From Alphaproteobacteria bacterium (GTDB lineage Bacteria; Pseudomonadota; Alphaproteobacteria; RF32; CAG-239): a DNA stretch of 64,000 bases. How positions within the stretch are numbered: position 1 is the stretch's first letter; every line of letters begins with the position of its first letter. Below the pieces are notes generated by a model, which did no database searches, had not been told where the DNA came from, and saw nothing but the letters and a program-made list of their open reading frames with translations. The translations under genes were made by a program, and so were the position numbers. Shown here one piece after another: positions 1 through 64,000 of the stretch. Location: assembly GCA_017457005.1 (NCBI GenBank), contig JAFTII010000020.1, positions 117 through 64,116 of the forward strand, written 5' to 3'.

Positions 1-130
1 AGCAAAGCTAATAATATTACTCCGAACCTGAACATTATCCTATCCTTGTAATTATTTAATTACAGAATAGCATATTAAAAATGAAGTGTCAAATCTTTAT
101 TGAGCGTGGTGGACGAATTGAAAATAGCTA

Positions 131-544
131 TTACTTATTAATTTCAAATAACTTTAATCTTACATAGTCTCTTCGCGGTTGAGAAACGTTGTCTTGTTGT
201 AAATATTGTTCCAGTAAATCTCTTATTTCCTGACTATATTTAGGACGCCCGGCAGCAATATTTACTATTGCATGAACTGCCGCTCTGAATATCTGGTCAT
301 CTTCCACTTGCAATTGGTCTGCCAAAATCAAATATGGCGGAGTATAGCTGTCATTCTTCTTTAATAAACTGTAATCATAAGAATTCTTTTGTATTTTTTG
401 CGCAATTTTCTTAGAAATATCATTATCTTTAGCACGACTGCGCCAGACAATTCCTCTTCCGGTTGCTGCTACTAATTTACGAATTCTGTTTAAGATACCT
501 TTTTGGGGTGTATCAGCCATTACTACCTCATTATTTTTCTTCAA
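131..544 (-). CDS. hypothetical protein (137 aa)
   Basis: Intact ORF, last in a same-strand string behind the M23 peptidase gene. Its start overlaps the end of the upstream ORF. No recognisable motif. Confidence 0.5.
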   Translation of the reverse strand: MKKNNEVVMADTPQKGILNRIRKLVAATGRGIVWRSRAKDNDISKKIAQKIQKNSYDYSLLKKNDSYTPPYLILADQLQVEDDQIFRAAVHAIVNIAAGRPKYSQEIRDLLEQYLQQDNVSQPRRDYVRLKLFEINK

Positions 545-965
545 CTATGCCGGTATATTTTATATATTTTTTATACTTATTAATAACCTTTTGGACTTCG
601 GCCATGATGCCTTTTTTCTCTTCGCAAGTTTTGCTGTCTTCATGCCAAACGCCCCCTTTCTCTTCACATTCAATACGCGGACGATTGGTATATTGATAAT
701 AAGCATAAAAAACAGCTCCGGATAATAAGAATATCACTATCAATACGATAAAGTGCTTCAAAATAAATAAAATAAACCACGCTGTTATGATAGCTAATAC
801 AATTAATTTATTTAAAGCCGGATTATTATTCAATACATATCCCTGAAAACCGAAATATAACACTCCTAACAAACATAATGCAGTTAACGGATTATGTATC
901 AACCAACTCAGTACTTTTTTCAGTTTGCTGTTTTTTTCTGAATTATCTTCACTCATTATACACAC
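531..965 (-). CDS. hypothetical membrane protein (144 aa)
   Basis: Three hydrophobic helices (LTALCLLGVLYFGF, LIVLAIITAWFILFIL, IVLIVIFLLSGAVFYAYY), then a short Cys-containing tail (CEEKGGVWHEDSKTCEEKKG). Confidence 0.5.
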   Translation of the reverse strand: MCIMSEDNSEKNSKLKKVLSWLIHNPLTALCLLGVLYFGFQGYVLNNNPALNKLIVLAIITAWFILFILKHFIVLIVIFLLSGAVFYAYYQYTNRPRIECEEKGGVWHEDSKTCEEKKGIMAEVQKVINKYKKYIKYTGIVEEK

Positions 966-970
966 TCCCT

Positions 971-1633
971 TTAAGAGTTATTCGCTAAAATCGGGGTTAT
1001 TTTTTTTATAATATTATCAATTACATTTTCAACATTTACGGAGTTTGTTTCTTTGGTAATATTTATTTCCGTATTAAATGAATAATCACTATCACTTAAA
1101 GCCTCGGCTTTTAGGAAGCCTATAATTTCAAGAGCTTGTTCCAAATCATGAGAAACCAACATTAGAGGAGCTTTTGCTCTTTCTAATTTCAGATATATCT
1201 TATCAGCAAAATAATCTTGCTTAATATTTAATCCTAAATATCCTAAATTGCCGATTTCTTTATAAATGCAGGCTGTACTTTCTTGAGAAAGATTGATGAT
1301 AAATTTTATTCCGATCGTTAATGCTACATACGGAGCGTATTCTTTTAGGGCTTTACTTTTATCCTTGACCTTAAAAATGACGGCATCAATTTTGGAATCG
1401 GTAAGGCAAGACTCTACAAATAAGGCAACTGCAAACCAATTATTGGAAAAATTATAACTGCTATTGCGAACAATAACTATTCTATGATCAGAATATGTCA
1501 TAAAAAAATCATGAGCATATTGACGATATTCTTTCCATGTTGCGGCTGAAAATGATGATACATCAAAAACCGGACGTTTTTCCTGTAAGAATTCATCATT
1601 ATCATTGCCATCAATTATAACTTCTATCATCAA
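971..1633 (-). CDS. hypothetical protein (220 aa)
   Basis: Intact ORF 14 nt downstream of the M23 peptidase gene on the same strand. No recognisable motif. Confidence 0.55.
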   Translation of the reverse strand: MMIEVIIDGNDNDEFLQEKRPVFDVSSFSAATWKEYRQYAHDFFMTYSDHRIVIVRNSSYNFSNNWFAVALFVESCLTDSKIDAVIFKVKDKSKALKEYAPYVALTIGIKFIINLSQESTACIYKEIGNLGYLGLNIKQDYFADKIYLKLERAKAPLMLVSHDLEQALEIIGFLKAEALSDSDYSFNTEINITKETNSVNVENVIDNIIKKITPILANNS

Positions 1634-1646
1634 TATTCTCTAATGG

Positions 1647-3065
1647 TTATTTTTGTGCTACTTTATTACTTTCTTTTTTAGCAAACATAGATTTGTAATT
1701 ATTATGTAAATCAGTTACCATTTTTTTGAAGTTTGCCAAATTAGTTCCACTCAAGTTTTCTCCGGTAGATGCTCTAATAGTACGAGGATTTACTCGTCTT
1801 CCGTTTTGGATAACCTCATAGTGCAAGTGAGGTCCGGTAGAACGACCGGTGCTACCGACATAAGCAATAACTTGTCCTTGTTTAACTCTTACACCGGGGC
1901 GAATCCCTTTAGCAAAACCTTTCATGTGTCCATAAGCTGTAGAAAACTCCGAATTATGGCGAATCTTAATGTAATTACCATAAGAGCCATTATATTTAGC
2001 AACTTGGACAACCCCGTCCCCACCGGCAAAAATTGGTGTGCCACTGGGAGCTGCATAGTCAACCCCCCAGTGAATCTTAGTACGGCGCAAAATAGGATGA
2101 TAGCGCTTTCCAAACGGAGATGATATACGTGCGTTACGCATGGCAAGAGGTTTTTTATCCAAAGTCTTTTTAAGAGCCATGCCCTTTTCCGTATAATAAT
2201 CCGTACCGCCATTTTTATCCTTAAAACGATACATGGCAATTTTATCATTTCGCAAAATAAGTGCCGCATACAAAACATCACCAGATTTAACGACCTTACC
2301 TTCCGAATCGATGTAATTTTCATATATTATTTCAAATTTATCTCCTTTGCGAACATCACGGCGGAAATCCACCCCATAGGCAAAAATAGAAATAAAATTA
2401 TGAACAACCCGATTAGGAACTCCGCCATCTTGCATGGATATTGAAAGGCTACCATCAATTTCTCCGGTTGCACTATTAATTTCTTTAACCAGCTCTTGTT
2501 TGATGTCTGATACTTCATATATGCTTTGCTCATTGAGAGTGGCGACGATTTTTTGCCCGATGGTCGGTTCAATGATAAAACTGTTCAAACGAACAAATTT
2601 ACCATCACTGTTATTTACGGTAATATTTGCGTGTAGCTTTTGCCCTACTCGCAAATTTTTGGGATCATAATGTTTTTTTAGCGCATAAAATAAGTCGTTT
2701 GCCTTGGCTCGGTCAAGCCCTAAGTCGGTAAATACGGAGATAAGAGTATCCCCTTTTTGCACAATAATTTCTTTATCTATATTTTTTTGACGCACCAAAT
2801 TATTTACCAAAGCAAACAATGAACGAATATTTTCCGCAGTTTCTTCAGGATAGATGGTTTTGGCATCAGAAATACTTTGTGCAATAGAGTTCTCTATCAT
2901 TAAATAGTTAGTATCTTTATCTGAAGAAACAGAAGCCTCAACGGCATTGTTATTGGTGAGTGACAGAATAAATGCAAAAACGACCGCACAAGCATACCCG
3001 ATTACAATCATCTTACGCTTGCTGCGACTACGAATATTAACACTAATGTAACGCCCTATTTGCAT
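1647..3065 (-). CDS. M23 family metallopeptidase with N-terminal membrane anchor
   Basis: M23 motifs HWGVDYAAP (HxxxD) and GPHLHYEV (HxH). LysM/OapA-like segment IVQKGDTLISVF. N-terminal TM helix. Confidence 0.85.
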   Translation of the reverse strand: MQIGRYISVNIRSRSKRKMIVIGYACAVVFAFILSLTNNNAVEASVSSDKDTNYLMIENSIAQSISDAKTIYPEETAENIRSLFALVNNLVRQKNIDKEIIVQKGDTLISVFTDLGLDRAKANDLFYALKKHYDPKNLRVGQKLHANITVNNSDGKFVRLNSFIIEPTIGQKIVATLNEQSIYEVSDIKQELVKEINSATGEIDGSLSISMQDGGVPNRVVHNFISIFAYGVDFRRDVRKGDKFEIIYENYIDSEGKVVKSGDVLYAALILRNDKIAMYRFKDKNGGTDYYTEKGMALKKTLDKKPLAMRNARISSPFGKRYHPILRRTKIHWGVDYAAPSGTPIFAGGDGVVQVAKYNGSYGNYIKIRHNSEFSTAYGHMKGFAKGIRPGVRVKQGQVIAYVGSTGRSTGPHLHYEVIQNGRRVNPRTIRASTGENLSGTNLANFKKMVTDLHNNYKSMFAKKESNKVAQK

Positions 3066-3209
3066 AATTACCTGCCTAAAAAGTGATTACCATCCATCCG
3101 ATAATATTTTTTTATGAACAAAATATAAAGAAAATTATAGCTCAGATGTGTATAAATACGGATTATAATATAAAATTGTAAAAAAAATTATAATTAATAA
3201 AAAAAATAC

Positions 3210-3238
3210 TTGCTTTTATTTTTTTTGTTGGTTATAAG
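3210..3238 (+). promoter_or_regulatory. sigma70-like promoter for tRNA-Asp (TTGCTT-N17-TATAAG)
   Basis: Hexamers read directly, 17-nt spacer, about 13 nt upstream of the tRNA 5' end. Confidence 0.4.
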
Positions 3239-3251
3239 GTTATTCGTTGTT

Positions 3252-3328
3252 GGGGGTGTAGCTCAGTTGGTTAGAGCGCCTGCCTGTCACGCAGGAGGTC
3301 GCGAGTTCGAGCCTCGTCACTCCCGCCA
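3252..3328 (+). tRNA. tRNA-Asp (GUC)
   Basis: Cloverleaf folded by hand. Acceptor GGGGGTG/CACTCCC, D arm GCTC-AGTTGGTTA-GAGC, anticodon loop CTGTCAC, T arm GCGAG-TTCGAGC-CTCGT, encoded CCA. Confidence 0.95.
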
Positions 3329-3333
3329 GTTTG

Positions 3334-3368
3334 AAAAAAGTGCCTATTTCAGGCACTTTTTTGTTTTT
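3334..3368 (+). terminator. intrinsic terminator after tRNA-Asp
   Basis: Hairpin gtgcct/aggcac followed by a T-run. Confidence 0.7.
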
Positions 3369-3473
3369 AAAAATTTACATAAAAAATAGTTAATAACAAC
3401 TTTCGTAAAATTCTTGTTTTTGAAACCGGTAGTGTTATAGTGCAGTTAAACTTTTAGTATTTATGAGGAAAAA

Positions 3474-4079
3474 ATGTTAGGAACGTTTGATTTTCAACAA
3501 TTTGTCAGTGCTTTTTTTGTATTGTTCGCTATTATTGATGTTATCGGATCCATTCCGATATTTATATCTCTACAAAAGCGCCATCGCAAAATTTATGCCG
3601 GAAAAGCAACCATCCTATCTCTATTAATGTTTATTATTTTCTTCTTTATCGGAGAAGCTTTTCTGCAATTGTTCAGTGTGGATATTGCCTCCTTTGCCAT
3701 TGCCGGTTCTTTGATTATTTTTGTAATGGCATTGGAGATGATATTGGACATCCAAATTTTTCAAGATCCTGAAGATGCCCCTAAAGATTCCACTTTTTTC
3801 CCGATTGTATTCCCTTTGATTGCCGGTGCCGGTGCGTTGACAACCTTGATTTCCATTCGCTCACAATATGACAACATAAATATTGCTTTAGCGGTATTGG
3901 CTAATATGGTGATAATCTATACCGTGCTGAAATTAACCAAGAAAATTGACAAATATATAAGTGCAGGTATCCTTTATATGGTCAGAAAATTTTTTGGAAT
4001 AATCCTGTTGGCGATTTCCGTCAAATTATTTACCAGCAATTTAACTTATATGATAGAAACATATATCAGCAGACAATAA
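3474..4079 (+). CDS. MarC family (UPF0056) integral membrane protein
   Basis: About 200 aa with 6 TM helices. The N-terminus FVSAFFVLFAIIDVIGSIPIFISL is typical of the MarC/NAAT family. Confidence 0.75.
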   Translation: MLGTFDFQQFVSAFFVLFAIIDVIGSIPIFISLQKRHRKIYAGKATILSLLMFIIFFFIGEAFLQLFSVDIASFAIAGSLIIFVMALEMILDIQIFQDPEDAPKDSTFFPIVFPLIAGAGALTTLISIRSQYDNINIALAVLANMVIIYTVLKLTKKIDKYISAGILYMVRKFFGIILLAISVKLFTSNLTYMIETYISRQ

Positions 4080-4081
4080 AC

Positions 4082-4789
4082 TTATGAGCTACTGCGTAAT
4101 AAACAATGTTGCGCAAAACTATAATAGTCATTCTTACTTATCACTAAATGGTCAAGTAAACGTATGTTTATGGATTCACATGCCTCATCTATGCGTTCTG
4201 TCATCGCAATATCTGATTTTGAGGGCTGAACATTGCCGGAAGGATGATTGTGAACCATTATAATGGCAGATGCACGATTGTTCATAGCGGCCTTTATTAC
4301 CTCTCGGGGATGAATAGCAACACTGTTTATTGTGCCTTTTTGCATTATCTCTTGCCCGATAACATGTAATTTGGTATCCAGATAAATCAGACGAAACTCC
4401 TCAATATCAGAATAGCACATACATGCACGGCAATAATCTATCAAAGAATCAATATTTAATATTACCGGTCCTTCTTGAGATTGAAGATTTTGCCATGCTG
4501 TACGTTGTAAAGCTGAATTTATAATCTTTAAAACCGTAACCGTGTTTTCTTTGATACCATTAATTGCACACAGGTCTTCTTTGTTGGCATTTATAACTCC
4601 AGAGAAATTGCCAAAACGAGAAATAAGAGTTTTGGCCAAAGGTTTTACATCACGACGAGGTATTGCTATAGTCAAAACCAGTTCAAGCAATTCATAATCA
4701 GCCATATCTTTGCCTTCTCCCAGCAAGAATCTTTGCCGAAGACGTTCCCTATGTCCCAAATAATCCGGTTGTGTTTCTGATATTTTCAT
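4082..4789 (-). CDS. radC: RadC-family JAB/MPN domain protein
   Basis: C-terminal JAMM motif HNHPSG..PS..D. N-terminal HhH-like region. Length typical of RadC. Confidence 0.85.
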   Translation of the reverse strand: MKISETQPDYLGHRERLRQRFLLGEGKDMADYELLELVLTIAIPRRDVKPLAKTLISRFGNFSGVINANKEDLCAINGIKENTVTVLKIINSALQRTAWQNLQSQEGPVILNIDSLIDYCRACMCYSDIEEFRLIYLDTKLHVIGQEIMQKGTINSVAIHPREVIKAAMNNRASAIIMVHNHPSGNVQPSKSDIAMTERIDEACESINIRLLDHLVISKNDYYSFAQHCLLRSSS

Positions 4790-4803
4790 TTAGTCCCTTA
4801 ACT

Positions 4804-5610
4804 CTATAATTTATATGGCGGCTTATCTAAACCTTGCGGAGAAAACGTAAATACTTCACAGCCATCTTTTGTCACAGCCAAAGAATGCTCAAACTGTGCA
4901 GATAAGGTTTTATCTCTTGTTACCGCCGTCCATCCGTTGGGCAAAATTATACCATCAGGTTTACCTATATTTATCATCGGCTCAATCGTGAAAAACATAC
5001 CCTCTTCCAATAATGCCCCCGTTCCTTTACGACCACAGTGCATAACATTAGGCTCATCATGAAAAACTTGTCCCAAACCATGACCGCAAAACATATCAAC
5101 GACAGAATAACCGTATTTATGAGCATATTCTTCAATAACCGCACCAATATCACCTAATCTGGCTCCGGGGCGAACGACATCTATTCCTCTCATCAGACAT
5201 TCATAGGTAACCTCGCATAATCTCTTGGCTTTGATTTTAGGAGTTCCGACATAATACATCCTGCTGGTATCTCCATACCAGCCATCCACAATTACGGTAA
5301 CATCTATATTTACGATATCTCCGTCAGCCAATTTGCGTTCATAATCAGGAATTCCATGGCAAATAACATGATTTATGGATATGCAGGTTGATTTAGGATA
5401 ACCACGATAACCTAAACATGCGGGAACTGCGCCGCGGTTAATTATAAAGTTATAGCATAAGTCATCTAATTCGCCGGTAGTAACACCGATATTTACATAA
5501 GGGGTTATATAATCAAGACATTCTGCAGCCAATTTTCCTGCGACTCTCATGCCGGCAAAATCAGCCATATCATCATGGATAGTTATTCCGTCTTTACGTT
5601 TGTATGCCAC
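4804..5610 (-). CDS. map: type I methionine aminopeptidase
   Basis: Typical MetAP-I blocks: GYRGYPKS.CISINHVICHGIP, DIVNIDVTV..DGWYGDTSRMY, FCGHGLG..FHE, FTIEPM. Confidence 0.9.
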   Translation of the reverse strand: MAYKRKDGITIHDDMADFAGMRVAGKLAAECLDYITPYVNIGVTTGELDDLCYNFIINRGAVPACLGYRGYPKSTCISINHVICHGIPDYERKLADGDIVNIDVTVIVDGWYGDTSRMYYVGTPKIKAKRLCEVTYECLMRGIDVVRPGARLGDIGAVIEEYAHKYGYSVVDMFCGHGLGQVFHDEPNVMHCGRKGTGALLEEGMFFTIEPMINIGKPDGIILPNGWTAVTRDKTLSAQFEHSLAVTKDGCEVFTFSPQGLDKPPYKL

Positions 5611-5623
5611 AACAAATCCTTTC

Positions 5624-6346
5624 TTAGTATAAAACAGGTATATTATTTGATAGTGTTACACTCATTTTATTTATATTGCAACCATATCCTATAAAATTAA
5701 GTCCGTTTTTTGCTTCCTCAAAAATCTTACCGGCAGCCAAAGGCGACAGTTTCCAACTAAAATGAATGCTATGACAATCAGAACGAGGAACTATCATAAA
5801 AATACAGGTTTTATGACCTTGCATACGCAATTGCTCCATTTCCTCAAACATTTCCAACTCAAAAAAATTGATTTCTGAAGGAAAAAACACATCTGCACCA
5901 ATTTTTTTGTATATATTGGTTATGAAAACAAAGCACTTTTCCCCACGAGAATTACTGAGTTCAAAGTCTATATGGGCTAATTTATCAGATGCACCTATAC
6001 GATGATATCGGTTATAATCCGAAAACTCCGGAATGCTTCCGTTATCAAATGCTTCTGCAAATAAATCATTATTATGATTCGGCTGCGCATAAACAAGCTT
6101 ATTATCCTGAACAATAAATTCAATCTCGTATTCTAAATGTAAGTTTTTGTTTTTTCTTTTGCCGATATAAACCATAGTACCGGGATGGCACATTTCAGCC
6201 ACATCATAACAAGAGCAAAATGCAGAAACAATGCTTTTGTCATTCAGTTTTACGTCTATAATCAGTCGGTTATATTTGCCGACAACTTCTGCTATTTCCA
6301 AATTATCAGTTATTTGCAAAGTTACAATCTCCTTTGATAACAACAA
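5624..6346 (-). CDS. sfsA: SfsA-like protein (divergent)
   Basis: Colinear by eye with E. coli SfsA: KYNRLIIDV~RYKRFLADV, PGTMVYI~PGDTVWY, HIDFEL~RIDFML. The ExK-type nuclease block is not conserved (FVFITNIY). Confidence 0.55.
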   Translation of the reverse strand: MLLSKEIVTLQITDNLEIAEVVGKYNRLIIDVKLNDKSIVSAFCSCYDVAEMCHPGTMVYIGKRKNKNLHLEYEIEFIVQDNKLVYAQPNHNNDLFAEAFDNGSIPEFSDYNRYHRIGASDKLAHIDFELSNSRGEKCFVFITNIYKKIGADVFFPSEINFFELEMFEEMEQLRMQGHKTCIFMIVPRSDCHSIHFSWKLSPLAAGKIFEEAKNGLNFIGYGCNINKMSVTLSNNIPVLY

Positions 6347-6473
6347 AATATTATATTATTTTCTTATTTTGGCAAGAATAACTATTGTTTTTTTGCAAAA
6401 AATTACTAGACAGTAACTTAAGTTTGCTTTATGTATTATAAGCTAAATGTTTTTGGATTTTGGGAATATTACA

Positions 6474-9104
6474 ATGAAAACAACAGTTAATGAAATAAGA
6501 AATACTTTTTTGAACTATTTTGCTAAAAACGGTCATAAGATAATTCCGTCTTCATCTTTAGTACCGAATAATGACCCGACTTTGATGTTTACAAATTCGG
6601 GCATGGTGCAATTTAAAAATATATTTACCGGTAATGAAACAGCTCCTTACAAAAGAGCGACAACTTCCCAAAAATCCGTTCGTGCCGGTGGAAAACATAA
6701 TGATCTTGACAGTGTCGGATATGATGTCAGACACCATACTTTCTTTGAAATGCTCGGGAACTTCTCTTTCGGTGATTATTTTAAAGAAGAAGCCATTGCT
6801 TATGCTTGGGAATTGGTTACTAAAGAATTTTGTTTACCTAAAGATAAATTGGCGGTTACGGTGTTTCATACCGATGAAGTTTCCAGAAATATTTGGCGAA
6901 AAGTATCAGGATTGCCTGAGGACAGAATTATAGGTATTAAGACTAAAGATAACTTTTGGCAAATGGGCGATACCGGTCCTTGCGGTTATTGCTCAGAAAT
7001 CTTCTATGACCATGGCGAGCATGTATGGGGAGGTCTCCCCGGCACTCCGGAAGAAGATGGCGATCGTTGGATTGAAATTTGGAATTTGGTTTTTGATGAA
7101 TTTGAAGACTTACCAGATGGAAGCAGAATTGACCTAAAACAAAAATGTATTGATACCGGTATGGGATTGGAAAGAATATCTGCGATTTTGCAAGGTGTGC
7201 ATTCTAATTATGAAATTGATTTATTCCAAAATTTAATCGGAGAGATAGCTAATATTGCCAATTCTGATCCTAAAGGAAAACTGCAATCTTCTCATAATGT
7301 TATTGCTGACCATTTACGTTCTTCAGCTTTTCTGATTGCTGACGGTGTCCTACCTTCTAATGAAGGGCGCGGATATGTGTTGCGCCGTATTATGAGACGA
7401 GCAATGCGCCATATACACCTTTTAGGTGTAAATGAGCCGATGATGTATAAACTCCTCCCTGCCCTGCAAAAAGAAATGGGAGAAGCTTATCCGGAATTAT
7501 ATAACGCAGAAGCGTTGATAAAAGATACCATAAAAACCGAAGAAGAACGTTTCATCAAAACCATGGACAGAGGACTTAAACTCTTAGATGAAGAAACTGC
7601 CAACTTAAAAGCCGGAGATATATTGGATGGAGAAACCGCATTTAAACTTTATGATACATACGGTTTCCCGTTAGATTTAACTCAAGATGCACTAAAAATT
7701 AAAGAAATCAGCGTAGATACGGAAGGATTTAACGTTGCTATGGAACGCCAAAAAGCTGAAGCTCGTAAAAATTGGGCCGGATCAGGCGATACCGGAACCG
7801 ATAAAATTTGGTTTGAGCTTCAGGATAAGTTGGGCGGAACAGAATTTTTGGGCTACACAACTCTCAAAGCTGATTGCCAAGTTACCGCCTTGGTTCAGGA
7901 TAACCAAGAAGTAAATGAAATAAATAGCGGTAAATTTTTCCTTATTGCCAACCAAACACCTTTTTACGGAGAAATGGGCGGACAAGTCGGCGATAAGGGA
8001 AAAATCTACGGAAAAGATTTGGAAATTGAAGTAACCGATACCAAAAAGAAACTTGATGGTCTTTATGTTCATGTTTGTAATTTGATTAAAGGCAACATTA
8101 AAACCGGTGCTACCGCTACTTTTGAGGTTGATAAGCAAACTCGCAATGCAATAGAAGGCAACCATACCGTTACCCACCTTTTGCATAAGGCCTTACAGCT
8201 TAAATACGGCAAAAGTGTTACCCAAAAAGGCTCTATGGTGGCCGCAGAAAGAATGCGTTTTGATATTGCTTACAATAAACAAATTCCGGAAAATGAAATC
8301 AGAGATTTAGAAAATGAAGTTAATCGGATGATCAGAGCCAATCATAAGGTTGAAACCAAGATTATGTCTCAGGAAGATGCTATTAATTCAGGAGCAATGG
8401 CTTTATTTGGCGAAAAATACGGCAATGAAGTAAGAGTAGTATGTGTCGGAGACGGATTATCTACAGAATTATGTGGAGGCACTCATGTAAGGCAAACCGG
8501 CGATATAGGATATTTCAATATCGTATCAGAATCGGCAATTGCGGCAGGAGTAAGACGCTTGGAATGCGTGACCGGTGAAATGGCTGAAAAATATAATCAA
8601 GATATTGAGGATAAGTTGCATCGTGTCGGTCAATGTCTAAAAGCAAGTTTTGGAGATATTGAGGCACGAATAAGCCAATTATTGGAAGAAAAGAAAGACT
8701 TAGAAACAAAATTGTTTGAATTAAAAAAGAAATTTGTAAGCAACAAAGCTGCTGATAATCCAAATAATTTTGAAAACATAAACGGAATCAAGTTTGTCGG
8801 GAAGATACTTGAAAATATTACATCTAAGGAACTAAAAGCTTTTGTTGATGAGATAAAAGCTCAGTATCCTGACAACTTAGTGGTGTCGCTTTTCAGTATC
8901 AACGAAGATAAGGTATCGGTTGTAATCGGTGTAAGCCAAGATCTGACTTCTAAACTATCCGCAGTTGATATAATAAAATCTATTGCGCCGTTGGTTGGCG
9001 CTCAAGGAGGCGGTGGACGTCCGGATATGGCTCAAACCGGCGGAGCAGATACCTCTCAACTGGATAAGGCAGTGGAAGCCATAAGACAATTTGTAAAAAA
9101 ATAA
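6474..9104 (+). CDS. alaS: alanine--tRNA ligase
   Basis: Class II AlaRS N-terminus MKTTVNEIRNTFLNYFAKNGH..SSSLVP.NDPTLMFTNSGM. Editing-domain HxxxH (HTVTHLLH) and CGGTH. Start taken at the internal Met that matches the family N-terminus. Confidence 0.95.
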   Translation: MKTTVNEIRNTFLNYFAKNGHKIIPSSSLVPNNDPTLMFTNSGMVQFKNIFTGNETAPYKRATTSQKSVRAGGKHNDLDSVGYDVRHHTFFEMLGNFSFGDYFKEEAIAYAWELVTKEFCLPKDKLAVTVFHTDEVSRNIWRKVSGLPEDRIIGIKTKDNFWQMGDTGPCGYCSEIFYDHGEHVWGGLPGTPEEDGDRWIEIWNLVFDEFEDLPDGSRIDLKQKCIDTGMGLERISAILQGVHSNYEIDLFQNLIGEIANIANSDPKGKLQSSHNVIADHLRSSAFLIADGVLPSNEGRGYVLRRIMRRAMRHIHLLGVNEPMMYKLLPALQKEMGEAYPELYNAEALIKDTIKTEEERFIKTMDRGLKLLDEETANLKAGDILDGETAFKLYDTYGFPLDLTQDALKIKEISVDTEGFNVAMERQKAEARKNWAGSGDTGTDKIWFELQDKLGGTEFLGYTTLKADCQVTALVQDNQEVNEINSGKFFLIANQTPFYGEMGGQVGDKGKIYGKDLEIEVTDTKKKLDGLYVHVCNLIKGNIKTGATATFEVDKQTRNAIEGNHTVTHLLHKALQLKYGKSVTQKGSMVAAERMRFDIAYNKQIPENEIRDLENEVNRMIRANHKVETKIMSQEDAINSGAMALFGEKYGNEVRVVCVGDGLSTELCGGTHVRQTGDIGYFNIVSESAIAAGVRRLECVTGEMAEKYNQDIEDKLHRVGQCLKASFGDIEARISQLLEEKKDLETKLFELKKKFVSNKAADNPNNFENINGIKFVGKILENITSKELKAFVDEIKAQYPDNLVVSLFSINEDKVSVVIGVSQDLTSKLSAVDIIKSIAPLVGAQGGGGRPDMAQTGGADTSQLDKAVEAIRQFVKK

Positions 9105-9120
9105 TTCGGAGAGTTAATAA

Positions 9121-9828
9121 ATGTATAGATATTTGCTATGGCGATTAGCTCCGTTTTATGTTATCGCCCTGATATGCGAATTTCTGTCTTTTGGAATTTT
9201 GCTTGCTGTTGAGCAAAGTGTTGTAGATTGGTCTTTTTTGGCAATGATAAAAACTATCGGTGTGCTGCTTAAGACAACTACAATTGCTTTTTTATATATT
9301 ATGCTGCCATATATGACATATTTGTGTATGTTACCCAATAAATATATAAACTCAAAGTTTGATAAAAACCTGACAATGATTGTTTTTGCTGCTTTTGTAT
9401 TTTATACATTTTTTGAAGAGACAATGTCTTTGGTTTATTGGAATAATTTTTCGGCAGCATTTAACTCTGAAGTTGTGGAATATGTTTTGGACTTAAATGA
9501 AGTCATTGCTTCCTTGAGCAATAATTATATATTTTTTGCATATATTTTGGCTCTATTTGCCCTAACGCATTGGGTAGTAATAAAAAGCAAATGTTTTTTA
9601 TGGCAAAAATCGCTTAACTTCAGTCTTGCCAAAAGAATTATTTATTGGTTGATATATTTTGCCAGTTGCTTACTAATATTCTTTAATTGCAATGATGATG
9701 AGCTTAAAATAGACGAAAACCAAATCAATAATGAACTATCAAAAGATGGAACTTATAGCTTGGGACGCTCTTTTTGGAATAATAAAACTGATATTTATAA
9801 AGTTTATATATTAAAAAAGTCAAATTAA
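9121..9828 (+). CDS. multi-TM protein resembling only the N-terminal membrane domain of LTA-synthase/sulfatase-family enzymes (possibly a truncated gene)
   Basis: Five or so TM helices ending in NELSKDGTYSLGRSFWNN..DIYKVY. From memory this resembles the linker just before the sulfatase catalytic domain. No catalytic domain follows. Confidence 0.45.
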   Translation: MYRYLLWRLAPFYVIALICEFLSFGILLAVEQSVVDWSFLAMIKTIGVLLKTTTIAFLYIMLPYMTYLCMLPNKYINSKFDKNLTMIVFAAFVFYTFFEETMSLVYWNNFSAAFNSEVVEYVLDLNEVIASLSNNYIFFAYILALFALTHWVVIKSKCFLWQKSLNFSLAKRIIYWLIYFASCLLIFFNCNDDELKIDENQINNELSKDGTYSLGRSFWNNKTDIYKVYILKKSN

Positions 9829-9842
9829 TTACAAAAAATATA

Positions 9843-9871
9843 TTGACAAAATTTCCTAAATATGTTTTATA
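9843..9871 (+). promoter_or_regulatory. promoter of structured RNA unit 1 (TTGACA-N17-TTTATA)
   Basis: Consensus -35. Near-identical to the 22-nt copy at 10296. Confidence 0.5.
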
Positions 9872-9877
9872 TACGTC

Positions 9878-10204
9878 ATTGAATGAAATTATTTATAAAT
9901 TAGAGATAAAAAGTAGGAAAAGTAAGCGTGAATTACGTCTTCTTTAGCCAATAACAAAAAACACCCCTTACTTTTCCTACTTACGATATATAACAGAATC
10001 GAGAGAAGGCTTGTCTAAAAAACAAGGATGTGCTGCCATGATACACCTCTCTCGTTTCTGTTTTTGAAATATAACTGCCGCTTATAAGCTTAAGCTGCAG
10101 ATAAAATATAGAAGGTTTGGGTTTCCTTCTTAATAAAAATGCAACACCGATCGTTTTGCCATTCAGAACATAGCCACTGTGAAGTGCCTATGTTCTTTTT
10201 TTTT
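9878..10204 (+). ncRNA. candidate structured ncRNA, unit 1 (unknown family)
   Basis: Perfect 15-bp stem 9912-9926/9967-9981. 12-bp stem 9994-10006/10048-10060 with one mismatch. Hairpin 10111-10129. Terminator 10165-10204. No ORF or RBS. The 5' end is inferred from the promoter. Confidence 0.55.
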
Positions 10205-10243
10205 AATTGTTAAACATAAATGTTTGTAATTTTGTTTTTAGAA

Positions 10244-10276
10244 AGCATAAGAGTCGTGAGATTCTTATGCTTTTTG
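10244..10276 (+). terminator. second hairpin plus T-run between the two RNA units
   Basis: Stem agcataaga/tcttatgct, then TTTTT. Confidence 0.45.
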
Positions 10277-10295
10277 ATTTTAGCTCCAAAATACA

Positions 10296-10324
10296 TTGAC
10301 AAAATTCCCAAAATATGATTTATA
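10296..10324 (+). promoter_or_regulatory. promoter of structured RNA unit 2 (TTGACA-N17-TTTATA)
   Basis: Same hexamers and spacing as the promoter at 9843. Confidence 0.5.
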
Positions 10325-10330
10325 AGTTTA

Positions 10331-10712
10331 TAAATTAAAATTTTTATTAAACTATTGTGTGTGTGTCTGACAGAGAAAAATCACGCTTAAATCCTTTACT
10401 TTGCAACATTTTGCATGGTTTTTCTCTGTCTTTGTATAACATTGAACAGAATCGGAATAATGATAAACTTCGTTTACCATCTTTTTTCGTTTCGGTTTCT
10501 CTGGCTTCAATTAACGGGATCATAGCAGTATATCTTTTTTTGTTAGATTTCTGCCTTTAAATTTTGCTATGATTCCGTTGTGAAATATATCTACCGCTCC
10601 TATATGAGCCGTAGAAAGAAACTTCAGAAAGGACAGTTTTGGGTAATCTGCCTTTATCTGATTTACAAGCTCTTAAAGCACGACGGCTGTGAAGTCCTCG
10701 TGCTTTTTTTTT
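10331..10712 (+). ncRNA. candidate structured ncRNA, unit 2 (paralog of unit 1)
   Basis: Perfect 12-bp stem 10369-10380/10419-10430. 15-bp stem 10513-10527/10565-10579 with one G-U pair. Hairpin 10628-10655. Terminator 10677-10712. Shares the words acagaatcg, tttgggt and ctgtgaagt with unit 1, in the same order. Confidence 0.55.
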
Positions 10713-10824
10713 CTTTTAAATATTTTTTCGGAAATTTTGTCATTTTTAGTATTGCACATCGTGTAAAAATGTGCTATATATATAATCCTAAAATATATTG
10801 TTTAACATTATAATTTTTTTTATT

Positions 10825-11196
10825 ATGAAGAATTTTAATAAAGAAGAAGCTCTCGTAAAGTTCAGAAACTATGCAGAGCCAAGAAACATTACGTTGGATG
10901 AAACAACTATTGCTCTTTATAAGGTAGTAATCAAAGGAAAGAGTGCAATTCACGAAGCGGTGAAAGCTATTTCTCCGGAAGGATGGGTTGTAAATGAGAA
11001 GAGTACAGATTCTCAGCGCAAGTTCCATCCGAAAGGTTCAATCATCGTAACTCCTTTCAAGGGAAGTGTTGAGGATATGAAGAAAGCGAAAGCCCGTAAA
11101 CCGGAGTATGTCCCTGCTCTCACAGAAAATCAGGACTTTGATCCTCATTATAACCCTGACAGCGAGTATCCAACTCGTAGAGTATCTTCTTGGTAG
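10825..11196 (+). CDS. hypothetical protein (123 aa)
   Basis: Balanced, charged composition, followed by a terminator. No clear RBS. Start chosen at the first ATG. Confidence 0.45.
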   Translation: MKNFNKEEALVKFRNYAEPRNITLDETTIALYKVVIKGKSAIHEAVKAISPEGWVVNEKSTDSQRKFHPKGSIIVTPFKGSVEDMKKAKARKPEYVPALTENQDFDPHYNPDSEYPTRRVSSW

Positions 11197-11208
11197 AAAA
11201 ACTTTTTT

Positions 11209-11242
11209 AGCTGTGTTGCCTCAAAGGCGCACAGCTTTTTTA
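11209..11242 (+). terminator. intrinsic terminator
   Basis: Stem agctgtg/cacagct with an inner gcc/ggc pairing, then TTTTTT. Confidence 0.65.
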
Positions 11243-11719
11243 TTATCTTCCGGAAGATCCAAAACCTTTTTCGCCACGCTCGGTATCAAGTTTGGCAAAT
11301 TCTTCTGCACTTACTTCTTCAAATTCAGCATGATACGGAAACGGAAGCTCAACTTGAGCTATTTTGTCGCCGGAATGAATGGTATAGCTTTTTCCGCTAC
11401 TTTCAGCATTAGTATTTAATAGTCCGACAACCCACTCTCCCCGATAATCTGTATCAATAATACCGGCAATAGTTATAATTCCGTGTTTAATAGCTAAACC
11501 GCTACGAGAGTTTATTCTAAACCAAAGCGGAGACTGAGCAGCAACCTTAATTCCGGTAGGAATGCCTACGTGTTCTCCCGGTGCAATAGTTATGGGGTCT
11601 TTTATTGCGGCACAAATATCAAAGCAAGCTGCAGAATCGGTTGCGTAAGTCAGATTATTTGCGTTTTCAATATAATGAGGAAGTTTGGTATATTTTACTT
11701 TGGTTTTGATTATTTGCAT
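11243..11719 (-). CDS. dut: dUTP diphosphatase
   Basis: dUTPase motifs SRSGLA, GIIDTDYRGE and C-terminal RGEKGFGSSG. Confidence 0.9.
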   Translation of the reverse strand: MQIIKTKVKYTKLPHYIENANNLTYATDSAACFDICAAIKDPITIAPGEHVGIPTGIKVAAQSPLWFRINSRSGLAIKHGIITIAGIIDTDYRGEWVVGLLNTNAESSGKSYTIHSGDKIAQVELPFPYHAEFEEVSAEEFAKLDTERGEKGFGSSGR

Positions 11720-11883
11720 TTTTATTACCTTCGTGTTTTGATATTGTTCTTTGTTATTGTTGGATAGAATCTAAATTTTTTCAGATACTCCGAATTATCC
11801 GGAGGATGACAAAATGGTACTAAGGATAGCAAAATAGTAAAAATAGGAGGATATTTTTATATATCCCCCTATAATTAATAGAA

Positions 11884-12672
11884 TTAAACTGCTACAGCGC
11901 CTTTGAGTGTTCCGTGGCACTGATAGTCAACCAGCTCAAAGTCCTCATACTTGAAGTCAAAAATATCTTTTACTTCAGGATTAATTCTCATTTGCGGCAA
12001 TGGGAACGGCTCACGCTCAAGCTGAGTTTTGACCTGTTCAAAGTGATTGCTGTAGATATGAGCATTACCGAGAGTATGAACAAACTCTCCGGCTTTGAGT
12101 CCTGTAACCTGAGCTATCATCATGGTCAGAAGTGAGTAAGAGGCGATATTAAACGGTACGCCTAAAAACATATCACAACTACGCTGATAAAGCTGACAAT
12201 TCAGGTAGCCATCCGGAGTAACATCAAACTGAAAAAACGCATGACACGGAGGCAATGCCATTTCTTCAATTTGTGCCGGATTCCAAGCAGTAACAATCAA
12301 GCGGCGATCTTGCGGATTGGTTTTGATACGTTCAATAACGTCTTTAATCTGATCAATCCCCTGCCCGTTAAAATTACGCCATTGTGCGCCATAAACCGGA
12401 CCTAAATTGCCGTTTTCATCCGCCCATTCATCCCAGATATGGACATTGTTATCAGTCAGATACTTGATATTGGTATTACCGGAAAGAAGCCATATCAGCT
12501 CATGGATAATACCTTTCAAAAACACTTTTTTGGTGGTAACAAGTGGAAAACCTTTCCTTAAATCAAAATGCATCTGACGACCGAAAACTTTGCGTGCATA
12601 GATACCGGTACGATTATCAGCATCTTGTCCGTTGTCCATAATGTCTTGCAGAATGTCTAAATACTGTTTCAT
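11884..12672 (-). CDS. thyA: thymidylate synthase (ThyA type)
   Basis: MKQYLD...RTG....[15 protein letters not shown], active-site [18 protein letters not shown]. Confidence 0.95.
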
Positions 12673-12683
12673 AATTTGTCTCT

Positions 12684-13253
12684 TTAATGGTTAATACTAA
12701 TTATCTTAATAAGTTTTTTTAAAACTTCTTGCTCTATAAAATCCCCTTTTTTTATCCAAATCGAGGTCAAAACATTTTCCTGTTCGTAGTCCGGGCTGAC
12801 TTTTTGATAGAGTTTTTGCATTATTTCACCACAAGGGGTAATATTTATTTTTTGCCCTTCTAAATTATCTATATCCCCCATATAGCAACTATCAACAATA
12901 ACATCGGGCATAAGTTTGTTACCGGAAGTCATAAACAACTTATAGATTGTTGCACCGCCACAAATATATAAATCTTGCTCAAAATCCTTGAAATCGGCAA
13001 TATTATTATGCACAAAATGCTTAGCATTATCACTGACCTCATAATCAGAGTTCAGAGTTAAGATATGAATATTGCGATTAGGTAAAGTGCGGTTGGGAAA
13101 ACTTTCATAAGTCTTCTCGCCGACAACTAAATTTTCGCTTTCGGTAATTTTGCGAAAACGCTTGAAATCTGATGATATATGCCAAGGAATTTTGGCACCG
13201 ATTCCGATAATATTATCTTCATTATGTCTGCACCAGACAGCAATTTTGGTCAT
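12684..13253 (-). CDS. folA: dihydrofolate reductase
   Basis: [47 protein letters not shown]. Directly downstream of thyA. Confidence 0.85.
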
Positions 13254-13306
13254 ATTAGTTTCGGCTCCTGATTAATTTGTTGTCTGAATTATAATCTTAA
13301 ATACTC

Positions 13307-13347
13307 AAAAAGCAACAAGCTGTGGAACTTTCCACAGCTTGTTTGCT
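13307..13347 (-). terminator. intrinsic terminator (perfect 16-bp hairpin)
   Basis: agcaacaagctgtgga/tccacagcttgtttgct with a T-run on the minus strand. Overlaps the stop codon of the 165-aa ORF. Confidence 0.7.
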
Positions 13348-13843
13348 AAAGTCCGAATCTATACCGTATCTCTTCTGTTGCGTAATAATCTACATAACAA
13401 AGGACGAGATGATATAAATTTGCATCAGCACTGTTTTCTCCATTCTCTTCCATACGAATTGCATAATAATCGCGCAGTCTTTTGATATCATGCCACATTT
13501 CATTTTTACAAAAATAATCTAAGGCTTCTTGACCTCGCAGTGCAAAAGCAAGATATGGATTTGTAGCTCGCTTATGTAGTCCATTTGCTGATAAGCGCCA
13601 CACTTCGTTGCCAGATTTTCTGAATATTTCAAGAGCCTCTGCAGTCCAGTTACTAATATGCCTAACACACTGCTTTAGAATAATATCATTACATACCATT
13701 ACGGCAGCAACGGGGGCTGTAACAGTACAACCTGCATCTAAAGCTTTAGTCAATGTGGTTTCTTGGCCAAAATTTGGCATACTTAAAATTGTCAGAAGAA
13801 CTTTTTCCTGATCTTCAAGAGATAATATTTCGTTAAATTTCAT
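13346..13843 (-). CDS. hypothetical protein (165 aa)
   Basis: Intact ORF with its own terminator. No recognisable motif. Confidence 0.55.
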   Translation of the reverse strand: MKFNEILSLEDQEKVLLTILSMPNFGQETTLTKALDAGCTVTAPVAAVMVCNDIILKQCVRHISNWTAEALEIFRKSGNEVWRLSANGLHKRATNPYLAFALRGQEALDYFCKNEMWHDIKRLRDYYAIRMEENGENSADANLYHLVLCYVDYYATEEIRYRFGL

Positions 13844-13924
13844 AATATATAAAATTAGATGATTAATAATTTTTAATTGAATTTAAAATACACAAAAATT
13901 CATTTTTGTAAAGCATTTTCACAC

Positions 13925-13952
13925 TTGCAATTAAGAATAAACATCATATAAT
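13925..13952 (+). promoter_or_regulatory. promoter TTGCAA-N16-TATAAT
   Basis: Read directly. The extended -35 TTCACACTTGCAA is shared with the ssrA promoter. Confidence 0.4.
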
Positions 13953-13982
13953 TTTACTAAATTTTAGAGGGAATTTAGAATA

Positions 13983-14456
13983 ATGAGAAAAAGTATTCTA
14001 TATTTTTTATTATGTTTTTTGTTTTGCTACAGCACAAAAGCCGAAGAAAGAATTTATAATCCTGAAACTAAAGATATTGTAACAGAATGTACAGGAGAAA
14101 ATTACGCATTATCCAATAATAAAGCTGAGAATATTATTGCTAGTTGTACTACAATATCTAATTTAGCAAAAAACAACTTTAGTGATTATGAAAATCATAA
14201 ACAAATGCAAAACATTAATTTGTGCTTAAAAAATGAGATTAAAAACTATATGCGACAAATTTTTACTCATGAGTATTATCTTGAAGCTGAAAAACATTTA
14301 GAATTATCACTAAATAATATAGAAAATTTTTACAACAACATTTTTACTAACAATAAATTTGTATCAGAAGCAGGAAGCTTAGACTTGTTGAGAATTGATA
14401 CTGCCATAAACTCTTTTTTAATTAAGGCATTAAAATCAGTATTAGAAGAATGTTAA
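13983..14456 (+). CDS. secreted/periplasmic protein (157 aa), candidate immunity partner
   Basis: Sec-type signal peptide MRKSILYFLLCFLFCYSTKAEE. Convergent with the MuF/lysozyme-like gene across a 6-nt gap. Confidence 0.55.
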   Translation: MRKSILYFLLCFLFCYSTKAEERIYNPETKDIVTECTGENYALSNNKAENIIASCTTISNLAKNNFSDYENHKQMQNINLCLKNEIKNYMRQIFTHEYYLEAEKHLELSLNNIENFYNNIFTNNKFVSEAGSLDLLRIDTAINSFLIKALKSVLEEC

Positions 14457-14462
14457 ACCTAA

Positions 14463-15476
14463 TTAATTTAAACTATTAATTGCTTTTAAGCATTCTTTAG
14501 GATACCTGTTTAATATATTATTTTTATTTGCAATATCTAATTTTGATACATACAACATACGTTGTTGGTAAAGAGATGTTATTAAATCTTCATCAGATAT
14601 TTTACTAACATCACCTTTCCAAGCATTACGAACAATTGTGGATGCTTTTCCATGTTGTACTGCTACTGAATACAATACGTCTTTTATAACCGGATGACGC
14701 TTTTCTAAATTAAGCCCTTTAATATCACTTATTTTAGCCAACAAAGGTTTTAGTTTTTTCTCAACTATAAAATCTGTCTGTGATTGATTAAAGTTAGGAT
14801 TTTTAGAGTTTGATTTCCATATATTTTCAAATTCATCAGTTTTAAGTTTGGCGGCATTCTCCCCTCCTGCTTTTATTAATTGATTTGCAAAATTTGTATA
14901 TTGAGGTGTGTTTTCTAAGAAACTAATATAGTCTTTCATTGTTCCTTTTTTGGTTTCTATTTGATATTTTCCATAACTATATCCTCCTGTTTTATCATAA
15001 CCTATTGCTGAAGGATTTCCATTAGATTCAAATTCTTCGCTTAATGAACCTAATTTATATCTATAATGCTTATCCATATATCTCTCCAGAGAGAATTCCT
15101 CTGCCGTACAACGGCAATTATAATCTTCTCCGGGGTGTCCTCCGGATGGTGGCTCATCCCATGCAAAAATTTCTCCATCTCGTTGGGCATGTTCTTCCCT
15201 TACCAAGTCATCCCCTTCTGTACGCCAAATATAGTAATTTTGCGGATTATCTTTCGCTTCCTCTAACATAATTTCTTGCAAATAAGGATTTGGAGTATCC
15301 GGACAGTCAACATCTATAGTTCTAACTTTAGTATCTGCTACAAAATCATCATCACGACCACGCGGATCAATATAGTACCACCGACTTTCTCCTTTTTGAG
15401 GATTTAATCGTTCCAACGGCATTCTTCCTCGCATTTTCAGTTCTAATTCTTCTCTTAAGCTTAAATCTTTTTTCAT
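14463..15476 (-). CDS. phage Mu F (SPP1 gp7)-like domain fused to a lysozyme/chitosanase-like C-terminal domain
   Basis: MuF C-terminal signature YIWRTEGDDLVREEHAQRDGEIF...PGEDYNCRC. The C-terminal half (SEEFESNGNPSAIGYDKTGGYSYGKYQI..G.....FL) resembles, from memory, VgrG3-type peptidoglycan-hydrolase domains. Confidence 0.6.
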   Translation of the reverse strand: MKKDLSLREELELKMRGRMPLERLNPQKGESRWYYIDPRGRDDDFVADTKVRTIDVDCPDTPNPYLQEIMLEEAKDNPQNYYIWRTEGDDLVREEHAQRDGEIFAWDEPPSGGHPGEDYNCRCTAEEFSLERYMDKHYRYKLGSLSEEFESNGNPSAIGYDKTGGYSYGKYQIETKKGTMKDYISFLENTPQYTNFANQLIKAGGENAAKLKTDEFENIWKSNSKNPNFNQSQTDFIVEKKLKPLLAKISDIKGLNLEKRHPVIKDVLYSVAVQHGKASTIVRNAWKGDVSKISDEDLITSLYQQRMLYVSKLDIANKNNILNRYPKECLKAINSLN

Positions 15477-15566
15477 TAAAACCTCCTTAAATCGTATTTT
15501 ATTTACTCAATATATACGAAAAACGTATTTAAAGTCAATACCGGTAAATATATTTTCATTTCACAC

Positions 15567-15595
15567 TTGCAAAACTGCCTGATTGCAGTTATATT
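15567..15595 (+). promoter_or_regulatory. ssrA promoter TTGCAA-N17-TATATT
   Basis: Read directly, about 7 nt upstream of the inferred precursor start. Confidence 0.5.
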
Positions 15596-15601
15596 GTAAA
15601 A

Positions 15602-16027
15602 GTTAGAGTTATCTGACTATGACACTAGAGGCTCTATGAAATAGGATATTTGGACCCGGGGGCAGTACCCGGCACCTCCACCAGTGCGAAGTCGCACAGG
15701 CACTATTTAGTTTTTACTCGCTCAACTCACAAGTTCGTTTCGCTGTGATTGCATCTTGTAAACGCTAAGATATTATTTTAAGTTAGTAACTAATGACTTT
15801 ATGGGGGTGACACAGGATTGACAGGTATCAGTAAAGATAGGTATGTCGTGTTCGGTGAGATACCACCGTTATCGGTTCAAATTAAAATGAATGCTAACGA
15901 TAATAACGTAGCACCTGTTGCAATGGCTGCTTAATTGTAGTCGCAACAAACTTAAATTCTTTGAGCTTTGGTTAGCTTAAAGTGAGGCTGTAGGGACTTG
16001 CCTAGCAACAGGAAAGTCCCCCTTTTT
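15602..16027 (+). ncRNA. ssrA: two-piece (circularly permuted) tmRNA precursor
   Basis: The acceptor piece ends ...CCGGG-GGCAGTA-CCCGG-CACCTCC-A-CCA at 15683. The coding piece starts GGGGGTGA at 15803 and pairs with CACCTCC, including a G3-U70 wobble. Tag reading frame gct aac gat aat aac gta gca cct gtt gca atg gct gct taa = ANDNNVAPVAMAA. Terminal hairpin 15993-16020 plus T-run. Confidence 0.85.
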
Positions 16028-16044
16028 AGCTAAGAGGTATTGCG

Positions 16045-16500
16045 ATGAATGAGTTTGAGATAAATTATGATAAATTAGTAGAAAAATCACTCAAAAATGT
16101 GGTAATTGAAGCTTTGAAAATTGCTGCTGAAGAAGGATTACCCGGAGAACACCACTATTATATATCTTTCAAAACCAATCATCCCGTAGCCAGAATATCC
16201 TCACAATTATTGGATCAATATCCGGAAGATATGACTATTGTATTGCAACACCAATTTGCAAACCTTATGCTTGGAGATGCTTATTTTGAAGTTGATCTTA
16301 GTTTTAGCGGAATTCCGCAAACATTGCGTATTCCTTATGATGCAATCACTTATTTTGCAGATCCGCATGCAAAGTTTGCTTTGAGTTTCAGTTATGACAA
16401 TGAGCAATCTGCCGCTATTGATACAGATAATGAACCTCCTGCCGAACCCAAACAAGCTCCGGTAATTTCTTTAGAAGACTACAGAAAAAAACATGCGTAA
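16045..16500 (+). CDS. sspB: ClpXP adaptor SspB (alphaproteobacterial type)
   Basis: LPGEHHYYISF.T..P...I...L...YPEDMTIVLQHQF..L......F.V.LSF.G. Acidic tail. Immediately downstream of ssrA. Confidence 0.8.
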   Translation: MNEFEINYDKLVEKSLKNVVIEALKIAAEEGLPGEHHYYISFKTNHPVARISSQLLDQYPEDMTIVLQHQFANLMLGDAYFEVDLSFSGIPQTLRIPYDAITYFADPHAKFALSFSYDNEQSAAIDTDNEPPAEPKQAPVISLEDYRKKHA

Positions 16501-16705
16501 AATATCTGTAATTATAGCTAATCGTCACTATACCAGCATTTGCTTGGAAGAAGAATTTTTGGAAATTCTCAAACAAATTGCCGAGAAAAAAAACATAAGT
16601 CTAAATGCATTGGTTACAGAAATTGACACCAACCGCACTAAAGATAATTTATCCAGTGCGATTAGAGTTTATATTTTGAATTACATTAAAAATCTTATTG
16701 CATAG
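16493..16705 (+). CDS. ribbon-helix-helix domain protein (RHH_4-like)
   Basis: 70 aa. The ...SI.LEEEF.E.L..IA......N.L...ID.......NLSSAIRVYIL pattern is typical of this small alphaproteobacterial family. Confidence 0.6.
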   Translation: MRKISVIIANRHYTSICLEEEFLEILKQIAEKKNISLNALVTEIDTNRTKDNLSSAIRVYILNYIKNLIA

Positions 16706-18833
16706 ATCTGGAAACATAAGAAACAACTTTTGATGCCTTAAGAGCAGCAATAATTTCCGTAAGGTGCTTCAGATCCTTTACTTCAACATCCAATAATAAC
16801 TCAAAATAACTTATAGTACGGTTGACTATATTCAAATTACTGATGTTGCCGTTATTACGAGCAATCAAATTGGATAAATCCGCTAATGCTCCAGGTTCAT
16901 TACTCAGCATCAACTTTATCCTACCGGTATGAACCCCATCTTCAGCGGCATCTCCCCAAGAAATATCAAGCCAACGTTCAGGCTCATCGGCAAACTTTTC
17001 AAGCAGTTTACAATCTATAGTATGAACAGCAACTCCTTTACCGGTGGTAACAATCCCGACGATACGATCTCCGGGAAGCGGATGGCAACAGCCGGCAAAA
17101 TGAACCGCCATTCCGGGTATGAGACCTTTTATTTTTAGCGGCTCACCTTTGCTTTTATCTTTGCGAACGCTCTTACCGATAAAAGATTTAACAACCTTAC
17201 CTATTTTAGATTGTTTATATGCAGGATAAACTGCTTTAAGGACATCCCAGGCACTGATTAATCCTTCTCCTACTTTAGCATATATATCATCTATTGATTC
17301 TGCTTCAAAATTGGGTAAAACATTTACAATGCCTTTTTCTGAAAACTCTAAATTTTCACCCTTAAATGTTCTTTCCAACAATTGTTCGCCTAAGGTTATA
17401 AACTGATCTCTCTTATGCGCTCTGACATAACGTCTGATTGCAGCTTTGGCTTTTCCGGTAACAACGAATCTGTCCCATTCCGGAGACGGATGTTGGGCTT
17501 TTGATGTTAATATCTCAACCTGATCACCATTTTGCAAAACTGTGCGCAGAGGTCTTATCTCGCCGTTTATTTTTGCACCAACACAAGTGTCTCCTACTGA
17601 CGAATGCACCGCATAAGCAAAATCTACCGGTGTAGAATTTACCGGAAGCCCGATAAGATCTCCTTTAGGAGTAAAACAGAACACCTGATCATTATACATT
17701 TCAAGTTTGGTGTTTTCTAAAAATTCTTCAGGATTTGAGGCTTGCTCTAAAATTTCCAATAATTCTCTTATCCAGCGGAAGTTCTTTCCTACAACTTTTT
17801 CGCCTTGCTTATAAGCCCAATGTGCAGCAACACCCTTTTCGTTTACCTCGTGCATTTCATGGGTGCGGATTTGGATTTCAATGCGAGTATTATTAGGACC
17901 GATTACGCCGGTATGAATGGACTTATAGCCGTTGGGCTTGGGAGTGGAAATATAATCCTTAAATCGGCGGGGAACCATGTGATATTTACTATGAACAATA
18001 CCTAAAGACTGATAACAAGAGGCAACATCATCAACAATAATTCTAAATGCTATAATATCTGAAAGTTGCTCAAATGAGGCATTCTTTTGTTGCATTTTTC
18101 GCCATATTGAATAAGGAGACTTTTCTCTTCCGGAAACTTCTGCTTTAATACCGTTTTCCTTCATATCCTTTTGTAGGCGAGAAATAATTTTAGGAACAAC
18201 ATCACTGCCTTGTTCACGTAAAAAATTTAATCTGGCTTGTATTGATTCATAAGCTTCTTTATGTAATTCTCTAAATGCAATTTCCTCTAATTCTGTTTTG
18301 ACTTCCTGCATACCGATACGTTCTGCTAAAGGTGCGTATATATCTAACGTTTCTTTGGCTATACGAGCGCGTTTATCGGCAGCACAATAATGAAGAGTAC
18401 GCATATTGTGAAGTCTGTCGGCCAGTTTAATGAGAAGCACTCTAATGTCTTCTGACATTGCAAGCAAAAGTTTGCGGAAATTCTCTGCCTGTTTATTATT
18501 GGCTGACTTTTGTTCTATCATTGCCAATTTGGTTAAGCCATCTACTATTTGGGCAACCTGCTCACCAAAAAGTTTGCGAATTTCTTCAACGGAAGTATTG
18601 GTATCCTCAACGGTATCATGAAGCAATCCGGCTATAATTGACGTAGAATCAAGCTTAAAACGAGTCAAAATACCGGCAACCTCAACCGGATGTGAATAAT
18701 ACGGATCGCCGGAAGTACGAAGTTGCGCCCCGTGTTTTTTCATTGCAAAAACATAGGCACGATTTAAGGCATCTTCATCAGCATTAGGATCATAAGATTT
18801 TACGATATCTACAAGTTCATATTGTCTAAGCAT
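16695..18833 (-). CDS. spoT: bifunctional (p)ppGpp synthetase/hydrolase (RSH)
   Basis: HD domain (HPVEVA..LHDTVEDT), synthetase block (YKSIHT), and TGS and ACT-like C-terminal regions. 712 aa. Confidence 0.95.
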   Translation of the reverse strand: MLRQYELVDIVKSYDPNADEDALNRAYVFAMKKHGAQLRTSGDPYYSHPVEVAGILTRFKLDSTSIIAGLLHDTVEDTNTSVEEIRKLFGEQVAQIVDGLTKLAMIEQKSANNKQAENFRKLLLAMSEDIRVLLIKLADRLHNMRTLHYCAADKRARIAKETLDIYAPLAERIGMQEVKTELEEIAFRELHKEAYESIQARLNFLREQGSDVVPKIISRLQKDMKENGIKAEVSGREKSPYSIWRKMQQKNASFEQLSDIIAFRIIVDDVASCYQSLGIVHSKYHMVPRRFKDYISTPKPNGYKSIHTGVIGPNNTRIEIQIRTHEMHEVNEKGVAAHWAYKQGEKVVGKNFRWIRELLEILEQASNPEEFLENTKLEMYNDQVFCFTPKGDLIGLPVNSTPVDFAYAVHSSVGDTCVGAKINGEIRPLRTVLQNGDQVEILTSKAQHPSPEWDRFVVTGKAKAAIRRYVRAHKRDQFITLGEQLLERTFKGENLEFSEKGIVNVLPNFEAESIDDIYAKVGEGLISAWDVLKAVYPAYKQSKIGKVVKSFIGKSVRKDKSKGEPLKIKGLIPGMAVHFAGCCHPLPGDRIVGIVTTGKGVAVHTIDCKLLEKFADEPERWLDISWGDAAEDGVHTGRIKLMLSNEPGALADLSNLIARNNGNISNLNIVNRTISYFELLLDVEVKDLKHLTEIIAALKASKVVSYVSRSMQ

Positions 18834-18929
18834 TGTACGTCTGCCATATTTAAAATATAAATTACAACTTATTTTAAGTTATAACACCCGATTAATTAAT
18901 TTAGTCTAAATATGAGAACAAAAAAATGC

Positions 18930-18966
18930 AACAAAAAAGGCGTAAATCTTTTTGATCTACGCCTTT
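18930..18966 (-). terminator. intrinsic terminator after the YhcH-like gene
   Basis: Stem aaaggcgta/tacgccttt with a minus-strand T-run. Confidence 0.55.
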
Positions 18967-18970
18967 AAAG

Positions 18971-19429
18971 TCACTTTTTGAAAGGAATATAAATACTCAC
19001 TTTCTTAACCTCTGAAACTGAAGTTGTAGGGATGTTAATCGGAGCTTTGTAAGCTTGTGTAGGGTAAACAACACAAAACTCATCTTTAGTTAAAACTAAA
19101 GCCTCTTCTCTAACTTCTCCACTCAGAAACTTTACACTTTCATCAAAGTTGGACGGAACAATCTTAAAACACTTGTCAGAAGCCGATGCCAAACACATCA
19201 TCTCCTGACCTTCAAAAACAACCTCTACCATAAAATACTTTTCATGATTGTAAAAAAATACAGATTGTTTATCGGTTGTAATAGTGTGAACAGAAATTGC
19301 ATACGCACCATTTGGCAGTTGAATATAGCCGGTTTTGAAGCTATTTTTCAACTCATTTACAAGCTCAATCATTTCAGGGGTGATGATTGGAACTTTACTT
19401 AACTCTGAGATATGTCTTACTTCTTCCAT
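18971..19429 (-). CDS. YhcH/YjgK/YiaL (DUF386)-like protein
   Basis: 152 aa. NHEKYFMVEVVFEGQE resembles the H.kyiD.q....G.E signature. Weak call made by eye. Confidence 0.5.
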   Translation of the reverse strand: MEEVRHISELSKVPIITPEMIELVNELKNSFKTGYIQLPNGAYAISVHTITTDKQSVFFYNHEKYFMVEVVFEGQEMMCLASASDKCFKIVPSNFDESVKFLSGEVREEALVLTKDEFCVVYPTQAYKAPINIPTTSVSEVKKVSIYIPFKK

Positions 19430-19501
19430 AATATAATAATGTTTAATATTAATAATTCAATTTTGCTTGTTTTTTTACAATAAGCAGCAGGTAATGTCAA
19501 T

Positions 19502-19533
19502 AAAAAACCTCCCAGTTCGGAAACTCGGAGGTT
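19502..19533 (-). terminator. intrinsic terminator after rpoZ
   Basis: Stem aacctcc/ggaggtt with a minus-strand T-run. Confidence 0.6.
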
Positions 19534-19554
19534 TATGTTTGGAAAGATCAGAGA

Positions 19555-20034
19555 TTATTCATCAAAGTCATCGCCCATATCAAAGGCATCATCTCCGCCC
19601 ATGTCATCGCCGAAATCAGCATCTACATCATCGTCTATACCTTCTTCGGAATCCATATCCAAGTCCATATCATCATCTCCGCCATGGATTTGCATATTAT
19701 CTTCCAATTCCATCTGTGGCAAAATGCCGGAAAACTGCTCATCAAGTTCTGATAATTCTTTTTCAGCAGCCAAAATTTCCAATTCTTCTTCTTCAGGTTC
19801 TTCAACCTCAACATATTTTTGCAAACCGATAACCAGTGAATGTTGCAAATCCTCAATGCTTACTTTCTCCTCTGCTATTTCTCGTAATGCAACAACAGAG
19901 TTTTTATCATTATCACGAGGAAGAGTAAGCGGAGCTCCGGAAGAAATATCTCTTGCTCTTTGAGCTGCCACCATTAACAACTCATAGCGGTTAGGAATTT
20001 TATCAATACAATCTTCTACTGTTACACGAGCCAT
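19555..20034 (-). CDS. rpoZ: RNA polymerase omega subunit with a long acidic C-terminal extension
   Basis: [30 protein letters not shown] matches the omega N-terminus. Start set at that Met. The tail is D/E-rich. Confidence 0.9.
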
Positions 20035-20149
20035 TGTTTTCACCTTATTAAATGTTAAGTTAATTTTTTAATTGATATACTACATCCAAATTAAAAAAAG
20101 CAAGAAAAAAATTAAAAAATACTGCAAAATCAATCAAATAAAACAATAA

Positions 20150-21412
20150 TTATTCGATTCTCATTGTTATACCCGCGATTCTGTAACCTGTCTGTTTAAG
20201 CATACTCTCCAATAGCGGACGTTTCTTACGAACCTCCATAACATCGGATAAAGGTGCTTGATATGCGGTAATCAGCGCTTGAATGGTAGAATATCTTTGC
20301 CCTTGCCCAAGAATAGGGAATTTTTCTATTTCCGCATCAAACAAGCCTTGCTTGTACATTCGCAATGCCTGCATTAAAGATGTACTAATGCGAGATAGGC
20401 GATAAGCCTTAATGCTTTTATCGCATGTATATGCCCATTCGTTAAGTGTAAAACCTTGCTTGGCAACCAACAATCCAAACTCACGTTCTTTGCCGATCAG
20501 GCGTACCTTTTGAACTAGTCTGGCACAAGGGTTTGCAATCTCTCGCATTGCAGCCAAAACATCCGGTGTTTGAGCATACTCGTAATTAAATAACAAAACA
20601 CTGACTCTGGTTAGCTTAAACTCATTATCACCACTTTGATACCAATTTTCTATAGCCGGAAGAGTATGAGCAAATGCTTCAACATCAGCTGCGGTTAAAA
20701 GCGTATCGCTATCAGGATCAATCGTACGCATATCACTACGTCCTAAACGTTTTTTATCAGCATTGGGCATAAAATCCTCCGGTGGGACAAGTTTTTTTAG
20801 TGCTGCAAAAAACTCAGGATCATACTTTACTTTAGGATAATATGGTGTCATCTGAGGAATTTCTATGGCATTCTCATTATCAGGCCACATCTCAGGCATT
20901 AAAAGTAAATAAAATGTCGGTGATAAAAACTCTAAATTCTCAACATCTTTCAATTGAGGAGCAATGCGCTTAGGAAACTGATTCTTGGTTTCTTTAATTC
21001 CGGGTAAGTTCAGTACCTTTTCAGACATATTGGGAACCTCAAACAACATCGGTCCAATGTAAGGATACATACTTTTCGGAATAACAGCCAGATATTCCAA
21101 TATCATATCCTCTTCCTCCCACTTGAGACGTTTTTCATTAATCCCATAGGTGGCTATCCGAGCATAAAAATCCGTATCAAAATCTCCCAACAACTCCCAT
21201 ACGGAATGATACTTCGGATTATAATAACGGCTCTCTCGGTTAAAATAAGACTCTAATTCTTCCATCGTAGGCATGGTATCTTCTTCAAGATTTATACGAA
21301 ATGTATCTTGATAATCCGACAAGGTTTTAGCTTGTAGCAAAGAAGGCACCAAAAAAACAACATATAAAAGTTTCAAAAGAATTTGACGCACCGAAAACAT
21401 TTTCAATCTCAA
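20150..21412 (-). CDS. secreted hypothetical protein (about 416-420 aa)
   Basis: N-terminal signal-like segment LLKLLYVVFLVPSLLQA. No recognisable domain. Confidence 0.6.
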   Translation of the reverse strand: MRLKMFSVRQILLKLLYVVFLVPSLLQAKTLSDYQDTFRINLEEDTMPTMEELESYFNRESRYYNPKYHSVWELLGDFDTDFYARIATYGINEKRLKWEEEDMILEYLAVIPKSMYPYIGPMLFEVPNMSEKVLNLPGIKETKNQFPKRIAPQLKDVENLEFLSPTFYLLLMPEMWPDNENAIEIPQMTPYYPKVKYDPEFFAALKKLVPPEDFMPNADKKRLGRSDMRTIDPDSDTLLTAADVEAFAHTLPAIENWYQSGDNEFKLTRVSVLLFNYEYAQTPDVLAAMREIANPCARLVQKVRLIGKEREFGLLVAKQGFTLNEWAYTCDKSIKAYRLSRISTSLMQALRMYKQGLFDAEIEKFPILGQGQRYSTIQALITAYQAPLSDVMEVRKKRPLLESMLKQTGYRIAGITMRIE

Positions 21413-21557
21413 ACAGGGGTTAATTTTTAATCCTTTACTTGAAATATAACTTAAAAAAACTGAAAAAAAAATAAATAATTTAAAAATAAACTAGACTCGG
21501 GAAAAATATTAGCTTAATATCAGAAATAATTAAGCTACAGGCAAAAGGAGATATATT

Positions 21558-22097
21558 ATGGCTTGGACCGATGAAATGATTGAACAACTCAAAAAAATGT
21601 GGGACGAAGGACTTACTACCGGAGAAATCGGAAGAAGACTTAATGTCTCAAAAAACTCAATTGTCGGAAAAGTTCACAGACTTGGTTTGTCCGGACGCCC
21701 TTCCCCAATTAAAAAGAAAAATCCCGATGCTCCGCAGGCACCCAAGCAAAAAGCTGAAAAACCGACACCGGCAAAAGCTCCTTTGACTAAAGAACCTAAG
21801 CAAGAAAAAAAAGTTCAACCGGTTCAAACAACAAAGCCTGCTCCCGTAAAAACTCCGGACATTATATCCGAAAAAGAAGTTGAAGAAAAATTTGTTCCGA
21901 TAATCAGAGAAGAAAAAGCCCCTTCAAAAGCCGGACAAAATGTATCTTTAGTGGAACTGGATAACCATACCTGTCGTTGGCCGATCGGCGACCCGAAAGA
22001 TGAAAACTTCCATTTCTGCGGAAATAAAGTTCGGGTAGGACAAACCTATTGCGATGAACATGCGGCAATTGCGTATGTTAAACCTACTAAAAAATAA
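21558..22097 (+). CDS. gcrA: cell-cycle regulator GcrA
   Basis: MAWTDE..EQLKKMWDEGLTTGEIGRRL.VSKN.IVGKVHRLGLSGR, a Pro/Lys-rich linker, and C-terminal CRWPIGDP....FHFCG......YCDEH. Confidence 0.9.
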   Translation: MAWTDEMIEQLKKMWDEGLTTGEIGRRLNVSKNSIVGKVHRLGLSGRPSPIKKKNPDAPQAPKQKAEKPTPAKAPLTKEPKQEKKVQPVQTTKPAPVKTPDIISEKEVEEKFVPIIREEKAPSKAGQNVSLVELDNHTCRWPIGDPKDENFHFCGNKVRVGQTYCDEHAAIAYVKPTKK

Positions 22098-22100
22098 GAT

Positions 22101-23786
22101 TTAATTATCGTTTCTTTTATAATAATGAAAGAAAACAACAGGTTTTATGTCTGTTGCATTAAATATTTTTTTGCGGATTTTGGCACTAAGGTGTTCTTTT
22201 ATAAGAGGTTCACGATAATCATGTTTAATTAAAAGTTCGGAAATTTCATCTTTTATTTCACTGATAATATTGTCTCTTAATTCTGCAAAAGCTTGTTCCT
22301 CCAATATATCTATAGACGATATTTGCAAATCTTCCAGTGTCCAATTTGCAGCAAATACAACACTTATAAATAAGCTGCAATTATAAGCGATACGTTTGCG
22401 ATTCTTGACTAATTGTGAGGATAAATTTGTTAGCTGTTTCCGGTCAACACCCAATAATCCGGTAGGGATTACACTGCTTATGTCGGCATTATTACCGTCA
22501 ATATATACGACTTCTCCGTTGCGAGCAATCAGAACTTGTTCTACGCCATATTCCATAGCTAATTTTTTTTGCTTACGAATATTACGCTTATCTCCATGAA
22601 CCGGTAATACTATACGAGGAGATAGCAGATTATACATTTCTTTAATTTGTTTAGGATTAGCATGTCCCGAAGCATGAACCAAATAATCTTCCGCAGAAAT
22701 AACTTCAACTCCGGCATCGCGTAATTTTTCTTGCATACGTTCTATTTTATCTTCATTTCCGGGAATTATTTTAGATGAAAATATAATAGCATCTCCCTCT
22801 CCTAAACCAATATCTTTATTTTCTCCGTTTACGATCCTGGTTAAAGCGCTACGATAATTTCCTTGTGATCCGGCACATATATACAAAATCTTATCCAACG
22901 GTATCTCTGTTGCATCTTTAGCCTCCACATAATTAGGGCAATTTTTAAGATATCCGCATTCCTTTGCTATCTCAAGATTTTGTATCAGGCTCATTCCGGC
23001 AATAACAGGGGTTCTTCCCGCTGCCTCTGCCGCCATTAATAAACTTTCCATTCGCATGATATTTGAAGCAAAACATGTCGCCACTAAAGTATTGGAAAAT
23101 TGCGGTACTAATTTAATTAAGCTTTCTCTTACTTCTCGCTCTGTAGGTTCGTCACTGCTGATTGACATATTGGTTGAATCTCCGACATACAACATTACCC
23201 CTTCTTGAGCAATTTTTTGCAGTAATCGGGTATCTGTTGAATTAATAGCAAGACCTCCGTCATCAAAACGCCAATCTGTAGCATGAATTATATTTCCGTA
23301 TGCCGTACGGATTATCAAGCCTGATGTTTGAGGAGTAGAATGAACCAATGATAAGAATTCAACTTCAAAATTTTTGAGTTTAATCTTATCTTGTGGTTTT
23401 ACGATATTGATTTGTACTAAATTATCAAGTTTGTATTCAGCCAAACGGCGAGAAACATGTCCGGCAGTAAATTCTGTAGCATATATAGGACACTGAAGTT
23501 GAGGCCAAATATGAGCAACAGCACCAAAATGATCTTCATGAGCGTGGGTAATAAACAGTCCTTCTATTTTGTCTTGATAGTTTTCCAGAAAAGAGGCATC
23601 CGCAAACCCTAATTCCATCCCCGGATAATCATCATTAAGAAAGCCATATCCGCAATCTACAACTATAATCTTTCCGTTTACAATATAGGCATACATATTG
23701 TAGCCTACTTCTTCCGCTCCGCCTAACGCTACAAAATAGATTCCGTCTTTATTAAAATCTGCAATTACCTCTAAATCTTTTTCCAT
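22101..23786 (-). CDS. rnj: ribonuclease J (metallo-beta-lactamase/beta-CASP)
   Basis: HAHEDHFGA (HxHxDH), 561 aa, beta-CASP-like middle region, ASGHA. Confidence 0.9.
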   Translation of the reverse strand: MEKDLEVIADFNKDGIYFVALGGAEEVGYNMYAYIVNGKIIVVDCGYGFLNDDYPGMELGFADASFLENYQDKIEGLFITHAHEDHFGAVAHIWPQLQCPIYATEFTAGHVSRRLAEYKLDNLVQINIVKPQDKIKLKNFEVEFLSLVHSTPQTSGLIIRTAYGNIIHATDWRFDDGGLAINSTDTRLLQKIAQEGVMLYVGDSTNMSISSDEPTEREVRESLIKLVPQFSNTLVATCFASNIMRMESLLMAAEAAGRTPVIAGMSLIQNLEIAKECGYLKNCPNYVEAKDATEIPLDKILYICAGSQGNYRSALTRIVNGENKDIGLGEGDAIIFSSKIIPGNEDKIERMQEKLRDAGVEVISAEDYLVHASGHANPKQIKEMYNLLSPRIVLPVHGDKRNIRKQKKLAMEYGVEQVLIARNGEVVYIDGNNADISSVIPTGLLGVDRKQLTNLSSQLVKNRKRIAYNCSLFISVVFAANWTLEDLQISSIDILEEQAFAELRDNIISEIKDEISELLIKHDYREPLIKEHLSAKIRKKIFNATDIKPVVFFHYYKRNDN

Positions 23787-23798
23787 TACTTATTCTTT

Positions 23799-24521
23799 CT
23801 ATTTATAAAAAACATCACCGGCATAAATCTTATGTTTGACATTTTCATACTCTAATATCAAAGCTCCGTCATCAGCTAAACCGATGAATTTTCCTTCATA
23901 TATATGCTTCTCACATTTAACAATAATTTGTTGTCCTAAACCATGTGCATGGGCTAACCATTGTTGTATAATAATTTCAGGCTTGGCAGTATAAAAAATA
24001 TCCAAGTATTTATTCAAAAAGCTAATGTAACTTCTTAAAAATAATTTACAGTCAATTGTTGCACCGCAATCTGCCAAACTTGTAGTCGGATATAATATAT
24101 CTTCGCTAATTTCCGGCGATGTAACCAAATTAACCCCCAACCCGGCTATTATATAATCATTGTCGCCTTTTTCAAGCAAAATACCGGCAAGCTTGCTTCC
24201 TTTGAGCAAAACATCATTGGGCCATTTTAAGCTTATTTCTTCATTCGGCAAAATAGCTCGGACACAATCTGATAATGATAAAGACAAAATAAAAGGTAAA
24301 AAATTCAACAAACCATTATCATTTTTTAGGGCAAATGTTGCAAACAAATTGCCTTTTTGACTACACCAAGTCCTTCCTCTGCGTCCTCTGCCGTGAGTTT
24401 GAGTTTCTGCAGTAATAACATATCTTTTTGCCGGAGGGACAGAACTTAACTCCAAGCATACATCATTGGTGCTGCTTACAACAGGAAAATCTTTCCACCA
24501 CCATCCCAAAATATCCATCAT
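23799..24521 (-). CDS. birA: biotin--[acetyl-CoA-carboxylase] ligase
   Basis: GRGRRGRTW motif, KWPNDVLL, no N-terminal HTH (class I). The start overlaps the stop of the nuoN-like gene. Confidence 0.85.
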   Translation of the reverse strand: MMDILGWWWKDFPVVSSTNDVCLELSSVPPAKRYVITAETQTHGRGRRGRTWCSQKGNLFATFALKNDNGLLNFLPFILSLSLSDCVRAILPNEEISLKWPNDVLLKGSKLAGILLEKGDNDYIIAGLGVNLVTSPEISEDILYPTTSLADCGATIDCKLFLRSYISFLNKYLDIFYTAKPEIIIQQWLAHAHGLGQQIIVKCEKHIYEGKFIGLADDGALILEYENVKHKIYAGDVFYK

Positions 24522-25939
24522 AATCCTCCACTCAAAATATTTTCTGCATATTTCAGCATATAAGAAGGATTGAGAATGATTATCATTGCCAATAACAAAT
24601 TAACAAACAGGCAAATATAAATAGCTTTATCTGTTCTATCAAAATGAATCATACTCGGCTTAAAGTATATTTTACGAATTATTTGAATAAACGTGTTAGC
24701 TATTATGACTAATGCACAAAGTAATAAAACAGCATCAAGCCATCGTTCTTCCAATACTAAAGTATCCGTTAAGGAAAGTCTTCCCCAAAATCCTAACATT
24801 GGAGGAACTCCGATTATTGATATGATGAACACGGCAAAGGCTGCTGATAAGTAAGGACGTGTATCAGACATTCCGGTAATATCAGATATATCACTGAGGT
24901 AATCTCCTTTACTCTTCAGGCCTAAAAATACGGTATATATACCGGTCATTGCCATAACATAAATGATGGTATAAACAAAACTGCTAACAATGGCACCGGA
25001 CTTAAAGCTCAACACGCCCAATAACATAAAACCTAAATTATATATGGTACTAAACGCAAACAAGCGACGAATATTATTTTCTTCGTTGGTTGAGAGACTG
25101 CCGATGAACAGTGATAATATCGCCACAGTATGTAATAACGGCATTAAATTATGATATAAAGGCAAGAAAGTGCCATTTGTCAGAAAAATAAGAGCCGAAA
25201 GATATGCTAGAGGAGGAATTATACTCAAAAATCCGCACACAGGTAAAATGCTTAAACTCAACGTATCTACGAACCATAAGTGAAAAGGTGCGGCTGACAT
25301 CATAAATAACAATACCATCGTTATTAAAACTGCTGATGTGTAAACCTCAGGTGCAATTACGGCTTGTGATTGCAACCAGTTTTTGATTGTGATGGCAGAA
25401 AAGCTTCCGGCGTAATATCTTAAACACAAAACACCTAAATACAGACATAAAATAAACAACATTGAAAAATATAAGTAGTTTCGTGCAACATGGCTTACTC
25501 GTTCTTCATCCCAGTGCTGAAGAATTAATTTATAAGTTAAACAGCATAATAAAGGAATACAAAACAATAGTACTTTGAGGTTTTGAGCAGAAATTAAAAT
25601 GCCGAAAAGAAACACCATTAACATGGCTATTGAATAGTAATTGTATGAAGTACGATTTTTATTCAAAAACCATTTTGATGATAAATAAAACCATACCAAC
25701 GCCGTAGCATAAAGTAACAGCTTAAACATCGTAGAATATTGGTTATTCAACAACAAATCCGGCACCACACTTTGATTATAAAAAATCAACGTGAAAAATA
25801 TTGATGACAATAAGGAAAACTTACTCAGAGTAAAAAAAGTTTTAGAGGTTTTACTGCTACGGTAGCGGTTTACCAAAAATGATATCGGGAAAAAACTTAA
25901 AAGAGATATCTCCGGTAATAAAATAAGCCAATTTTGCAC
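24518..25939 (-). CDS. NuoN-like antiporter-type membrane subunit (divergent)
   Basis: About 14 TM helices. AAPFHLWFVD, RRLFAFSTIYNLGF and GVPPMLGFWGR are colinear with the NuoN blocks, but conserved Glu/Lys positions are substituted. Confidence 0.7.
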   Translation of the reverse strand: MQNWLILLPEISLLSFFPISFLVNRYRSSKTSKTFFTLSKFSLLSSIFFTLIFYNQSVVPDLLLNNQYSTMFKLLLYATALVWFYLSSKWFLNKNRTSYNYYSIAMLMVFLFGILISAQNLKVLLFCIPLLCCLTYKLILQHWDEERVSHVARNYLYFSMLFILCLYLGVLCLRYYAGSFSAITIKNWLQSQAVIAPEVYTSAVLITMVLLFMMSAAPFHLWFVDTLSLSILPVCGFLSIIPPLAYLSALIFLTNGTFLPLYHNLMPLLHTVAILSLFIGSLSTNEENNIRRLFAFSTIYNLGFMLLGVLSFKSGAIVSSFVYTIIYVMAMTGIYTVFLGLKSKGDYLSDISDITGMSDTRPYLSAAFAVFIISIIGVPPMLGFWGRLSLTDTLVLEERWLDAVLLLCALVIIANTFIQIIRKIYFKPSMIHFDRTDKAIYICLFVNLLLAMIIILNPSYMLKYAENILSGGL

Positions 25940-25950
25940 TACACCCTCTC

Positions 25951-27381
25951 CTATTCATTAATTACAAACCATAGCGGTTTAATAAATGACATCAGCAGCA
26001 TAAAAATAACAAACAACATCAAAAAAAACATTGACCAAGGTATATCATCTGTTTTGCTTATTTTACAAACACTGTCTTCTCTTTTCAGGTGTGATAGTTC
26101 TTGAAGCAAGCTTATTCCGACAACAAATAATGAAAACACCAATAACATACCTATATGAATGTTTGTTCCTAATAATTTAGAAAGGATAAGAAAGTTATTT
26201 ACAAAGATGGCCGAAAAAGGCAACCCGATGGCAGCAATGACCAAAAAAGAATATACAAAAGAAAGCTTCTTTGTTCGGCATAAGAATCCTTGCGACACGG
26301 TTTCATATTCTTGTTCCTTGTGATATATATAAGAAGAAAGGACCTCTAATGCAGAAACAATCATTATAAAACTGAATAAAGAATAACCTATATTTAATAA
26401 AACAACTTTTTGATTGCTAAAAATACCCAGCAAATACATTATATAATATACTGTAATATAAGAAAAAATTTTATATTGAAAATCTTTGTTGATAAAACCA
26501 ATCAAAGAAATAAACAACATTGTTACCACCCCAATAATATTCATCCATACCAAATAAATATCTATATCGGCAGAAAAGGCAGTCGGCAGGAATCTGATAA
26601 AACCGTAAATTGAAGTTAAAGGCAACAAAGAAGTAATAATAAAAGCTAACGGATTGCGGATACTTGAGTTAATGGAAGATATCCAATAATGAAACGGCCA
26701 TATCGGGATACGAGAAATAAATGATAAGAATATGATTCCCCAAATAAAGTTACGCATAGCTCCTTTTAACGGGAGGTTTCCTACTTTAGTCAGACTTATA
26801 CTGCCATAATAATGATATATCAGCATTATGGCACTAAATAAGAGCAAAGCTCCTAAAAAATTATATAAAAAGAATCTGTATATTAATTCTTGTTTTTTTA
26901 CTTCTCCAAACATTCCTATAATCATAAATAGAGGAAACAACATTGCCTCAAAAAAGATGTAAAAAGAAAAAATATCGGCAGAAACAAAAAAACCGGTACT
27001 CATACTAAGAAATAACAGAGTAAAAACCATTAGTGATTTTTGTTTAAAACTATTTCTCCAAACTCCAAATACTCCGATTAAGACGGCAAGATGAATACTA
27101 AGAATCAGTAATAAAGAAAAAGTATCTATAGCAAAAATGATGTTGATATCCGGAGTAGATAGCCAATTAAATGTTTCTTGCAGTTGCAGAGAATGGCTTT
27201 TTTCATTCATTATCATAAATATACGCCAGATAAGCGTAATATTTACCAAAATTGTAAACACACACACATTAAAGGCATTGCGACCTTGTATTTCTTTAGA
27301 ATCTTTGGCCGTAAACACAAATAACATTCCTAAAAACGGCAAAGCAACAATTAATGAAAGTATGGCAAAAGAATTACTCAT
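25951..27381 (-). CDS. NuoM-like antiporter-type membrane subunit (divergent)
   Basis: FYIFFEAMLFPLFMIIGMFG and ISRIPIWPFHYWISS are colinear with NuoM WEMMLVPMYFLI and FAVKMPVVPLHGWLPDAH. Confidence 0.75.
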   Translation of the reverse strand: MSNSFAILSLIVALPFLGMLFVFTAKDSKEIQGRNAFNVCVFTILVNITLIWRIFMIMNEKSHSLQLQETFNWLSTPDINIIFAIDTFSLLLILSIHLAVLIGVFGVWRNSFKQKSLMVFTLLFLSMSTGFFVSADIFSFYIFFEAMLFPLFMIIGMFGEVKKQELIYRFFLYNFLGALLLFSAIMLIYHYYGSISLTKVGNLPLKGAMRNFIWGIIFLSFISRIPIWPFHYWISSINSSIRNPLAFIITSLLPLTSIYGFIRFLPTAFSADIDIYLVWMNIIGVVTMLFISLIGFINKDFQYKIFSYITVYYIMYLLGIFSNQKVVLLNIGYSLFSFIMIVSALEVLSSYIYHKEQEYETVSQGFLCRTKKLSFVYSFLVIAAIGLPFSAIFVNNFLILSKLLGTNIHIGMLLVFSLFVVGISLLQELSHLKREDSVCKISKTDDIPWSMFFLMLFVIFMLLMSFIKPLWFVINE

Positions 27382-29020
27382 ATAAAAAACTTCCGATATT
27401 TATAATTATTAGCAACAACCCCAAAAACAAAAAAACAATCCAACTTTTCAGACCATCATTTTGTTTGGCACGTAAAAAAGACACTCCTTTTGATGTAAAT
27501 TGAGATAAATTACCGATAAGACTACGCTCAATAACAACAACATCTACCAATACCCACATGATTCTACCTAAAAGTCTTAGAGGGGCGACTATAAAAGTAT
27601 TATAAAAATCTTTTAACAAATCACTGCTTTGAATAGCGGTATTATGGGCAAATAAATCTATAAATCTATTGGGAACAACTATCAACAAGATGATTAATCC
27701 ACCATAAACATAGCAATATTCCAACTTCAATATCGGCTTAGCATATAAAAAATATCCCATAATAATCGTGGCAACAACCGGAAAAACGCAGGATGATATT
27801 TTTTGGGAGAATACAATGTTATCGGAAGGTGTGTTATTATATAGCCCCCGTAAAATAATTATAAATGCAATACCCAATAAAGATGCACAAATATAATTCA
27901 AAGGATAGACCAGAACCGATAAAATTATTGTGACCGATAAAGAAACAATAACTAATGACATAAAAATTTCAGTTTTATGATTTTTCCAATATAGACGGCT
28001 TGAAGATAACATAATATTTTTACGGTTTGTATCCGCAGGATATAAGCAAATATCCAACACCATCAGCAAAGGAAGCAACCTAATCACAAGATATATATTG
28101 TCAGCTGAATTGCAAAGCAAATAGATTGCCATACTGAAAAAAAGCATATTCATATATAAAATTTTTGCACTAAGGCTATCTCGCCAACAAATCCCTATCA
28201 GACTCCACAAAACAGATAAAATTACAAAGGTAAGTATCAGTACCTTAGCAAAATTTGACTGAAAGATTAACGGACTTAGCTTGCTGAAAATAATCAGTCC
28301 TGACAATGGAGATGATAAAAGAGACAGGCTCAAGATTCTATTAAAACTTATATTTTGCAATTCCAGGATATAATTTTGAAATAAAAACATACCACACTTT
28401 ATAAAAACACCGCATAATATTAGCAATAAAACAAGGTCTTGGTGTTTTAATGTTTTTCCATATTCCGATAAATTTACAATGTTAATCTTTGCAAACTGAG
28501 AATAAACTATTGCCAAAGCCGTGAATATGCTCATTTCTGCAATATACGAATAAAAAATATAGTGTTTTTTTACATCCGAATCGCTAATCAGGTAAAAACC
28601 GAGAATCGAGATACACCCTGCACCAACCATCAGTTGAATAAAATTTTGTGCAGAAATGAGAATTACAAGAGCGCAAAATTGATATAACACAATACAACCA
28701 GCAGATAGCGGATGTTCATCAGAATAAATTGGCATCGCATTTAAGTATAATATAACCAAGAGAATCGGCAACAAACAGATTATGGCTGAAATAATATGTT
28801 CGCTTCCGCCGAGGATAAAGTCCGTATATAAACTGGGGTAAGCCATCCACTTGAAGCCGGACACCTGATTTTTAAGCACTGATATATCAGGAAAAACATA
28901 TACTATCAAAGCAAATACAGATAATAAGAGCAACCAATTCCAAAAATTGCGCCGTCTATAAGGAACAAGTTTGAATATGATTGATAAAACTAATATTGCA
29001 CTCAAAAACTGAAGAATCAT
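27374..29020 (-). CDS. NuoL-like antiporter-type membrane subunit (highly divergent)
   Basis: Multi-TM protein of 548 aa, positioned upstream of the M- and N-like genes. NFIQLMVGAGCISILGFYLI aligns to NLLLMYLGWEGVGLCSYLLI with the WEG lost. Confidence 0.6.
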   Translation of the reverse strand: MILQFLSAILVLSIIFKLVPYRRRNFWNWLLLLSVFALIVYVFPDISVLKNQVSGFKWMAYPSLYTDFILGGSEHIISAIICLLPILLVILYLNAMPIYSDEHPLSAGCIVLYQFCALVILISAQNFIQLMVGAGCISILGFYLISDSDVKKHYIFYSYIAEMSIFTALAIVYSQFAKINIVNLSEYGKTLKHQDLVLLLILCGVFIKCGMFLFQNYILELQNISFNRILSLSLLSSPLSGLIIFSKLSPLIFQSNFAKVLILTFVILSVLWSLIGICWRDSLSAKILYMNMLFFSMAIYLLCNSADNIYLVIRLLPLLMVLDICLYPADTNRKNIMLSSSRLYWKNHKTEIFMSLVIVSLSVTIILSVLVYPLNYICASLLGIAFIIILRGLYNNTPSDNIVFSQKISSCVFPVVATIIMGYFLYAKPILKLEYCYVYGGLIILLIVVPNRFIDLFAHNTAIQSSDLLKDFYNTFIVAPLRLLGRIMWVLVDVVVIERSLIGNLSQFTSKGVSFLRAKQNDGLKSWIVFLFLGLLLIIINIGSFLYE

Positions 29021-29052
29021 AGCTTTTTCCTTAATGGTTTAGGTCAATATAA

Positions 29053-29080
29053 CAAAAAATAAGGGCTTTTAAAGCCCTTA
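29053..29080 (-). terminator. intrinsic terminator
   Basis: Stem aagggctt/aagccctt with a minus-strand T-run. Confidence 0.6.
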
Positions 29081-29111
29081 TTTAAGTTTCCGAATCATTA
29101 ATGTGTATAAT

Positions 29112-29462
29112 TTAACTCAAAACAGCCTTGAGATCTCTTACAATACGCACGGGAACCATATATTCACGTGCGACTTCATCGCCATCTATTTCGGCAACTA
29201 ATATTTCATCCACAATTTTCAACGGGTTGCGTGCTTCAATATTTATATTACCCAAGAAAACCGAACTTTCCCGGCTACGATAAAGCAATGCAGTTTCTCC
29301 GCCATCATATACAAAGCGAGGATTTTCAGGGCCTCCACGGCGTTGTCTGATTATAACCAAGATTTCGCCGGCAGCATTTTGTAAGATGTCATAAGTACCT
29401 TCTGTACCATCATTAATGTTCAAATCTTTATCCATAGCAACCTCTTCAGGAGTATTATTCAT
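29112..29462 (-). CDS. hypothetical soluble protein (116 aa)
   Basis: Intact ORF with a downstream terminator. No TM helix, so not NuoK-like. Confidence 0.55.
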   Translation of the reverse strand: MNNTPEEVAMDKDLNINDGTEGTYDILQNAAGEILVIIRQRRGGPENPRFVYDGGETALLYRSRESSVFLGNINIEARNPLKIVDEILVAEIDGDEVAREYMVPVRIVRDLKAVLS

Positions 29463-29544
29463 TCAAATTTGAGCTAATATTAGCACATAATTGTTAACAA
29501 ATATACTACATTTTTTATTTTTTTTACTTTTTTTATTTTTTTAG

Positions 29545-29573
29545 TTGACTTACATTTTAATATCTTTTATACA
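29545..29573 (+). promoter_or_regulatory. promoter TTGACT-N17-TATACA for tRNA-Lys
   Basis: Read directly, about 20 nt upstream of the tRNA. Confidence 0.5.
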
Positions 29574-29592
29574 TACCTCGTCCTTTTGATAT

Positions 29593-29668
29593 GGGCTCGT
29601 AGCTCAGTCGGTAGAGCATTTGACTTTTAATCAAAGGGTCGGCGGTTCGAACCCGCCCGAGCTCACCA
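29593..29668 (+). tRNA. tRNA-Lys (UUU)
   Basis: Acceptor GGGCTCG/CGAGCTC, anticodon arm TTTGA-CTTTTAA-TCAAA, T arm GGCGG-TTCGAAC-CCGCC, encoded CCA. Confidence 0.95.
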
Positions 29669-29670
29669 AT

Positions 29671-29705
29671 AAAAAAAACCTCCCCGCGTGGGAGGTTTTT
29701 TTATT
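29671..29705 (+). terminator. intrinsic terminator after tRNA-Lys
   Basis: Stem aacctccc/gggaggtt, then a T-run. Confidence 0.75.
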
Positions 29706-30040
29706 GCATGAGATAGAGGGGTTTGAAACGCCGAGACGGCGGTTTGACTACAAGACAAAGGCGGACCATGGCCGCGAACTGTTATTTTCATAATACGGCT
29801 TGTCCGGAATATCCTTTATAATATACTGCTCTTAATTACAAAAAATTCCGTCTATAGCGCTTTATTTACTATTGTATATCACTCCAAATTATGCTATAAT
29901 AACCTTGTTACCCGAATTATTATAGATGCTTTATGTTGTGTTTTCATTGTTTTATGGTTTTTGCCATTACTTTGAGAATATCGTGCTTTGTAATGGGTTC
30001 GGGTTAATTTGAATTATTAACCAAAAAAAAATAATAAACA

Positions 30041-30367
30041 ATGAAAACATTTTGTGTGATTACAGCCATTGTGCTTGCATCTATCTGGGTAGCTAGGTTT
30101 GTAGCCTTCTGCCTCTTTACCGTAAACACATTTAGAACAGATCGCTCCGGTGTTATATTTAGACGCTGGAATACAAAGGAAAGAAAAGCAATCAAGGGAA
30201 AAACACTCTCTTGGAATGTATTTTGGAATGGTTGCTTCAAATTTATGAAGTCCAAACCCGAAAAGTTTCTGTATCTGATTACCGGTGCGCCTATCTGGGG
30301 ATTCCTACTGTATATGGTAATAGAATCTATTATCATTGTAGGAAAGAAAATCTGCAACTGGCTGTAA
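30041..30367 (+). CDS. small membrane protein (108 aa), uncertain
   Basis: Hydrophobic N- and C-terminal helices, followed by hairpin 30375-30411. An equally long ORF lies on the opposite strand. Confidence 0.35.
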   Translation: MKTFCVITAIVLASIWVARFVAFCLFTVNTFRTDRSGVIFRRWNTKERKAIKGKTLSWNVFWNGCFKFMKSKPEKFLYLITGAPIWGFLLYMVIESIIIVGKKICNWL

Positions 30368-30499
30368 AAATTAGAACCCCCTAAGTTTGTGATAAACACA
30401 TCTTAGGGGTTTCTTGCATCCGAAAAACATATAAAAAACATATTGCCTATTTTATAAATAAGTTATACAAATTTTATATTGATTGTAGGGAGATAAAAT

Positions 30500-30970
30500 A
30501 TGGCAAAAGAAATTGAGCGCAAGTTTTTAGTGGTTGGTGATGATTGGCGTAAATTAGCCAAAGGCACACATTATCGCCAAGGGTACCTTAATAGTGTCAA
30601 AGAAAGAACCGTACGCATTCGCACAATTGATGATAAAGCTTTTTTGACCGTAAAAGGTCCTAATATCGGAATTACACGTATGGAATTTGAATATGAAATT
30701 CCGCATAAAGAATGTCTTGAAATGCTGACAAATCTTGCAGAACAACCAATTATTGAAAAAATACGTTATAAAATCGCCATAGATGATTTGGTATGGGAAA
30801 TTGACGAATTCTTGGGTGTTAATAAAGGTTTGATCGTGGCAGAAGTTGAACTCCAAAATGAAGAACAAAAATTTAGCAAACCGGAATGGATCGGAGAAGA
30901 AGTTTCCGGTGATCCGAGATATTTTAATTCTAATTTAGTTAAACATCCCTACACTTCTTGGGAAAAATAA
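30500..30970 (+). CDS. CYTH domain protein (triphosphate tunnel metalloenzyme)
   Basis: N-terminal EIERKFLV (ExExK), RIRT, LTVKG, and a length of about 156 aa. Confidence 0.85.
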   Translation: MAKEIERKFLVVGDDWRKLAKGTHYRQGYLNSVKERTVRIRTIDDKAFLTVKGPNIGITRMEFEYEIPHKECLEMLTNLAEQPIIEKIRYKIAIDDLVWEIDEFLGVNKGLIVAEVELQNEEQKFSKPEWIGEEVSGDPRYFNSNLVKHPYTSWEK

Positions 30971-31002
30971 ATTTTAATCGGCAAATTCGGGAGTATTGTA
31001 TA

Positions 31003-31638
31003 ATGGCAGATGTTTTTGCAAAAAATTCGGCTTTATCAGTAGAAGAAGCCGCAAAATTAACACCACGTGCAGAATTTCGGGTCTTTGGTAAAGACATTAT
31101 TGAAAAAGTCAAAGAAAATATGTGGGAATGTAAGGCTGTGCTTTATAAAGCCAGAACAATGCCGGCAGAAACTTATATATTGTCAAAAAACACTAATGAG
31201 GCAAACATTAAAGTCCGTGACGGCTTGTTGGATATCAAAACTAAAGTCGGAGAAACTCCGGAAGGGTATGAAATTTTTCAACCGCGCGGAAAATTTACAT
31301 TTCCGGTTAAACGAGATGAGCTGACAATAATCTTAAAAAATCTCCAAACAGAAATAAACTTAAACCAAGAAGAATATACGCTTGATGAATTTTATGAAAT
31401 AGCCCGAAATCATAAGGATCTGACATTAGTAACCGTGGAGAAAAAACGTTTTGGATTTTCGGTTAATGATGTGATTTGTGAATACGCATACGTTTGGATG
31501 AATGGCGCATTGGTTGAGACAGCTTGTTGCGAAAGCGAAGATTACAGCAAAATGAAAAGTGCAATTGAAGCACTGGGAATATCTGAACTTCCTAATACCA
31601 ATTACTTAAAAGCCGCTAAAAAAGTTGTAGGGTTTTAA
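31003..31638 (+). CDS. hypothetical protein (211 aa)
   Basis: RBS gggag upstream of the internal Met. Immediately downstream of the CYTH gene. Only weak resemblance to a beta-rich CYTH-like fold. Confidence 0.55.
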   Translation: MADVFAKNSALSVEEAAKLTPRAEFRVFGKDIIEKVKENMWECKAVLYKARTMPAETYILSKNTNEANIKVRDGLLDIKTKVGETPEGYEIFQPRGKFTFPVKRDELTIILKNLQTEINLNQEEYTLDEFYEIARNHKDLTLVTVEKKRFGFSVNDVICEYAYVWMNGALVETACCESEDYSKMKSAIEALGISELPNTNYLKAAKKVVGF

Positions 31639-31644
31639 GACAAT

Positions 31645-32511
31645 TTACCGTCCGAAAGATTTGCCGTTTGTGTATTTGAGGTAATTTGAAGATTTAGGTT
31701 GATAAAAATTGTTTATGCCATTTTGTTGAGCTAAATCTGCTGTTTCTGTAAATTTATTTCCTAACTGTGAAGCGGCATGAGCATCATCACTGAGCAAAAC
31801 AGGTATGTTTTCTTGTGCCAACATTTGCATTATACGTCTGCTCGGATATGGTTCATCTCCAAACTTATAGTAGCTGGTGTTTAACTCAACCATAAGTCCT
31901 GATTGTTTTATGACTTTTATAGTTTCTGCCTCTTCTTTTGCCCAGACTTCCTCCTGCCCCAGCCCGACCTTTTTCATTAAATCAAGATGAGCCATAAATG
32001 TAAACAGGCCTGATTGGGCAGCGGCACGCTCATTTTGCCAATAACGGTGCAAAAGTTGATTTTGTTCCGGTTTAGATGCGTTTTTTACGTCATGAGAATT
32101 ATAGAGAGTATTATTATGTAAGATAAAATGAGCTGCACCTATTAAATAATCAGGTTTAAGGTGTTTTATGGCTTTACCAAACCCCTCTTGCCATTCCGGA
32201 GTGGCAAAATAATCAACCTCCATACCTTTTAAGATTTTAATATCAGATGTTTTACGAAGCTCATCTATTTTTTGATAATGAGATTCAAATTTAGCGATTA
32301 CTTCGTCAAATGATGATGAATAGATATTATTGTATCCTCCTTTAAGCGCATATTGATACATCGGAGCTTCTTTTATTTGAGAGTGTACAATAAAATGGTT
32401 AGAAAAACCGATATGGCTCCAACCTAATTCCGTTGCTCGGACAAGCATTTCTTCTTCAGAATTATGCCCATCAAAACCTATGGTATGAGTATGTAAAGAA
32501 AACTTTTGCAT
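31645..32511 (-). CDS. PHP-family histidinol-phosphatase-like protein
   Basis: N-terminal LHTHT..FDGH, GFSNH, and later H/D metal ligands (AHLD, DDAH). Confidence 0.75.
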   Translation of the reverse strand: MQKFSLHTHTIGFDGHNSEEEMLVRATELGWSHIGFSNHFIVHSQIKEAPMYQYALKGGYNNIYSSSFDEVIAKFESHYQKIDELRKTSDIKILKGMEVDYFATPEWQEGFGKAIKHLKPDYLIGAAHFILHNNTLYNSHDVKNASKPEQNQLLHRYWQNERAAAQSGLFTFMAHLDLMKKVGLGQEEVWAKEEAETIKVIKQSGLMVELNTSYYKFGDEPYPSRRIMQMLAQENIPVLLSDDAHAASQLGNKFTETADLAQQNGINNFYQPKSSNYLKYTNGKSFGR

Positions 32512-32944
32512 TTAGTACCTCTTAGTTAAGATTTAATTATATATTAAATCTCAAAATTGACAAGCTCTTCTTGCCGTAAACCATTTGCCTTTAGCTAAGT
32601 TACATGTTTTTTCATTAACTATACATGGTTTATCTTCTAAGCATTTATCCAGCAAGACACCTTCATTACAAAAGCCTGTGTCCAGACAGTCCGGTTTATG
32701 TAGATAAAAAATAAATTTATTACCATGTAAAACAATGTGTTTTTTATAAAAAAATCACTAAACATATTAGAGACAGCCTCACTAATAAAATAATAATTTT
32801 ATAATAATAAACTATAGTTATTATTTCAACATAATTATCTACCGTACCATTTTTTGTATTTTTCCTCGTCTAATAATTTAGGCTTAAATCTTGAACATGC
32901 TTCTTGAGAGGTATTATACATATTGCTATCTGCACGATTTATGC

Positions 32945-33421
32945 TTATACGATTATTTGCCATTTTCCGGTTTTGATAAGATAGGCAATACGTTGAGCTC
33001 GTTTGCCGGTTTGTTTGGCATAATTGCTGTTTAAACATTCCGCAGCAGCATGTTGATACATACATTGCGATAAATATCCCAGCATATTTTTGAACTTCAA
33101 AAGACCATTGATACCCAAATTAAAGGCCATATCTACCAGCGCATATTGACGTTCATCATCTAAAGCTTCAAAAAAAAGAATGCTCTGTTTGCATTCTTTA
33201 ACAATTCTTCTGATATCTCGTCTCAGCAAATAATTGGCGCCTTCTGTAGTTATACCGTGGTGCCAGTCCCCCAAAACTTTAGTTTCTTCCTCTGTAATCG
33301 GGTGGGCATCTAAATTATGCCCCACCCCTATAGTCTGTTTGCCTCTGGTACAATAATAGGGCTTCAAACGAAGCCCCTCATGAAAATGTAGTCTTTTGAC
33401 TGCGGTATTAATGTCTATCAT
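32945..33421 (-). CDS. phage lysozyme (GH24-type endolysin)
   Basis: HFHEGLRLKPYYCTRGKQTIGVGHNL matches the EG.rl..Y.d..G..TIG.GH catalytic block. Confidence 0.9.
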   Translation of the reverse strand: MIDINTAVKRLHFHEGLRLKPYYCTRGKQTIGVGHNLDAHPITEEETKVLGDWHHGITTEGANYLLRRDIRRIVKECKQSILFFEALDDERQYALVDMAFNLGINGLLKFKNMLGYLSQCMYQHAAAECLNSNYAKQTGKRAQRIAYLIKTGKWQIIV

Positions 33422-33660
33422 TTGTGTCTGTCCATAATCAGGTGATAAATATCTTTTACATCTTTGCAGGTTTCTGAACTTTGCGCTAACAAGGTATCCA
33501 GCTTGATTTCTATGGCTGATACCTTATACTCACATCCGGCAACTCGTTCTTCTAAGTTTATAACTCGCGGATTTAAGGTCAGTAAAAGTTGAATAAAACT
33601 GCATATTGAAAAGATAACTATCAATACCCAAGTAATGTTTTTGATTCTATCTATCATCAT
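33418..33660 (-). CDS. small single-TM phage protein, holin candidate
   Basis: 80 aa with TM helix WVLIVIFSICSFIQLLLTL. Its stop overlaps the endolysin start. Confidence 0.45.
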   Translation of the reverse strand: MMIDRIKNITWVLIVIFSICSFIQLLLTLNPRVINLEERVAGCEYKVSAIEIKLDTLLAQSSETCKDVKDIYHLIMDRHK

Positions 33661-33997
33661 TTTCCTCCATTACAGGTTTGGGAAATTGTGATTTAATGGC
33701 AGTTATGGTTTCTTGCCAATTATGAGTATTATTAATTTTATCCCAATAAATCATATCAAGTTGTTCGCTCAAGGGCGGATATGCTCGTTGGCGTTGCTCA
33801 ATATAACTTGGTGGATTTTGCGGAAGTACACGGTATTGACGGTATAAATATTCCGTTCCATCAACAGATGTTCGGATTGAAGGAACTTCTTCTACAATCT
33901 GATAATGATTATTAGTCGCAAACTGCCAATAAATATCATATTTTTCTGCCCCAAAAACATCTCCTAATTTGGGGGTAAATATAATTTCATCGCTCAT
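33647..33997 (-). CDS. phage hypothetical protein (116 aa)
   Basis: Translationally coupled within the tail/lysis string. Confidence 0.5.
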   Translation of the reverse strand: MSDEIIFTPKLGDVFGAEKYDIYWQFATNNHYQIVEEVPSIRTSVDGTEYLYRQYRVLPQNPPSYIEQRQRAYPPLSEQLDMIYWDKINNTHNWQETITAIKSQFPKPVMEENDDR

Positions 33998-33999
33998 GT

Positions 34000-35364
34000 T
34001 TATACTCCTTGTCCGTCAGCAACCCAATCAACACTACCGGCTCCGGCAGAAAAACCGGTTGTGGTTTTGTTGTTGCCGTTTATTAGTGTATAACCGGAAT
34101 TTGAGTATGGTTTAAGAAAAGTTACGGTTCCGCTTTGAGAATAACCTCCCTGACGCAACCGCTTACTATGATACAGCTCATACCATTGATTTCCGGATGT
34201 GCCTCGTTCAATGATATAATCTTGAATATTGGCATAATCATTATAATCAGCCGCCCTGAAAGTCATCTTAGAAGCAAAGCTATCTATCTTATCATTGCTG
34301 ACATGGGCTGATATAGGACATATACGTTTTCTGATATTCCAGTTATTATTTAAATATTCTTCTAAGGTGTTATTTGTTCTATTAAACCATATAGTATAAT
34401 TTGCCGGATTTTGCGGGCGATCTTTTTGATCAACATAAGCTGCATAATAATCGCTAAATGTTCCGGAATCCCCTATTACCGGATATACGTTTCTGGTTCC
34501 GCCCATGCTTTGTAAGGTTACATTATTAATTGTAAACTCGCAATTATTAAAACTACCGTCAGCATTTCTGCCATTTGCTATTAAACCTTTAACACCCGGC
34601 AAAGCAAAGACCATTGAGCCGATATAGCCAAATCCGTTAAATATATGTTCTACAGAAATGATAGTACCAGAAGATGAAGTTTTTATAACAGCTATCGGAA
34701 AAGAACCATTGCTCCACCTTAATACGCCTTGACTGTAAAAACTGACAATATTATCCTCTGTATTGTAGTTAACACCACTTGAAGGAAGCTCTGTATCAGA
34801 AAAAATCACATTTGTAGATACTGCCGTAAAACCTCCGTCTCCGGTAATAAACATAACTAATGTTGCTTCGGTCGTAATCGGACTGGTATAAATTCTGTCA
34901 GTGCTAACTATATATTCGGCAAATTTTAAATTATCTTCGGCATCTCTTCCGGAAGGAATATATAGCTTACTACCTGACTTCAAAATTATAGAGCCGTTAT
35001 TAAATTCTAACCTGATGTCTTGCGGTATTTCGGTTATGCAATTGGTAATATGAGTTTGATTAATCTTATCATTTGCATAGTGTTTGGATAATTCCGCATA
35101 ATCAGCCGATTGCTTGGCAGCCTCCGAACTCTGAATGGCTAAAGGGTTCATAACATCTTTAACCGTTTGTAAAATTACAGGTTTGGCAATGTTGTCGGTA
35201 TAATTCATTATATCAGGTTTACTGATATTGTTTACATAGTCATTGATTTCCTGCTTGCCTGATCGTATATGCTTTATTGCAATATCTAAATCCAATTGAA
35301 CTTCATCTTGCCAATATAGCTCTATTGTTGAACTGTCATCTATGTTTGTTGATATGATTTCCAT
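34000..35364 (-). CDS. putative tail fibre / receptor-binding protein (454 aa)
   Basis: Position downstream of the collar-domain fibre gene. Ser/Thr/Asn/Gly-rich, beta-rich composition. Confidence 0.5.
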   Translation of the reverse strand: MEIISTNIDDSSTIELYWQDEVQLDLDIAIKHIRSGKQEINDYVNNISKPDIMNYTDNIAKPVILQTVKDVMNPLAIQSSEAAKQSADYAELSKHYANDKINQTHITNCITEIPQDIRLEFNNGSIILKSGSKLYIPSGRDAEDNLKFAEYIVSTDRIYTSPITTEATLVMFITGDGGFTAVSTNVIFSDTELPSSGVNYNTEDNIVSFYSQGVLRWSNGSFPIAVIKTSSSGTIISVEHIFNGFGYIGSMVFALPGVKGLIANGRNADGSFNNCEFTINNVTLQSMGGTRNVYPVIGDSGTFSDYYAAYVDQKDRPQNPANYTIWFNRTNNTLEEYLNNNWNIRKRICPISAHVSNDKIDSFASKMTFRAADYNDYANIQDYIIERGTSGNQWYELYHSKRLRQGGYSQSGTVTFLKPYSNSGYTLINGNNKTTTGFSAGAGSVDWVADGQGV

Positions 35365-35368
35365 CTTA

Positions 35369-35725
35369 TTACCTCGTTACCTGCTCTGTTATTCTGAATA
35401 CGCCTATCTTATTTATATTTGTAGGAAAGATTGTGTTTATGGCGCCATCAGGCAAAACCAATTCAATATCTACTTTATAATCGCCTACCGGAATGTTGGT
35501 ATCTTGAGGAGTTAAAATAAAAACCATTTTACCGGTGTCAGTTTCTGCATTGAGTGCTGTTTTATCAATAAGCAAGTTATCTTCATAATCTCTGACCTGC
35601 ATACGCAGCGATGAGCCTTGCATATCAAAATCATGATGTGATTTTTTTATTTGAACAATTATATTAAAACTATCCCCTTGTCTGACTTCAATAAGATTTG
35701 AATGTGCAACTATTCTACCGCTCAT
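35369..35725 (-). CDS. phage structural protein, Ig-like (118 aa)
   Basis: VRQGDSFNIIV...GDYKVDIELV pattern, reminiscent of BppU-N/Ig-like phage domains. Weak call. Confidence 0.45.
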   Translation of the reverse strand: MSGRIVAHSNLIEVRQGDSFNIIVQIKKSHHDFDMQGSSLRMQVRDYEDNLLIDKTALNAETDTGKMVFILTPQDTNIPVGDYKVDIELVLPDGAINTIFPTNINKIGVFRITEQVTR

Positions 35726-35727
35726 AA

Positions 35728-36504
35728 TTAGCTCTCCAATTTGATTTTAATAAAATAATTAACTGCTTGGTTAATAGGAGTAACATGCGTACTTGCTCCA
35801 TATATGGGATTGGATAATGAGGCCTTAAAACCGGTTCCGTTGCAACTCTGATTGTGGCTATCGGAATTTTTACCCATAGTGGTTGTTGTCAGATCATAAA
35901 ATGCTCCGGTAACAGTTGAATTGTTTTCATATCTCATCGGAAGGAATGTACCTTTAATATCCGGTAATCCTTCTGCTTGAGTTGAATAAATATCAGAAGC
36001 CGAATTTCCGCCCAACCCTCTTAAAAATTTTCCGCGATAATCAGGAAGATTAAAAGTTGTTGTTCCGTCTCCGGCACCAAATTTGGTTCCTATCAAAGCA
36101 AATAATTCCGAATATGTTGTTCGGCTTACGGCTTGCCCGTTGCATAAGAACCAATTGCCATGGTTGGATGTTTGTACGGAGGCTTTAATATCTCCTAACT
36201 TTTCCGATGAATTGATGATATTCTTAATTGTTGATTGAAGAGAAGATACGGCATCATTTAATTGTTGCAAATTAGTGGCTTCCGTTTGTGCTGTTGCTTT
36301 AGCCAAATTTTTTAATTTAAATCCGGCAATGTTTATATCCCCTTTCATTGCAACTCTTCCATCACGTAAAAAAGTCTGACTCAAGCCATCGGCAAAGTTG
36401 TCGTCTTCTTCATCATGGTGATCCGTAACAATTTCTATATCATTTATTCTATCATCTTCCCAATTATGAATACGGGTAAAATTTCCACCACTATCAAATG
36501 GCAT
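35728..36504 (-). CDS. tail fibre protein with phage tail-collar domain
   Basis: WFLCNGQAVSRTTYSELFALIGTKFGAGDGTTTFNLPDYRGKFLRG. Start set at MPFDSGG, which has a perfect AGGAGA RBS. Confidence 0.8.
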   Translation of the reverse strand: MPFDSGGNFTRIHNWEDDRINDIEIVTDHHDEEDDNFADGLSQTFLRDGRVAMKGDINIAGFKLKNLAKATAQTEATNLQQLNDAVSSLQSTIKNIINSSEKLGDIKASVQTSNHGNWFLCNGQAVSRTTYSELFALIGTKFGAGDGTTTFNLPDYRGKFLRGLGGNSASDIYSTQAEGLPDIKGTFLPMRYENNSTVTGAFYDLTTTTMGKNSDSHNQSCNGTGFKASLSNPIYGASTHVTPINQAVNYFIKIKLES

Positions 36505-36527
36505 TTTATTTCTCCTATAAAAAATTT

Positions 36528-36755
36528 TTAATGACAAATATCCAATTCTTGCCGTAGTTTATCAATTCTCCCGATCCATTCCCAAGTATAAGGATAATCT
36601 TGATAATTAAGACGTTGTAATTCGTTGGCTACATTACTTCCGGCTATGGGATAGATCGGACAATAATTATAATTTTTCTGCGTACATGAGCTTAAGCAAA
36701 GCATCACGAGAAGCATTAGGACGAGAATGAATTTGCGATTTTTGTTGTGCAACAT
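36528..36755 (-). CDS. small lipoprotein (o-spanin-like or exclusion lipoprotein)
   Basis: Lipobox LCLSSC after a hydrophobic signal. Its start lies inside the upstream ORF in another frame. Confidence 0.45.
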   Translation of the reverse strand: MLHNKNRKFILVLMLLVMLCLSSCTQKNYNYCPIYPIAGSNVANELQRLNYQDYPYTWEWIGRIDKLRQELDICH

Positions 36756-36864
36756 GTTTTACTACCTCTGTTTGCTTGGCTATAATTTGAGTTTGAGAAT
36801 GCGAACGACCAAGCAAGTAACACAGAAGTAATATGAGTACCAAACCTACAATACGGATAATCAT
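36667..36864 (-). CDS. small N-terminal-TM protein (i-spanin-like)
   Basis: 65 aa with TM helix IVGLVLILLLCYLL, then a polar periplasmic-type tail. Overlaps the lipoprotein gene by 89 nt. Confidence 0.4.
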   Translation of the reverse strand: MIIRIVGLVLILLLCYLLGRSHSQTQIIAKQTEVVKHVAQQKSQIHSRPNASRDALLKLMYAEKL

Positions 36865-36998
36865 TATGGCGCTCCCAATAATAACAAAAAAGCCCTTGCC
36901 ACATACTCCGCAGCTTCGGGCCTGATTAGCGACACAACAGAAAGTACTGCTAAGGCGGTAATTATAACATAAAAACGATATTTGTTTGCCTTTTTCAT
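36864..36998 (-). CDS. 44-aa small membrane protein (not in the ORF track)
   Basis: Translated by hand: MKKANKYRFYVIITALAVLSVVSLIRPEAAEYVARAFLLLLGAP. Its TAA stop and the start codon of the next ORF share nt 36864 (ATAATG). Begins just after a terminator. Confidence 0.3.
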   Translation of the reverse strand: MKKANKYRFYVIITALAVLSVVSLIRPEAAEYVARAFLLLLGAP

Positions 36999-37007
36999 TA
37001 TTTTCTC

Positions 37008-37037
37008 AAAAAAAAAGCCGAGATTATGTCTCGGCTT
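37008..37037 (-). terminator. intrinsic terminator inside the phage cluster
   Basis: Stem agccgaga/tctcggct with a 9-nt T-run on the minus strand. Confidence 0.65.
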
Positions 37038-37056
37038 TGCGGTTAATGTAATGACA

Positions 37057-37440
37057 TTATAATCCGATCAGCATTTTACTGAAAACGGATACTAAAAATT
37101 TAACAATCAACATCCAAACAGTACCACCAAAAATAACACCCCATATCATTCCCCATCCGGCCGGAGTATTATTACGGCGTTGTTGAATATAGTCATATAA
37201 AAACCATATTCCTTGCTCCATAAGATATACGATAAATAATATCAATAATCCGAGAACCGTTTCATCGCCTTTAACAAACTGCGGGACTGCAATTGCCACG
37301 CGTAGAAGTGCAGTTAAAGTATTAGATACTTTCCAAGAGTTTTCTTTTTTAAATAATCGTTTCAGCAGATAAAGAATAATAACACGGATGATTCCGGTCA
37401 GCGCTAATGTTGCTATCGACATTAAGATTACAAATGTCAT
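37057..37440 (-). CDS. phage-encoded 4-TM membrane protein
   Basis: Start set at the ATG with an aaggaa RBS. Four hydrophobic helices. Confidence 0.55.
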   Translation of the reverse strand: MTFVILMSIATLALTGIIRVIILYLLKRLFKKENSWKVSNTLTALLRVAIAVPQFVKGDETVLGLLILFIVYLMEQGIWFLYDYIQQRRNNTPAGWGMIWGVIFGGTVWMLIVKFLVSVFSKMLIGL

Positions 37441-37511
37441 GGCATTTCCTTTCAAAAAGATGTTTATGATTGATACTAACCGCCATTTTGTTAATTGTCA
37501 AATTTATATAT

Positions 37512-38381
37512 CTATTTACAAGCTAATCCATAATTAACTTTCAGATAACCGCTGGAATCAATATAAACGGCATCCGGATTTATATAAATAACTTCTTGGG
37601 CCAATAAACCTATACGAGGTGTATTATCTCCTACGTAATTATATAAATATACCGGTAATCCGTTATATAATCTGCCGACTTCAGTGATATTTTGTTTTAA
37701 GTTTTCATCTGAAAACATACTGACAATACTTCCCAGCGCATTCCATCCGGCTTTTGTTTGAGCCTGATTGTTATATTGGCGATTATCTGATATACGTTTA
37801 TCTGACTGCGAGGCTATATCATATTTATCCATAGCAACATCATAACCGCTTTTACTATTTTGCAATAAACTCAAAATCTCATTTACGGGCAATATTTGTG
37901 CTGAATTTTGAAAATTGCCGGCAGCAATTTGATTGTTGAGGCTGTTGGTATAAGTATTTTGACCGGCAGAAATACTATCATAAGCTGCTTGTTCGTATGC
38001 ACCTGCCTGTTGCTGATCAAGGCTGTTCATAGCATTCTGATAAGCCTCACTCCCCACACTCAAACCCTGATTTTGCAACTTGGTTTCTAATTGACGACGC
38101 ATAGCTGCAAATTGCGGATTTATTTTGTTAACAGCATTTCGGTAAGTTGCGTTTTCTGCTCTTTGAGCATCTTCTTGTGAACCGGACACCGAATATATAT
38201 ACCCCGGACGATTGTTTAGCCGGGAGCTGATTTGATTACCTAAATTTGCCATATTTTTATATGTATTATCTGCTACGCCGGTATCATAACTATTGAGATA
38301 ATTCAATATCTCATTTTCAGCTCCATAGCGAGATGTATTTGCTCCGCCGGCTCCCAATACTTTTCCTATACTTTTTGCCAT
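37512..38381 (-). CDS. phage protein with C-terminal intramolecular-chaperone (peptidase S74) domain
   Basis: FSDENLKQNITEVG....GLPVYLYNY.....RIGLLAQEV....PDAV. Q/N-rich N-terminal part. Perfect AAGGAG RBS at the chosen start. Confidence 0.7.
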   Translation of the reverse strand: MAKSIGKVLGAGGANTSRYGAENEILNYLNSYDTGVADNTYKNMANLGNQISSRLNNRPGYIYSVSGSQEDAQRAENATYRNAVNKINPQFAAMRRQLETKLQNQGLSVGSEAYQNAMNSLDQQQAGAYEQAAYDSISAGQNTYTNSLNNQIAAGNFQNSAQILPVNEILSLLQNSKSGYDVAMDKYDIASQSDKRISDNRQYNNQAQTKAGWNALGSIVSMFSDENLKQNITEVGRLYNGLPVYLYNYVGDNTPRIGLLAQEVIYINPDAVYIDSSGYLKVNYGLACK

Positions 38382-38382
38382 A

Positions 38383-38826
38383 TTAATCTCCTTGATAAAA
38401 TTCAAATTGTTTTTTCTGTACGCCCATAATAATCTTATCGTCTCCGTTATCGCCATAATGAGAAAGAATCCCCTCTACAGTAAAGCCTAATTTTTGAGCC
38501 AATTTTATACATTTAAAATTGTTGCAATCAGTCATTATGGTTATCCTTTTACATGCAAAATAATCATAAGCGACCGAAAACATAAATTTTAGTATTCTTT
38601 TACTACACCAGTGCTTGTCTATAGTATAAAGTGTCCACCAGACATCTCTTCCTTGACGAATATTGTGGTAAATCAATCCTCCGATTAGTCGGTTTTGATA
38701 CACAAACCCGATTGTATAATGTTTATCCAACCATTCGGTTCCGATGTTCAGCCCCGAACAAATCCAATCGGTTATTTTCTCTTTGTCATCACTAATAACA
38801 CTACATAATGCTGCATCCTTGTTCAT
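38383..38826 (-). CDS. GNAT-family N-acetyltransferase
   Basis: Acetyl-CoA-binding-like block and C-terminal KLAQKLGFTVEGILSHY. About 147 aa. Confidence 0.65.
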   Translation of the reverse strand: MNKDAALCSVISDDKEKITDWICSGLNIGTEWLDKHYTIGFVYQNRLIGGLIYHNIRQGRDVWWTLYTIDKHWCSKRILKFMFSVAYDYFACKRITIMTDCNNFKCIKLAQKLGFTVEGILSHYGDNGDDKIIMGVQKKQFEFYQGD

Positions 38827-40351
38827 AGCGAACTCCCGTATCAAACCATTCTATTAAATTACCGCGGGTTTTGGTTTTGAAAACCACACTCGCTTTAAAA
38901 CCGGTGGCAGAATTTGCAATCCATTGACTGCGTATTTTTCCTTTTAGGGTTGCCCATTTGCTTCCGACAGGGTTCTTTAAGCAACTCCAATAAGTTGAGT
39001 TCCATTTATTCAAATCACTGTGCCCTATATTTTCCATATAAGGACACTTTTGTGATGAGAAATCCATATTGGTATATACTATTAACGCATATTGTGCAGA
39101 TGATTTTGTGCGCGGATTGATAAGCTGAATTCGTTTTAAATTCGGAGTACCAAAGTCCGAATAGGCTTGTTCAACCGTTCCGCAAATATGTACTCCATTA
39201 TCAGAATAGCCTTCATCAAACAAAAATACAGCATTGTCCGAACCAAAAAAGATCCGGTTACCAAATGTTCCCCAACAAAATGACCTGATATCGGTAAAAC
39301 GACACCAAGCACCGCTATTTACATTTACAACATGTTGCTCAAATTGTTGTGCTACCGGAACATTGAATATTGCATATCCGCCACGACTATAAATAATACT
39401 TTGCCAACCTGTTTTATCCTTTGATTGTTGCGTTCTTTCCAAAACCAATCCTCTAATTTTATCTGAGAAAGAAACTTGTGAAGAATTGGCTTTATCTAAT
39501 GACAATGCCTTGGACATCGGAATATAGCCGTCTTCAGATATGATGACAATGTCTCCCTGGTATTGCATAGCACAGCGATAACCTATCGGGCGGCTCATTT
39601 GAAATACCCCGCGCAAGCTCCAATCTGAAGCATCACCGGGATCATTTCCCCCATATACGGCAATCTCTCCTTCTGAGGTTATAAATACGGTTAAATCATC
39701 AACTCCTTGTCCGGCATCTTGTGTCCAAGAAGCAATTGATAACAGCTCCCCGCCTTTGCGAAAAATTGAAGACAGATCAAATTTAACCAATGTTCCCCGT
39801 ACTTCTCCGGCTCCTTGCGAATACCAAGCGTTTAAGCTCCCTTTTTCTACAAAAAACAAACGTTGTTTGCTTACGGTTACATTTATAAGCTTAAATGGCT
39901 GGAGATTAATGCCTTCAAACATGGCTTCTTGCCAATTGTCGCCATCTTCCGAACTATAAAATGTTTGCGGGGCATCATAACCGTTTACTAATATCAGATA
40001 GTCCTTAAATTGTACATATTGCCAATAATCATGGCTAAAGTCTGTTGCAATTTCTTTTACGTCTTCTTTATTAGTGATATCCCATATCTTACCATTACCA
40101 AAAGCAAAGAACTTATTATTTCCCGGTTTGCAATATTCAACCAAGGTACTTATTCGGCAACCTAAATTTACATAAGGAACATATCCTTTACGTAATACCA
40201 CCTTATTGGCAATCGGTAAATAATTGTCCATGACTATAGCATCAGTTATTGCCATGGTATCTAAACTATCTCTGACATTCAATCCTCCAATCGGAGCCGG
40301 CAAGATAAAATTAGCTGAAGTATTATTTCGGTTAATCTGCTTTGGTGACAT
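38801..40351 (-). CDS. large phage structural protein (tail/nozzle-like, beta-propeller-like)
   Basis: Start at MSPKQINRNN, which has a perfect AAGGAG RBS. Repetitive beta-rich sequence. Positioned between the capsid-proximal genes and the fibres. Confidence 0.55.
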   Translation of the reverse strand: MSPKQINRNNTSANFILPAPIGGLNVRDSLDTMAITDAIVMDNYLPIANKVVLRKGYVPYVNLGCRISTLVEYCKPGNNKFFAFGNGKIWDITNKEDVKEIATDFSHDYWQYVQFKDYLILVNGYDAPQTFYSSEDGDNWQEAMFEGINLQPFKLINVTVSKQRLFFVEKGSLNAWYSQGAGEVRGTLVKFDLSSIFRKGGELLSIASWTQDAGQGVDDLTVFITSEGEIAVYGGNDPGDASDWSLRGVFQMSRPIGYRCAMQYQGDIVIISEDGYIPMSKALSLDKANSSQVSFSDKIRGLVLERTQQSKDKTGWQSIIYSRGGYAIFNVPVAQQFEQHVVNVNSGAWCRFTDIRSFCWGTFGNRIFFGSDNAVFLFDEGYSDNGVHICGTVEQAYSDFGTPNLKRIQLINPRTKSSAQYALIVYTNMDFSSQKCPYMENIGHSDLNKWNSTYWSCLKNPVGSKWATLKGKIRSQWIANSATGFKASVVFKTKTRGNLIEWFDTGVRYEQGCSIM

Positions 40352-41051
40352 TAATACATACTCCTTCCGTAAGAGGATTATATAAATTACCGCATAAAGA
40401 GATATCTTTGGATGACAAGCCGGAAGCAAAACGGTTGCGAACTTCACGTTGATATTCGTTAAATTCTTCTTCATACGGCATTCCGTTACGGCGATACCAC
40501 CGCCAAATAATCCCTTTTTTGACCAAAAACTCATCAAATATCGGAATATCGGTATTTTGTGTTATGGCAGATTTTTCAATACCGCAATATTTTTTACTGC
40601 CATCATAGGCGATTACAGATGATCTGTATTGAAAAACTATTTTAAGTTCTCCGATTGGAACGGTTAAAAACTTTAGCATTCCGTTTTGAATTTTAAACTT
40701 CATATTCAATGACGGAACATTAAAATATTTTTCTTTCATCCATTGCTCCGGAGTAATGGCGCCTACAACTTTTTCTGCTCTATCTTTAATAAATACCGTA
40801 TTGTTTATCAGACAATAAAAATCCGGACAATAATCTGCCAGCAAATAATTACTCTGCCCTTTGGTCGTCCGTAAACAACCTTCTTTAGTCAGTTCTTGCC
40901 AATCTCCATAGCGTAAAAGGCTATCTAAAGTATCTTGAGCAACACTCAAAAAAACAGCTTCTTGTTGGCTGGATGAATTAAATAAATCCGATGGTCGTTG
41001 TGTGGCTACCAAGCTTGCAGCCTCTTGGCATATTTCTAAAATATTTTTCAT
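40332..41051 (-). CDS. phage structural protein (239 aa)
   Basis: Coupled to its neighbours, in the adaptor/tail position downstream of the capsid gene. Confidence 0.5.
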   Translation of the reverse strand: MKNILEICQEAASLVATQRPSDLFNSSSQQEAVFLSVAQDTLDSLLRYGDWQELTKEGCLRTTKGQSNYLLADYCPDFYCLINNTVFIKDRAEKVVGAITPEQWMKEKYFNVPSLNMKFKIQNGMLKFLTVPIGELKIVFQYRSSVIAYDGSKKYCGIEKSAITQNTDIPIFDEFLVKKGIIWRWYRRNGMPYEEEFNEYQREVRNRFASGLSSKDISLCGNLYNPLTEGVCINVTKAD

Positions 41052-41052
41052 A

Positions 41053-41607
41053 TTATATTCCTTTATTTTTCAGAACTTGCCGAAGACGTTTATTATCTTC
41101 TTCCAAATAACGAATTTTATTTTGATATTTTTGTTCTTGAAAATGCCAGTCGGCAATTTGTTTATTTGACTTGGAATTTGCAATAAACTTACGAGCCAAA
41201 TCTCTTTCTTTGCTTATTCCTAGCCCGTTTGCTTTATCATCATCAAGTTCTGATAATGTTTCTACGGTAAATATTCCACGGCATTTCAGACTTTCTACTT
41301 CTGATAAAGTCAAAAATGCAAACTGCTCTAAAGGAGTTCCGACTGCTGTTTGCTTTTTAGACAATAAATATCTGGCATATTCTTGAGGAAAGCGTTTTTT
41401 CTTGTCTTCGGTTGCCGGTTGATCAAAAATTTCGGAATTGTTATCTTTGATTCTGATTTCACAGAAGCATACATTTTTAAATATCGGAAAACCTTGTTCA
41501 TCTACGCTATCTGTTTTGATACTGCGATCATAAAATCTGGCATTTACACCATCTTCAGACACATTACTGCGAGCAAGATTTTCAAAAGTTGAAAAATCTA
41601 TATCCAT
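41053..41607 (-). CDS. phage protein (184 aa)
   Basis: Immediately downstream of the major capsid gene. Confidence 0.5.
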   Translation of the reverse strand: MDIDFSTFENLARSNVSEDGVNARFYDRSIKTDSVDEQGFPIFKNVCFCEIRIKDNNSEIFDQPATEDKKKRFPQEYARYLLSKKQTAVGTPLEQFAFLTLSEVESLKCRGIFTVETLSELDDDKANGLGISKERDLARKFIANSKSNKQIADWHFQEQKYQNKIRYLEEDNKRLRQVLKNKGI

Positions 41608-41673
41608 ATCTTTGTCCTTCGGTTAAGATTAAAAAATTAGGGAGGATTGCCTCCTCCCTAATAATCAGCTGTT

Positions 41674-42648
41674 TTATTCCCCGTTTTTATTAATCAATAC
41701 CCCTTGTAGAGCCGCATTACTCATAGTCATATTACCTGCCCAGCCGATAATTTTATATAAAGCATCCTGATTGACAGACATTCGCTCGCCACCGATTACT
41801 TTCATATTTCGCTCTTTATGATTACGCAAATAAATATAATCGGTATTAAGAAAATAAATTTTATCTTCAGGACAGTGACCGCCTTGTCCGCCATCACAAA
41901 TCAAATCTGCACCCTTAAATTTAATGCTGCTAAATCCGGCTTCTGCCATTTTGTTATCAGAATAACGTTGTTGCGGAAGAAGGGTTGATTCATACAAACC
42001 GTATAATTCGTTACCGCAAACAATTAAATCCGGCTTATCTGTCCCACGACATAATGACATATACATTTTATCCATAGCGGAATGAATATTATCAGAATTT
42101 AAGCCTTCGGTAATTTGAGTTGATTTATTGCGCCAAAATTCATTACCAACCGTAGAGCGGTCTATACCGCCGACAACACCGGTTGACGGACTATCTGCTA
42201 CCAACAATGCAAGCCCGCCAATTTCCTTACCTGCCGAACCGGTACCATCACCATATACGGCGGCAGACATTTTATTGCTCATTGTTTTGATTGCATTTTC
42301 AACACGTTTTTCAAATAAATCCAAAACTTGTTCTTTGCCGGAGTTTTTTAAGATATCTTCTCCGGATACCGCTACGGGAACGGCACATAGTTTGAGACTG
42401 TATTCTGCCGCCGTAAACAATTGTTTGGGAGTATAATCAATAGTATCATAACCGGAATACCAAGTCATATCTCCTTCGCCATATTCAAGCTCTTCAATAA
42501 TTTTAGAGCCACCTGAAATCGGACGAATTTTACCTTTGCTTTTGAGTCTGCTTAAAAGTGCATTGTTAGTACTGATATTATCGGCCAACTTGCCGGCACG
42601 ACTAGTCAGAGTGGTTGTTAAGACATCATTATAATCAATATTTGCCAT
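41674..42648 (-). CDS. major capsid protein
   Basis: 324 aa, directly after the scaffold-like gene, with a strong RBS. The composition and N-terminus are typical of podoviral HK97-fold capsid proteins. The call rests mainly on position. Confidence 0.65.
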   Translation of the reverse strand: MANIDYNDVLTTTLTSRAGKLADNISTNNALLSRLKSKGKIRPISGGSKIIEELEYGEGDMTWYSGYDTIDYTPKQLFTAAEYSLKLCAVPVAVSGEDILKNSGKEQVLDLFEKRVENAIKTMSNKMSAAVYGDGTGSAGKEIGGLALLVADSPSTGVVGGIDRSTVGNEFWRNKSTQITEGLNSDNIHSAMDKMYMSLCRGTDKPDLIVCGNELYGLYESTLLPQQRYSDNKMAEAGFSSIKFKGADLICDGGQGGHCPEDKIYFLNTDYIYLRNHKERNMKVIGGERMSVNQDALYKIIGWAGNMTMSNAALQGVLINKNGE

Positions 42649-42675
42649 AATTAATTTCCTTTATTAAATTTATTG

Positions 42676-43341
42676 TTAATCATCATATTCAGCCAGTTTT
42701 AATTCCAAAACTTCACGTGTGCTGAGTTTTGATAAATCTTTCGCTAAACGATTTTTGCCTTTGGGTGCAAATGCTGCTTCTTTAGCTTTTTGAATTTCTG
42801 CAATACGTTCTGCCTCATGATTACACATATTATATTTATCAATCAGCTCAGATATTTTTTCCTCTAAAGCATCTAACTTAGATGAAAGAGGCGAAAAATC
42901 TGTGCTTGCGTCTAATGATACTCCATAAATTTCTGCTAAAGATTGCAGAGCTTCTTTAGGATTACAGTCTAAAGCATCATCTATGCGGGCCATTGCCTCA
43001 ACCCAATCTTGTGCTTTATTAATCCCTAAGCGATGCAAACGTTCGGCACGAGATGTAAAAACATCATCAATCCACCGGCGATGACTAAGCTCATTATTAA
43101 GGCGAGAAAACCCACGTTCGGTTTCACACTCTCTTTCACAAAGATATTTGCGCATAGCCGCAGGCAAAGATTTAAACATTTCAACATATTCTTTTTTGTA
43201 AGAACGAGGTGCAATCAGATACTCGTCTTTGCTATTGTCATCTTTTTTACTACATGTTTCTTGAATGTTTTTTTCTTTTTCTGCTAAAGCTATGGCTTTA
43301 TCATATTGTTTTTCAAGTTCTTTTCTTAAATCATTAGTCAT
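42676..43341 (-). CDS. scaffolding protein
   Basis: Highly charged, predicted coiled-coil protein between the portal region and the capsid gene. Start set at MTNDLRKELEKQ. Confidence 0.6.
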   Translation of the reverse strand: MTNDLRKELEKQYDKAIALAEKEKNIQETCSKKDDNSKDEYLIAPRSYKKEYVEMFKSLPAAMRKYLCERECETERGFSRLNNELSHRRWIDDVFTSRAERLHRLGINKAQDWVEAMARIDDALDCNPKEALQSLAEIYGVSLDASTDFSPLSSKLDALEEKISELIDKYNMCNHEAERIAEIQKAKEAAFAPKGKNRLAKDLSKLSTREVLELKLAEYDD

Positions 43342-43561
43342 TCCAGATACTCCTTTTATAATTGTGAATGAAGTCAGAAAACAATTCTGCTTTCTGAACT
43401 TTTTCATTATGCTGTCGCCTAGACCTGAGATAGGCTTCAGAATAATCTTGAGAAAGAGACAAATCATTGTCTCGTAAATATTTATCAAGCTGATAGTTTG
43501 AAGACACTATCCGCCCGTCAGGCAGTCGCAGACTGTCCGTCCATTCTTTTGAAAAATACAT
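43334..43561 (-). CDS. phage hypothetical protein (75 aa)
   Basis: Overlaps the scaffold start by 8 nt. Confidence 0.45.
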   Translation of the reverse strand: MYFSKEWTDSLRLPDGRIVSSNYQLDKYLRDNDLSLSQDYSEAYLRSRRQHNEKVQKAELFSDFIHNYKRSIWND

Positions 43562-43585
43562 TGTGCTTTACTCGTTATTAAATAT

Positions 43586-43611
43586 AAAAAAATCCCGAGA
43601 ATTTCTCGGGA
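43586..43611 (-). terminator. intrinsic terminator closing the moron cassette
   Basis: Stem tcccgaga/tctcggga with a 7-nt T-run on the minus strand. Confidence 0.65.
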
Positions 43612-43632
43612 GGTTGTGATTAAGTTCAACTA

Positions 43633-44193
43633 TCATTGTTTAGTTTTATGATTTTCTTGCCACATAATTTTACGAAGTATTTGCAGTTCTTGATATGAAT
43701 ATTCATACAAACAATTTTGTTTATCATATTCTTGGTTATATTGTTGACACAGTCTCAATACGTCATGCTTCCAATCTTGAAAATTATATTTCCAATCCGA
43801 ATCTTTTTCTAATTTTTGGTAATAACCTGATATCTCATTTTGAAACCGTTTAACCATATCTGCCAAACAAATTGCATTATTACCGCAATGATCTTTAATA
43901 TCATAATATTCATCAGTATCATAGACATATTCATCTTCTTGTATTATCGGAATTATGCAATACATATTGAGGCAAAATAAAGTAATACTCCATAGAATTA
44001 TACTCAGAAATTTATTAATGTAACAACATAATACTGAGGTTAGTGTTAGCAAAGATAGCATAATAATACTATTTTTAGAAATACTTTCAGGAAAAATTGT
44101 TAACATATAAAAAAACAATATACAAAAAGCTACAAATGCTACAAACCACAATATAAACAAACTTTTTTGATGTGTGTTATTGAGAAATTTCAT
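43633..44193 (-). CDS. 3-TM protein with Cys-containing soluble C-terminal domain (moron B)
   Basis: Start at the ATG with a GGAGA RBS. Three helices, then HCGNNAICLADMV...CQQYNQEYDKQNC. Confidence 0.55.
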   Translation of the reverse strand: MKFLNNTHQKSLFILWFVAFVAFCILFFYMLTIFPESISKNSIIMLSLLTLTSVLCCYINKFLSIILWSITLFCLNMYCIIPIIQEDEYVYDTDEYYDIKDHCGNNAICLADMVKRFQNEISGYYQKLEKDSDWKYNFQDWKHDVLRLCQQYNQEYDKQNCLYEYSYQELQILRKIMWQENHKTKQ

Positions 44194-44734
44194 TATTCTT
44201 CTCCTCAAATAACAACCATGTGTAATAACATTGTTTTTTACGGATATTCTTTAATTTATGATTTTGCCTTACAATTCCATAGTTCCTTTTATCACAGTAT
44301 TCATATCCTATTTTTCCATATAGTGATTTAGTAGTGTTTAATTTACTTATAGCATGATCAAAACAAAGTTCTTTATCTTCGTTATTATAAAGGCACTGCA
44401 ATAAATCAGGTTCATATTTAGATAATTTACTTTGTAAAAACCCAGCAGGATGATATGATACAGGCAACAATGTCTGTATTACCAATAAAATTAAAAAAAT
44501 AGGAATTATTATCATCATTTGTTTGCGCGGTATATATAATTCCAGCAAATATATGATAATAAAACTTGAAAATAAAGCTATTATAAACAAGGGCAATTTA
44601 TCATTAATCACAGCTAAATCATATCTCATTTGCAAAAAGTCAGACAATAATAACAATGCAAATGAAAATGCTATTGTGATTGACCACGCTATCAATAACA
44701 AAATATTTTTTAAGAGGCCAAATATTATTTTCAT
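44177..44734 (-). CDS. multi-TM protein with Cys-containing soluble C-terminal domain (moron A)
   Basis: Three to four helices, then CLYNNEDKELCFDH...YCDK...KKQC. Confidence 0.55.
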   Translation of the reverse strand: MKIIFGLLKNILLLIAWSITIAFSFALLLLSDFLQMRYDLAVINDKLPLFIIALFSSFIIIYLLELYIPRKQMMIIIPIFLILLVIQTLLPVSYHPAGFLQSKLSKYEPDLLQCLYNNEDKELCFDHAISKLNTTKSLYGKIGYEYCDKRNYGIVRQNHKLKNIRKKQCYYTWLLFEEKNNEISQ

Positions 44735-44781
44735 ATTAAATCCTTTTTAACAATTATATTTTTTTTATTTAATTTTTCAAT

Positions 44782-45111
44782 CTATTTAATATAACGTGAG
44801 TAAAATTGCGAAATCATGTCTTCACAGTCTTCATCAGGATTTTTAAAACCGACATATATTCCTCTCGCATCTGCCTTTAAGTCCTGAATACCATCTTGTA
44901 TAATATCCGAATAATGTTTATAGTTATCATTATTGATCGTATTATCTTGGTTAAGCTTATCAGCTGTATCTAAAGCCTGATTATAAGTATTACGAACCTG
45001 TGTAACAACTGATGACTTAACGGCATTATCATAAACTTGACGCAACCATTCTCGTCTCTTTTGTTGTTCTTCTAAATCTTCTCCCCACATATTAGTATAT
45101 CTGCTACTCAT
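44782..45111 (-). CDS. phage hypothetical protein (109 aa)
   Basis: Intact ORF in the portal-scaffold gap. Confidence 0.5.
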   Translation of the reverse strand: MSSRYTNMWGEDLEEQQKRREWLRQVYDNAVKSSVVTQVRNTYNQALDTADKLNQDNTINNDNYKHYSDIIQDGIQDLKADARGIYVGFKNPDEDCEDMISQFYSRYIK

Positions 45112-45128
45112 CTGTTTTGTCCTTTGTA

Positions 45129-45335
45129 TTATATAAATTCAACCATTATTTGTTTGTATGCTTCATCATTACCGGATTTGCTTTTGTTCTTATCACTTAA
45201 AAGCGCTAAAACCTTAGCCTTACCTAAAGAAGCAGAAATTGCCGCCGTAGGAGATTCATTACGTACGGCAATGGTACGAGCTTCTTCCAACTCATCTAAG
45301 ATATCTTCATAACTAAGCTTCTTCTTTGAAACCAT
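45129..45335 (-). CDS. phage hypothetical protein (68 aa)
   Basis: Start moved to the ATG (MVSKKKL), which overlaps the upstream TAA stop. Confidence 0.45.
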   Translation of the reverse strand: MVSKKKLSYEDILDELEEARTIAVRNESPTAAISASLGKAKVLALLSDKNKSKSGNDEAYKQIMVEFI

Positions 45336-45493
45336 TAGCAAAACCCTTTGACTAATCCGGTAGATATATTGGTGTTTATATCGTTCTTTCTAGGCGGAGT
45401 TGGTTGCTTATCGTGAATTACAACCGGATTTCGGTTATATTTTTTACGCTCATCTGCGAGTTGCTGAATTTTTAATCCGGCCTGAAACTTCAT
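45335..45493 (-). CDS. 52-aa ORF (not in the ORF track)
   Basis: Translated by hand: MKFQAGLKIQQLADERKKYNRNPVVIHDKQPTPPRKNDINTNISTGLVKGFC. Starts 1 nt after the portal stop. Confidence 0.3.
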   Translation of the reverse strand: MKFQAGLKIQQLADERKKYNRNPVVIHDKQPTPPRKNDINTNISTGLVKGFC

Positions 45494-47254
45494 TTATTGT
45501 GCCGTAAGAGCATTTTTGGCTTCTTCATTATGTGCCTTGATTTCCAGTTCTTTGGCTTTAAGAGCATTCTTTTCTTTTTCAATCATTATTTTTTCTTGTT
45601 CTAATTCAAGTTGATGATTTGGCTGTTCCGGTTCTTTTTTATTCAAATCTGCTTCAACAGCGTTAAACACCTTTTCAATCACGCTTTCAAAAGGACGTGC
45701 CTTGGGCAACGAGGTGCAAAAACTTTCTATCATGCTACGATATAACGGTAATAATAACGGTTGTTGACTTACGGTCGGCAGAGCAGATATAATCAATTCG
45801 TTTAGAGCCTTGATACCGGAAAGAGTTTTCTCTGCCTCTGCTTCGGCATTAAAGACATTATCATTTTCTATTTCTAAAATCATGCCGCGCATTTTTTCGT
45901 CTTTAAGCAACAAAACTGCCTGCCGTGCTTCCGGTAAAATTTGTTGCTCCGGAGGCAAAAATCCAAGCAATGTTTCGGCAGAAAATTGTTCACAAATTAT
46001 CTCAGCTTTAATGGTAAACAAGTCTTTTATAAAACGTTGCATATCATTTTGCCGATCTTGATTACGTAAAGTTCCAAAATTTGTTTTTTTGGTTACGGCA
46101 GTGGCCGTATCTTCGGAATTTGAACTGCCTCGCATAATATCAGAAACGCCGGTTATCTCATATATTTGATTAATTATATCCTGTCTTCTTTGTGCTAATT
46201 GCTCTAAAGCAGTTATATATTGCTCTATCGGAATAAAGTCTAATATGCCTTTCAACCCGCCACAATCCTTCAGGCGTTGAAAATCCTTAGCAGCAACCAG
46301 TGTAACATCTTTATTCAATATACTGCCTAATTCAGGAAAAGAATTATCATAAGCACCGCTAACTTTTAAGGCCTGCATTGTCAAACGCATACGAGAATGA
46401 ATGCCGTTCAGCTCGCTTAATAACTCTTTTATCAGGCAATAATCCGGAACCGGAATTATACTATCATTGGTAAGTGTTGCAAAAATGGGTTTTGGGCAAG
46501 GAAAAAATCCCTGTGTTTTTAACGGATTATTTGCAACACGAATAAAATCATCAGTTTTTTCTTTAGCTAACCAATAAACTTTTTTACTTTCCTTATCCCA
46601 AATTTCATAAATACAAATATCTTTACAGTCTTTATCATCTTCTTTATCTGCCAAATTAAGACAGGCAGTTTCTCCAAAAGTTGCTATAGCCTGCTCTTTG
46701 CTCATATAAATTTTGCGCGCAACCCAACTGACATCTTCCCATATTCCGACTTCATCACAATCGGCTAAAAAATTTTCGGGATTAACATATTCGGAGATTA
46801 CTTTCTCAGAGCTTTTAATTTCTATTTTTCGCTTTGAATCTTGTGCAGATGAAACAAATTCAAAATTCGGATGATAACGCTCCCAAACAATACCGCAACC
46901 GCTAATCAAAAAATCATTACGTGCATATTTGATAATGCTGTCAAAATCAAATTGTTGCAGATTCCAAATCAGTGATTTGCTCAGAATATCACAAGCTAAT
47001 TTTTCAATTTTGTTAGCGCTCTTACCACTACGTTCAAGATATGGTTTAGGCTGTTTGAAATATAAAAACGGTTTTAAGGTCTCTATTGTTGACCAAAAAA
47101 TATTATAGTGTCCGACATTATATCCAAATCCTCGGTTATCTTTATAAAATTCACGAGTTTCTTTGATTAAATTATAATAGCTCTCATATTTTTTCTCTGC
47201 CGCCGAAATTTTTTTCAGCCATTTTTCAACCTGCTGTTGTTTATTCATCTTCAA
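45494..47254 (-). CDS. portal protein
   Basis: 586 aa, downstream of terL, with a charged C-terminal tail. The call rests mainly on position and size. Confidence 0.7.
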   Translation of the reverse strand: MKMNKQQQVEKWLKKISAAEKKYESYYNLIKETREFYKDNRGFGYNVGHYNIFWSTIETLKPFLYFKQPKPYLERSGKSANKIEKLACDILSKSLIWNLQQFDFDSIIKYARNDFLISGCGIVWERYHPNFEFVSSAQDSKRKIEIKSSEKVISEYVNPENFLADCDEVGIWEDVSWVARKIYMSKEQAIATFGETACLNLADKEDDKDCKDICIYEIWDKESKKVYWLAKEKTDDFIRVANNPLKTQGFFPCPKPIFATLTNDSIIPVPDYCLIKELLSELNGIHSRMRLTMQALKVSGAYDNSFPELGSILNKDVTLVAAKDFQRLKDCGGLKGILDFIPIEQYITALEQLAQRRQDIINQIYEITGVSDIMRGSSNSEDTATAVTKKTNFGTLRNQDRQNDMQRFIKDLFTIKAEIICEQFSAETLLGFLPPEQQILPEARQAVLLLKDEKMRGMILEIENDNVFNAEAEAEKTLSGIKALNELIISALPTVSQQPLLLPLYRSMIESFCTSLPKARPFESVIEKVFNAVEADLNKKEPEQPNHQLELEQEKIMIEKEKNALKAKELEIKAHNEEAKNALTAQ

Positions 47255-47498
47255 ACACTCCTAATATTGAATTTTGCCTTACTACTACAACATCCGGATC
47301 ATAAGTCGGTAATTCATCAAAAATATGAAACAATACTTTGTCTCCGATTTCTATTCCCTTGACTTCCGGACCGATACTTTCAACAATTCCGATTGTCCGC
47401 TCCGGTTGATAATCTTCCGTAAAAAAAATACCGCCGGCGGTTGCGGACGGTTTACTTTCTAATCTGATAAAAACTCTATCGGTTATTGCTTTTACCAT
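47241..47498 (-). CDS. GroES/Cpn10-like co-chaperonin
   Basis: AITDRVFIRLESKPSATAGGIF, IGIVESIGPE, IEIGDKVLF and NSILGVFE are colinear with E. coli GroES PLHDRVIVKR..KSAGGIV, GEVLAVGNG, VKVGDIVIF and SDILAIVE. Confidence 0.7.
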   Translation of the reverse strand: MVKAITDRVFIRLESKPSATAGGIFFTEDYQPERTIGIVESIGPEVKGIEIGDKVLFHIFDELPTYDPDVVVVRQNSILGVFEDE

Positions 47499-48964
47499 TC
47501 AATACTCCTTTTCGGTAAATTAAATAAATCATTATAAGTTAAATGTCCGTTGCCATAAACAGACGGCTTGCCATTATCATAAACAGGCTCGGCAAAAGTC
47601 AGAGCTAAGGCATCGCCTTTATCCGGTGAGCGACCTAATCGTTTTTTTAATTCATCTTTTTCTTCCAAACAAAGTCGTCCTTTGCGGTCATATTTTTTAT
47701 TAACTGATGTTAAATCATCAAATAAATCTTCATCAGCCGGAATTTGAACCGGAGGTTTACTTTCAAGCCATTGTCTGATTTCATCCCACATTTCGGCACG
47801 ACGGTTAAAATAACGTTCATCATTCAGGGCTTTTTCACCAAAATATATTCCCCTGATAATCTCTGAAAACCCTCTATCCTTCAAAATATCAAATACTCCG
47901 GCACCCTGACCTCCGATATCCATGAATATACGATAAGGTTGCATTTGGCGAATGAAATTAGTTGCCAAATTAGCAACCGCCACATTGTCCAATTTTTGAT
48001 AAGTATCAAATTTGATACACCACCTTCCTTTACGAAAACAAAATGATGTTTTATCATCTCCAAAACGGGCAATATCAAGACCTATAACTAACGGAGAAGT
48101 ACTATTATCAATCTTGGAAATCGCTGCCTCTCTGACTAATGCGGAAGATATTAATTTGTAATTACCTTGACGAATTGGTTCTCCAAGCCAAATATGCTCA
48201 TAATCATCAGGATTATTTTGTTTACATTGTTCTGCTTGCAGTTTTATCTCTTCCGGACAAAACGGATTATCATAATAATTAACTTTACGAACTAAGGTTC
48301 TTTTATCGGGCTTATTGCCTAACAATACCCATAGCGGATCATTTTCTTCTTCCCGATTCATTGATATCCAAATTTCAGAACCGTTTTTACGTATTGTCGG
48401 ACTTAAAATATTCCATGACTTTTTAGTAATGGTATGTGCTTCTTCTATCCAAGCAATATCAACGCCTTCCAGTGATTTAATATTATTAATATCCTGATCG
48501 CGCAATCCACGAAAAATAATCTTGGTTCCGGTAATTTTATTTTCAATTCTGCTTTCATAAATCTTATAATCATTCAACCCCCAGGCAGATATGCGATCAC
48601 AAAGTAATTTATAAACAGAATCCTTAATGGAATCTTGAATTTCTCGCAAACAGGCAATAAACAACTTTTTTTGTCTGCCCAACAATAATATGCTGTCCGC
48701 AAAAGCATAAGACTTGCCGCCACCACGTCCGCCATAATAAAATTTAATACGCCAGTTTTCATTCAAAAGCGGCTTGAAAATTTCAGCAATTTCAATTTTC
48801 AGCTCCGGCGATTTATTTTTGCGACAATTTGCTCTTATGTTTTTATTATTCCCAATATCAGTTTTGGTTTTCCGCTTATCGGTTTTTGGATCATCCAAAA
48901 CCGATTTTTTGCCCTCAGTTACCGATACCGCACGTTTTGTTATTGTGCGCCCACCCTTCTCCAT
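47492..48964 (-). CDS. terL: terminase large subunit (PBSX/Terminase_3-like) with a basic N-terminal extension
   Basis: Walker A YYGGRGGGKSYA, Walker B-like IAWIEEA, C-terminal nuclease region. The first ~60 aa are Lys/Arg-rich. Confidence 0.9.
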   Translation of the reverse strand: MEKGGRTITKRAVSVTEGKKSVLDDPKTDKRKTKTDIGNNKNIRANCRKNKSPELKIEIAEIFKPLLNENWRIKFYYGGRGGGKSYAFADSILLLGRQKKLFIACLREIQDSIKDSVYKLLCDRISAWGLNDYKIYESRIENKITGTKIIFRGLRDQDINNIKSLEGVDIAWIEEAHTITKKSWNILSPTIRKNGSEIWISMNREEENDPLWVLLGNKPDKRTLVRKVNYYDNPFCPEEIKLQAEQCKQNNPDDYEHIWLGEPIRQGNYKLISSALVREAAISKIDNSTSPLVIGLDIARFGDDKTSFCFRKGRWCIKFDTYQKLDNVAVANLATNFIRQMQPYRIFMDIGGQGAGVFDILKDRGFSEIIRGIYFGEKALNDERYFNRRAEMWDEIRQWLESKPPVQIPADEDLFDDLTSVNKKYDRKGRLCLEEKDELKKRLGRSPDKGDALALTFAEPVYDNGKPSVYGNGHLTYNDLFNLPKRSIEW

Positions 48965-48977
48965 ATTTGTTCTCCAT

Positions 48978-49010
48978 AAAAAAAATTCTGAAGATTGATG
49001 TCTTCAGAAT
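48978..49010 (-). terminator. intrinsic terminator immediately upstream of terL
   Basis: Perfect 10-bp stem attctgaaga/tcttcagaat with a 7-nt T-run on the minus strand that ends 13 nt before the terL ATG. Confidence 0.65.
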
Positions 49011-49083
49011 TTTATATACGTTTTCCATAATACGTTTTTTGTATCACTATTGGTCCCGCTTGTCAATACCTGTGGATAAGTTT

Positions 49084-49515
49084 TTATTTTCTGTATAAAT
49101 ACAAAGAGTTAATAAGATTTTTCATTCCCCATCCATGACGATGTCTATATTTTTGCTCAACAAATTTGCAAGTTTCACCAAAATACAAAACATCTATCGC
49201 CGCCAAATGAGATATACCGCTCTCCTCGCAATTATCGGCCCAATCCAAATAATCTCTTCGGCAAGCAGAAAGGTATAATAATTTATCCTCTTCCGAAGCA
49301 AAAACATTTTGATTTATACTTACAGAAACTTTTTCATTCCACGATGAAACCCGCATTGGACTTACCTGACATAAGAAAGCATATCCACGACATATACGAA
49401 CTGCCGTCCACTCAAATCCGAGTTCTCGTACTTTTTTCCATACTTTAGCATCTTGTAATGAAATACGATGTTTTTGCGATAACAATCTTTGGTTTCGTTT
49501 TAATTTCAGGGTCAT
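49084..49515 (-). CDS. phage hypothetical protein (143 aa), candidate late regulator
   Basis: First gene of the leftward operon, divergent from the repressor. Contains several Cys. No recognisable motif. Confidence 0.5.
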   Translation of the reverse strand: MTLKLKRNQRLLSQKHRISLQDAKVWKKVRELGFEWTAVRICRGYAFLCQVSPMRVSSWNEKVSVSINQNVFASEEDKLLYLSACRRDYLDWADNCEESGISHLAAIDVLYFGETCKFVEQKYRHRHGWGMKNLINSLYLYRK

Positions 49516-49565
49516 TATTATATCCTTTAAACTAAAAATTAATAAGTCAGGCACTATTTATATAT

Positions 49566-49613
49566 CTACGATATTTGTATTTTAAAAGTCAAGACTAATC
49601 TACGTTAGTTGTA
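49566..49613. promoter_or_regulatory. two operator-like direct repeats CTACGNTANTTGTA
   Basis: ctacgatatttgta (49566-49579) and ctacgttagttgta (49600-49613) are 12/14 identical and lie in the divergent repressor/late-operon intergenic region. Confidence 0.3.
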
Positions 49614-49680
49614 TCTTTACAAAATTAAGTTTATAGGATACCATTTTCGTATATTAAAAGTTTTTATAAGGAGATTATAT

Positions 49681-50424
49681 ATGGACAATCGCTGGAATTG
49701 GCTAAAAAACAGATTGAACGAATTAGGAAGTAATCCGTCTCGTTTTGCAAAAGAACTGGATTGGCCGGCAAGTCGTGTATATGAATTGTTTTCAGGCAAA
49801 ACAAAGGCAATCCCCTTGGACAGATTGGCCAAAGCTTCTGCAATATTAGGTGTCAGCTTAGACAATATGATAAATTTTAATTCCGGACTTTCTGATGATA
49901 TATGTTTCGGTACCATTTATAGCAGCACCACCAAGACAGATAATTCGGGAATCGTACCGGAGCTTGATTTATATGAAATGTATCCGCCCATGATGAATAA
50001 TGATTGGGATGGAGAAACAGATTTTCTTAATGACATCTCATATACCTATAGTGCCAATTATTTACCGACAAGAAAAATTAAGGATAATTGGAAAATACCT
50101 GATGAATATTTGGAAGAAATAAATATACAGCAAAAAAATGTTTATATAATTGAAGCGATGGGAGATAGTATGACCCCCACCGTTTCTGCCGGAGATAAAG
50201 TTATTATTGACACTTCTGCCAAAGGTAAGTTTCCCTCTCCTGACGGAATATTTGCAATATGGGACGGCTTGGGAATCGCAATTAAAAGAATTGAATTAAT
50301 ACCAAACAGCGAACCACCGGCACTAAAAATAATCTCTGACAACCCTCGCCACAGCTCGTATGAAAGAAAAGTTGAAGATTGCCGAATTGTCGGAAGAATC
50401 GTAAGCGTTATCAAACGACTTTAG
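49681..50424 (+). CDS. CI/LexA-like phage repressor (HTH plus S24 peptidase)
   Basis: N-terminal XRE-type HTH (SRFAKELDWPASRVYELFSGK). C-terminal GDSMTPTVSAGDKVIID and IAIKRIE (Ser-Lys dyad). AAGGAG RBS. Confidence 0.85.
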   Translation: MDNRWNWLKNRLNELGSNPSRFAKELDWPASRVYELFSGKTKAIPLDRLAKASAILGVSLDNMINFNSGLSDDICFGTIYSSTTKTDNSGIVPELDLYEMYPPMMNNDWDGETDFLNDISYTYSANYLPTRKIKDNWKIPDEYLEEINIQQKNVYIIEAMGDSMTPTVSAGDKVIIDTSAKGKFPSPDGIFAIWDGLGIAIKRIELIPNSEPPALKIISDNPRHSSYERKVEDCRIVGRIVSVIKRL

Positions 50425-50510
50425 AAGATATACACATTGCGTATATTTTAATTTGACTATAAAATTTTATTCTATATACAATATTCGTACTAATAATACG
50501 GATATTGAAA

Positions 50511-50804
50511 ATGTGTTTATCAAAAAAACAACTACAAACAAAAGCATCTGATCTGTTTACTTATTTTGAATTTAATAAGTTCAGAAACGAGTTGTCATAC
50601 AGCAAAAGAACGAATCTTTTGTTGGAATTTTGTGACTATATTGAACATTTATCCGATTGGGAAATTGCCGATATTTTGAATAGCGACAACAACTCAGATG
50701 TGCGTAATTTCAGAAAAATCATAAATAACGGTGCGGATATTTGGCTTGGTGATCTGATAAAAACAATAAGCTATAAGGAAAATATATTATGCAAGAAAAA
50801 ATAA
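50511..50804 (+). CDS. hypothetical protein (97 aa)
   Basis: ORF downstream of the repressor on the same strand. No motif. Confidence 0.4.
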   Translation: MCLSKKQLQTKASDLFTYFEFNKFRNELSYSKRTNLLLEFCDYIEHLSDWEIADILNSDNNSDVRNFRKIINNGADIWLGDLIKTISYKENILCKKK

Positions 50805-51088
50805 TCTATGAAGATATTAGCGAAGAAGAATGCAAAATTATAAACAACTGGCGAATTGATGAGAATTAGACCTTGCAATTTGAAAGACCATCTGTTTACG
50901 CCATTACAGCATTTTTTTGTAGCAATAAAAACTAATTTATAAAAAAAGCTTTTTTTTACTTTCTTTTTAAGATTATTTGTTTTAGAATTTGACTTGCATA
51001 ACTTATCATTATGTCCAGTAGTCAAAAGGATTATAGATATTACCTTTTGCAAGTTTTTGTTGCAATTGAACGAAGGAAGTTAATTCAC

Positions 51089-54000
51089 ATGAAAAAAACT
51101 TTATTAATGACAACAGCATTGGTAGCAGTAATTAGTGCAACTGATGCTTATTCCGCTACTTTAAACGGTGAACAACCTGAAGATTTTATCATAAACGTTA
51201 AAAGAGGAGAAAATTTAGAGATTTCAAATGCATATAGTGCCAATTCTAACCAAGAAATATTGTGGAGCAATAGCGTTTCTGTTGAAGAAGGAGGCACTCT
51301 GACTTTAACTGAAACCAATCTCAAATCTAATAATTCTGAAAACAGCGTAAATATTAATGGTACTCTCATCGCCATAAACAGTATATTAGAAGCTGGCAAC
51401 GATAACGAAAATGATTTAACTCTTGCTAACGCAAATATTCAAGGTGCTAACGTTACCCTTAATGGTTCTGACTTGGAAGCAACTAAAAACATTAATATCG
51501 CTGATTCTACCTTAAACATTATGAGTAATAATAATTCATATGAAGAGAACGGTATTTGGGCTGCAGAAGATTTAACGATTAAAAACTCAAACACAGAATT
51601 ATCTCAAGGCTCTTATTTGGCAGCCAGTGGTAATATAAATATCGATTCAAATATAAACTTAGACGATGGTAGTTCTATCTATCATATTTCTGACGGACAA
51701 ACTGACGAATTAAATATAACCGGAGGAAACATCAACCTTACTAATTATTCCGGTATTTATGCATCTGGACAAAATGAACAATATAATACTAAAGGAGCAT
51801 CTTTAAACATAACCGGTGGAAAAATTACTGCTACAGATGGTTCTGAACAAGAAATTACTTTGACCAATACCTCCGATTTAAATATCGGTGGCACCGCTGA
51901 AATCACTATGAATATTGATAAAATTGATGATCACAATGGCGGTATTTTACACGAAGGCAAAAGCGGTAACATTAACATAAGCGGAGGTAAAATTACCTTA
52001 AGCGGAAATGGCGCTAAAATTGAACGTGGCGGATATGACGGCGATTGGATTTATAGTACAAACGGCGAACCATTAATTGGCGATATAGATAACTATGTAG
52101 ATGGAAAAGGCTGGGAAATTGCTGATGCAAAAGGCAATACCATAGCCTTCTTAGGTGATGATAGTAAAATATATGATGCTACAGGTACAAAAGAATTAGG
52201 AACCTACTCAAGTTGGAATGATGTTGCATCTGTTTTATTGCCTGATACTGAATTTGATAAAGACAGCTTTCACATTTCAACCGGAGATATTAACATATCC
52301 GGAGGAGAAATTTCTTTATCCAACGGAGCTCATATATCAACCACTCACAAAAATTCCGGAGATTTAAATTTAAAATCAGGATCTTTGAAATTAAGTGGAA
52401 ACGCTTTTGTTAAGCTGAATAATTCTGATGCCAAATTTAATATTTCTGGTGGAGAATATAAAGCAACAGATAGTGATGCAACTACCAAAGGTGATATCTT
52501 TATCAGCAAAGGAATCATAACCAATCAAAATTCTGACCTAGAAACTTTCCAAACCTTGCATATCAGTGATGGGACATTTAACTTATCAGAATCATCTGAT
52601 TTGACTGCTCTAAAAGGTATTGAAGTCACGGGAGGAACAATCAACGTAGATGACGGCGAAATATGGTCATTGGGAGATATCAATCTTAAAGGTGGAAATA
52701 TAAACCTTACCAATACTGCTTCTATTAATAACTTATATGAAAACACCGATGAAATATTTGGTGAAATTACAAAACCGACAAAAGCCGGTAATATTTCTCT
52801 TAATGGTGCAAAAGTTAAAGTTACCAACAATTCATATCTCGTTTCTGAAGGAAACATTGACCTCTCAGGCGCTGACTTAACTATGGAAAACTCTACTTTG
52901 CAATCAGCCGGAGATTTAGTTTTTGATACTAATGGAAAATACAATATTGCTCATACTGATATTACTTCTGAAAACGGAAGCATTACTATCAAAAACGGAA
53001 CATTTACAACTCCGGAATTTAGCGCTCCAAACGGAGATGTAACCCTTGAAGGTGGTAGCATTAGTGAAGTTAATGCAACATTGGAACAAAGAGAACCTGA
53101 TGAAGAAATAGGTATTCAAAACGTCAATCTTAACGGAGGAACATTTACTCATACCAATGTTATCTCTGACGGTTTCAAAAACTTGAACATCAATGGCGGT
53201 ACGGTTAATCTGACCAACACTGAAATGAATGCTTGGAGTGGTAATGTTACTATCAGTGGCGGTGAAGTTAATTTAAAAAGTGAAGGCGATATAGAAACAG
53301 GCTTGTATGCCAGAAAAGAATTTAATGTTACCGGTGGAACTATCAATATGAATGGTGGTAACACAATTATTGATAACATTAATGACCACAATAAAGATGC
53401 ATATCCTGCTTATGACTTAAATATCAATGGTGGAACAATCAATGTAAATGCCGGTAATGGAGAAATCTCCAGCAGTAAAAATGTAAACTTCAATTCCGGA
53501 ACCATCAATATTGCAGAAGGTGCCACACTTGGTATTTATGGCGGAAATGAAAAAGCAGAAACAACTGCTCTATTAGGTGCTGACGGTATCTTTAATATTA
53601 AAGGCACATTAGATACTAATATTAAAGGAAACGGAACTGTTAATTTTAATTCTAATAATGCTAATATTGCCGGTGATGTAAATATGACCAGTGGCGGTAT
53701 TATGAATGTTGGATTAAACAAAGCTACCATTGGTGGAGATGCTGTATTTAACAGTGGCTCTAAATTGAGTTTGGAAATTGCCGATGCAGATAAATATGGT
53801 TCATTATCAGCAAACAGCATTACTGCTCAAGATGGAGCAAAACTTGCGCTTAACATTACCAAACAAATGGCTGTTGATGAAGAAATAAGCGGCTTAAAAT
53901 TGTTAGATGCTGCAACAATTGACAACAAATTTACCAATGAGTTATCAAATGCACGCTATGAAGTTAGCAATGATCAAGGAACTTATACTATTAAATATGT

Positions 54001-55270
54001 TGCAACAGCTTCTGATGTTGTTAACGATGCAGGCGGTAGTTCTAACAATGCCGGCACAGCGGAAGCTTGGGATGCGGTTGTTGCTGATCCAACCGTTAGT
54101 GAAACAACGAAAGAAGTAGCTAACGTATTAAGTGAACTTTCTAAAGCAGCTACAACAAATGAAGGTAAAAAGGCATACGTTGATGCTTTGACTGCTATTG
54201 CTCCGGATGCTGCTCCATCAGTACAACAAACTCAATCAGAAACCGCCAACCAAGTATTTGGAGCTGTCGGTTCTCGTTTAAGTGGAGGTTCTGTATCTCA
54301 GAGCGGTGGCGGAAAAGGCATCTCATCTAATGCCGGAAATAGCCGAGGAATGAGCGGAACACGTGGCGGACATAACGGAAATCGCGGCAGACATGATGGC
54401 GGTCGTGGCGGAAAAGGCGGACACGGCAGAGGACATGGTCGCGGAATGTCTTCCGGAGATAATGTATTCTCACAAATCGCTGTATGGATGCAAGGGTTGT
54501 TCAACAAAGCTGAGTTAGACGATACCGCAAAATCTAAAGGTTTTGACTCTGAAACCAGCGGAGTTGCTTTGGGTATAGAGAAGTTTGTATCTGAAGATGC
54601 TAAATTAGGTATCGGTTATGCTTATAATCATACTGATGTTGATGGCTTTATGCGTAGTACCGATGTTGATACACATACTGCTATTGCGTATGGCGAATAT
54701 AAACCGTCTAACTGGTTTGTAAATGCCGTTGCAACCTATGGATGGTCTGATTATGAAGAAAATAAAAATGTTGCCGGATCAACCGTAAAAGCTAAATACG
54801 ATGCTGAAAGTTTCGGCTTGCAAGCAATGACCGGATATGAGTTTGATGTAAACGGTTATAGCATTACTCCGGAAACCGGATTGCGCTATGTTCATATCAA
54901 ACAAGACGGTTATAAAGATACCGCAGACCAAAAAGTGTCCGGTGGTCAAAGTGATATTTTAACCGGTGTAATCGGTGCTAAATTAGCTAAAAGCTGGGAA
55001 CTTGATAATGGCATGAATTTACGTCCGGAATTGAGAGTAGCAGCTACTTATGATTTGGTAAATGATGATGCCGGATCAGTAGTAACTTTGGCTAACGGAT
55101 CTGCTTATAACGTAAGCGGCGAAGCCTTAGATGAATTCGGAATGGAATTTGGTGCAGGATTAACTGCTGAAGTAAATGATAATTGGGAATTGTCTTTAGG
55201 TTATGAAGGCAAATTCAAAAAAGATTATCAAGATCATTCCGGCTTGATAAATGCTAAATATAAATTCTAA
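51089..55270 (+). CDS. autotransporter (type Va) with beta-helical repeat passenger
   Basis: Signal peptide MKKTLLMTTALVAVISATDAYS. Repeated GG.IN(L/I)(T/S) passenger units. C-terminal beta-barrel ending ...GLINAKYKF. Start set at the Met with an AGGAAG RBS. Confidence 0.9.
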   Translation: MKKTLLMTTALVAVISATDAYSATLNGEQPEDFIINVKRGENLEISNAYSANSNQEILWSNSVSVEEGGTLTLTETNLKSNNSENSVNINGTLIAINSILEAGNDNENDLTLANANIQGANVTLNGSDLEATKNINIADSTLNIMSNNNSYEENGIWAAEDLTIKNSNTELSQGSYLAASGNINIDSNINLDDGSSIYHISDGQTDELNITGGNINLTNYSGIYASGQNEQYNTKGASLNITGGKITATDGSEQEITLTNTSDLNIGGTAEITMNIDKIDDHNGGILHEGKSGNINISGGKITLSGNGAKIERGGYDGDWIYSTNGEPLIGDIDNYVDGKGWEIADAKGNTIAFLGDDSKIYDATGTKELGTYSSWNDVASVLLPDTEFDKDSFHISTGDINISGGEISLSNGAHISTTHKNSGDLNLKSGSLKLSGNAFVKLNNSDAKFNISGGEYKATDSDATTKGDIFISKGIITNQNSDLETFQTLHISDGTFNLSESSDLTALKGIEVTGGTINVDDGEIWSLGDINLKGGNINLTNTASINNLYENTDEIFGEITKPTKAGNISLNGAKVKVTNNSYLVSEGNIDLSGADLTMENSTLQSAGDLVFDTNGKYNIAHTDITSENGSITIKNGTFTTPEFSAPNGDVTLEGGSISEVNATLEQREPDEEIGIQNVNLNGGTFTHTNVISDGFKNLNINGGTVNLTNTEMNAWSGNVTISGGEVNLKSEGDIETGLYARKEFNVTGGTINMNGGNTIIDNINDHNKDAYPAYDLNINGGTINVNAGNGEISSSKNVNFNSGTINIAEGATLGIYGGNEKAETTALLGADGIFNIKGTLDTNIKGNGTVNFNSNNANIAGDVNMTSGGIMNVGLNKATIGGDAVFNSGSKLSLEIADADKYGSLSANSITAQDGAKLALNITKQMAVDEEISGLKLLDAATIDNKFTNELSNARYEVSNDQGTYTIKYVATASDVVNDAGGSSNNAGTAEAWDAVVADPTVSETTKEVANVLSELSKAATTNEGKKAYVDALTAIAPDAAPSVQQTQSETANQVFGAVGSRLSGGSVSQSGGGKGISSNAGNSRGMSGTRGGHNGNRGRHDGGRGGKGGHGRGHGRGMSSGDNVFSQIAVWMQGLFNKAELDDTAKSKGFDSETSGVALGIEKFVSEDAKLGIGYAYNHTDVDGFMRSTDVDTHTAIAYGEYKPSNWFVNAVATYGWSDYEENKNVAGSTVKAKYDAESFGLQAMTGYEFDVNGYSITPETGLRYVHIKQDGYKDTADQKVSGGQSDILTGVIGAKLAKSWELDNGMNLRPELRVAATYDLVNDDAGSVVTLANGSAYNVSGEALDEFGMEFGAGLTAEVNDNWELSLGYEGKFKKDYQDHSGLINAKYKF

Positions 55271-55290
55271 TATTTGGTAATTTGAATAAA

Positions 55291-55329
55291 TACCCTGTAA
55301 CTGACCGGTTACAGGGTATTTTCTTTTTT
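55291..55329 (+). terminator. intrinsic terminator after the autotransporter
   Basis: 11-bp stem taccctgtaac/gttacagggta, then a T-rich run. Confidence 0.75.
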
Positions 55330-55388
55330 GGGGTTCAAATCCCTCTAGTAGTATTTATATACAAAAATGGTGCCGGTTAAGGGATTTG
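55330..55388. repeat. 59-bp direct repeat, copy A (contains 21 nt of the tRNA-Thr 3' end)
   Basis: 58/59 identical to 55560-55618. Confidence 0.85.
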
Positions 55389-55510
55389 TTATCTTGCTCA
55401 TAAGCTCTGCTTTCAGCATTCGCTAACTCGCTTCGGTCACCGCCTTAGTAACGCTTGTTTCGCTTTGTTATCACTAGCTCACAAGCTAACAAAAGCGTAA
55501 CCTACGTTGA

Positions 55511-55537
55511 AAAAAGCCAAGTACTTTTGGCTTTTTT
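55511..55537 (+). terminator. hairpin plus T-run inside the inter-repeat segment
   Basis: aaaagccaa/ttggctttt, then TTTT. Confidence 0.5.
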
Positions 55538-55559
55538 CTTCCTCGCCGACCGCTGGTCG

Positions 55560-55597
55560 GGGGTTCAAATCCCTCTAGTAATATTTATATACAAAAA

Positions 55598-55618
<21 letters not shown>
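55560..55618. repeat. 59-bp direct repeat, copy B (overlaps the real tRNA-Thr 3' end)
   Basis: ggggttcaaatccctctagtaatatttatatacaaaaatggtgccggttaagggatttg. Confidence 0.85.
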
Positions 55619-55673
<55 letters not shown>

Positions 55674-55701
55674 ACACAAAGTCTTTTTACAATATCAAAA
55701 T

Positions 55702-57018
55702 CTATTTTTCAAGACTTTTTACAATTTTTATAAAATGTTCGCCTCGTTCCATAAAGTTTTTATAATAACCAAAACTTGGCGCTGTCGGAGAAAACAAAAC
55801 TAACTTACCATTAATCTTACCTAATTCTTCATAAGCAAGTTTCACACCTTCTTCTAAACTGCTTGCCTCTATCAATTTAAAATCAGGACGTTTTACAAAA
55901 CGGCGAATTGTATCTGCAATTTGCGGACCACACTGAAATAATGTTACAACAACTTTAACTTTAGGATTATGGTTAATAAATTCGGCATATTGCTGATAAT
56001 CTTGATGATTCTCTATTCCGCCGGATATAATGGCCATATCATCATCAAAGCTTTGCATGCCTCCGATTGCTGCTTCCGGAGCGGTGGAAATGCTATCATT
56101 AACAAATAAAATGCCGTTAACCGTACCAACTTTTTGTAAGCGGTGTGGCAACGGTTCAAAATCAGCTAAAGTTTTAAGGGCTGCTCTAAAATCAATATCT
56201 AACGATTTGATTATACAAGCTACTCCGGCGAGATTATCCATATTATGATTACCGCTGATTTTAAGCTCATCTATGCTTAATAGTTTTTCTTCCTTCCAAA
56301 AAAGTTCTTTCCCTTCAGCATAAAAACCGTTTGCATCTCCATAATAAATTATGTTATGGCAAGACTTACAATAATCACGAAGCTGGGCATTATTTGCATT
56401 TACAATACAAATATCATCTCCATGTTGATTAGCGGATAAATGAATTTTATCCATGCAATAATTATTATGTCCGCCATGCCAATCCGTATGAACAGAAAAT
56501 AAGTTAGTAAACATAACAATATGCGGAGAATTTGTTAAATCACTTGCCTGATAGCTGGAAAACTCACAAATAATATAGTCGTAACTTCCATCTATCAATT
56601 CTATCAAAGGCTTGCCGATATTTCCCCCCAGCGCAACATTATACCCTAACTTATGCAGCATGTGATACAACATACTTACGCTGGTACTTTTTCCTTTGGA
56701 GCCACTAATACCAATAACTTTAGTTTGCGGATGATTGTTTCTTATCTCGCTTAAAAATATATCTGAGCATGAAGTAATCTTAATACCGGCAGAACGGGCT
56801 TGTTTAATTTCCGGCTTATAAATACTAACTCCCGGAGAACGAATAATAACATCAGTTTGTGCTAAAATATCCGCCAGTTTATGAGAATCAGTTTCATCAT
56901 TATAAGTAATAATATTATCGGTAATTTTATGTGTTTCCAGATATTCTTTAGCAGATCTTCCCTCAGCTCCCATTCCCCAAATCATAATATTTTTATTTTG
57001 CAATTCATTAATCAGCAT
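55702..57018 (-). CDS. murD: Mur ligase, most like UDP-N-acetylmuramoylalanine--D-glutamate ligase
   Basis: N-terminal Rossmann-like IMIWGMGAEGRS, P-loop VIGISGSKGKST, about 438 aa. Start set at MLINELQ, which removes most of the overlap with the upstream channel gene. Confidence 0.75.
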   Translation of the reverse strand: MLINELQNKNIMIWGMGAEGRSAKEYLETHKITDNIITYNDETDSHKLADILAQTDVIIRSPGVSIYKPEIKQARSAGIKITSCSDIFLSEIRNNHPQTKVIGISGSKGKSTSVSMLYHMLHKLGYNVALGGNIGKPLIELIDGSYDYIICEFSSYQASDLTNSPHIVMFTNLFSVHTDWHGGHNNYCMDKIHLSANQHGDDICIVNANNAQLRDYCKSCHNIIYYGDANGFYAEGKELFWKEEKLLSIDELKISGNHNMDNLAGVACIIKSLDIDFRAALKTLADFEPLPHRLQKVGTVNGILFVNDSISTAPEAAIGGMQSFDDDMAIISGGIENHQDYQQYAEFINHNPKVKVVVTLFQCGPQIADTIRRFVKRPDFKLIEASSLEEGVKLAYEELGKINGKLVLFSPTAPSFGYYKNFMERGEHFIKIVKSLEK

Positions 57019-59443
57019 TTTTTTTACCTTTCCTTTTGGAAGCATAGAACATATCCACGGTTTCTCCGGCAACCTGACTACCGGTATGAACAACAATTTG
57101 TTGGAATGGGATTTCTATTCCCTCCTCCGCAAAACGCTTATTTATCTCAAACCGCAAATCACTGGGGATAGTCCAGCCGCTCCAAATATCATTAGTATAG
57201 CAACGTAGCTCAAAATCTAAGCTGCTGGCACCAAAATCTTTAAAAATAACATAAGGCTCAGGTTTACGTAAGACTTTTTTATGATTACGCGCACATTCTA
57301 ATAATATATCTCTAACCTTTTCAGTATCACAACCATAAGCGACACCAACACTTACTGCTTGACGCGACCAATTGTTGCCATGAGTAAGATTGGTTACAGT
57401 AGTAGATAATAAATCGGCATTAGGAATAATTAAGCTGGATTTTTTGAAAGTTTCCATTTCAGTTGAGCGAATATTAATTTGTTTAATACGTCCTTCTTCG
57501 CCATTAATAATTACCCAATCTCCTACTTTTACCGGACGCTCAAATAGTAAGATTATACCTGAAACAAAATTATTAACTACATTTTGCAAACCTAAACCAA
57601 TACCAACAGATAAAGCACCGGCGACCAATGCTAAACTGGTTAAATTTCCGCCCATAATTATAATGGCAATAAGTGCAGATGCTACGTATCCTATAGAAGA
57701 AAAACCGGCAGCAAGTGAATGTCTTGTTCCTTCTTCCATCTCAATACGAGAGAGTAATCCGTTTTCCAATTTTTGACGAAGATATTTTACTAAACCGATT
57801 AAAATAAAAAATGCAAGAATACCAAAAATAATGGAAAGTAATGATATTTTGATGTCTCCGATCATAAATCCGGTAAATAATCTATATACAACTTTATATA
57901 ATACTTCGGTCGGAACTCCCCAGATGGCAAGGAAAATAAACATACCGCTAATTACCAACAACGGGTCAATAAAAAATCCAAACCAAAAATCTAAACGACG
58001 TATTATTCCTCGTCTTACCCGAAAAGTTTTGAACCAAAATTTAAAAAATAATACTCTATGTAAAGCTTCTTTGACAAATTTTCTGATACCTATAAAGACC
58101 AGACCCAAAACTATAGACATTATGATTCTGTCACTAATAAACGAAGCCAAATATGGATAGCCAAACAGTGAAAGACCTAAAATACTTATGGCAACCAGTA
58201 CAGAAATAAAACTCACTTTTAATGAAAAATTATTCTCTTCATCTTCTATAATTTCGGATTCACTTTCTGTAATCTCATCGCTTGTATTGACTGGAGCATC
58301 ATCCCACAGCAGGCAGTGTAAAACCCAAACTATACAAAAAGCTTTGAGTGTAGCTCCAATACCTAACATTAGAGACATTAACTCTATAGGATAATTTAGG
58401 ATCTCAACAACTTTCGTCAAAAATGATATGATTCCTATCATAAATACAGAAAGGTATAAGGCTAATGTAACTTTTTTGGCTTTATAAGTAGAAATGTTTA
58501 TCAGGCGCCAGCGCTCATTATAAGGAGTAAATATTACTCTACAGCTTGCTTTTACGATAATGATAAATAAAGAATAATACAAAAAGCTACTTAGTATTTT
58601 ACCAAAGTCATTATTTAATAAAAATTCACTATTTATTACCCAAAAAAGCAAGAAACCGATGATAAGAACCGGGATTACTCCATAAGCACACCACACCAAA
58701 AATGCAGCTATCAACTTGCGACCGAAACGCGGGTGTTCAATATCCGGCAGATAGCCATACTTACGCATTATGACTCTGCGTAAACCCCAACCAATCAAAG
58801 TCAAAAGAACTGCCGAAAATATGATTGTCATTAAACGATATTTTACGGCTTGTTCGCTATGGTCAGAAAGTTGTTGATACCAATTTAACGGAGATGTAAT
58901 AACATCTGCCACCAGACCGAATAACATTTTAACCGAAGAGTACAAAACTTGCGGATAAATTAAAGGTTCACTAATTTCCAATAAATTTCCCCATAACTCC
59001 TGGTGACGCAAATTAAATATTTGGAGTTCAATTTCTTCAATTCGGGCAAGCAACAAATCTGCTTCAGACAAACGAGCACGCTCCTGAGCTAATTCTTGAT
59101 TAAATTCTTTTCTTTTTTGCGCAATCAACGCAATCTCATTACCGTCTTCGGGTGCTACTCCTAAGGCTTCAAGTCTTTTTTCTACTTGCTGAATGGATTT
59201 TTCTATGTCTTGTCGGCTTCCTTCCAACTTTATGCGAGTTTCACGCAGATATAAAACATCATCATTAAGTTGTTTATGATTAACATTACGGTTCTGAATA
59301 TTTTTATCAACTTTATTCAGTCTTTCGTTAATATCATTATATTTTAAGTCGGCACTGATTGCGTTAACGATATTTTCCGCATAAACATTTGCCGAACTAA
59401 ATACAAGGTTCAAAAACACAAATAAAATTCCGACAATTCTCAT
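57008..59443 (-). CDS. large mechanosensitive channel (MscK/MscM-type, MscS core)
   Basis: Signal peptide, periplasmic coiled-coil region, about 10 TM helices, and an MscS core GLGLQNVVNNFVSGIILLFERPVKVGDWV. Confidence 0.85.
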   Translation of the reverse strand: MRIVGILFVFLNLVFSSANVYAENIVNAISADLKYNDINERLNKVDKNIQNRNVNHKQLNDDVLYLRETRIKLEGSRQDIEKSIQQVEKRLEALGVAPEDGNEIALIAQKRKEFNQELAQERARLSEADLLLARIEEIELQIFNLRHQELWGNLLEISEPLIYPQVLYSSVKMLFGLVADVITSPLNWYQQLSDHSEQAVKYRLMTIIFSAVLLTLIGWGLRRVIMRKYGYLPDIEHPRFGRKLIAAFLVWCAYGVIPVLIIGFLLFWVINSEFLLNNDFGKILSSFLYYSLFIIIVKASCRVIFTPYNERWRLINISTYKAKKVTLALYLSVFMIGIISFLTKVVEILNYPIELMSLMLGIGATLKAFCIVWVLHCLLWDDAPVNTSDEITESESEIIEDEENNFSLKVSFISVLVAISILGLSLFGYPYLASFISDRIIMSIVLGLVFIGIRKFVKEALHRVLFFKFWFKTFRVRRGIIRRLDFWFGFFIDPLLVISGMFIFLAIWGVPTEVLYKVVYRLFTGFMIGDIKISLLSIIFGILAFFILIGLVKYLRQKLENGLLSRIEMEEGTRHSLAAGFSSIGYVASALIAIIIMGGNLTSLALVAGALSVGIGLGLQNVVNNFVSGIILLFERPVKVGDWVIINGEEGRIKQINIRSTEMETFKKSSLIIPNADLLSTTVTNLTHGNNWSRQAVSVGVAYGCDTEKVRDILLECARNHKKVLRKPEPYVIFKDFGASSLDFELRCYTNDIWSGWTIPSDLRFEINKRFAEEGIEIPFQQIVVHTGSQVAGETVDMFYASKRKGKKNAD

Positions 59444-59465
59444 AGTCGCATCTCCTATTTTGCGG

Positions 59466-60449
59466 TTATTTCCACAGTTTAATGATGTTTACAATATTGA
59501 TAGCAGATACTCTTAAATTATCGGCCACACACCATAAACTGATACCGTTTTCAACACTACTATCTTGTCGCAAACGACTAATATAAACATTGTCTTCGCC
59601 TTGGACATCGGTAAGAGTTACATAACCGCCATCAGTTTGTTTATCAAAAACAACTATACCTTTAGTTTTTTGGAGCAATGACTTTGCTTCATCAACATCA
59701 AACTCTTTTTGGGTTTCTATATTGATATATTGAGCTTGTCCTAAAAAGGCAGGAATAATCGCACAATTAGCATGAGATTTTATGTTACCGCCAAAAACTT
59801 GTTTCACTTCCGTATTGAAGGCCCATTCAACGGAAGTTTCTTCTCCGATAAAGTCTCCGATATGCGGAATAACATTAAATGCAATTTGTTTATGAAAAAC
59901 TGATTGATCATCAGCTAAGGTATCATTCATAAAAATCTTACGAGTTTGATTAAACAACTCATCCATTCCGGCACGACCGTAAAAATTTGTTGAAGCATAA
60001 ACCGAAGCAACAACTCTTGTTATCTGATATTGTTTATGAATATTTTGCAAAGCCTGTAATAACGGCATAACCTCTGCCGAAGGAACAGAAACTACATCAG
60101 AAATTTTATCATTATTAAAACCTGACAATATCATCGGAATGTCAGGATTAGAAAGCATAGCTCCTGATGCATCAATAATCTTCACGCCATTTTTTTGTGC
60201 AATCGGAATATATTTTTTTGCCAATTCGGTCGTGGTGGCAAAAATCGCAACCTGAACAGAGTTAAAATCAAATTTATCTAAACTTAAAATATCTAAATCA
60301 GCATCTTCACCAAAGGAAATCATATTTCCCATTACCGAGCGTGGAGCTACTGCAAAAACATCTTGTGGCCGACATCCTTGCTCTGCTAACAAATTAATAA
60401 CCTCTCGTCCTAATCCTTCTTCTACACCGATAACTGCAATTTTACGCAT
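59466..60449 (-). CDS. aspartate-semialdehyde dehydrogenase-like protein lacking the catalytic residues
   Basis: Colinear with the ~340-aa Asd type (KQIAFNVIPHIGDF, SRLRQD....ISLWCVADNL). The NPNCST block reads VPSAEV and the GHS block reads LGQAQ. Confidence 0.75.
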   Translation of the reverse strand: MRKIAVIGVEEGLGREVINLLAEQGCRPQDVFAVAPRSVMGNMISFGEDADLDILSLDKFDFNSVQVAIFATTTELAKKYIPIAQKNGVKIIDASGAMLSNPDIPMILSGFNNDKISDVVSVPSAEVMPLLQALQNIHKQYQITRVVASVYASTNFYGRAGMDELFNQTRKIFMNDTLADDQSVFHKQIAFNVIPHIGDFIGEETSVEWAFNTEVKQVFGGNIKSHANCAIIPAFLGQAQYINIETQKEFDVDEAKSLLQKTKGIVVFDKQTDGGYVTLTDVQGEDNVYISRLRQDSSVENGISLWCVADNLRVSAINIVNIIKLWK

Positions 60450-60543
60450 AAAAAAATCCTTTTCAAAATTAAAAAATTAATTGTATGCATAATATCATCA
60501 TTATCACTAAAAAGACAAGTGTCATCAGATGATAGGGGATAAA

Positions 60544-61437
60544 TTAGCGTATCTTAAATAAGGTAATCAAGTTAAAGAGTTTTATCTTTAACCTGTTATA
60601 TACAGGCTTTATTTTTAACAAGGGCAATTTTATTCCCGATATATAAATCCACCCTTTTTGAGTGTTATATTCAAAAAGGCGGATAAAACTAAACAAATAT
60701 ATGCGGCGAATAAGAAACAAATCTTCTTTTATGCTTTGCTCTTTAGAACGCAAATGTTTAGCTTTTAGCCAAGCATTTATTTCAGGCTTGCTCCAAGATT
60801 CTTTCCACCAATGAATGGTATGACTTTCTGCTGTTAAGCAGCTATCGGAATATTTGACATGATACTCATAAGGATAAAACCATTTTTCCGGAAAAATCGT
60901 TATGTCAGATAAACGTATAATTTTATCATTTTTGCTTAGCTTACAATTATAATATTTTTCCAAAACCCAAGTGGCAATTTTGGGGATGGTATAAATCGGG
61001 TGTGTCCAAATATCTTCGGAATAAAAATCCAATACGTGTTTAATAAAAGCATTGTTTTTACGGCAACCGATTACCGCCAAATTAACACAATCAGAACTTT
61101 CCTTTCCGATAAATGCCGGTTCTGATAATATATCATCAAAACTTTGCTGAATACTGATATCTGTATCCAAATAAATTCCGCCATGTTGATACAAAACCTT
61201 ACAACGAATATAATCCGCTGCATAAGCCCACATCTTTTTTTCATAAACCGTCTTGAACCATAAATTATCTTTTAGCTCATTTGCAAAATCAAAATACTGC
61301 TTTGATGTTTCATTTATTTCTACAATCTCATAGTCAGGCAGTTGCTGTTTCCACTGGTGGATTGCTTGCAACACATCTGCCGGAGCAGAAGACCCCAGCC
61401 AAACATAAAAAATTCGCTTTGGTATGTAATCAGACAT
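60544..61437 (-). CDS. glycosyltransferase with DXD sugar-binding region (GT32-like)
   Basis: IPKRIFYVWLG, ADYIRCKVLYQHGGIYLDTDI. Confidence 0.75.
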   Translation of the reverse strand: MSDYIPKRIFYVWLGSSAPADVLQAIHQWKQQLPDYEIVEINETSKQYFDFANELKDNLWFKTVYEKKMWAYAADYIRCKVLYQHGGIYLDTDISIQQSFDDILSEPAFIGKESSDCVNLAVIGCRKNNAFIKHVLDFYSEDIWTHPIYTIPKIATWVLEKYYNCKLSKNDKIIRLSDITIFPEKWFYPYEYHVKYSDSCLTAESHTIHWWKESWSKPEINAWLKAKHLRSKEQSIKEDLFLIRRIYLFSFIRLFEYNTQKGWIYISGIKLPLLKIKPVYNRLKIKLFNLITLFKIR

Positions 61438-61597
61438 TTTGTAATCTCCTCTGTTTTCTAGTTTAACGATATATAAACCATAAATACAACGAATAATTGC
61501 AACATATCAACAAAATTATCTAAGCTTAAACCTTGACAATATATGCCTTTTTAGTATTTAATAATGGCTCTGATTAACAGTTTTTAAGGAAAAATAA

Positions 61598-62899
61598 ATG
61601 ACAGCTCGTACATTGCAAGGATTTATGGAACTTTTGCCGGAAGAACAAATTGTTATGGAAAAAATGAAGTCCGTTATTGCTCATACCTACGAGTTGTTTG
61701 GTTTTGCGCCCTTAGATACTCCGGTTTTGGAACTGGCGGAAGTATTGTTATCTAAATCCGGCGGAGATACCGAAAAACAAATCTATGAGTTCAAAAAAGG
61801 CGATACCAATTTAGCAATGCGTTTTGATTTAACCGTGCCTTTGGCTAAATATGTGGCATTGTATAATAATAACCTTACATTCCCGTTTAAGCGCTATCAA
61901 ATCGGGAAAGTGTATCGTGGAGAACGTCCGCAAAAAGGACGTTTTAGAGAATTTTATCAGTGTGATATTGATATTATTGATCGTGATGAGCTTAATATTG
62001 TTTATGATGCTGAAGTGTTAGCGGTTATATATACGGTATTTAATAAACTGGAATTGCCGGCATTCAAAATTTATATTAATAACCGAAAATTATTATCCGG
62101 ATTTTTGGAGAGTTTGGATATTGCGGATAAAACCGTTGATGTGTTGCGTTTGGTTGATAAAATCAAAAAAATTCCTGAAGAAGCATTTCTTGGCGAGCTT
62201 AATGATATGGGGTTACCTCAGGAGAAAAACCGCAAACTGCTTGAGTTCATAAAAATCAACGGATTAAACAACGAAATTATAGCAAAACTTGAAAATTTAA
62301 ATATCAGTAATGAAAATTTTGTATGCGGATTAGATGAACTAAAAACCGTAATTAATCAGGCTCACAACCTGGGAATTAATCCTAATAATATCCAAATTGA
62401 TTTGAGTATTACTCGTGGATTGGATTATTATACAGGTACGGTTTATGAGACATTTTTTGATGATTATCCGCAATTCGGATCGGTTTGTTCCGGCGGAAGA
62501 TATGACAATCTCTCCAGTGTATTTATGGATAAAAAATTCCCCGGGGTTGGAATCTCTATCGGTTTGACAAGATTATTTGACCAGCTTCGGGATAACGGAT
62601 TACTGAAAATTGCAGGTTCTACTCCTAACAAGGTTTTGATTATAACACAGAATCCTGATTTTGCGGATAAGGCGATTAATTTAGCCGGAGAATTACGACG
62701 TAATGATATTCCGGCAGATGTAATGTTGCGTAATTGCAAATTCAAAAAGAAAATGGAATACGCCAATAAGATAAAAATCCCCTACTTGGTTATTATCGGA
62801 GAAGAAGAAATCCAAAATAATACATATACCATCAAAGATATGAATAGCGGAGAGCAACATACTGTTACGATAGATGAATTATTAGGATTAATAAAATAA
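61598..62899 (+). CDS. hisS: histidine--tRNA ligase
   Basis: Class II motifs (FRYE-like KVYRGERPQKGRFREFYQCD, GGRYD, GVGISIGLTRL) and a C-terminal anticodon-binding domain. Confidence 0.95.
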   Translation: MTARTLQGFMELLPEEQIVMEKMKSVIAHTYELFGFAPLDTPVLELAEVLLSKSGGDTEKQIYEFKKGDTNLAMRFDLTVPLAKYVALYNNNLTFPFKRYQIGKVYRGERPQKGRFREFYQCDIDIIDRDELNIVYDAEVLAVIYTVFNKLELPAFKIYINNRKLLSGFLESLDIADKTVDVLRLVDKIKKIPEEAFLGELNDMGLPQEKNRKLLEFIKINGLNNEIIAKLENLNISNENFVCGLDELKTVINQAHNLGINPNNIQIDLSITRGLDYYTGTVYETFFDDYPQFGSVCSGGRYDNLSSVFMDKKFPGVGISIGLTRLFDQLRDNGLLKIAGSTPNKVLIITQNPDFADKAINLAGELRRNDIPADVMLRNCKFKKKMEYANKIKIPYLVIIGEEEIQNNTYTIKDMNSGEQHTVTIDELLGLIK

Positions 62900-62938
62900 T
62901 CATTCCCCCTCATAGAAAAATCTATGAGGGGTTGTTTT

Positions 62939-64000
62939 TTATGAATTATTGGGGTCAGTAGATGTACATACGTTTCCGTAAGAAACATTAGTTGCTGTAC
63001 TATCCCACTGAGAAGTTGGAGTAACTGCGGTATCAGCAAATATGCCACCATAATCACTTAGGTTAGAAGGTTTATTGGGAGACCCCTTGAGGTTATGATT
63101 ACTTCTAAACATTCCAGGAGCTTTAGTTAATGTTGATGGAAAATAAGATGTTTCTATTGTTCCTATAAGATCTGATATATTAGATGTCCCACCAGGTTGA
63201 AAAAACATTCCAGATGCATCAACCAGTCCATTGGGAAGAGTTGGTAAGGTTGCTAATTTTGTATTATAAAACATACATTTTCCGTTAGTTAATTTTGCTG
63301 GTAGTCCTGATATTGATGAAACTGTTGATTTGTAAAACATATTTACGGCCTCTGTTATTTTAGTGTTTTCTAATCCTTTTACATCTTCAAGAGAGCTTGT
63401 TGATTGAAACATTCTGTATGCTATCTCAAGAGATGCAGGAAGTGTTATTGTCTTTATTGTTGAACTAGCAAACATATCAGTACCGTTTATTAGAGTTGAT
63501 GGAAGATTAACAGTCTGGATGTTTGAACCTGCAAACATTTTTGTTCCATCTGTAACTTGTGTATTCTCAAATCCTGTTACTGTAAAGTTCGTTTTAAGAT
63601 TAGAAAACATCTGTATTGCAGATTTTAAGCTTGATGGCAATTTTGCTATTCCGCTGATACTAGATTTGGAAAACATATAATTACCTATTTCCAGTCCTTC
63701 CGGTAGTTTAGGAAAAGCAGAAGATAATTTTGAACAGCTGTTTAACATATTTGTTCCATCTTTTAAACTTATTGGTAGTGGAGGAACAATACCAACTGTA
63801 TTTGCATCACAAATGTTGCTCATCTTGGTAATTCCACTCTTATCAAGCTTTATTAAGTTTTTTGTAGTTCCTCCGCTATTTATTCCACCATAATAAGTAA
63901 AATCTCCACTTAAGGTAACAGTATAATCTCCAGCGTTTGTATAGCTGCAAGATACAGTACTTGTAGAATCTGTTCCTGCTGATGAAATAATTCCATTTCC
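62939..64000 (-). CDS. repeat surface protein (BspA/DUF285-like leucine-rich repeats), 5' partial
   Basis: Repeating ~22-aa units ending in MF (..LPSSL.....MF). I extended the frame by hand upstream of the listed Met and it stays open to the window end (...YTNAGDYTVTLSGDFTYYGG...). Confidence 0.65.
   Translation of the reverse strand, partial: GNGIISSAGTDSTSTVSCSYTNAGDYTVTLSGDFTYYGGINSGGTTKNLIKLDKSGITKMSNICDANTVGIVPPLPISLKDGTNMLNSCSKLSSAFPKLPEGLEIGNYMFSKSSISGIAKLPSSLKSAIQMFSNLKTNFTVTGFENTQVTDGTKMFAGSNIQTVNLPSTLINGTDMFASSTIKTITLPASLEIAYRMFQSTSSLEDVKGLENTKITEAVNMFYKSTVSSISGLPAKLTNGKCMFYNTKLATLPTLPNGLVDASGMFFQPGGTSNISDLIGTIETSYFPSTLTKAPGMFRSNHNLKGSPNKPSNLSDYGGIFADTAVTPTSQWDSTATNVSYGNVCTSTDPNNS

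Follow-up and report, generated by a model that had tools for sequence, protein, structure and literature searches.

Tandem paralogous small RNAs that act in trans, each with its own promoter and terminator, are exemplified by AbcR1/AbcR2 in the Rhizobiales, OmrA/OmrB and PrrF1/PrrF2. A different arrangement is found in MicL (in cutC) and DapZ (in dapB), which are embedded in the 3' UTR of another gene and carry a promoter of their own. Larger small RNAs such as CsrB/RsmZ, CrcZ and 6S bind proteins, and OLE RNA has a membrane partner, OapA. Among the Alphaproteobacteria, the small RNA CcnA of Caulobacter crescentus uses a short homopolymeric loop, CCCC, to pair with GGGG in the 5' UTRs of ctrA and gcrA (PMC8959179).

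The window analysed here is a stretch of 64,000 nucleotides from an uncultured gut alphaproteobacterium, the relatives of which are alphaproteobacterial MAGs; the sequencing sources from which it has been assembled include SRR12529369, ERZ27256821 and ERZ28653980. It contains a non-coding stretch of approximately 1 kb (9829-10824) within which two units lie on the same (+) strand. Positions 9843-10715 very probably hold two paralogous genes of a structured non-coding RNA family (approximately 300-450 nt) that is absent from Rfam; this assessment covers both the reality of the structured RNA genes and the undescribed status of the family.

The comparison with described systems is revealing of both likeness and difference. 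Like the AbcR, Omr and PrrF pairs, the units are side-by-side paralogues on one strand, each with a sigma-70-type promoter and an intrinsic terminator with a long U-tail, and short single-stranded words are kept while the remainder drifts. Unlike those pairs, members of the family are 330-450 nt rather than approximately 80-150 nt long (three to four times longer) with 5-7 hairpins, resemble no Rfam family and show no evident anti-Shine-Dalgarno-type seed. As with MicL and DapZ, the promoter lies right where a same-strand gene upstream ends, and that gene is envelope-related (an LtaS-type domain), and because no terminator intervenes the units share their terminator with the upstream mRNA. However, the promoter follows the coding sequence instead of lying inside it, and two or more units occur in succession. 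In size class (300-450 nt), in the strength of their expression signals and in their number of hairpins the units recall CsrB/RsmZ, CrcZ, 6S and OLE, and as at ole/oapA the RNA gene adjoins a gene for a small multi-pass membrane protein. In contrast to CsrB/RsmZ and CrcZ, there is no array of repeated binding motifs; in contrast to 6S, there is no closed rod; no Rfam match to 6S, OLE, GOLLD, ROOL, HEARO or raiA was obtained, and the taxon is entirely different from those of OLE and the large protein-binding small RNAs. Finally, the units resemble CcnA in displaying a UUUGGGU loop and, in some lineages, also a AACCCCAA-containing loop, but this is an analogy only: the sequences are not similar, the RNAs differ in size and genomic context, and the loop of the units is G-rich and thus of opposite polarity.

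Expression signals and coding content

The features of the locus are collected in Table 1, in which the transcript ends of both units are those predicted from the promoter and terminator motifs.

Table 1. Features of the RNA locus and its neighbours, in window coordinates
Feature	Position	Strand	Details
p235	9121-9828	+	235 aa, stand-alone five-helix membrane protein
Unit 1 promoter	9843-9871	+	-35 TTGACA 9843-9848; TG 9863-9864; -10 TTTATA 9866-9871
Unit 1 RNA (predicted ends)	9878-10205	+	subfamily B, ~328 nt, start near 9878
Unit 1 P1	9911-9926/9967-9982		
Unit 1 single-stranded GAUAUAUAA	9985-9993		
Unit 1 P2	9992-10006/10048-10062		CUGCCAUGA at 10033-10041, apical region
Unit 1 P3	10075-10100		C.U mismatch
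Unit 1 P4	10111-10129		loop UUUGGGUUU at 10116-10124
Unit 1 terminator	10165-10196, T-run to ~10205	+	hairpin, GUGA loop
Orphan terminator hairpin	10238-10283	+	between the units; terminator 10238-10277; GUGA tetraloop, T-rich tail
Unit 2 promoter	10296-10324	+	-35 TTGACA 10296-10301; TG 10316-10317; -10 TTTATA 10319-10324
Unit 2 RNA (predicted ends)	10331-10715	+	subfamily B, ~385 nt, start near 10331
Unit 2 P1	10369-10383/10416-10430, in the stem 10369-10386/10413-10430		
Unit 2 P2	within 10445-10498		
Unit 2 P2b	10513-10527/10565-10579		15 bp counting one G-U; UCUGCCUUUA at 10550-10559 in loop
Unit 2 P3	10590-10615		C.C mismatch
Unit 2 P4	~10623-10661		loop UUUUGGGUAAU at 10637-10647
Unit 2 terminator	10675-10706, T-run to ~10715	+	hairpin, GUGA loop
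Inverted promoter word	10717-10743		GGAAATTTTGTCA at 10730-10743
p123 promoter region	10717-10780	+	-35 TTGCAC 10752-10757; TG 10772-10773; -10 TATATA 10775-10780
p123	10825-11196	+	small protein after the RNA locus

A preliminary description of this DNA had proposed that each unit possesses its own promoter and terminator, and both sets of signals are indeed present in sequence and conserved in homologues. The promoters share the layout TTGACA-N14-TGn-TTTATA, with an extended -10, and the near-identity of the two blocks that had been pointed out at 9843 and 10296 amounts to 89% over 37 nt (9835-9871 against 10288-10324). Read from the sequences, TTGACA-N14-TGn-TTTATW precedes all 18 units of the family described below, and in all 18 the promoter is more strongly conserved than the RNA body. 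A generic promoter scanner called neither unit promoter, because the -10 hexamer TTTATA lacks an A at position 2; the promoter assignment is supported by its conservation in 18 of 18 units. The hairpins and T-runs at the ends of the units, together with their common word CTGTGAAGT, were likewise found in both, and this word forms the CU/AG stem end that closes a GUGA tetraloop. Every one of the 18 units ends in a hairpin followed by 7-9 U, and 16 of them carry a GNRA loop on the terminator.

Two further signals had been missed. The orphan terminator hairpin between the units is kept in L116, a lineage without the second unit, and would serve as a fail-safe terminator or else be what is left of a unit since lost. 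The inverted promoter word after unit 2 has no TG and no -10 partner and is probably not a minus-strand promoter; its conservation is seen instead ahead of the p123 promoter, where TTTTGTCATTTTT followed by TTGCAY-N17-TATAWA is kept before p123 homologues in L116, L121, L130 and L133.

The units belong to no known family at the level of Rfam 15, as had been suspected: at gathering thresholds no match was obtained within 9700-10900, and no model for RNase P, 6S, SRP, tmRNA, T-box or riboswitches, nor for OLE, GOLLD, ROOL, HEARO, raiA or alphaproteobacterial small RNAs, reached its threshold in the units. Relaxing the search to E values up to 10 added only noise: the best score, from a plant miRNA model on the minus strand, was 28.6 bits where the cut-off is 74 bits, and the units of seven related loci gave no match at E up to 0.1.

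The unit genes are non-coding. No open reading frame spans either unit; the longest (34 and 67 aa) are not conserved, and the longest frames differ in strand and place. Public assemblies call a 58-aa minus-strand open reading frame in unit 2 (10347-10523), which is not conserved as a protein. Coding-type conservation, which the preliminary description had named as evidence that would count against an RNA, was tested for and is absent: substitutions are spread evenly over the three phases without 3-base periodicity, indels have lengths of 1, 2, 4, 5 and so on rather than multiples of three, and tblastx matches occur in all six frames on both strands with no conserved open reading frame.

Architecture, homologues and covariation

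Both units fold far more stably than shuffled sequence, with MFE z values of -6.3 (unit 1) and -6.1 (unit 2) from the folding tool and -6.9 and -6.7 from separate shuffles. Nine of eleven 350-nt control pieces from the window gave z values between -2.7 and +0.8, and those of all 18 units range from -4.1 to -11.3. Because the reverse strand of the units folds about equally well, the strand call rests on promoters, T-runs and G-U pairs. The architecture is a string of hairpins, and no evidence of junctions or pseudoknots was found in the units.

Folding recovered every stem that had been listed for the two units, the perfect core of the first lying within a longer stem (9900-9926/9967-9993). The earlier statement that stem order is the same in both units needs correction: the helices do not correspond one to one, since unit 2 has an extra hairpin and P2 of unit 1 matches P2 of unit 2 and not the 15-bp stem P2b. 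Similarly, of the conserved words thought to be unpaired, UUUGGGU does lie in the P4 loop, but AACAGAATCG is paired, forming the 5' strand of a helix in both units whose 3' strand, CGTTTCNGTT (10052 and 10487), is also conserved. A third conserved block that had escaped notice, TGAAATATAWCTRCCGCT at 10065 and 10581, opens the covarying hairpin P3 with its conserved C.C or C.U mismatch. Two candidate interactions were rejected. Kissing of the P1 loop (AACCCCAA) with the P4 loop (UUUGGGUU) is allowed by complementarity only in some lineages, that complementarity being absent in L116, unit 2 and L119, and the duplex energies for pairing between A and B units within one genome fall inside the shuffled range.

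Sixteen further units were recovered by synteny from nine related lineages (L057/L119, L116, L121, L133, L124, L127, L130, L140 and L141), giving 18 with the window pair; the AlaS proteins of these lineages are 74-89% identical to that of the window. The units fall into two subfamilies, A and B, which usually stand in tandem with A first; both window units are of subfamily B. Unit 1 has an orthologue in L116. The fixed words of the family are RAUAUAA between P1 and P2, YUGCCAW in the apical loop of a long hairpin and UUUGGGU in the P4 loop, to which are added the C.C mismatch in P3 and the GNRA loop of the terminator hairpin. No one element is shared by all units, since L119 and L133B lack P3, and L140A and L141A lack the YUGCCAW hairpin.

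All members found come from one narrow clade of uncultured Alphaproteobacteria of the gut and rumen. The family is too divergent for sequence search, whereas synteny worked: BLASTN and nhmmer searches with the units against 80 alaS loci matched only the L057 promoter region. A P3-P4 covariance model scored 44.4 bits (E = 1.8e-9) for unit 1 and 53.3 bits (E = 9.7e-12) for unit 2 and found no extra copies in the window or 94 loci, a search that misses variants without P3 such as L057. A promoter-pattern scan of the related loci matched only the window and L057, a candidate in L114 proving to be coding sequence plus a terminator. Neither the window nor 1.09 Mb of related loci yielded any further copy. 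When IMG/VR was scanned for the promoter word and for the P2 arms, at most chance matches came up, and a protein-anchored scan of the same resource found no relatives. None of the motif words occurs in the part of the Fremin and Bhatt 2021 catalogue (PMC8040213) that was covered, 200 of its 408 supplement files, and full-text literature searches found no paper on non-coding RNAs of this gut Alphaproteobacteria lineage.

Stem sequences turn over completely between species while the helices persist. Across the syntenic homologues the promoter, the order of the helices, the loop words and the terminator are all kept. In a sequence-only MAFFT alignment of five B units, 65 pairs were 89.8% paired, and 22 of them had changed on both sides, compared with 9.9 +/- 2.1 in shuffles (none of 500 reached 22) and 3-7 in slid controls. 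In the P3-P4 module of nine units, both partners had changed in 11 of 18 pairs (0 of 500 shuffles). Both results come from few sequences, and each structure was taken from the alignment on which it was tested. Subfamily A showed compensation in 13 of 29 pairs. Across nine orthologue pairs, change at paired sites is 2-7 times slower than at unpaired ones. When a one-sequence MFE structure was transferred through sequence-only pairwise alignment, 252 changed pairs were kept and 309 broken (null approximately 0.40); because this result is near the null, the fine details of the MFE structures and the alignments of variable stems are unreliable. In the alignment-based tests compensatory change exceeds controls, as expected of a structured RNA family, and selection maintains the helices even as the sequences that form them are replaced. 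With helices kept across homologues and no coding signal, the original interpretation of a duplicated structured RNA rather than a coding sequence is upheld.

Neighbouring genes

The p235 protein is equivalent to the N-terminal domain of an LtaS-like sulfatase, standing alone. It has 14 homologues (49-72% identity, 56 invariant columns), and full-length orthologues of 620-627 aa with a Pfam Sulfatase domain are found after alaS in L042, L059, L060 and L096. A scan of JGI metagenomes with the p235 profile returned only four distant full-length sulfatases. The RNA units are always found directly after a p235 gene, and the RNA locus adjoins p235 in 13 of the 14 homologue clusters; L120 possesses p235 without RNA units. 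The p235 stop codon lies 15 nt before the unit 1 promoter with no terminator between, and the same gap lacks a terminator in most loci, so that read-through from p235 would make unit 1 its 3' UTR. PagP or glycosyltransferase neighbours were observed at the L140 and L127 loci, in keeping with an envelope-related role of the upstream gene.

On the other side, p123 follows the RNA locus in some lineages only, and it is therefore not a necessary partner. It is absent in L124, L127 and L140, where the gene after the RNA locus is convergent. As an RNA-binding partner it was examined and set aside: the family is tiny, the structural model has a pLDDT of 72.5 and no significant PDB fold match was found (best E = 0.45).

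Proposed function, alternatives and significance

The best explanation of the locus is a pair of independent structured non-coding RNAs acting in trans as riboregulators, with a probability of roughly 0.6. Each gene would be transcribed from its own strong sigma-70-type promoter with extended -10 and would end at its own intrinsic terminator. The RNAs would then act in trans, their stable hairpins presenting the conserved loops to mRNAs or a protein as points of contact, and the U-rich 3' stretch with its long U-tail would serve as a chaperone-binding module, as in terminator-proximal Hfq-type small RNAs. They may also arise as the 3' UTR of the upstream gene, since no terminator separates it from the first promoter. 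That the units work specifically by trans base-pairing is a tentative proposal, to be held at less than even odds. The complement of YUGCCAW, UAUGGCAR, is a common Met-Ala start and occurs at several gene starts in the window, but its 8 nt are too short to weigh.

A ribonucleoprotein scaffold or protein-sequestering RNA, working through the C.C-mismatch hairpin and the YUGCCAW and UUUGGGU loops, is rather unlikely, and its partner might be p235, by analogy with OLE RNA-OapA, or p123. The length of 300-450 nt and the strong promoters fit CsrB, CrcZ or 6S-type RNAs; mismatches that persist within covarying helices typically mark sites of protein binding or tertiary contact, the GNRA loops on most terminators hint at tertiary docking, and the adjacency to p235 in nearly all homologue clusters is consistent with a partnership. 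However, each conserved word occurs about once, and at most two or three times, per unit, whereas CsrB and CrcZ carry 6-20 repeats; neither unit holds the at least five copies of one binding motif that mark RNAs of the CsrB/RsmZ/CrcZ type. The adjacency may also be plain inherited synteny in a narrow clade, given that L120 has p235 and no RNA, and against p123 stand its patchy distribution and a predicted fold that matches nothing. It would be still less probable that the units are tied functionally to the orphan LtaS-type membrane domain, the RNA pair having replaced the catalytic sulfatase domain, whether as a membrane-associated ribonucleoprotein with the remaining anchor (following the logic of OLE RNA and OapA) or as regulation of envelope remodelling in place of the enzyme. 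Action in cis on the neighbours, as a 3' UTR, stabiliser or insulator (of p235 and the convergent dut-thyA-folA) or as an attenuating leader of p123, is hardly to be expected. Read-through from p235 would meet no terminator in most loci, the genes on either side of the locus converge in L124, L127 and L140, and the unit 2 terminator is 110 nt before p123. Yet the highly conserved promoter that each unit carries is something a 3' UTR or insulator can do without, p123 is itself preceded by a conserved promoter that lies after the terminator, and the internal loop words are kept across species beyond the needs of termination. The units are not leaders because several (in the same three lineages) have no same-strand gene downstream and unit 1 is followed by unit 2; nor do they take the form of a leader, riboswitch or attenuator, a 5' UTR with no promoter before the gene.

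The notion of coding or decayed coding sequence, either small proteins or a pseudogenised sulfatase catalytic domain, draws on the size of the gap, which at approximately 1 kb equals that of the missing domain, on the full-length orthologues at the same position after alaS, and on the 58-aa call in unit 2. It is extremely improbable and largely refuted: tblastn of the four full-length orthologues and L136 against all gaps gave a best E of 0.19 and blastn against the gaps a best E of 1.3, the substitution, indel and frame patterns are those of non-coding sequence, and neutral decay would not preserve promoters, terminators and helices. A remnant or cargo of a mobile or phage-derived element is very improbable as well. 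The window also holds a tmRNA gene, a phage Mu F-like gene and tRNA-fragment repeats, the Mu F / VgrG3-C-like gene lying beside tmRNA approximately 4.5 kb away; a 'Bacteriophage sp.' record matches part of the tmRNA, and the RNA locus seems to replace part of a gene. However, there is no match among 50,697 phage records or in the IMG/VR pattern scans, no further copy in the sequence searched, and no flanking repeat, integrase or transposase, and the chromosomal position is stable across the lineages with similar AlaS. The origin of the whole region from a jumbo phage, considered on account of alaS, dut, thyA, folA, tmRNA and the Mu-F-like gene, was also rejected: the region matches nothing in the phage database, its relatives are alphaproteobacterial MAGs, and the window carries spoT, gcrA, RNase J, birA and nuo genes.

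Taken as a pair of structured RNA genes, the locus is a clean example of a large small-RNA family with two subfamilies. The frozen promoter and loop words, set against helices that are rebuilt in each species, point to the nucleotides that probably matter. Annotation of the region should show non-coding RNA genes and drop the spurious 58-aa open reading frame call. The RNA locus occupies the exact position of the catalytic half of an envelope enzyme in related species, and this raises the evolutionary question of the route by which RNA genes reached the position of a sulfatase domain. The gut Alphaproteobacteria of this lineage are uncultured, and if abundant in metatranscriptomes, the units would mark the activity of the clade.

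Two putative transcription units between p235 and p123

The non-coding gap between p235, a membrane-protein ORF, and its downstream neighbour p123 contains two promoter-to-terminator units that share a small set of invariant single-stranded words (see table); its longest ORF in a scan of the window is at most 77 aa. The preliminary description had proposed two tandem paralogous structured RNAs here, an observation that is confirmed and an interpretation that is supported. The promoter blocks at 9843 and 10296 are near-identical as claimed (89% identity over 37 nt), a terminator hairpin is present in each unit, and all of the listed stems are recovered as inverted repeats and in minimum-energy folds. 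The terminator word CTGTGAAGT, common to both units, is the end of a stem that closes a GUGA tetraloop. Some details are corrected: AACAGAATCG, described as unpaired, is the 5' strand of a helix whose 3' strand, CGTTTCNGTT, is likewise conserved; and the stem order is shared, except that unit 2 has one hairpin more than unit 1. An inverted copy of the promoter word had been overlooked, as had an orphan third terminator and a third conserved block, TGAAATATAWCTRCCGCT, which opens a hairpin that covaries and has a C.C or C.U mismatch.

The orphan terminator is conserved in the related locus L116, where about 60 nt of spacer lies ahead of it and the second unit is absent; it may be all that remains of a lost unit. 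The conserved word TTTTGTCATTTTT, the inverse of TGACAAAA from the RNA promoters, lies immediately 5' of the -35 in the p123 promoter (window, L116, L121, L130 and L133) and may be a shared regulator site or UP-like element. Promoters of the TTGACAAAATTTC type also stand ahead of unrelated genes, for example a TspO-like gene, and thus the -35 with its A/T-rich spacer is a general strong-promoter form in the clade and is not RNA-specific.

Features of the window and of related loci (L-numbers)
Feature	Position	Remarks
p235 (+), 235 aa	9121-9828	directly 3' of alaS
Gap, p235 to p123	9829-10824	996 nt
Unit 1 (+)	~9878-10205	subfamily B
Orphan third terminator, GUGA loop	10238-10283 (hairpin 10238-10277)	L116 ~4630-4675
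Unit 2 (+)	~10331-10715	subfamily B
58-aa ORF (minus strand)	10347-10523	inside unit 2
Inverted copy of promoter word	10717-10743	
p123 (+), 123 aa	10825-11196	
Long perfect hairpin	13300-13345	between folA and next minus-strand gene
Gene with phage Mu F-like and VgrG3-like C-terminal domains (minus strand)	14463-15476	adjoins tmRNA gene
Permuted (two-piece) alphaproteobacterial tmRNA	15563-16023	196 bits; ~110-nt long insertion relative to model
sspB, adaptor for ssrA-tagged proteins	16045-16500	directly after tmRNA; pair also in L127 (7252-7629)
Direct repeat, ~58 nt	55330-55390; 55562-55622	232 nt apart
tRNA (minus strand)	55601-55673	3' end within repeat
Full-length sulfatase, related species (620-641 aa)	L042 8743-10626; L059 8763-10628; L136 2408-4330	
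GIY-YIG-domain ORF, 95 aa	L119 2230-2517; L057 10687-10974	between dut and thyA
TTGACAAAATTTC-type promoters of unrelated genes (e.g. a TspO-like gene)	L059 5320-5440	near position 5300 in many alaS loci

Homologous units and two subfamilies

The nearest AlaS loci all belong to metagenome-assembled genomes of uncultured Alphaproteobacteria from gut and rumen, some of which were submitted under the name 'Azospirillum sp.' or 'Candidatus Scatocola'. Where a contig has identical flanking proteins, its RNA region matches that of the window at 98-100% identity, so such contigs carry no comparative information. BLASTN and nhmmer searches with the units against 80 related alaS loci matched only the promoter of L057 (AlaS 88% identical). 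Sequence search having failed, homologues were located by synteny: a search for p235 homologues gave 14 clusters (49-72% identity), whose contigs were then fetched, and in all clusters except L120 a non-coding stretch of 0.4-1 kb comes after the p235 gene and contains one or two units. The total is 18 units, two in the window and 16 from nine related lineages whose AlaS is 74-89% identical to that of the window. The single L057 unit, between p235 and p123 homologues, folds with z = -10.8; it has the same promoter, a different first helix (P1), a helix AACAGGAUAAUC.../...GGUUAUCCUGUU that covaries, a UAUUGGGUUU loop and a terminator with a GGGA loop.

Subfamily B comprises 11 units, including both window units, and takes the second place in the tandem; its layout is P1, RAUAUAA, P2, (P2b), P3, P4 with a UUUGGGU loop, and terminator, P3 being CURCCGC...GCYGYAG with a C.C mismatch. 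The seven units of subfamily A take the first place and have P1 as CAGAGGC.../...GCCUCUG, followed by a CCAUGRG.../...CUCAUGG hairpin. Common to both are the promoter, the RAUAUAA linker and a pyrimidine-rich stretch ahead of the terminator, while 16 of the 18 units have the word YUGCCAW in the apical loop of a long hairpin and 16 have a GNRA tetraloop in the terminator.

The RNA family has not been described before and is confined to a narrow lineage. No Rfam family matches the units in the window or in seven related loci, where only the tmRNAs were matched. The motif words are absent from the 200 of 408 supplement files covered of a human-microbiome catalogue of candidate structured RNAs (PMC8040213), and a literature search found no paper on non-coding RNAs of these gut Alphaproteobacteria.

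Helices under selection

Relative to dinucleotide shuffles, units 1 and 2 fold with z = -6.3 and -6.1 (-6.9 and -6.7 in a second shuffle run), all 18 units range from -4.1 to -11.3, and of eleven 350-nt pieces taken from the window as controls, nine lie between -2.7 and +0.8. The control outlier at z = -5.7 is explained by the long perfect hairpin AGCAACAAGCTGTGGAA/TTCCACAGCTTGTTTGCT near folA, which is probably a bidirectional terminator.

The helices are under selection. P1 is a perfect or near-perfect hairpin of 12-16 bp at the same place in every unit, with unrelated sequence in each lineage (for example AAGUAGGAAAAGUAAG, GACAGAGAAAAAUCA, CAAGAGGGUCAAAA, AAGGUCGAGGCA, AAGAACCGGGG and ACCGGAUAUGAG). 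Compensatory changes were counted in three alignments, with few sequences and with structures taken from the same alignments, and exceed those of shuffles in the first two: in a sequence-only MAFFT alignment of five B units, 89.8% of cells at 65 pairs are paired and 22 pairs changed on both sides (shuffles 9.9 +/- 2.1, with 22 reached in 0 of 500; slid controls 3-7); in the P3-P4 module of nine B units, the two of the window among them, aligned to a covariance model, 85.8% of cells at 18 pairs are paired and 11 pairs changed on both sides (0 of 500 shuffles as high; slid controls 21-50% of cells paired); and in subfamily A 13 of 29 pairs are compensated. Across nine orthologue pairs, change per site is 0.04-0.25 at paired and 0.18-0.51 at unpaired sites. 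When the MFE structure of one sequence is carried through a pairwise sequence alignment, pair retention is no better than null, which is attributed to misaligned, fully turned-over stems and spurious MFE pairs and makes fine structural detail less certain.

Substitutions fall evenly over the three codon phases and most indels have lengths not divisible by three, bearing out the non-coding reading; the longest ORFs lie on different strands and at different positions, and tblastx finds similarity in every one of the six frames. The 58-aa ORF called within unit 2 in public assemblies shows no conservation at the protein level among homologous units, and it probably arose as an error of gene calling. 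A leader role was rejected, since unit 1 precedes unit 2 and the next gene is convergent in L124, L127 and L140; for p123 in particular, the gene has its own conserved promoter 3' of the last terminator. Nor are the units a mobile element: neither the rest of the window nor 1.09 Mb of related loci contains another copy.

Genomic setting and possible function

p235 is a conserved stand-alone N-terminal five-helix membrane domain of an LtaS-like sulfatase, ending just past the NNELSKDGTYSL motif; the catalytic half is gone in the window. Because L042, L059, L060 and L096 encode a full-length protein of 620-627 aa (Pfam Sulfatase at residues 273-540) at the same place after alaS, the RNA locus fills the space of the catalytic domain. 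It is not a gene remnant: nothing similar to that domain is left at the protein or DNA level, and p235 is well conserved.

A large-phage origin, suggested by alaS, dut, thyA, folA, the tmRNA and the Mu-F-like gene, was ruled out; the region matched none of 50,697 phage records, the nearest AlaS loci and the tmRNA are alphaproteobacterial, and SspB, SpoT, GcrA, RNase J, BirA and Nuo subunits are also encoded in the window. Separately, MT836065.1, a record of 13 kb entered as 'Bacteriophage sp.' and derived from human faeces, has an 82% match to 178 nt of the tmRNA, which suggests use of the tmRNA gene as an integration site. The direct repeat, which also includes a T-arm-like fragment of another tRNA and lies in a region of unusually stable folding (z = -5.6), looks like attL/attR scars left by an integrative element that was excised or has decayed. 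The GIY-YIG ORF, found in one lineage only, resembles a free-standing homing endonuclease beside thymidylate synthase.

The perfect -35, the extended -10 and the stronger conservation of the promoter than of the RNA body suggest that the RNAs would be made in quantity. They may act in trans, with the hairpins as a scaffold displaying the conserved loops. Base rates and the single-copy, seed-like loops place trans base-pairing first, tentatively, at a probability of about 0.35; a protein-binding or ribonucleoprotein role is ranked second and appears less likely, with the size of the RNAs, the conservation of the mismatch hairpin and the close linkage to p235 in its favour. UAUGGCAR, the complement of YUGCCAW, is a common Met-Ala start found at several gene starts in the window and was not counted as evidence. 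No support was obtained for A units pairing with B units, and analyses of p123 gave no functional clue for the RNAs.

Among known systems, the U-rich stretch and the long U-tail that follows it are reminiscent of the 3' module found in chaperone-dependent sRNAs, and a first promoter that follows p235 with no terminator in between recalls 3'-UTR sRNAs with their own promoter. The tandem paralogous arrangement is that of AbcR1/2 and OmrA/B, although the present units are unusually long and hairpin-rich, and the proposed display of loops follows the logic reported for CcnA (PMC8959179). Nothing is mechanistically surprising so far; the locus is a solid, annotatable discovery in a curious evolutionary setting.

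Follow-up and report, generated by a model that had tools for sequence, protein, structure and literature searches.

A probable toxin–immunity cassette with a truncated MuF module beside ssrA in a gut alphaproteobacterium, and a palindrome common to its toxin promoter and the repressor region of a podovirus-like particle cluster

Two convergent genes next to the tmRNA gene of an Alphaproteobacteria bacterium (RF32; CAG-239) probably form a polymorphic antibacterial toxin–immunity cassette that would be co-regulated with a phage-like particle and delivered in its capsid. The pair lies within a 64,000-nucleotide stretch of contig JAFTII010000020.1 (assembly GCA_017457005.1), the whole of which is referred to here as the window. 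A sequence-only reading had proposed a cell-wall toxin and its periplasmic immunity protein; the comparative data favour such a polymorphic pair, and the fold of the toxin, the linkage of its neighbour and the swapping of C-termini among relatives all lend this reading support. A palindrome is common to the toxin promoter and to the repressor region of the phage-like element, and this layout is conserved in sister species, which suggests how the little-understood class of MuF toxins reaches other cells and offers a simple way, open to falsification, in which weapon and vehicle may be linked by regulation. The two genes and their domains are as follows.

13983..14456, plus strand: immunity gene, 157 aa (open reading frame; Sec signal peptide at aa 1 to ~20, linker, four-helix bundle)
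14463..15476, minus strand: toxin gene, 337 aa (open reading frame; no signal peptide)
15087..15476, minus strand: N-terminal ‘mini-MuF’ module of the toxin, aa 1–130 (PF04233, TIGR01641)
14466..15071, minus strand: VgrG3C-like (GH46/chitosanase-fold) peptidoglycan glycoside hydrolase domain of the toxin, aa 136–337 (Pfam, PDB sequence, fold)

The toxin gene has a Shine-Dalgarno sequence (AAGGAGG) 5 nt ahead of its ATG, and its product begins with the mini-MuF module, in which a lineage-specific segment of about 45 aa (G..P.RR.NP..GQS.WYY.DPR) precedes the conserved C-terminal core of the MuF/SPP1 gp7 proteins (aa ~46–128, terminating in PGEDYNCRC); His96, Cys121 and Cys123 are invariant in the module. 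The MuF signature had been noticed from the letters alone and is borne out by two profiles, both above their cut-offs: PF04233 (Phage_Mu_F) matches aa 72–125 with an E-value of 1.6e-13 (51.8 bits, cut-off 29.6), and TIGR01641 scores 48.9 bits (cut-off 39.65). The PF04233 match spans only positions 56–111 of the 112 in the profile, and in a canonical MuF protein of 272 aa the same motif sits at the C-terminal end. The idea that MuF acts as an N-terminal carrier holds as regards its place in the protein but not its extent, as just the C-terminal ~80 aa of MuF are kept and the canonical N-terminal part of ~185 aa is missing. A carrier cut to about 130 residues narrows what a capsid-targeting signal could be. 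The gene is the sole one of its kind in the 1.19-Mb assembly, as its earlier description as an orphan implied. Contig C16 has a homologous promoter followed by a stub, 31 aa long, of a second toxin.

The C-terminal domain had been tentatively associated with the chitosanase-fold hydrolases of VgrG3 type, and correctly so. PF21277 (T6SS_VgrG3-like_C) matches aa 142–310 (E 5e-28, 98.8 bits, cut-off 27), and Pfam finds four families only in the whole toxin at E-values up to 1, none of them C-terminal of PF21277. The VgrG3C structures of Vibrio cholerae (4NOO and 4NSO) are matched by sequence (E 3e-8) and are also the best fold matches of the domain (4NOO_A and 4NSO_A, with target-normalised TM-scores of 0.76 and 0.78), GH46 chitosanases ranking next; the AF2 model of the toxin has a mean pLDDT of 89. 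Glu150 and Asp161 align with the acidic pair of VgrG3C (the YES and GDYGG residues of 4NOO), Glu150 being kept in 76 of 98 aligned sequences and Asp161 in 97 of 103. On the alignment to VgrG3C and GH46, we take the two to be equivalent to the published catalytic residues, and they are the putative catalytic residues of a domain that has a hydrolase fold. The toxin is thus like VgrG3C of the V. cholerae VgrG3C/TsiV3 (TsaB) pair in hydrolase family and fold (PF21277, 4NOO, 4NSO), with the motif SE.[FY]ES...D..GG.SYG.YQ conserved; VgrG3C has an immunity protein of its own that neutralises it in the periplasm, and the same arrangement is predicted here. Unlike VgrG3C, the toxin is not joined to a VgrG spike, no part of which was found in it, and the genus has no type VI secretion (T6SS) sheath gene: TssC (PF05943) was found in 0 of 37 genomes of the genus, compared with its presence in 6 other genera and the control, and delivery by a T6SS was rejected on this absence.

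The stop codons of the two genes are separated by 6 nt (14457–14462), and the coordinates of the 157-aa neighbour, its n-region (MRK), hydrophobic core and TKA/EE cleavage-type site (judged by eye) agree with the convergent Sec-exported protein first described. The AF2 model has a helix at residues 3–20 followed by a disordered linker, in agreement with a signal peptide, and the immunity protein sequence contains no lipobox. Cys55 and Cys81 are invariant in the family and likely form a disulfide. No Pfam family matched the protein, nothing in the PDB was better than E 0.03 by sequence, and, unlike TsiV3, this four-helix bundle found no PDB fold match at E ≤ 0.001; chains of the VgrG3C–TsiV3 complex (4NOO/4NSO) were not among the 50 best fold matches listed. 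Being secreted, helical and with paired cysteines, the protein presumably resembles the LprI type in general character, and PF07007 (LprI/DUF1311) matched 0 of 12 family members at E-values up to 5. Identification as a TsiV3-like or LprI-like protein was dropped, as sequence, profile and fold all gave it no support.

A word-seeded search of 5.8 billion proteins returned three relatives of the 157-aa protein only. Its family was delimited by profile search instead of single-linkage clustering; a single-linkage cluster that joined three VgrG3C-type immunity proteins to an ‘FVNPxFN’ family was discarded, the joining being blamed, by eye, on signal-peptide similarity. The profile places independent members of the family beside 12 of the 13 distinct VgrG3C-type genes examined, and in tandem arrays adjoining GH108-type toxins. 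Such rarity and such linkage are not those of a conserved housekeeping neighbour. A second strain carries the same pair intact, with an immunity protein 94% identical to that of the window. The analysis adds new putative immunity protein families against lysozyme-type effectors. Since the toxin would act in the periplasm and has no export signal, and since its immunity protein is exported, the genetics argue for intercellular delivery: a periplasmic toxin with exported immunity makes sense only if the toxin gets into the periplasm of other cells.

Related genomes had been proposed as the place to look for variable C-terminal domains, and these were found there, each with a different neighbour. 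The N-module is 87–98% identical on proteins that lack PF21277, and it bears at least 11 C-terminal clusters. Those above Pfam cut-offs are VgrG3C, GH108 (together with PG_binding_3) and Colicin_D, with weak matches to GH24 and SLT; a YkuD-like motif and a glycine-rich, membrane-toxin-like C-terminus were recognised by eye. In the gut lineage, the majority of C-termini are wall hydrolases. A signal-peptide or membrane ORF lies within −30 to +130 nt of 51 of 62 distinct toxin ORFs, mostly convergent, and the type of neighbour co-varies with the type of warhead: GH24-like C0 is paired with I0 in 20 cases and with I2 in 4, C1 of the Rhodobacteraceae is paired with I1 in 10, the glycine-rich member has a multi-TM protein as its neighbour, and the Colicin_D member has no signal-peptide neighbour. 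Some toxins have only region A and lack the MuF motif, and the N-terminus of some VgrG3C toxins is unrelated. Cassettes decay into immunity-only arrays: in one genome (G034) the toxin is split and the immunity gene intact, and in a sister strain the same slot holds an immunity array with 3′ remnants of toxins. The genomes of these gut alphaproteobacteria are very small, at 1.2–1.7 Mb in the genus, and invest in several cassettes of this kind.

The proposed delivery vehicle is encoded further along the window, with the following main features.

32945..50804, minus strand: podovirus-like particle cluster, 18 kb (candidate vehicle)
32945–33421: GH24 lysozyme belonging to the element itself
49609..50424, plus strand: gene for a repressor with a helix-turn-helix and an S24 peptidase (CI/LexA-type), the candidate regulator of the toxin promoter

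The cluster runs from the GH24 lysozyme through tail fibres, capsid, scaffold, portal, a GroES-like protein, TerL and a 156-aa protein to the S24 repressor, whose true start is probably near 49681 as judged from homologues, and a 99-aa protein; integrase or replication genes were not found within 32945–50804. The element is single-copy in 32 of the 37 genomes of the genus and is collinear and integrase-less in 8 species, and its portal co-diverges with RelA/SpoT (Spearman 0.90, n=29). Vertical inheritance is argued from this co-divergence only; an argument from conserved flanks was abandoned, as the flanks of the element differ between species, the nearest one excepted. Gene transfer agents of the RcGTA type are likewise host-inherited, integrase-less particle clusters, with genes of linked function elsewhere and common control. 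The present cluster, with an unlinked chromosomal gene that would be under the same control, is like them in this, and unlike them in being podovirus-like and unrelated in sequence, in its apparent control by a CI/S24 repressor, and in that the unlinked gene is a toxin and not a structural or maturation factor.

No toxin gene is present in the window's own element, and the majority of cassettes are found outside elements. In five related MAGs (L021, L025, L028, L043, L052), the cassette is found within the late operon of a homologous podovirus-like element, with the toxin gene reading in the direction of the late genes and the immunity gene against it. As the toxin is missing from most elements and its position within them varies among relatives, it does not belong to the core structural genes. 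Region-A toxins occur in two genomes with no detected portal (G002, G004), so that the particle cannot serve every relative as its sole route.

Vehicle and cassette are linked by promoter and operator-like sequences.

15509..15538, minus strand: toxin promoter-like site, TTGACT-18-TATATT (10/12 matches)
15514–15528, minus strand: perfect palindrome ATACGTTTTTCGTAT, filling the toxin promoter spacer and touching the −10 box
13925..13952, plus strand: immunity promoter-like site, TTGCAA-16-TATAAT (10/12 matches)
49030–49044, no strand: operator-like palindrome ahead of TerL
49566–49580, 49600–49614 and 49638–49652, no strand: operator-like palindromes in the divergent region between the 156-aa gene and the repressor gene
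50430–50444 and 50476–50490, no strand: operator-like palindromes past the repressor gene

The palindrome ATACGAAAAACGTAT is placed between the −35 and −10 boxes of the toxin promoter, and this spacer holds the one perfect ATACG-N5-CGTAT of the 1.19-Mb genome; the immunity promoter-like site has no such palindrome. Six near-copies lie within 1.5 kb around the S24 repressor gene (49030..50490 overall). The same layout, in toxin promoter and repressor region, is found in five further genomes (G014, G005, G034, G024, G032). Of 53 distinct regions upstream of toxin genes, 8 contain an exact ATAC-N7-GTAT (background 0.6%), and every one of these comes from the subclade in which portal identity is 68% or more; no match to the operator was found in distant species (G017 and G013 among them). 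The pair had been placed outside the prophage-like cluster, which is right physically and probably wrong functionally, given the operator-like palindrome common to both.

The cassette occupies a slot bounded as follows.

13917..13930, plus strand: left copy of an exact 14-nt direct repeat, TTTCACACTTGCAA
15559..15572, plus strand: right copy, overlapping the 5′ end of the Rfam alpha_tmRNA match
15563..16025, plus strand: ssrA, a two-piece alphaproteobacterial tmRNA (ARAGORN, Rfam), the fixed right border of the slot

ARAGORN places the two-piece tmRNA at 15591–16025 (plus strand) and Rfam alpha_tmRNA at 15563–16023 (196 bits). The toxin gene lies between orf165/folA and ssrA, 17 kb from the podovirus-like cluster, and the direct repeats bracket both genes of the cassette in what is a variable cassette site 5′ of ssrA. 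The initial view of the locus as a classical ssrA insertion site was correct in that the pair is upstream of the tmRNA gene in a variable slot; a classical island was rejected, as the pair is on the 5′ side and not at a 3′ att site, there is no integrase, and the 3′ end of ssrA is not duplicated. A DNA search of a phage collection was set aside, its sole match being the tmRNA region. As iterative search found orf165 at this locus only, in three genomes, it was dropped as a third component of the system.

Zhang et al. (2012, PMC3482391) predicted the MuF polymorphic toxins of temperate phages, which Jamet et al. (2017, PMC5576092) later surveyed; the members studied are Apk2 and Bxa, the MuF part of Bxa being 322 aa long (PMC11699363). 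A study from 2024 describes the biological role of these toxins as unknown and capsid targeting as just a hypothesis, capsid incorporation being unproven for the published MuF toxins too (PMC11699363). We class the present cassette as a variant of this group, with which it has in common an N-terminal MuF-family sequence followed by variable C-terminal toxin domains, an adjacent immunity gene, a position in the head module of a phage-like element in five relatives, and hypothesised delivery by the capsid. It differs in that just the final ~80 aa of MuF remain, preceded by a new segment of 45 aa; in that most warheads are periplasm-acting wall hydrolases and not nucleases, ADP-ribosyltransferases or alarmone synthetases; in its Sec-exported immunity proteins, mostly in the unusual convergent orientation; and, for the gene in the window, in a chromosomal location outside any prophage and not beside portal or terminase, with its own promoter carrying the operator-like palindrome of the particle cluster. 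The terms ‘peptidoglycan’, ‘lysozyme’ and ‘signal peptide’ are absent from the text of Jamet et al. (PMC5576092).

On the reading that we prefer, the toxin would be a leaderless effector composed of a mini-MuF module and a swappable warhead, here a lysozyme-like hydrolase of VgrG3C type. The immunity gene would be expressed constitutively from its own promoter, and its Sec-exported product, a disulfide-stabilised four-helix bundle, would block the hydrolase in the periplasm. The S24 repressor of the particle cluster would keep the toxin gene silent until it is switched on along with the genes for head, tail and lysis; the mini-MuF module would then bring the toxin into the procapsid, and after lysis the particle would eject it through the envelope of a neighbouring cell, whose wall would be degraded unless a matching periplasmic immunity protein were made. 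Taken further, the integrase-less cluster may, wholly or in part, be a machine for delivering toxins in capsids, in which the CI-type repressor directly controls unlinked mini-MuF toxins, the MuF stub packs them into heads, the periplasm of neighbours is injected and kin are spared by Sec-exported immunity; we advance this extended proposal tentatively, at somewhat less than even confidence. If true, this would give the ‘MuF phage-capsid secretion system’, a prediction of 2012, its first concrete case open to testing, and the cluster would be a domesticated warfare phage that retains a DNA-packaging head, unlike the headless tailocins.

In coupling a lysozyme-type domain to a protein of the head interior or of the structure, the toxin also recalls virion-associated peptidoglycan hydrolases and ‘pilot’ proteins, and it could be an entry lysin of this kind, a head protein ejected to open the recipient wall for DNA, with its partner serving self-protection or superinfection exclusion by limiting damage or entry where the system is already present. 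The VgrG3C-like fold is indeed frequent in large phage structural proteins and in ‘VgrG-like protein/endolysin’ annotations, PHROG families for ‘head morphogenesis’ and ‘minor head protein and DNA pilot’ cover the MuF–lysozyme junction of the toxin, wall hydrolases dominate the C-termini of the gut lineage, and the operator link and the in-element cassettes fit equally well. This account is nonetheless unlikely, as it sits poorly with the Colicin_D tRNase and, by eye, the glycine-rich membrane-toxin-like domain (with its multi-TM neighbour) on the same N-module. Unlike virion-associated hydrolases, the toxin is small, polymorphic, paired with immunity and not a fixed part of the element, being absent from that of the window and from most others and variable in position where present; immunity-only arrays with decayed toxins, moreover, typify interbacterial toxin loci.

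The bacteria-killing type IV secretion system (T4SS) of the Xanthomonadales pairs leaderless wall-degrading effectors (X-Tfe), which carry a C-terminal XVIPCD, with periplasmic lipoprotein immunity proteins (X-Tfi). A leaderless wall hydrolase with periplasmic immunity follows the same logic, and it is conceivable, if distinctly unlikely, that the toxin is an effector of another export route, with a VirB-like T4SS as the candidate, its MuF motif a leftover and the operator merely coupling expression to stress. Toxins without the MuF motif, and the two genomes with toxins and no portal, would suit such a route. Recognition signals for T4SS (XVIPCD, BID, charged tails) are C-terminal, whereas the conserved module here is N-terminal and phage-derived and the C-termini vary; Pfam showed no further family in the toxin at E-values up to 1 and no C-terminal XVIPCD-type domain, although a model for XVIPCD is possibly absent from it. 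The immunity protein, lacking a lipobox, is not a lipoprotein, cassettes are embedded and co-oriented in phage late operons, and the palindrome is common specifically to the element's repressor region, all of which speaks against such a route.

It is very unlikely that the toxin is an accessory endolysin, a cytoplasmic lysozyme passing through the holin lesion to help the producer lyse, with a periplasmic inhibitor that tunes the timing. The protein is indeed leaderless, its fold is that of a lysozyme, and its expression is probably controlled together with that of the genes for lysis and structure, but the element has its own GH24 lysozyme (32945–33421), the gene has orf165, folA and ssrA as neighbours and is not in a holin/lysis cassette, an endolysin has no need of a MuF motif or of polymorphic warheads (a Colicin_D tRNase, for instance), and a constitutive periplasmic inhibitor would counteract the cell's own lysis. 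Hardly any credence is given to the pair being the decaying, now functionless remnant of a former prophage, despite its orphan location, the split or deleted toxins of sister genomes and the second-toxin stub of 31 aa behind a homologous promoter on contig C16, for both reading frames are intact, the second strain keeps an intact pair with its 94% identical immunity protein, and the putative catalytic residues, promoter, Shine-Dalgarno sequence and palindrome are all preserved.

Two ORFs lie tail to tail at the 5' side of the tmRNA gene (ssrA) with their stop codons 6 nt apart, exactly where the sequence-only reading had placed them.

Features of the cassette and of the phage-like particle cluster in the window
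13983-14456, plus strand: immunity gene, 157-aa ORF
14463-15476, minus strand: toxin gene, 337-aa ORF
13925-13952: immunity promoter-like site, TTGCAA-16-TATAAT
15538-15509: toxin promoter-like site, TTGACT-18-TATATT
15591-16025 (ARAGORN) or 15563-16023 (Rfam): ssrA, two-piece alphaproteobacterial tmRNA gene
32945-50804: podovirus-like cluster, 18 kb

The source assembly of the window comprises 1.19 Mb in 38 contigs (88% complete), and the record titles of related loci refer to uncultured Alphaproteobacteria from gut and rumen. The G+C content at 14-15 kb is 26.5%, compared with about 35% elsewhere. Of the proposal that the pair forms an island at ssrA, what holds is the variable slot, the cassette content of which differs among strains; the mechanism does not, as no integrase is present at the slot. 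The cassette is bracketed by an exact 14-nt direct repeat, TTTCACACTTGCAA (13917-13930 and 15559-15572), and its right copy runs into the 5' end of the tmRNA match given by Rfam. In a sister strain with an immunity array (locus L128), this motif and about 60 nt of promoter/leader are found ahead of each immunity gene; the motif lies there at positions 5249, 5934 and 7708.

The toxin is composed of two domains, and the MuF signature and VgrG3-type hydrolase that had been read from its sequence were borne out by Pfam, NCBIfam, PDB sequence matches and the fold of its model. Pfam assigned aa 142-310 to the VgrG3-like C-terminal domain (VgrG3C; E 5e-28) and aa 72-125 to Phage_Mu_F, the latter covering only positions 56-111 of the 112 in the profile; the NCBIfam SPP1 gp7 model concurred with the Phage_Mu_F assignment, and the point where the two domains meet is covered by PHROG families for head morphogenesis and 'DNA pilot'. 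The sole significant PDB sequence matches were the VgrG3C structures 4NOO and 4NSO, in which SEKYES...GDYGGASYGCYQM is aligned to the motif SEEFES...YDKTGGYSYGKYQI of the toxin. An AlphaFold2 model (103 homologues, mean pLDDT 89) has the same structures as its top PDB folds (4NOO_A and 4NSO_A, with target-normalised TM-scores of 0.76 and 0.78), followed by GH46 chitosanases and pesticin. The conserved acidic pair of the toxin is Glu150 and Asp161, which we take to be the counterparts of the VgrG3 catalytic residues, and with which the alignment is consistent. In cultured phages, matches to the N-terminal module (aa 1-130) are confined to about aa 46-128 and fall on proteins annotated as head-morphogenesis proteins. 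In Sinorhizobium phage HMSP1-Susan, where the MuF gene lies directly after a portal-sized 'putative head protein' gene, the matching stretch is only the last ~80 residues of the 272-aa MuF; the carrier of the toxin is thus a MuF stub behind a new ~45-aa segment. His96, Cys121 and Cys123 (window ~15108-15191) are invariant in the stub of full-length relatives and could form a metal site together with Glu117 and Asp118.

The neighbouring 157-aa protein carries a Sec-type signal peptide, as read from its sequence, and both this and its convergent placement across 6 nt agree with the original description. It matched no family in Pfam, PHROG or NCBIfam, and word-seeded searching of 5.8 billion proteins returned three relatives only. 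In its predicted model a disordered linker joins the signal helix to four long helices; a PDB fold search yielded nothing at E<=0.001, and chains of the VgrG3C-TsiV3 complex (4NOO/4NSO) were absent among the best 50 fold matches listed. Cys55 and Cys81 are invariant when the protein is aligned with the equivalent neighbours at other loci, which would fit a periplasmic disulfide.

The proposed toxin-immunity relationship is supported by comparison with 72 loci gathered from a collection of species-representative genomes and with loci from relatives, amongst which the C-terminal domain (the 'warhead') varies and the type of partner follows it. The N-terminal module is up to 98% identical on proteins with different C-termini, and the VgrG3C domain is also found behind different N-termini. 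Pfam assigned the C-termini to VgrG3C, GH108 and Colicin_D types and, more weakly, to GH24 and SLT, whilst inspection by eye added a YkuD-like motif and a glycine-rich domain that resembles membrane toxins. An ORF starting with a signal peptide or membrane segment comes after 51 of the 62 distinct toxin ORFs at -30 to +130 nt, mostly in convergent orientation, and the type of neighbour varies with that of the warhead: the commonest (GH24-like) warhead is partnered by the 'FVNPxFN' secreted family (20 cases) or by a second family (4 cases), and a Rhodobacteraceae warhead type has its own partner family (10 cases). Next to the glycine-rich type lies a multi-TM protein, whereas no signal-peptide neighbour accompanies the Colicin_D member. 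Members of the 157-aa family, as defined by a profile, adjoin 12 of 13 distinct VgrG3C genes; those not used to build the profile lie beside a 207-aa stand-alone VgrG3C protein, a 368-aa one and another in locus L039. The profile also matches tandem copies adjoining GH108 toxins. The identical cassette layout is found in a second strain. In another strain, in which the dut-thyA-folA-orf165 synteny is kept, there are two immunity genes of different families with short toxin 3' remnants between them; a sister species (G034) has a split toxin and a whole immunity gene, and in genome G014 the slot holds an unrelated 116-aa gene. Module swapping, partner linkage and such decay patterns are hallmarks of polymorphic toxin loci and provide strong comparative evidence for a toxin-immunity pair.

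The 18-kb cluster encodes a GH24 lysozyme, tail fibres, capsid, scaffold, portal, a GroES-like protein, TerL, a 156-aa protein, a CI/S24 repressor and a 99-aa protein, with neither integrase nor replication genes. Eight further species have a collinear element, which housekeeping genes directly flank at differing sites; the portal gene is single-copy in 32 of 37 genus genomes, and portal identity correlates with RelA/SpoT identity (Spearman 0.90, n=29). No T6SS sheath gene was found in the genus genomes. In five MAGs (loci L021, L025, L028, L043 and L052) a toxin-immunity cassette is found within the late operon of the homologous element, behind the capsid, TerL or GroES-like gene, and in every case the toxin runs in the direction of the late genes, with the immunity gene opposed. 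The convergent layout would arise because the immunity gene must always be on, and the toxin only with the late genes. Between the portal and scaffold genes, the usual place of a MuF gene, lies an insert of ~1.5 kb (43633-45111; G+C 26%) with a 109-aa ORF and two paralogues for which several transmembrane helices are predicted and whose tail is rich in cysteine; among the elements, only those of G014 and G034 have a counterpart. At 48965-49083, downstream of the 156-aa gene and just before the TerL start, a strong hairpin is followed by a T-run (TTCTGAAGACATCAATCTTCAGAATTTTTTTT, minus strand), which may be a terminator/antitermination control point of the late operon.

The region's two best promoter-like sites belong to the toxin and immunity genes, and the spacer of the toxin promoter is occupied by a perfect palindrome, ATACGTTTTTCGTAT (15514-15528). 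When up to one mismatch is allowed, the 64-kb window contains 10 distinct sites of this pattern, and six of these fall in a 1.5-kb stretch around the repressor gene: one ahead of TerL, three where the 156-aa and repressor genes diverge, and two behind the repressor gene. The toxin promoter copy is the sole perfect one in the 1.19-Mb genome, where TTGAC-N5-ATAC-N7-GTAT has no second exact match; of the four exact copies of the looser form ATAC-N7-GTAT in the window, one lies in the toxin promoter and the others in the regulatory region of the element. The same operator-like layout is found in the elements of G014, G005, G034, G024 and G032, and the palindrome is in the same place in toxin promoters of G034, G024, G025 and G032, despite other loci and warheads; the promoters of three VgrG3C toxins whose N-terminus is unrelated (G010, G021 and G029) also have it. 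Overall, it is present in 8 of 53 distinct toxin upstream regions (background 0.6%), each of them in the subclade with portal identity >=68%, and it was not found in distant species. On another contig of the genome (C16:17717-17896), the palindrome GTACGATATTCGTAT lies in a promoter homologous to that of the GH108-type toxin of G034; only a 31-aa stub of that toxin comes after it, a second, deleted cassette. The alphaproteobacterial SOS box is a direct repeat, which the palindrome does not resemble, and the S24 repressor of the element is therefore the obvious candidate, and putative, binder.

In published accounts, MuF toxins are fusions to a full-length MuF, encoded in the head modules of prophages, with nuclease, peptidase, ADP-ribosyltransferase or alarmone synthetase warheads and adjacent immunity genes (PMC3482391, PMC5576092, PMC11699363), whereas here a MuF stub gene lies outside the 18-kb cluster. 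The text of Jamet et al. (PMC5576092) does not contain 'peptidoglycan', 'lysozyme', 'signal peptide', 'orphan' or 'truncated', and no published description of a stub-MuF/wall-hydrolase variant was found; the pair is classed as a variant of MuF polymorphic toxins, previously undescribed as far as could be found. The biological role of MuF toxins was stated to be unknown in 2024 (Bxa paper; PMC11699363), and what is added here is a specific, conserved and putative regulatory tie between the toxin and a phage-like particle cluster inherited with the host. Without intercellular delivery, it is difficult to account for an enzyme that acts in the periplasm, lacks a leader and is paired with an exported inhibitor. 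We infer that the immunity protein would be produced constitutively and stand by in the periplasm, whilst the toxin would be repressed jointly with the particle genes and synthesized upon derepression; the MuF stub would carry it into the procapsid, and after lysis the particle would eject it across the envelope of a neighbouring cell, whose peptidoglycan would be cleaved unless the matching immunity protein were there.

Some toxins carry just the first ~65 aa of the N-terminal module, without the MuF motif, and each is partnered. They form a second, larger set (L103-L110, in G004, G020, G017, G002, G034, G012 and G019) sharing G..P.RR.NP..GQS.WYY.DPR...IDV.S...PNP, with C-termini that by eye are GH24-like, GH108-like or glycine-rich and with secreted or membrane neighbours; the portal was not detectable in two of the genomes that bear them. 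Four Rhodobacteraceae contigs of ~4-6 kb (L049, L057, L058 and L061; coverage ~1967x for L049, the sole name to report it) encode a 286-aa protein whose MuF motif spans aa 30-79 and whose 209-aa C-terminus is unassigned, followed by a co-directional ~165-aa protein with a hydrophobic start and, by eye, an AlkB-like gene. Such contigs may represent small replicons in multiple copies that bear the same kind of cassette. On a 58.7-kb metagenome contig (L085), a 498-aa homologue has a long proline-rich linker between the MuF stub module and VgrG3C and a convergent 155-aa partner; the island around it also has genes for a resolvase, HipA, restriction-modification, Fic and WYL. Library-wide, a MuF motif near the N-terminus is common in proteins of ~200-400 aa, where 4366 cluster representatives reach E<=0.001 and 814 reach E<=1e-10, counts that include canonical MuF proteins.

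Follow-up and report, generated by a model that had tools for sequence, protein, structure and literature searches.

The locus at positions 32945-50804 of a 64,000-nucleotide window, the whole stretch of DNA analysed here, raises the question of whether a cluster of phage structural and lysis genes under a phage-type repressor is a recently decayed prophage or a domesticated particle system resembling a gene transfer agent (GTA). The host, known as a MAG of an uncultured gut bacterium, has a GC content of about 35% and a tmRNA of the permuted form. Pfam and PHROG scans bore out the predicted gene string at its coordinates, all on the minus strand: a late operon running from TerL through Cpn10, portal, capsid and fibres to a GH24 lysozyme, with the HTH+S24 repressor divergent from it on the plus strand (Table 1). 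The expected neighbours were found as well, a PHP-domain gene (31645-32511) on one side and an autotransporter gene (51011-55270) on the other. As had been suspected, tape-measure, tube and sheath families gave no match in the cluster in either scan, and the proposed short-tailed morphology holds, with a P22/Mx8/T7-style module. The head module resembles those of Mx8 and P22, and the major capsid protein (MCP) is 44% identical to an Mx8 protein and 46% identical to a protein of Bradyrhizobium phage ppBjS10J-1.

Table 1. Features of the cluster and of the distal MuF locus (positions in the window).
Feature	Position	Strand	Evidence or remark
Signal-peptide protein, 157 aa	13983-14456	+	convergent with MuF-hydrolase gene; immunity-like partner
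MuF-hydrolase gene	14463-15476	-	Pfam labels: N-terminal MuF (PF04233) fused to VgrG3-like C-terminal peptidoglycan-hydrolase domain (PF21277)
Perfect operator palindrome ATACGAAAAACGTAT	15514-15528		in spacer of MuF-gene promoter (TTGACT ... TATATT)
Lysis genes	32945-33660	-	small membrane protein and GH24 endolysin
GH24 lysozyme	32945-33421	-	Pfam Phage_lysozyme 2e-15
Single-pass membrane protein, 80 aa	33418-33660	-	among the lysis genes
Fibre module	33647-36537	-	collar fibre, 118-aa protein, 454-aa distal fibre, 116-aa protein; many tail-fibre PHROGs
Fibre-region proteins	33647-35725	-	Pfam/PHROG scans
Tail-collar fibre	35728-36537	-	Pfam Collar 2e-20; 35728-36504 as part of the fibre module
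Multi-pass membrane protein and small lipoprotein (lipobox LSSC)	36528-37455	-	read from translation; patchy conservation; possible lysis or exclusion roles
Virion protein with C-terminal S74 chaperone domain	37512-38456	-	Pfam and PHROG (GNAT/S74 pair: 4470 and 6121); 37512-38381 within the pair
GNAT acetyltransferase	38383-38844	-	Pfam and PHROG (same pair); 38383-38826 within the pair
Head-completion and tail proteins	38801-41607	-	PHROG 20268, 6013 (tail), 5107; includes 184-aa protein
Large tail protein, 516 aa	38801-40351 (38801-40537 in gene string)	-	phrog_5107
Adaptor-like tail protein	40332-41051	-	phrog_6013
Major capsid protein	41674-42648	-	PHROG 9953 6e-106
Scaffold-position protein	42676-43488	-	221 aa as called (42676-43341); assigned by position
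Variable region	43334-45111	-	109-aa ORF of polymorphic family, two membrane-protein morons, conserved 75-aa ORF before scaffold gene
Two membrane-protein morons	43633-44734	-	in variable region
Truncated small-terminase (TerS) homologue, 68-70 aa	45129-45341	-	C-terminal half of Terminase_2-type TerS
Portal	45335-47254	-	PHROG 12082 3e-112
GroES-like co-chaperonin	47241-47498	-	Pfam Cpn10 2e-9; conserved between TerL and portal
TerL, large terminase	47492-48964	-	Pfam Terminase_3 1e-37; PHROG 3717
Late control region	48982-49063	-	TTGACA promoter-like hexamer, operator, hairpin; layout read from sequence, putative function
First gene under the switch	49084-49554	-	all-helical protein; 143 aa as called, to ~49515
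Three operator sites, (C/A)TAC-N7-GTAT	49566-49652		34-38 bp spacing, divergent intergenic region
CI-type repressor	49609-50424	+	N-terminal HTH_3 (Pfam 1e-3), C-terminal Peptidase_S24 (Pfam 1e-11); start by gene caller probably 49681 (247 aa)
Two operator-like sites	50430-50489		between repressor stop and small ORF
Small ORF, 97-99 aa	50505-50804	+	downstream of repressor and of the two operator-like sites

Relatives were found through the MCP in 181 species-representative genomes of gut or rumen Alphaproteobacteria, and each of the best 80 holds a single locus, all in distinct assemblies, with an MCP at least 70% identical. Fifty-eight loci were long enough to classify, 41 as compact and colinear, 15 as rearranged in place and 2 as phage-like. 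The compact form spans 13.9-19.8 kb (median 16.4 kb), and 13-14 core genes recur in about 69-78 of 79 loci. The S74 gene is present in 77 of these 79, the scaffold-position gene, whose product matches no Pfam or PHROG family, in 75, and the genes for the 184-aa, adaptor-like (a weak SU10_adaptor match in relatives) and 516-aa tail proteins in 69-77 each; the GNAT gene occurs in at least 57, and 56 have a Cpn10 ORF with a length of 80 aa or more. Divergence within the cluster is greatest in the distal fibre, and other subclades have a Hydrolase_2 enzyme in place of the GH24 lysozyme. Longer relatives of the 109-aa ORF in the variable region carry SAA domains.

Shared position, vertical inheritance and low dN/dS had been put forward as a check, and the loci show this pattern. 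Flanks are common within subclades (ABC transporter at 16 loci, M23 peptidase at 9, Mur ligase at 7), and the MS-channel/Mur-ligase flank of the window recurs in L012 and L095. Identities of element and flank co-vary (Spearman 0.73-0.98), and the GC content of the loci ranges from 0.31 to 0.52 while MCP identity stays at 70% or more. All core genes have a dN/dS of 0.01-0.3, comparable to flanking host genes, with strong purifying selection on TerL, the TerS remnant and the portal. One clade has kept the ABC-transporter locus but has a rearranged gene order, and purifying selection persists there too. Recombination tracts are also seen, as between L058 and L065.

These data bear directly on the view that the cluster is a functionless remnant of a recently decayed prophage, stripped of its early region and on the way to deletion. 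It is true that genes for integration and replication are missing, moron content differs even among conspecific contigs, and the portal gene of the window assembly contains a premature TAA at 45494-45496, which leaves an ORF of 45494-47254 and removes the last 52 residues. However, the codon is GAA in five conspecific contigs (L002, L003, L004, L007, L009), the stop is private to one assembly, and the same reduced architecture, with operators conserved and every core gene under constraint, extends over dozens of species with MCP identities down to 70%. Together with the flank-linked divergence this largely refutes recent decay, which we regard as highly improbable. Between the two options of the original prediction, a domesticated GTA-like system is thus much better supported, and the recently decayed prophage is rejected.

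The original prediction had listed the small terminase among the genes it could not recognise, yet a truncated homologue lies at 45129-45341. Over its whole length the remnant aligns with residues ~60-125 of full-length TerS from L045, L047 and L097 (39-40% identity; invariant motif ELE-AR..A...A...A..GKAK); by pairwise BLASTP alone the match is weak (E 0.002). Pfam Terminase_2 covers only the N-terminal 78-85 residues of the full-length proteins, the part absent from the remnant, which lacks the N-terminal helix-turn-helix region and retains the probable oligomerisation half. The TerS of RcGTA likewise lacks its N-terminal DNA-binding domain, a loss proposed to explain random packaging (PMC6854486). 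Full-length TerS (Terminase_2 or GP3_package) is retained in other compact subclades, so that a loss of packaging specificity would not be a general trait.

The switch was predicted to be SOS-wired, which was not borne out: the repressor has both residues of the Ser/Lys dyad (GDSM serine and IKRI lysine), but in the clade of the window its linker is without a canonical Ala/Cys-Gly cleavage site. The operator motif has 15 matches against 6.5 expected, and 6 of ~11 distinct sites fall within 1.5 kb. Number and position of the operators are kept across species; the three in the divergent region occupy an equivalent position in at least 12 others. Behind the repressor, the sites ATACACATTGCGTAT (50430-50444) and TAC-N7-GTAT (50476-50489) form a pair 36 bp apart that recurs in the corresponding place in L010, L012, L017, L019, L020, L028, L030 and L095. 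The adjoining small ORF, which has no Pfam or PHROG match, lies beside the S24 gene in ~25 loci (tblastn, 31-62% identity). In the late control region the operator ATACAAAAAACGTAT (49030-49044) is followed by a hairpin (49013-48982) with a 13-bp stem and a T-run, immediately before the TerL start. We propose that the first gene under the switch encodes an early or late regulator. Its C-terminal motif is conserved in 14 species; the protein has no Pfam or PHROG match, and its AlphaFold model (pLDDT 70) found no PDB match with Foldseek. By hhalign it shows no relation to either TerS family.

Within the 64-kb window the reported lack of integrase, replication genes and flanking repeats holds. Neither the Pfam and PHROG scans of the cluster nor the Pfam labels for the remainder of the window gave an integrase, an excisionase or genes for replication, and those labels are of housekeeping genes only. 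A search for att-like repeats gave none, an AT-rich word of 14 nt being the longest in common. It is nevertheless conceivable that the element, as a minimal temperate phage or satellite of ~16-18 kb, is still mobile; for replication, excision and DNA ejection it would draw on the host, on small ORFs that went unrecognised or on a complete relative in the same cell as helper. Several small ORFs are without annotation, live temperate phages typically have a CI-type switch with three operators, some subclades keep the full TerS, and the structural module is shared with complete relatives on IMG/VR contigs that reach 33-35 kb. The phage-like relatives carry genes absent from the window, namely DUF2303, DNA methylases, what may be a helicase loader and, between the S74 and fibre genes, two large virion genes. 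A rough NJ tree places these relatives among the compact forms or basal to them, which suggests that reduction may have occurred more than once or that exchange with phages is ongoing. Against mobility, housekeeping genes directly abut the cluster in seven other annotated contexts, none of the eight compact contexts with annotation has a recombinase, and a comparison of 116 non-core protein clusters in the flanks of 64 loci showed no Pfam family in more than two, Phage_integrase not being among the recurring ones. Moreover, the insertion site is conserved within subclades, divergence follows the flank genes, and the gene order of one clade was rearranged in place. A 17-kb GenBank record labelled 'Bacteriophage sp.' does carry a relative, but it is not circular and is 99.5% identical to a chromosomal stretch on a 119-kb contig of an Azospirillum sp. 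MAG. We therefore consider a mobile element quite improbable.

The limits first drawn for the cluster proved too narrow, since a co-regulated-looking MuF-effector locus lies outside them at ~14-15.5 kb. Only four perfect ATAC-N7-GTAT sites exist in the 64 kb, three in the control regions of the cluster and one at the MuF promoter. A 61%-identical MuF orthologue in L167 is preceded by the same promoter-operator layout among different neighbours, which places the operator in this promoter in two species. In L166 and L167 the MuF gene is likewise followed by a convergent signal-peptide ORF of ~150 aa, that of L167 matching the window protein (E 8e-9), and the pairing of hydrolase and immunity-like gene is conserved in three genomic contexts. 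Homologues of the MuF-hydrolase N-terminus also lie inside clusters, adjoining TerL, in L079 and L115. We propose that the fusion is virion cargo; MuF-toxin fusions have been proposed to travel in phage heads (PMC5576092).

Such cargo would fit a domesticated killer particle, comparable to PBSX of Bacillus or a headed tailocin, that serves mainly interbacterial competition by carrying MuF-fused effectors such as the VgrG3-like hydrolase into neighbours without the matching periplasmic immunity protein, packaged DNA being incidental. The gene pair and its operator agree with this idea, as do the polymorphic ORFs, of which some share the MuF-hydrolase N-terminus and other family members carry SAA domains. 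The two large genes of the phage-like relatives are missing; they may encode proteins for ejection, and DNA might then not be delivered. However, purifying selection acts strongly on the portal, TerL and the TerS remnant, an argument that the packaging of DNA is still of importance, the hydrolase could be a mere virion-associated wall-piercing enzyme with a self-protection partner, and effector packaging is putative for every MuF toxin. A killer particle rather than a gene-transfer device therefore appears rather unlikely.

We favour the reading, with a probability of roughly 0.68, that the cluster is a domesticated, chromosomally fixed and host-inherited derivative of a temperate short-tailed phage, GTA-like and most likely able to form complete particles of phage type when induced. 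The premature portal stop, the repressor without canonical cleavage site, the recombination tracts, the full-length TerS elsewhere, the mingling of phage-like and compact forms in the tree and the two missing large genes count against it. In the proposed mechanism, the repressor would bind the ATAC-N7-GTAT operators, as their sites and conservation suggest, and silence the early gene (49084-49554), the late operon and the distal MuF-effector gene. Its loss, possibly by a putative RecA-stimulated self-cleavage, would allow the early protein to be made, which may permit transcription through the hairpin ahead of TerL. Heads, portal, adaptor, nozzle and fibres would then assemble with the aid of the GroES-like chaperonin, the MuF-hydrolase fusion may ride in the head as cell-wall-opening cargo, and the membrane proteins and GH24 lysozyme would lyse the cell. 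TerL and the TerS remnant without its DNA-recognition region would fill heads from the unexcised, unreplicated chromosome.

A further point against this reading is that, unlike in classical GTAs, the capsid could hold the whole 18-kb cluster if its size is as in the phage relatives. A podovirus-type GTA had been expected to be new; however, FpGTA of Faecalibacterium, described in 2026 (PMC12946183), is a GTA-like element of podovirus-like type. For Alphaproteobacteria we found no description of a podovirus-like GTA in the literature. The cluster is a strong candidate for a new GTA-like element: heads filled from an unexcised, unreplicated chromosome would package mostly host DNA, and GTA-like behaviour would follow.

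Pfam and PHROG scans bore out the string of head, tail and lysis genes that the original prediction had read on the minus strand. The same scans matched no tape-measure, tube or sheath family, again in agreement with that reading, and the tail module is of the adaptor/nozzle/fibre type (see the table of features). The closest capsids of cultured phages are those of Bradyrhizobium phage ppBjS10J-1 (46%), Mx8 (44%) and Stenotrophomonas phage BUCT555 (43%), and the window capsid protein is identical to an NCBI entry from a MAG named "Alphaproteobacteria bacterium". The PDB was also searched by sequence for three queries, namely the capsid, the 578-aa tail protein and a 744-aa protein of a relative, and gave no match. 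The GC content of the window is ~35%. In the rest of the 64 kb the precomputed Pfam labels are housekeeping functions only (AlaRS, thymidylate synthase, SpoT, RNase J and NADH dehydrogenase subunits, besides a PHP-domain gene, an autotransporter, a Mur ligase, an MS channel and HisRS), with no recombinase among them. Repeats between 29.5-33 kb and 50.4-55.7 kb do not exceed chance, and a partial duplicate was seen of neither the tRNA-Lys nor the tRNA-Thr gene close to the cluster; the absence of an integrase and of flanking direct repeats, which had been noticed by eye, thus held. Integrase, excisionase and replication module are missing from cluster and window alike, and the cluster lacks what marks a functional prophage, namely an integrase with att sites and, adjoining the late genes, replication or early genes. 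Having no integrase or replication gene and, by Pfam and PHROG, adaptor, tail and fibre genes of its own, it is also distinct from PICIs and capsid-forming PICIs.

Two peculiarities of the structural operon may be recorded here. The portal gene has a TAA codon where five conspecific contigs (L002, L003, L004, L007 and L009) have GAA; it removes 52 residues in this assembly only, and either a genuine mutation of the strain or a fault of the assembly may explain it. A GNAT acetyltransferase gene sits inside the operon, at the same position in at least 57 of 79 clustered loci.

Features of the cluster and of associated loci in the window
Feature	Coordinates	Strand	Position or basis
TerL, Cpn10/GroES-like gene, portal	string 32945-48964 (start)	-	Pfam/PHROG
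Variable stretch, two membrane-protein morons, then scaffold-position gene, major capsid protein (PHROG 9953)		-	
184-aa protein, adaptor-like tail protein, 516-578-aa tail protein		-	
GNAT acetyltransferase	38383-38844	-	between large tail protein and S74 protein
Virion protein with S74 chaperone domain, then membrane protein and lipoprotein		-	
Collar-domain fibre, two small proteins, 454-aa fibre		-	
Small membrane protein and GH24 lysozyme		-	lysis end of string
HTH_3 + Peptidase_S24 repressor	49609-50424		divergent from string; 99-aa ORF next
Early gene (156-aa ORF)	49084-49554		upstream of TerL
Small terminase (TerS) remnant, 70-aa ORF	45129-45341		after portal
Portal TAA codon	45494-45496		
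MuF gene	14463-15476	-	operator in promoter
Fourth perfect palindrome	15514-15528		before MuF gene
Permuted (two-piece) tmRNA	15591-16025		immediately next to the MuF promoter with its operator; SspB on the other side
M23 peptidase gene	1647-3065		~30 kb from lysozyme end
Inserted autotransporter and tRNA-Thr	51011-55673		between Mur ligase gene and element

When one genome per GTDB species was scanned, 181 genomes proved to have a capsid relative. The best 80 of these contribute one locus each from distinct assemblies, with capsid identities of 70-95%; bar a few probably mis-binned contigs they are gut or rumen alphaproteobacterial MAGs, and none is from Bartonella. Three species-representative, cluster-bearing loci (L039, L080 and L085) are labelled Bacteroidaceae or Eubacteriales, which, judged by gene content, are probably MAG binning errors. 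Using tblastn of the window proteins and clustering of all ORFs of 80 aa or longer taken from 79 loci, each measuring 15 kb or more, we defined a core that begins with TerL, Cpn10 and portal, continues with scaffold, capsid and the tail proteins and closes with the collar-domain fibre and a 118-aa protein, most genes of which were found in ~69-78 of the 79 loci. Fifty-eight species-representative loci were long enough to be judged: 41 are compact and colinear, 15 have a rearranged order and 2 are phage-like. Where both ends are recognisable, repressor and lysis gene delimit 13.9-19.8 kb (median 16.4 kb). In conspecific contigs from several samples the position of the cluster is unchanged and its morons vary. 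No recombinase lies beside the cluster in seven further Pfam-labelled compact contexts, whose neighbouring genes include L19/TrmD, Mur ligase, M23 peptidase, ExbD, ABC transporter and nitroreductase. Likewise, a Pfam scan of 116 representatives of non-core flank proteins returned 131 families, mostly housekeeping and each in no more than two representatives, and Phage_integrase is absent from the 25 commonest of them, a set that a single integrase among the 116 could have escaped.

Several lines of evidence tie the element to its chromosomal surroundings. Members of a subclade have flanks in common (an ABC transporter in 16 loci, M23 peptidase in 9, Mur ligase in 7), and the right flank of the window, with the MS channel and Mur ligase, is that of loci L012 and L095. 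The identities of flank proteins co-vary with those of capsid, portal, TerL and tail proteins (Spearman 0.73-0.98, with p-values that are indicative only, the pairs being non-independent). Every core gene has a dN/dS of 0.01-0.3, similar to flank genes; for most species pairs dS has reached saturation, and the reliable ratios are those of the closest pairs, such as 0.03-0.15 for L077/L085 and 0.03-0.31 for L032/L096. The GC content of the locus varies from 0.31 to 0.52 although capsid identity stays at or above 70%. The check proposed in the original prediction, namely a common locus, vertical inheritance and low dN/dS in related species, therefore came out in its favour on flanks, identities and dN/dS, with the qualification that recombination tracts occur and that phage-like forms are interleaved with compact ones. 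One such tract is indicated by loci L058 and L065, which are 67-86% identical to the left of ~16.5 kb and 95-100% identical to the right; the high-identity part takes in the holin/lysin genes and extends to the ABC transporter flank, the low part comprises the left flank and most of the element, and the pattern indicates that a recent recombination tract ends inside the element. In a rough NJ tree, phage-like forms branch basally to compact ones or among them, and the large clade of the window is uniformly compact; the tree gives no support to a single clean origin of the compact forms.

The immediate neighbourhood differs somewhat in the window. Set against L012, L020 and L095, it shows an insertion of an autotransporter gene and tRNA-Thr that parts the element from the Mur ligase gene; the M23 peptidase gene, which abuts the lysis end elsewhere, lies far from that end here, so that the neighbourhood has been rearranged in the window lineage. 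A small serine recombinase gene (Resolvase + HTH_7) adjoins rearranged or atypical clusters in three loci (16633-17313 in L084, ~4.2-5 kb in L042 and 570-1199 in L110) and might be the cause of module inversions or rearrangements in one clade.

The alternative favoured least by these data is the recently decayed prophage offered in the original prediction, since the same compact form recurs across dozens of species under purifying selection. The evidence supports a domesticated particle system and excludes both an ordinary prophage and a recent remnant. To our knowledge only a handful of families of gene transfer agents (GTAs) have been described, and new ones are hard to find because they resemble broken prophages; a decaying remnant is the weakest rival.

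Phage relatives that retain more genes are available in IMG/VR. With 57-74% capsid identity and the same structural order, the longest of these contigs measure 33-35 kb; upstream of TerL they carry N6/N4 and C5 DNA methylases together with DUF2303 and a possible helicase loader, and two large genes, of ~300-580 aa and ~500-840 aa, separate their S74 gene from the fibre. These two genes belong to no Pfam or PHROG family, homologues of neither were found in the window, and from their position alone they might be counterparts of the internal or ejection proteins of T7/P22-type phages. The window cluster is without methylases, helicase loader, the two large virion genes and a means of excision. 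It likewise lacks the extras of cultured Mx8/P22-like phages, which measure 44.6-53.5 kb and share with it a capsid that is 44-46% identical in Mx8 and ppBjS10J-1.

How far the element could still move was considered on the same material. Because its capsid resembles that on the relatives' 33-35 kb contigs, the main cluster may fit into the head and may thus depart from GTAs in which head capacity is smaller than the full particle gene set. A minimal phage or satellite that is still mobile is weighed as a rival, a weaker one. In a nine-species clade the gene order is split into one block with repressor, portal, fibres and lysis genes and another with TerL and the genes from scaffold through capsid to S74; the two blocks have kept their place next to the ABC transporter gene and remain subject to purifying selection. 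Such a split in place is not easily explained for a packaged mobile genome and fits a gene set fixed in the host. A database record, MT835830.1 (L001; 16,998 bp, 'UNVERIFIED: Bacteriophage sp.', human faeces), was considered as a free 17-kb phage and rejected: it has no terminal overlap and is thus not circular, and over its full length it is 99.5% identical to positions 2035-19032 of L056, a chromosomal stretch on a 119-kb contig of the MAG 'Azospirillum sp. 51_20'. It is therefore a chromosomal element of the same kind.

The original prediction had recognised no small terminase, which proved incorrect for the C-terminal half of the protein. Other subclades have an ordinary TerS of GP3_package or Terminase_2 type adjoining TerL. 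In the window clade the sole TerS relative is an ORF of 68-70 aa after the portal gene, which aligns over its full length, at 39-40% identity, with the C-terminal ~65 residues of full-length Terminase_2-type proteins and in which an ELE-AR...GKAK motif is invariant across the alignment. In the full-length proteins the Pfam Terminase_2 match is confined to the N-terminal 78-85 residues, a part missing from the 70-aa ORF, and the ORF itself gives no such match; pairwise BLASTP is weak when taken alone (E 0.002), and the homology draws on the family alignment and BLAST clustering. The ORF is thus homologous to part of a family otherwise defined by an N-terminal HTH and an oligomerisation core. 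The TerS of RcGTA, the agent of Rhodobacterales, is likewise without its N-terminal DNA-binding domain, a loss proposed to explain random packaging (PMC6854486).

The early gene was also considered as a TerS and rejected, since hhalign found its 156-aa product unrelated to either TerS family. By hhalign it is equally unrelated to an early protein of 165 aa that other subclades conserve, and it has no Pfam or PHROG match; a word-indexed search gave 3 homologues only, and Foldseek with its AlphaFold model (pLDDT 70) returned only myoglobin-level noise. The likeness of its C-terminus to a sigma region-4 HTH was an impression that no tool backs.

The S24 domain of the repressor has the serine (GDSM) and lysine (IKRI) of a Ser-Lys dyad. 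No Ala/Cys-Gly cleavage site is visible in the linker within the window clade, and more distant members have Cys-Gly; SOS wiring of the cluster is for this reason no more than plausible. Candidate operators of the form (A/C)TAC-N7-GTAT lie in the divergent intergenic region (three), upstream of the 99-aa ORF (two) and upstream of TerL (one), and TAC-N7-GTAT has 15 strand matches against 6.5 ± 2.7 expected. Their number and position are kept in at least 12 other species, and a more distant clade has the variant TTAC-N7-GTAT. Between the early gene and TerL, a TTGACA hexamer is followed by one operator and by a strong hairpin with a T-run, a layout that recalls lambdoid Q / PR' / tR' control as well as the activation-plus-antitermination control of the Caulobacter GTA (PMC11150451).

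Perfect ATAC-N7-GTAT palindromes number 4 in the 64 kb, where 0.95 would be expected. Three are in control regions of the cluster, and the fourth occupies the spacer of a TTGACT...TATATT promoter before a gene 17.5 kb from the structural cluster, tied to it by the operator only. This gene encodes a fusion of an N-terminal MuF domain, which is a head-morphogenesis domain of phages (PF04233), and a VgrG3-like C-terminal peptidoglycan-hydrolase domain (PF21277), and a 61%-identical orthologue among other neighbours (RuvC, EamA) has a matching promoter-operator arrangement. A metagenome scan with the MuF protein confirmed no relative; a protein search then found relatives. In three contexts the gene is followed by a convergent ORF of ~150 aa with a signal peptide (E 8e-9 between the window ORF and that of L167), and the two look like an effector-immunity pair. 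With its MuF domain, C-terminal effector domain and conserved partner gene, the gene has the make-up of a MuF polymorphic toxin, toxicity and immunity being predicted; its location outside a prophage is atypical. MuF-toxin fusions of temperate phages have been proposed to ride in the capsid (PMC5576092). A MuF-like N-terminus also occurs in ORFs inside some clusters, directly after TerL in L079 and L115. The detachment of a structural or cargo gene that keeps its operator is, by analogy, the dispersed-locus pattern known from GTAs (PMC12946183, PMC9662315).

Other observations concern the surroundings and kin of this gene. Its promoter lies directly beside a permuted tmRNA gene with the tag ANDNNVAPVAMAA. 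One or more ORFs with a serum amyloid A (SAA) domain (PF00277) are found in many clusters (L004 11042-11551, L005 11764-12471, L096 6631-7017, L049 18093-18656 and others); they belong to a family of 38 members, some of which have an N-terminal segment in common with the MuF-hydrolase protein of the window.

By functional definition (PMC9662315, PMC11841831) a GTA packages essentially random host DNA without favouring its own genes, passes markers on to recipient cells, has a head too small for its full particle gene set, is unable to replicate or transmit itself, and is inherited vertically with its host lineage under purifying selection; the last two agree with the data given above. The domesticated system would most likely act in the manner of a GTA: loss of repressor would release late transcription, short-tailed particles would be assembled, the truncated TerS would allow heads to be filled from the unexcised chromosome, and lysis of the cell would be the last step. 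The main rival among domesticated systems is a killer particle that delivers MuF-fused effectors; the putative effector-immunity pair bears on it, as the truncated TerS and the lack of excision and replication genes bear, indirectly, on the packaging of random host DNA. PBSX of Bacillus subtilis, a chromosomally fixed, repressor-controlled and inducible structural-plus-lysis cluster conserved in its species, packages host DNA and may function in killing instead of transfer. Unlike the present cluster, PBSX has a long contractile tail and a Gram-positive host, and the two are unrelated in sequence. It has been mentioned as GTA-like (PMC12946183).

The element resembles RcGTA (Rhodogtaviriformidae) in having phage-derived head-tail-lysis genes in an alphaproteobacterial host, no integrase or replication genes, co-evolution with the host under purifying selection, at least one locus outside the main cluster and a TerS without the N-terminal DNA-binding region (PMC6854486). 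In contrast, the tape measure, tube and head-tail genes of RcGTA are absent, the capsid is of the Mx8-like podophage type, lysis genes lie within the cluster, the head is perhaps large enough to hold the cluster, and control is by a CI-type repressor with operators instead of the CtrA/GafA network. Lacking a homologous siphovirus-type cluster with tape measure and tail tube, it falls outside the Rhodogtaviriformidae. With FpGTA of Faecalibacterium, to which we liken it by description and not by sequence, it shares a gut commensal host, a compact TerS/TerL-portal-capsid-lysis operon and a probably podovirus-like morphology; FpGTA is near-ubiquitous in its host genus (PMC12946183). FpGTA differs in its Gram-positive Firmicute host, its two operons (operon I, 10.5 kb) and the experimentally shown packaging of ~8.4-8.9 kb fragments (PMC12946183); for the present element packaging is a prediction. 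The MuF gene matches MuF polymorphic toxins in its N-terminal MuF domain, the variable C-terminal effector and a small adjacent partner gene, and differs in lying outside a prophage (PMC5576092).

According to a 2026 paper (PMC12946183), no podovirus-like GTA-like element was known before FpGTA, and none from the human gut, so the morphology is no longer unprecedented and the earlier expectation that a podovirus-type GTA would be new does not stand. We found no description of the present element in the literature; it would be a third, previously undescribed alphaproteobacterial GTA type beside the RcGTA-like and BaGTA-like families (PMC9662315). A fuller reading, doubtful as a whole (perhaps three chances in ten), is that gut and rumen Alphaproteobacteria have a group-wide, short-tailed Mx8/P22-like GTA with a conserved CI-type switch, a TerS devoid of its DNA-binding domain through which chromosomal DNA would be packaged, and a head-carried MuF hydrolase with immunity encoded at a separate, co-regulated locus, serving attack or entry as well as gene transfer. 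If so, its particle would couple kin-discriminating attack or entry with gene transfer.

The analysis also offers computable marks of domestication: one compact architecture over dozens of species, divergence linked to that of the flanks, rearrangement in place, loss of the early genes and of two large virion genes, a truncated TerS and a remote gene with the same operator. Among database "phage" records, MT835830 at least turns out to be chromosomal. Should the particles prove active, this would be a rare domesticated element whose complete phage relatives are still available for comparison, and it would provide a widespread route of DNA exchange or killing among abundant uncultured gut and rumen bacteria.
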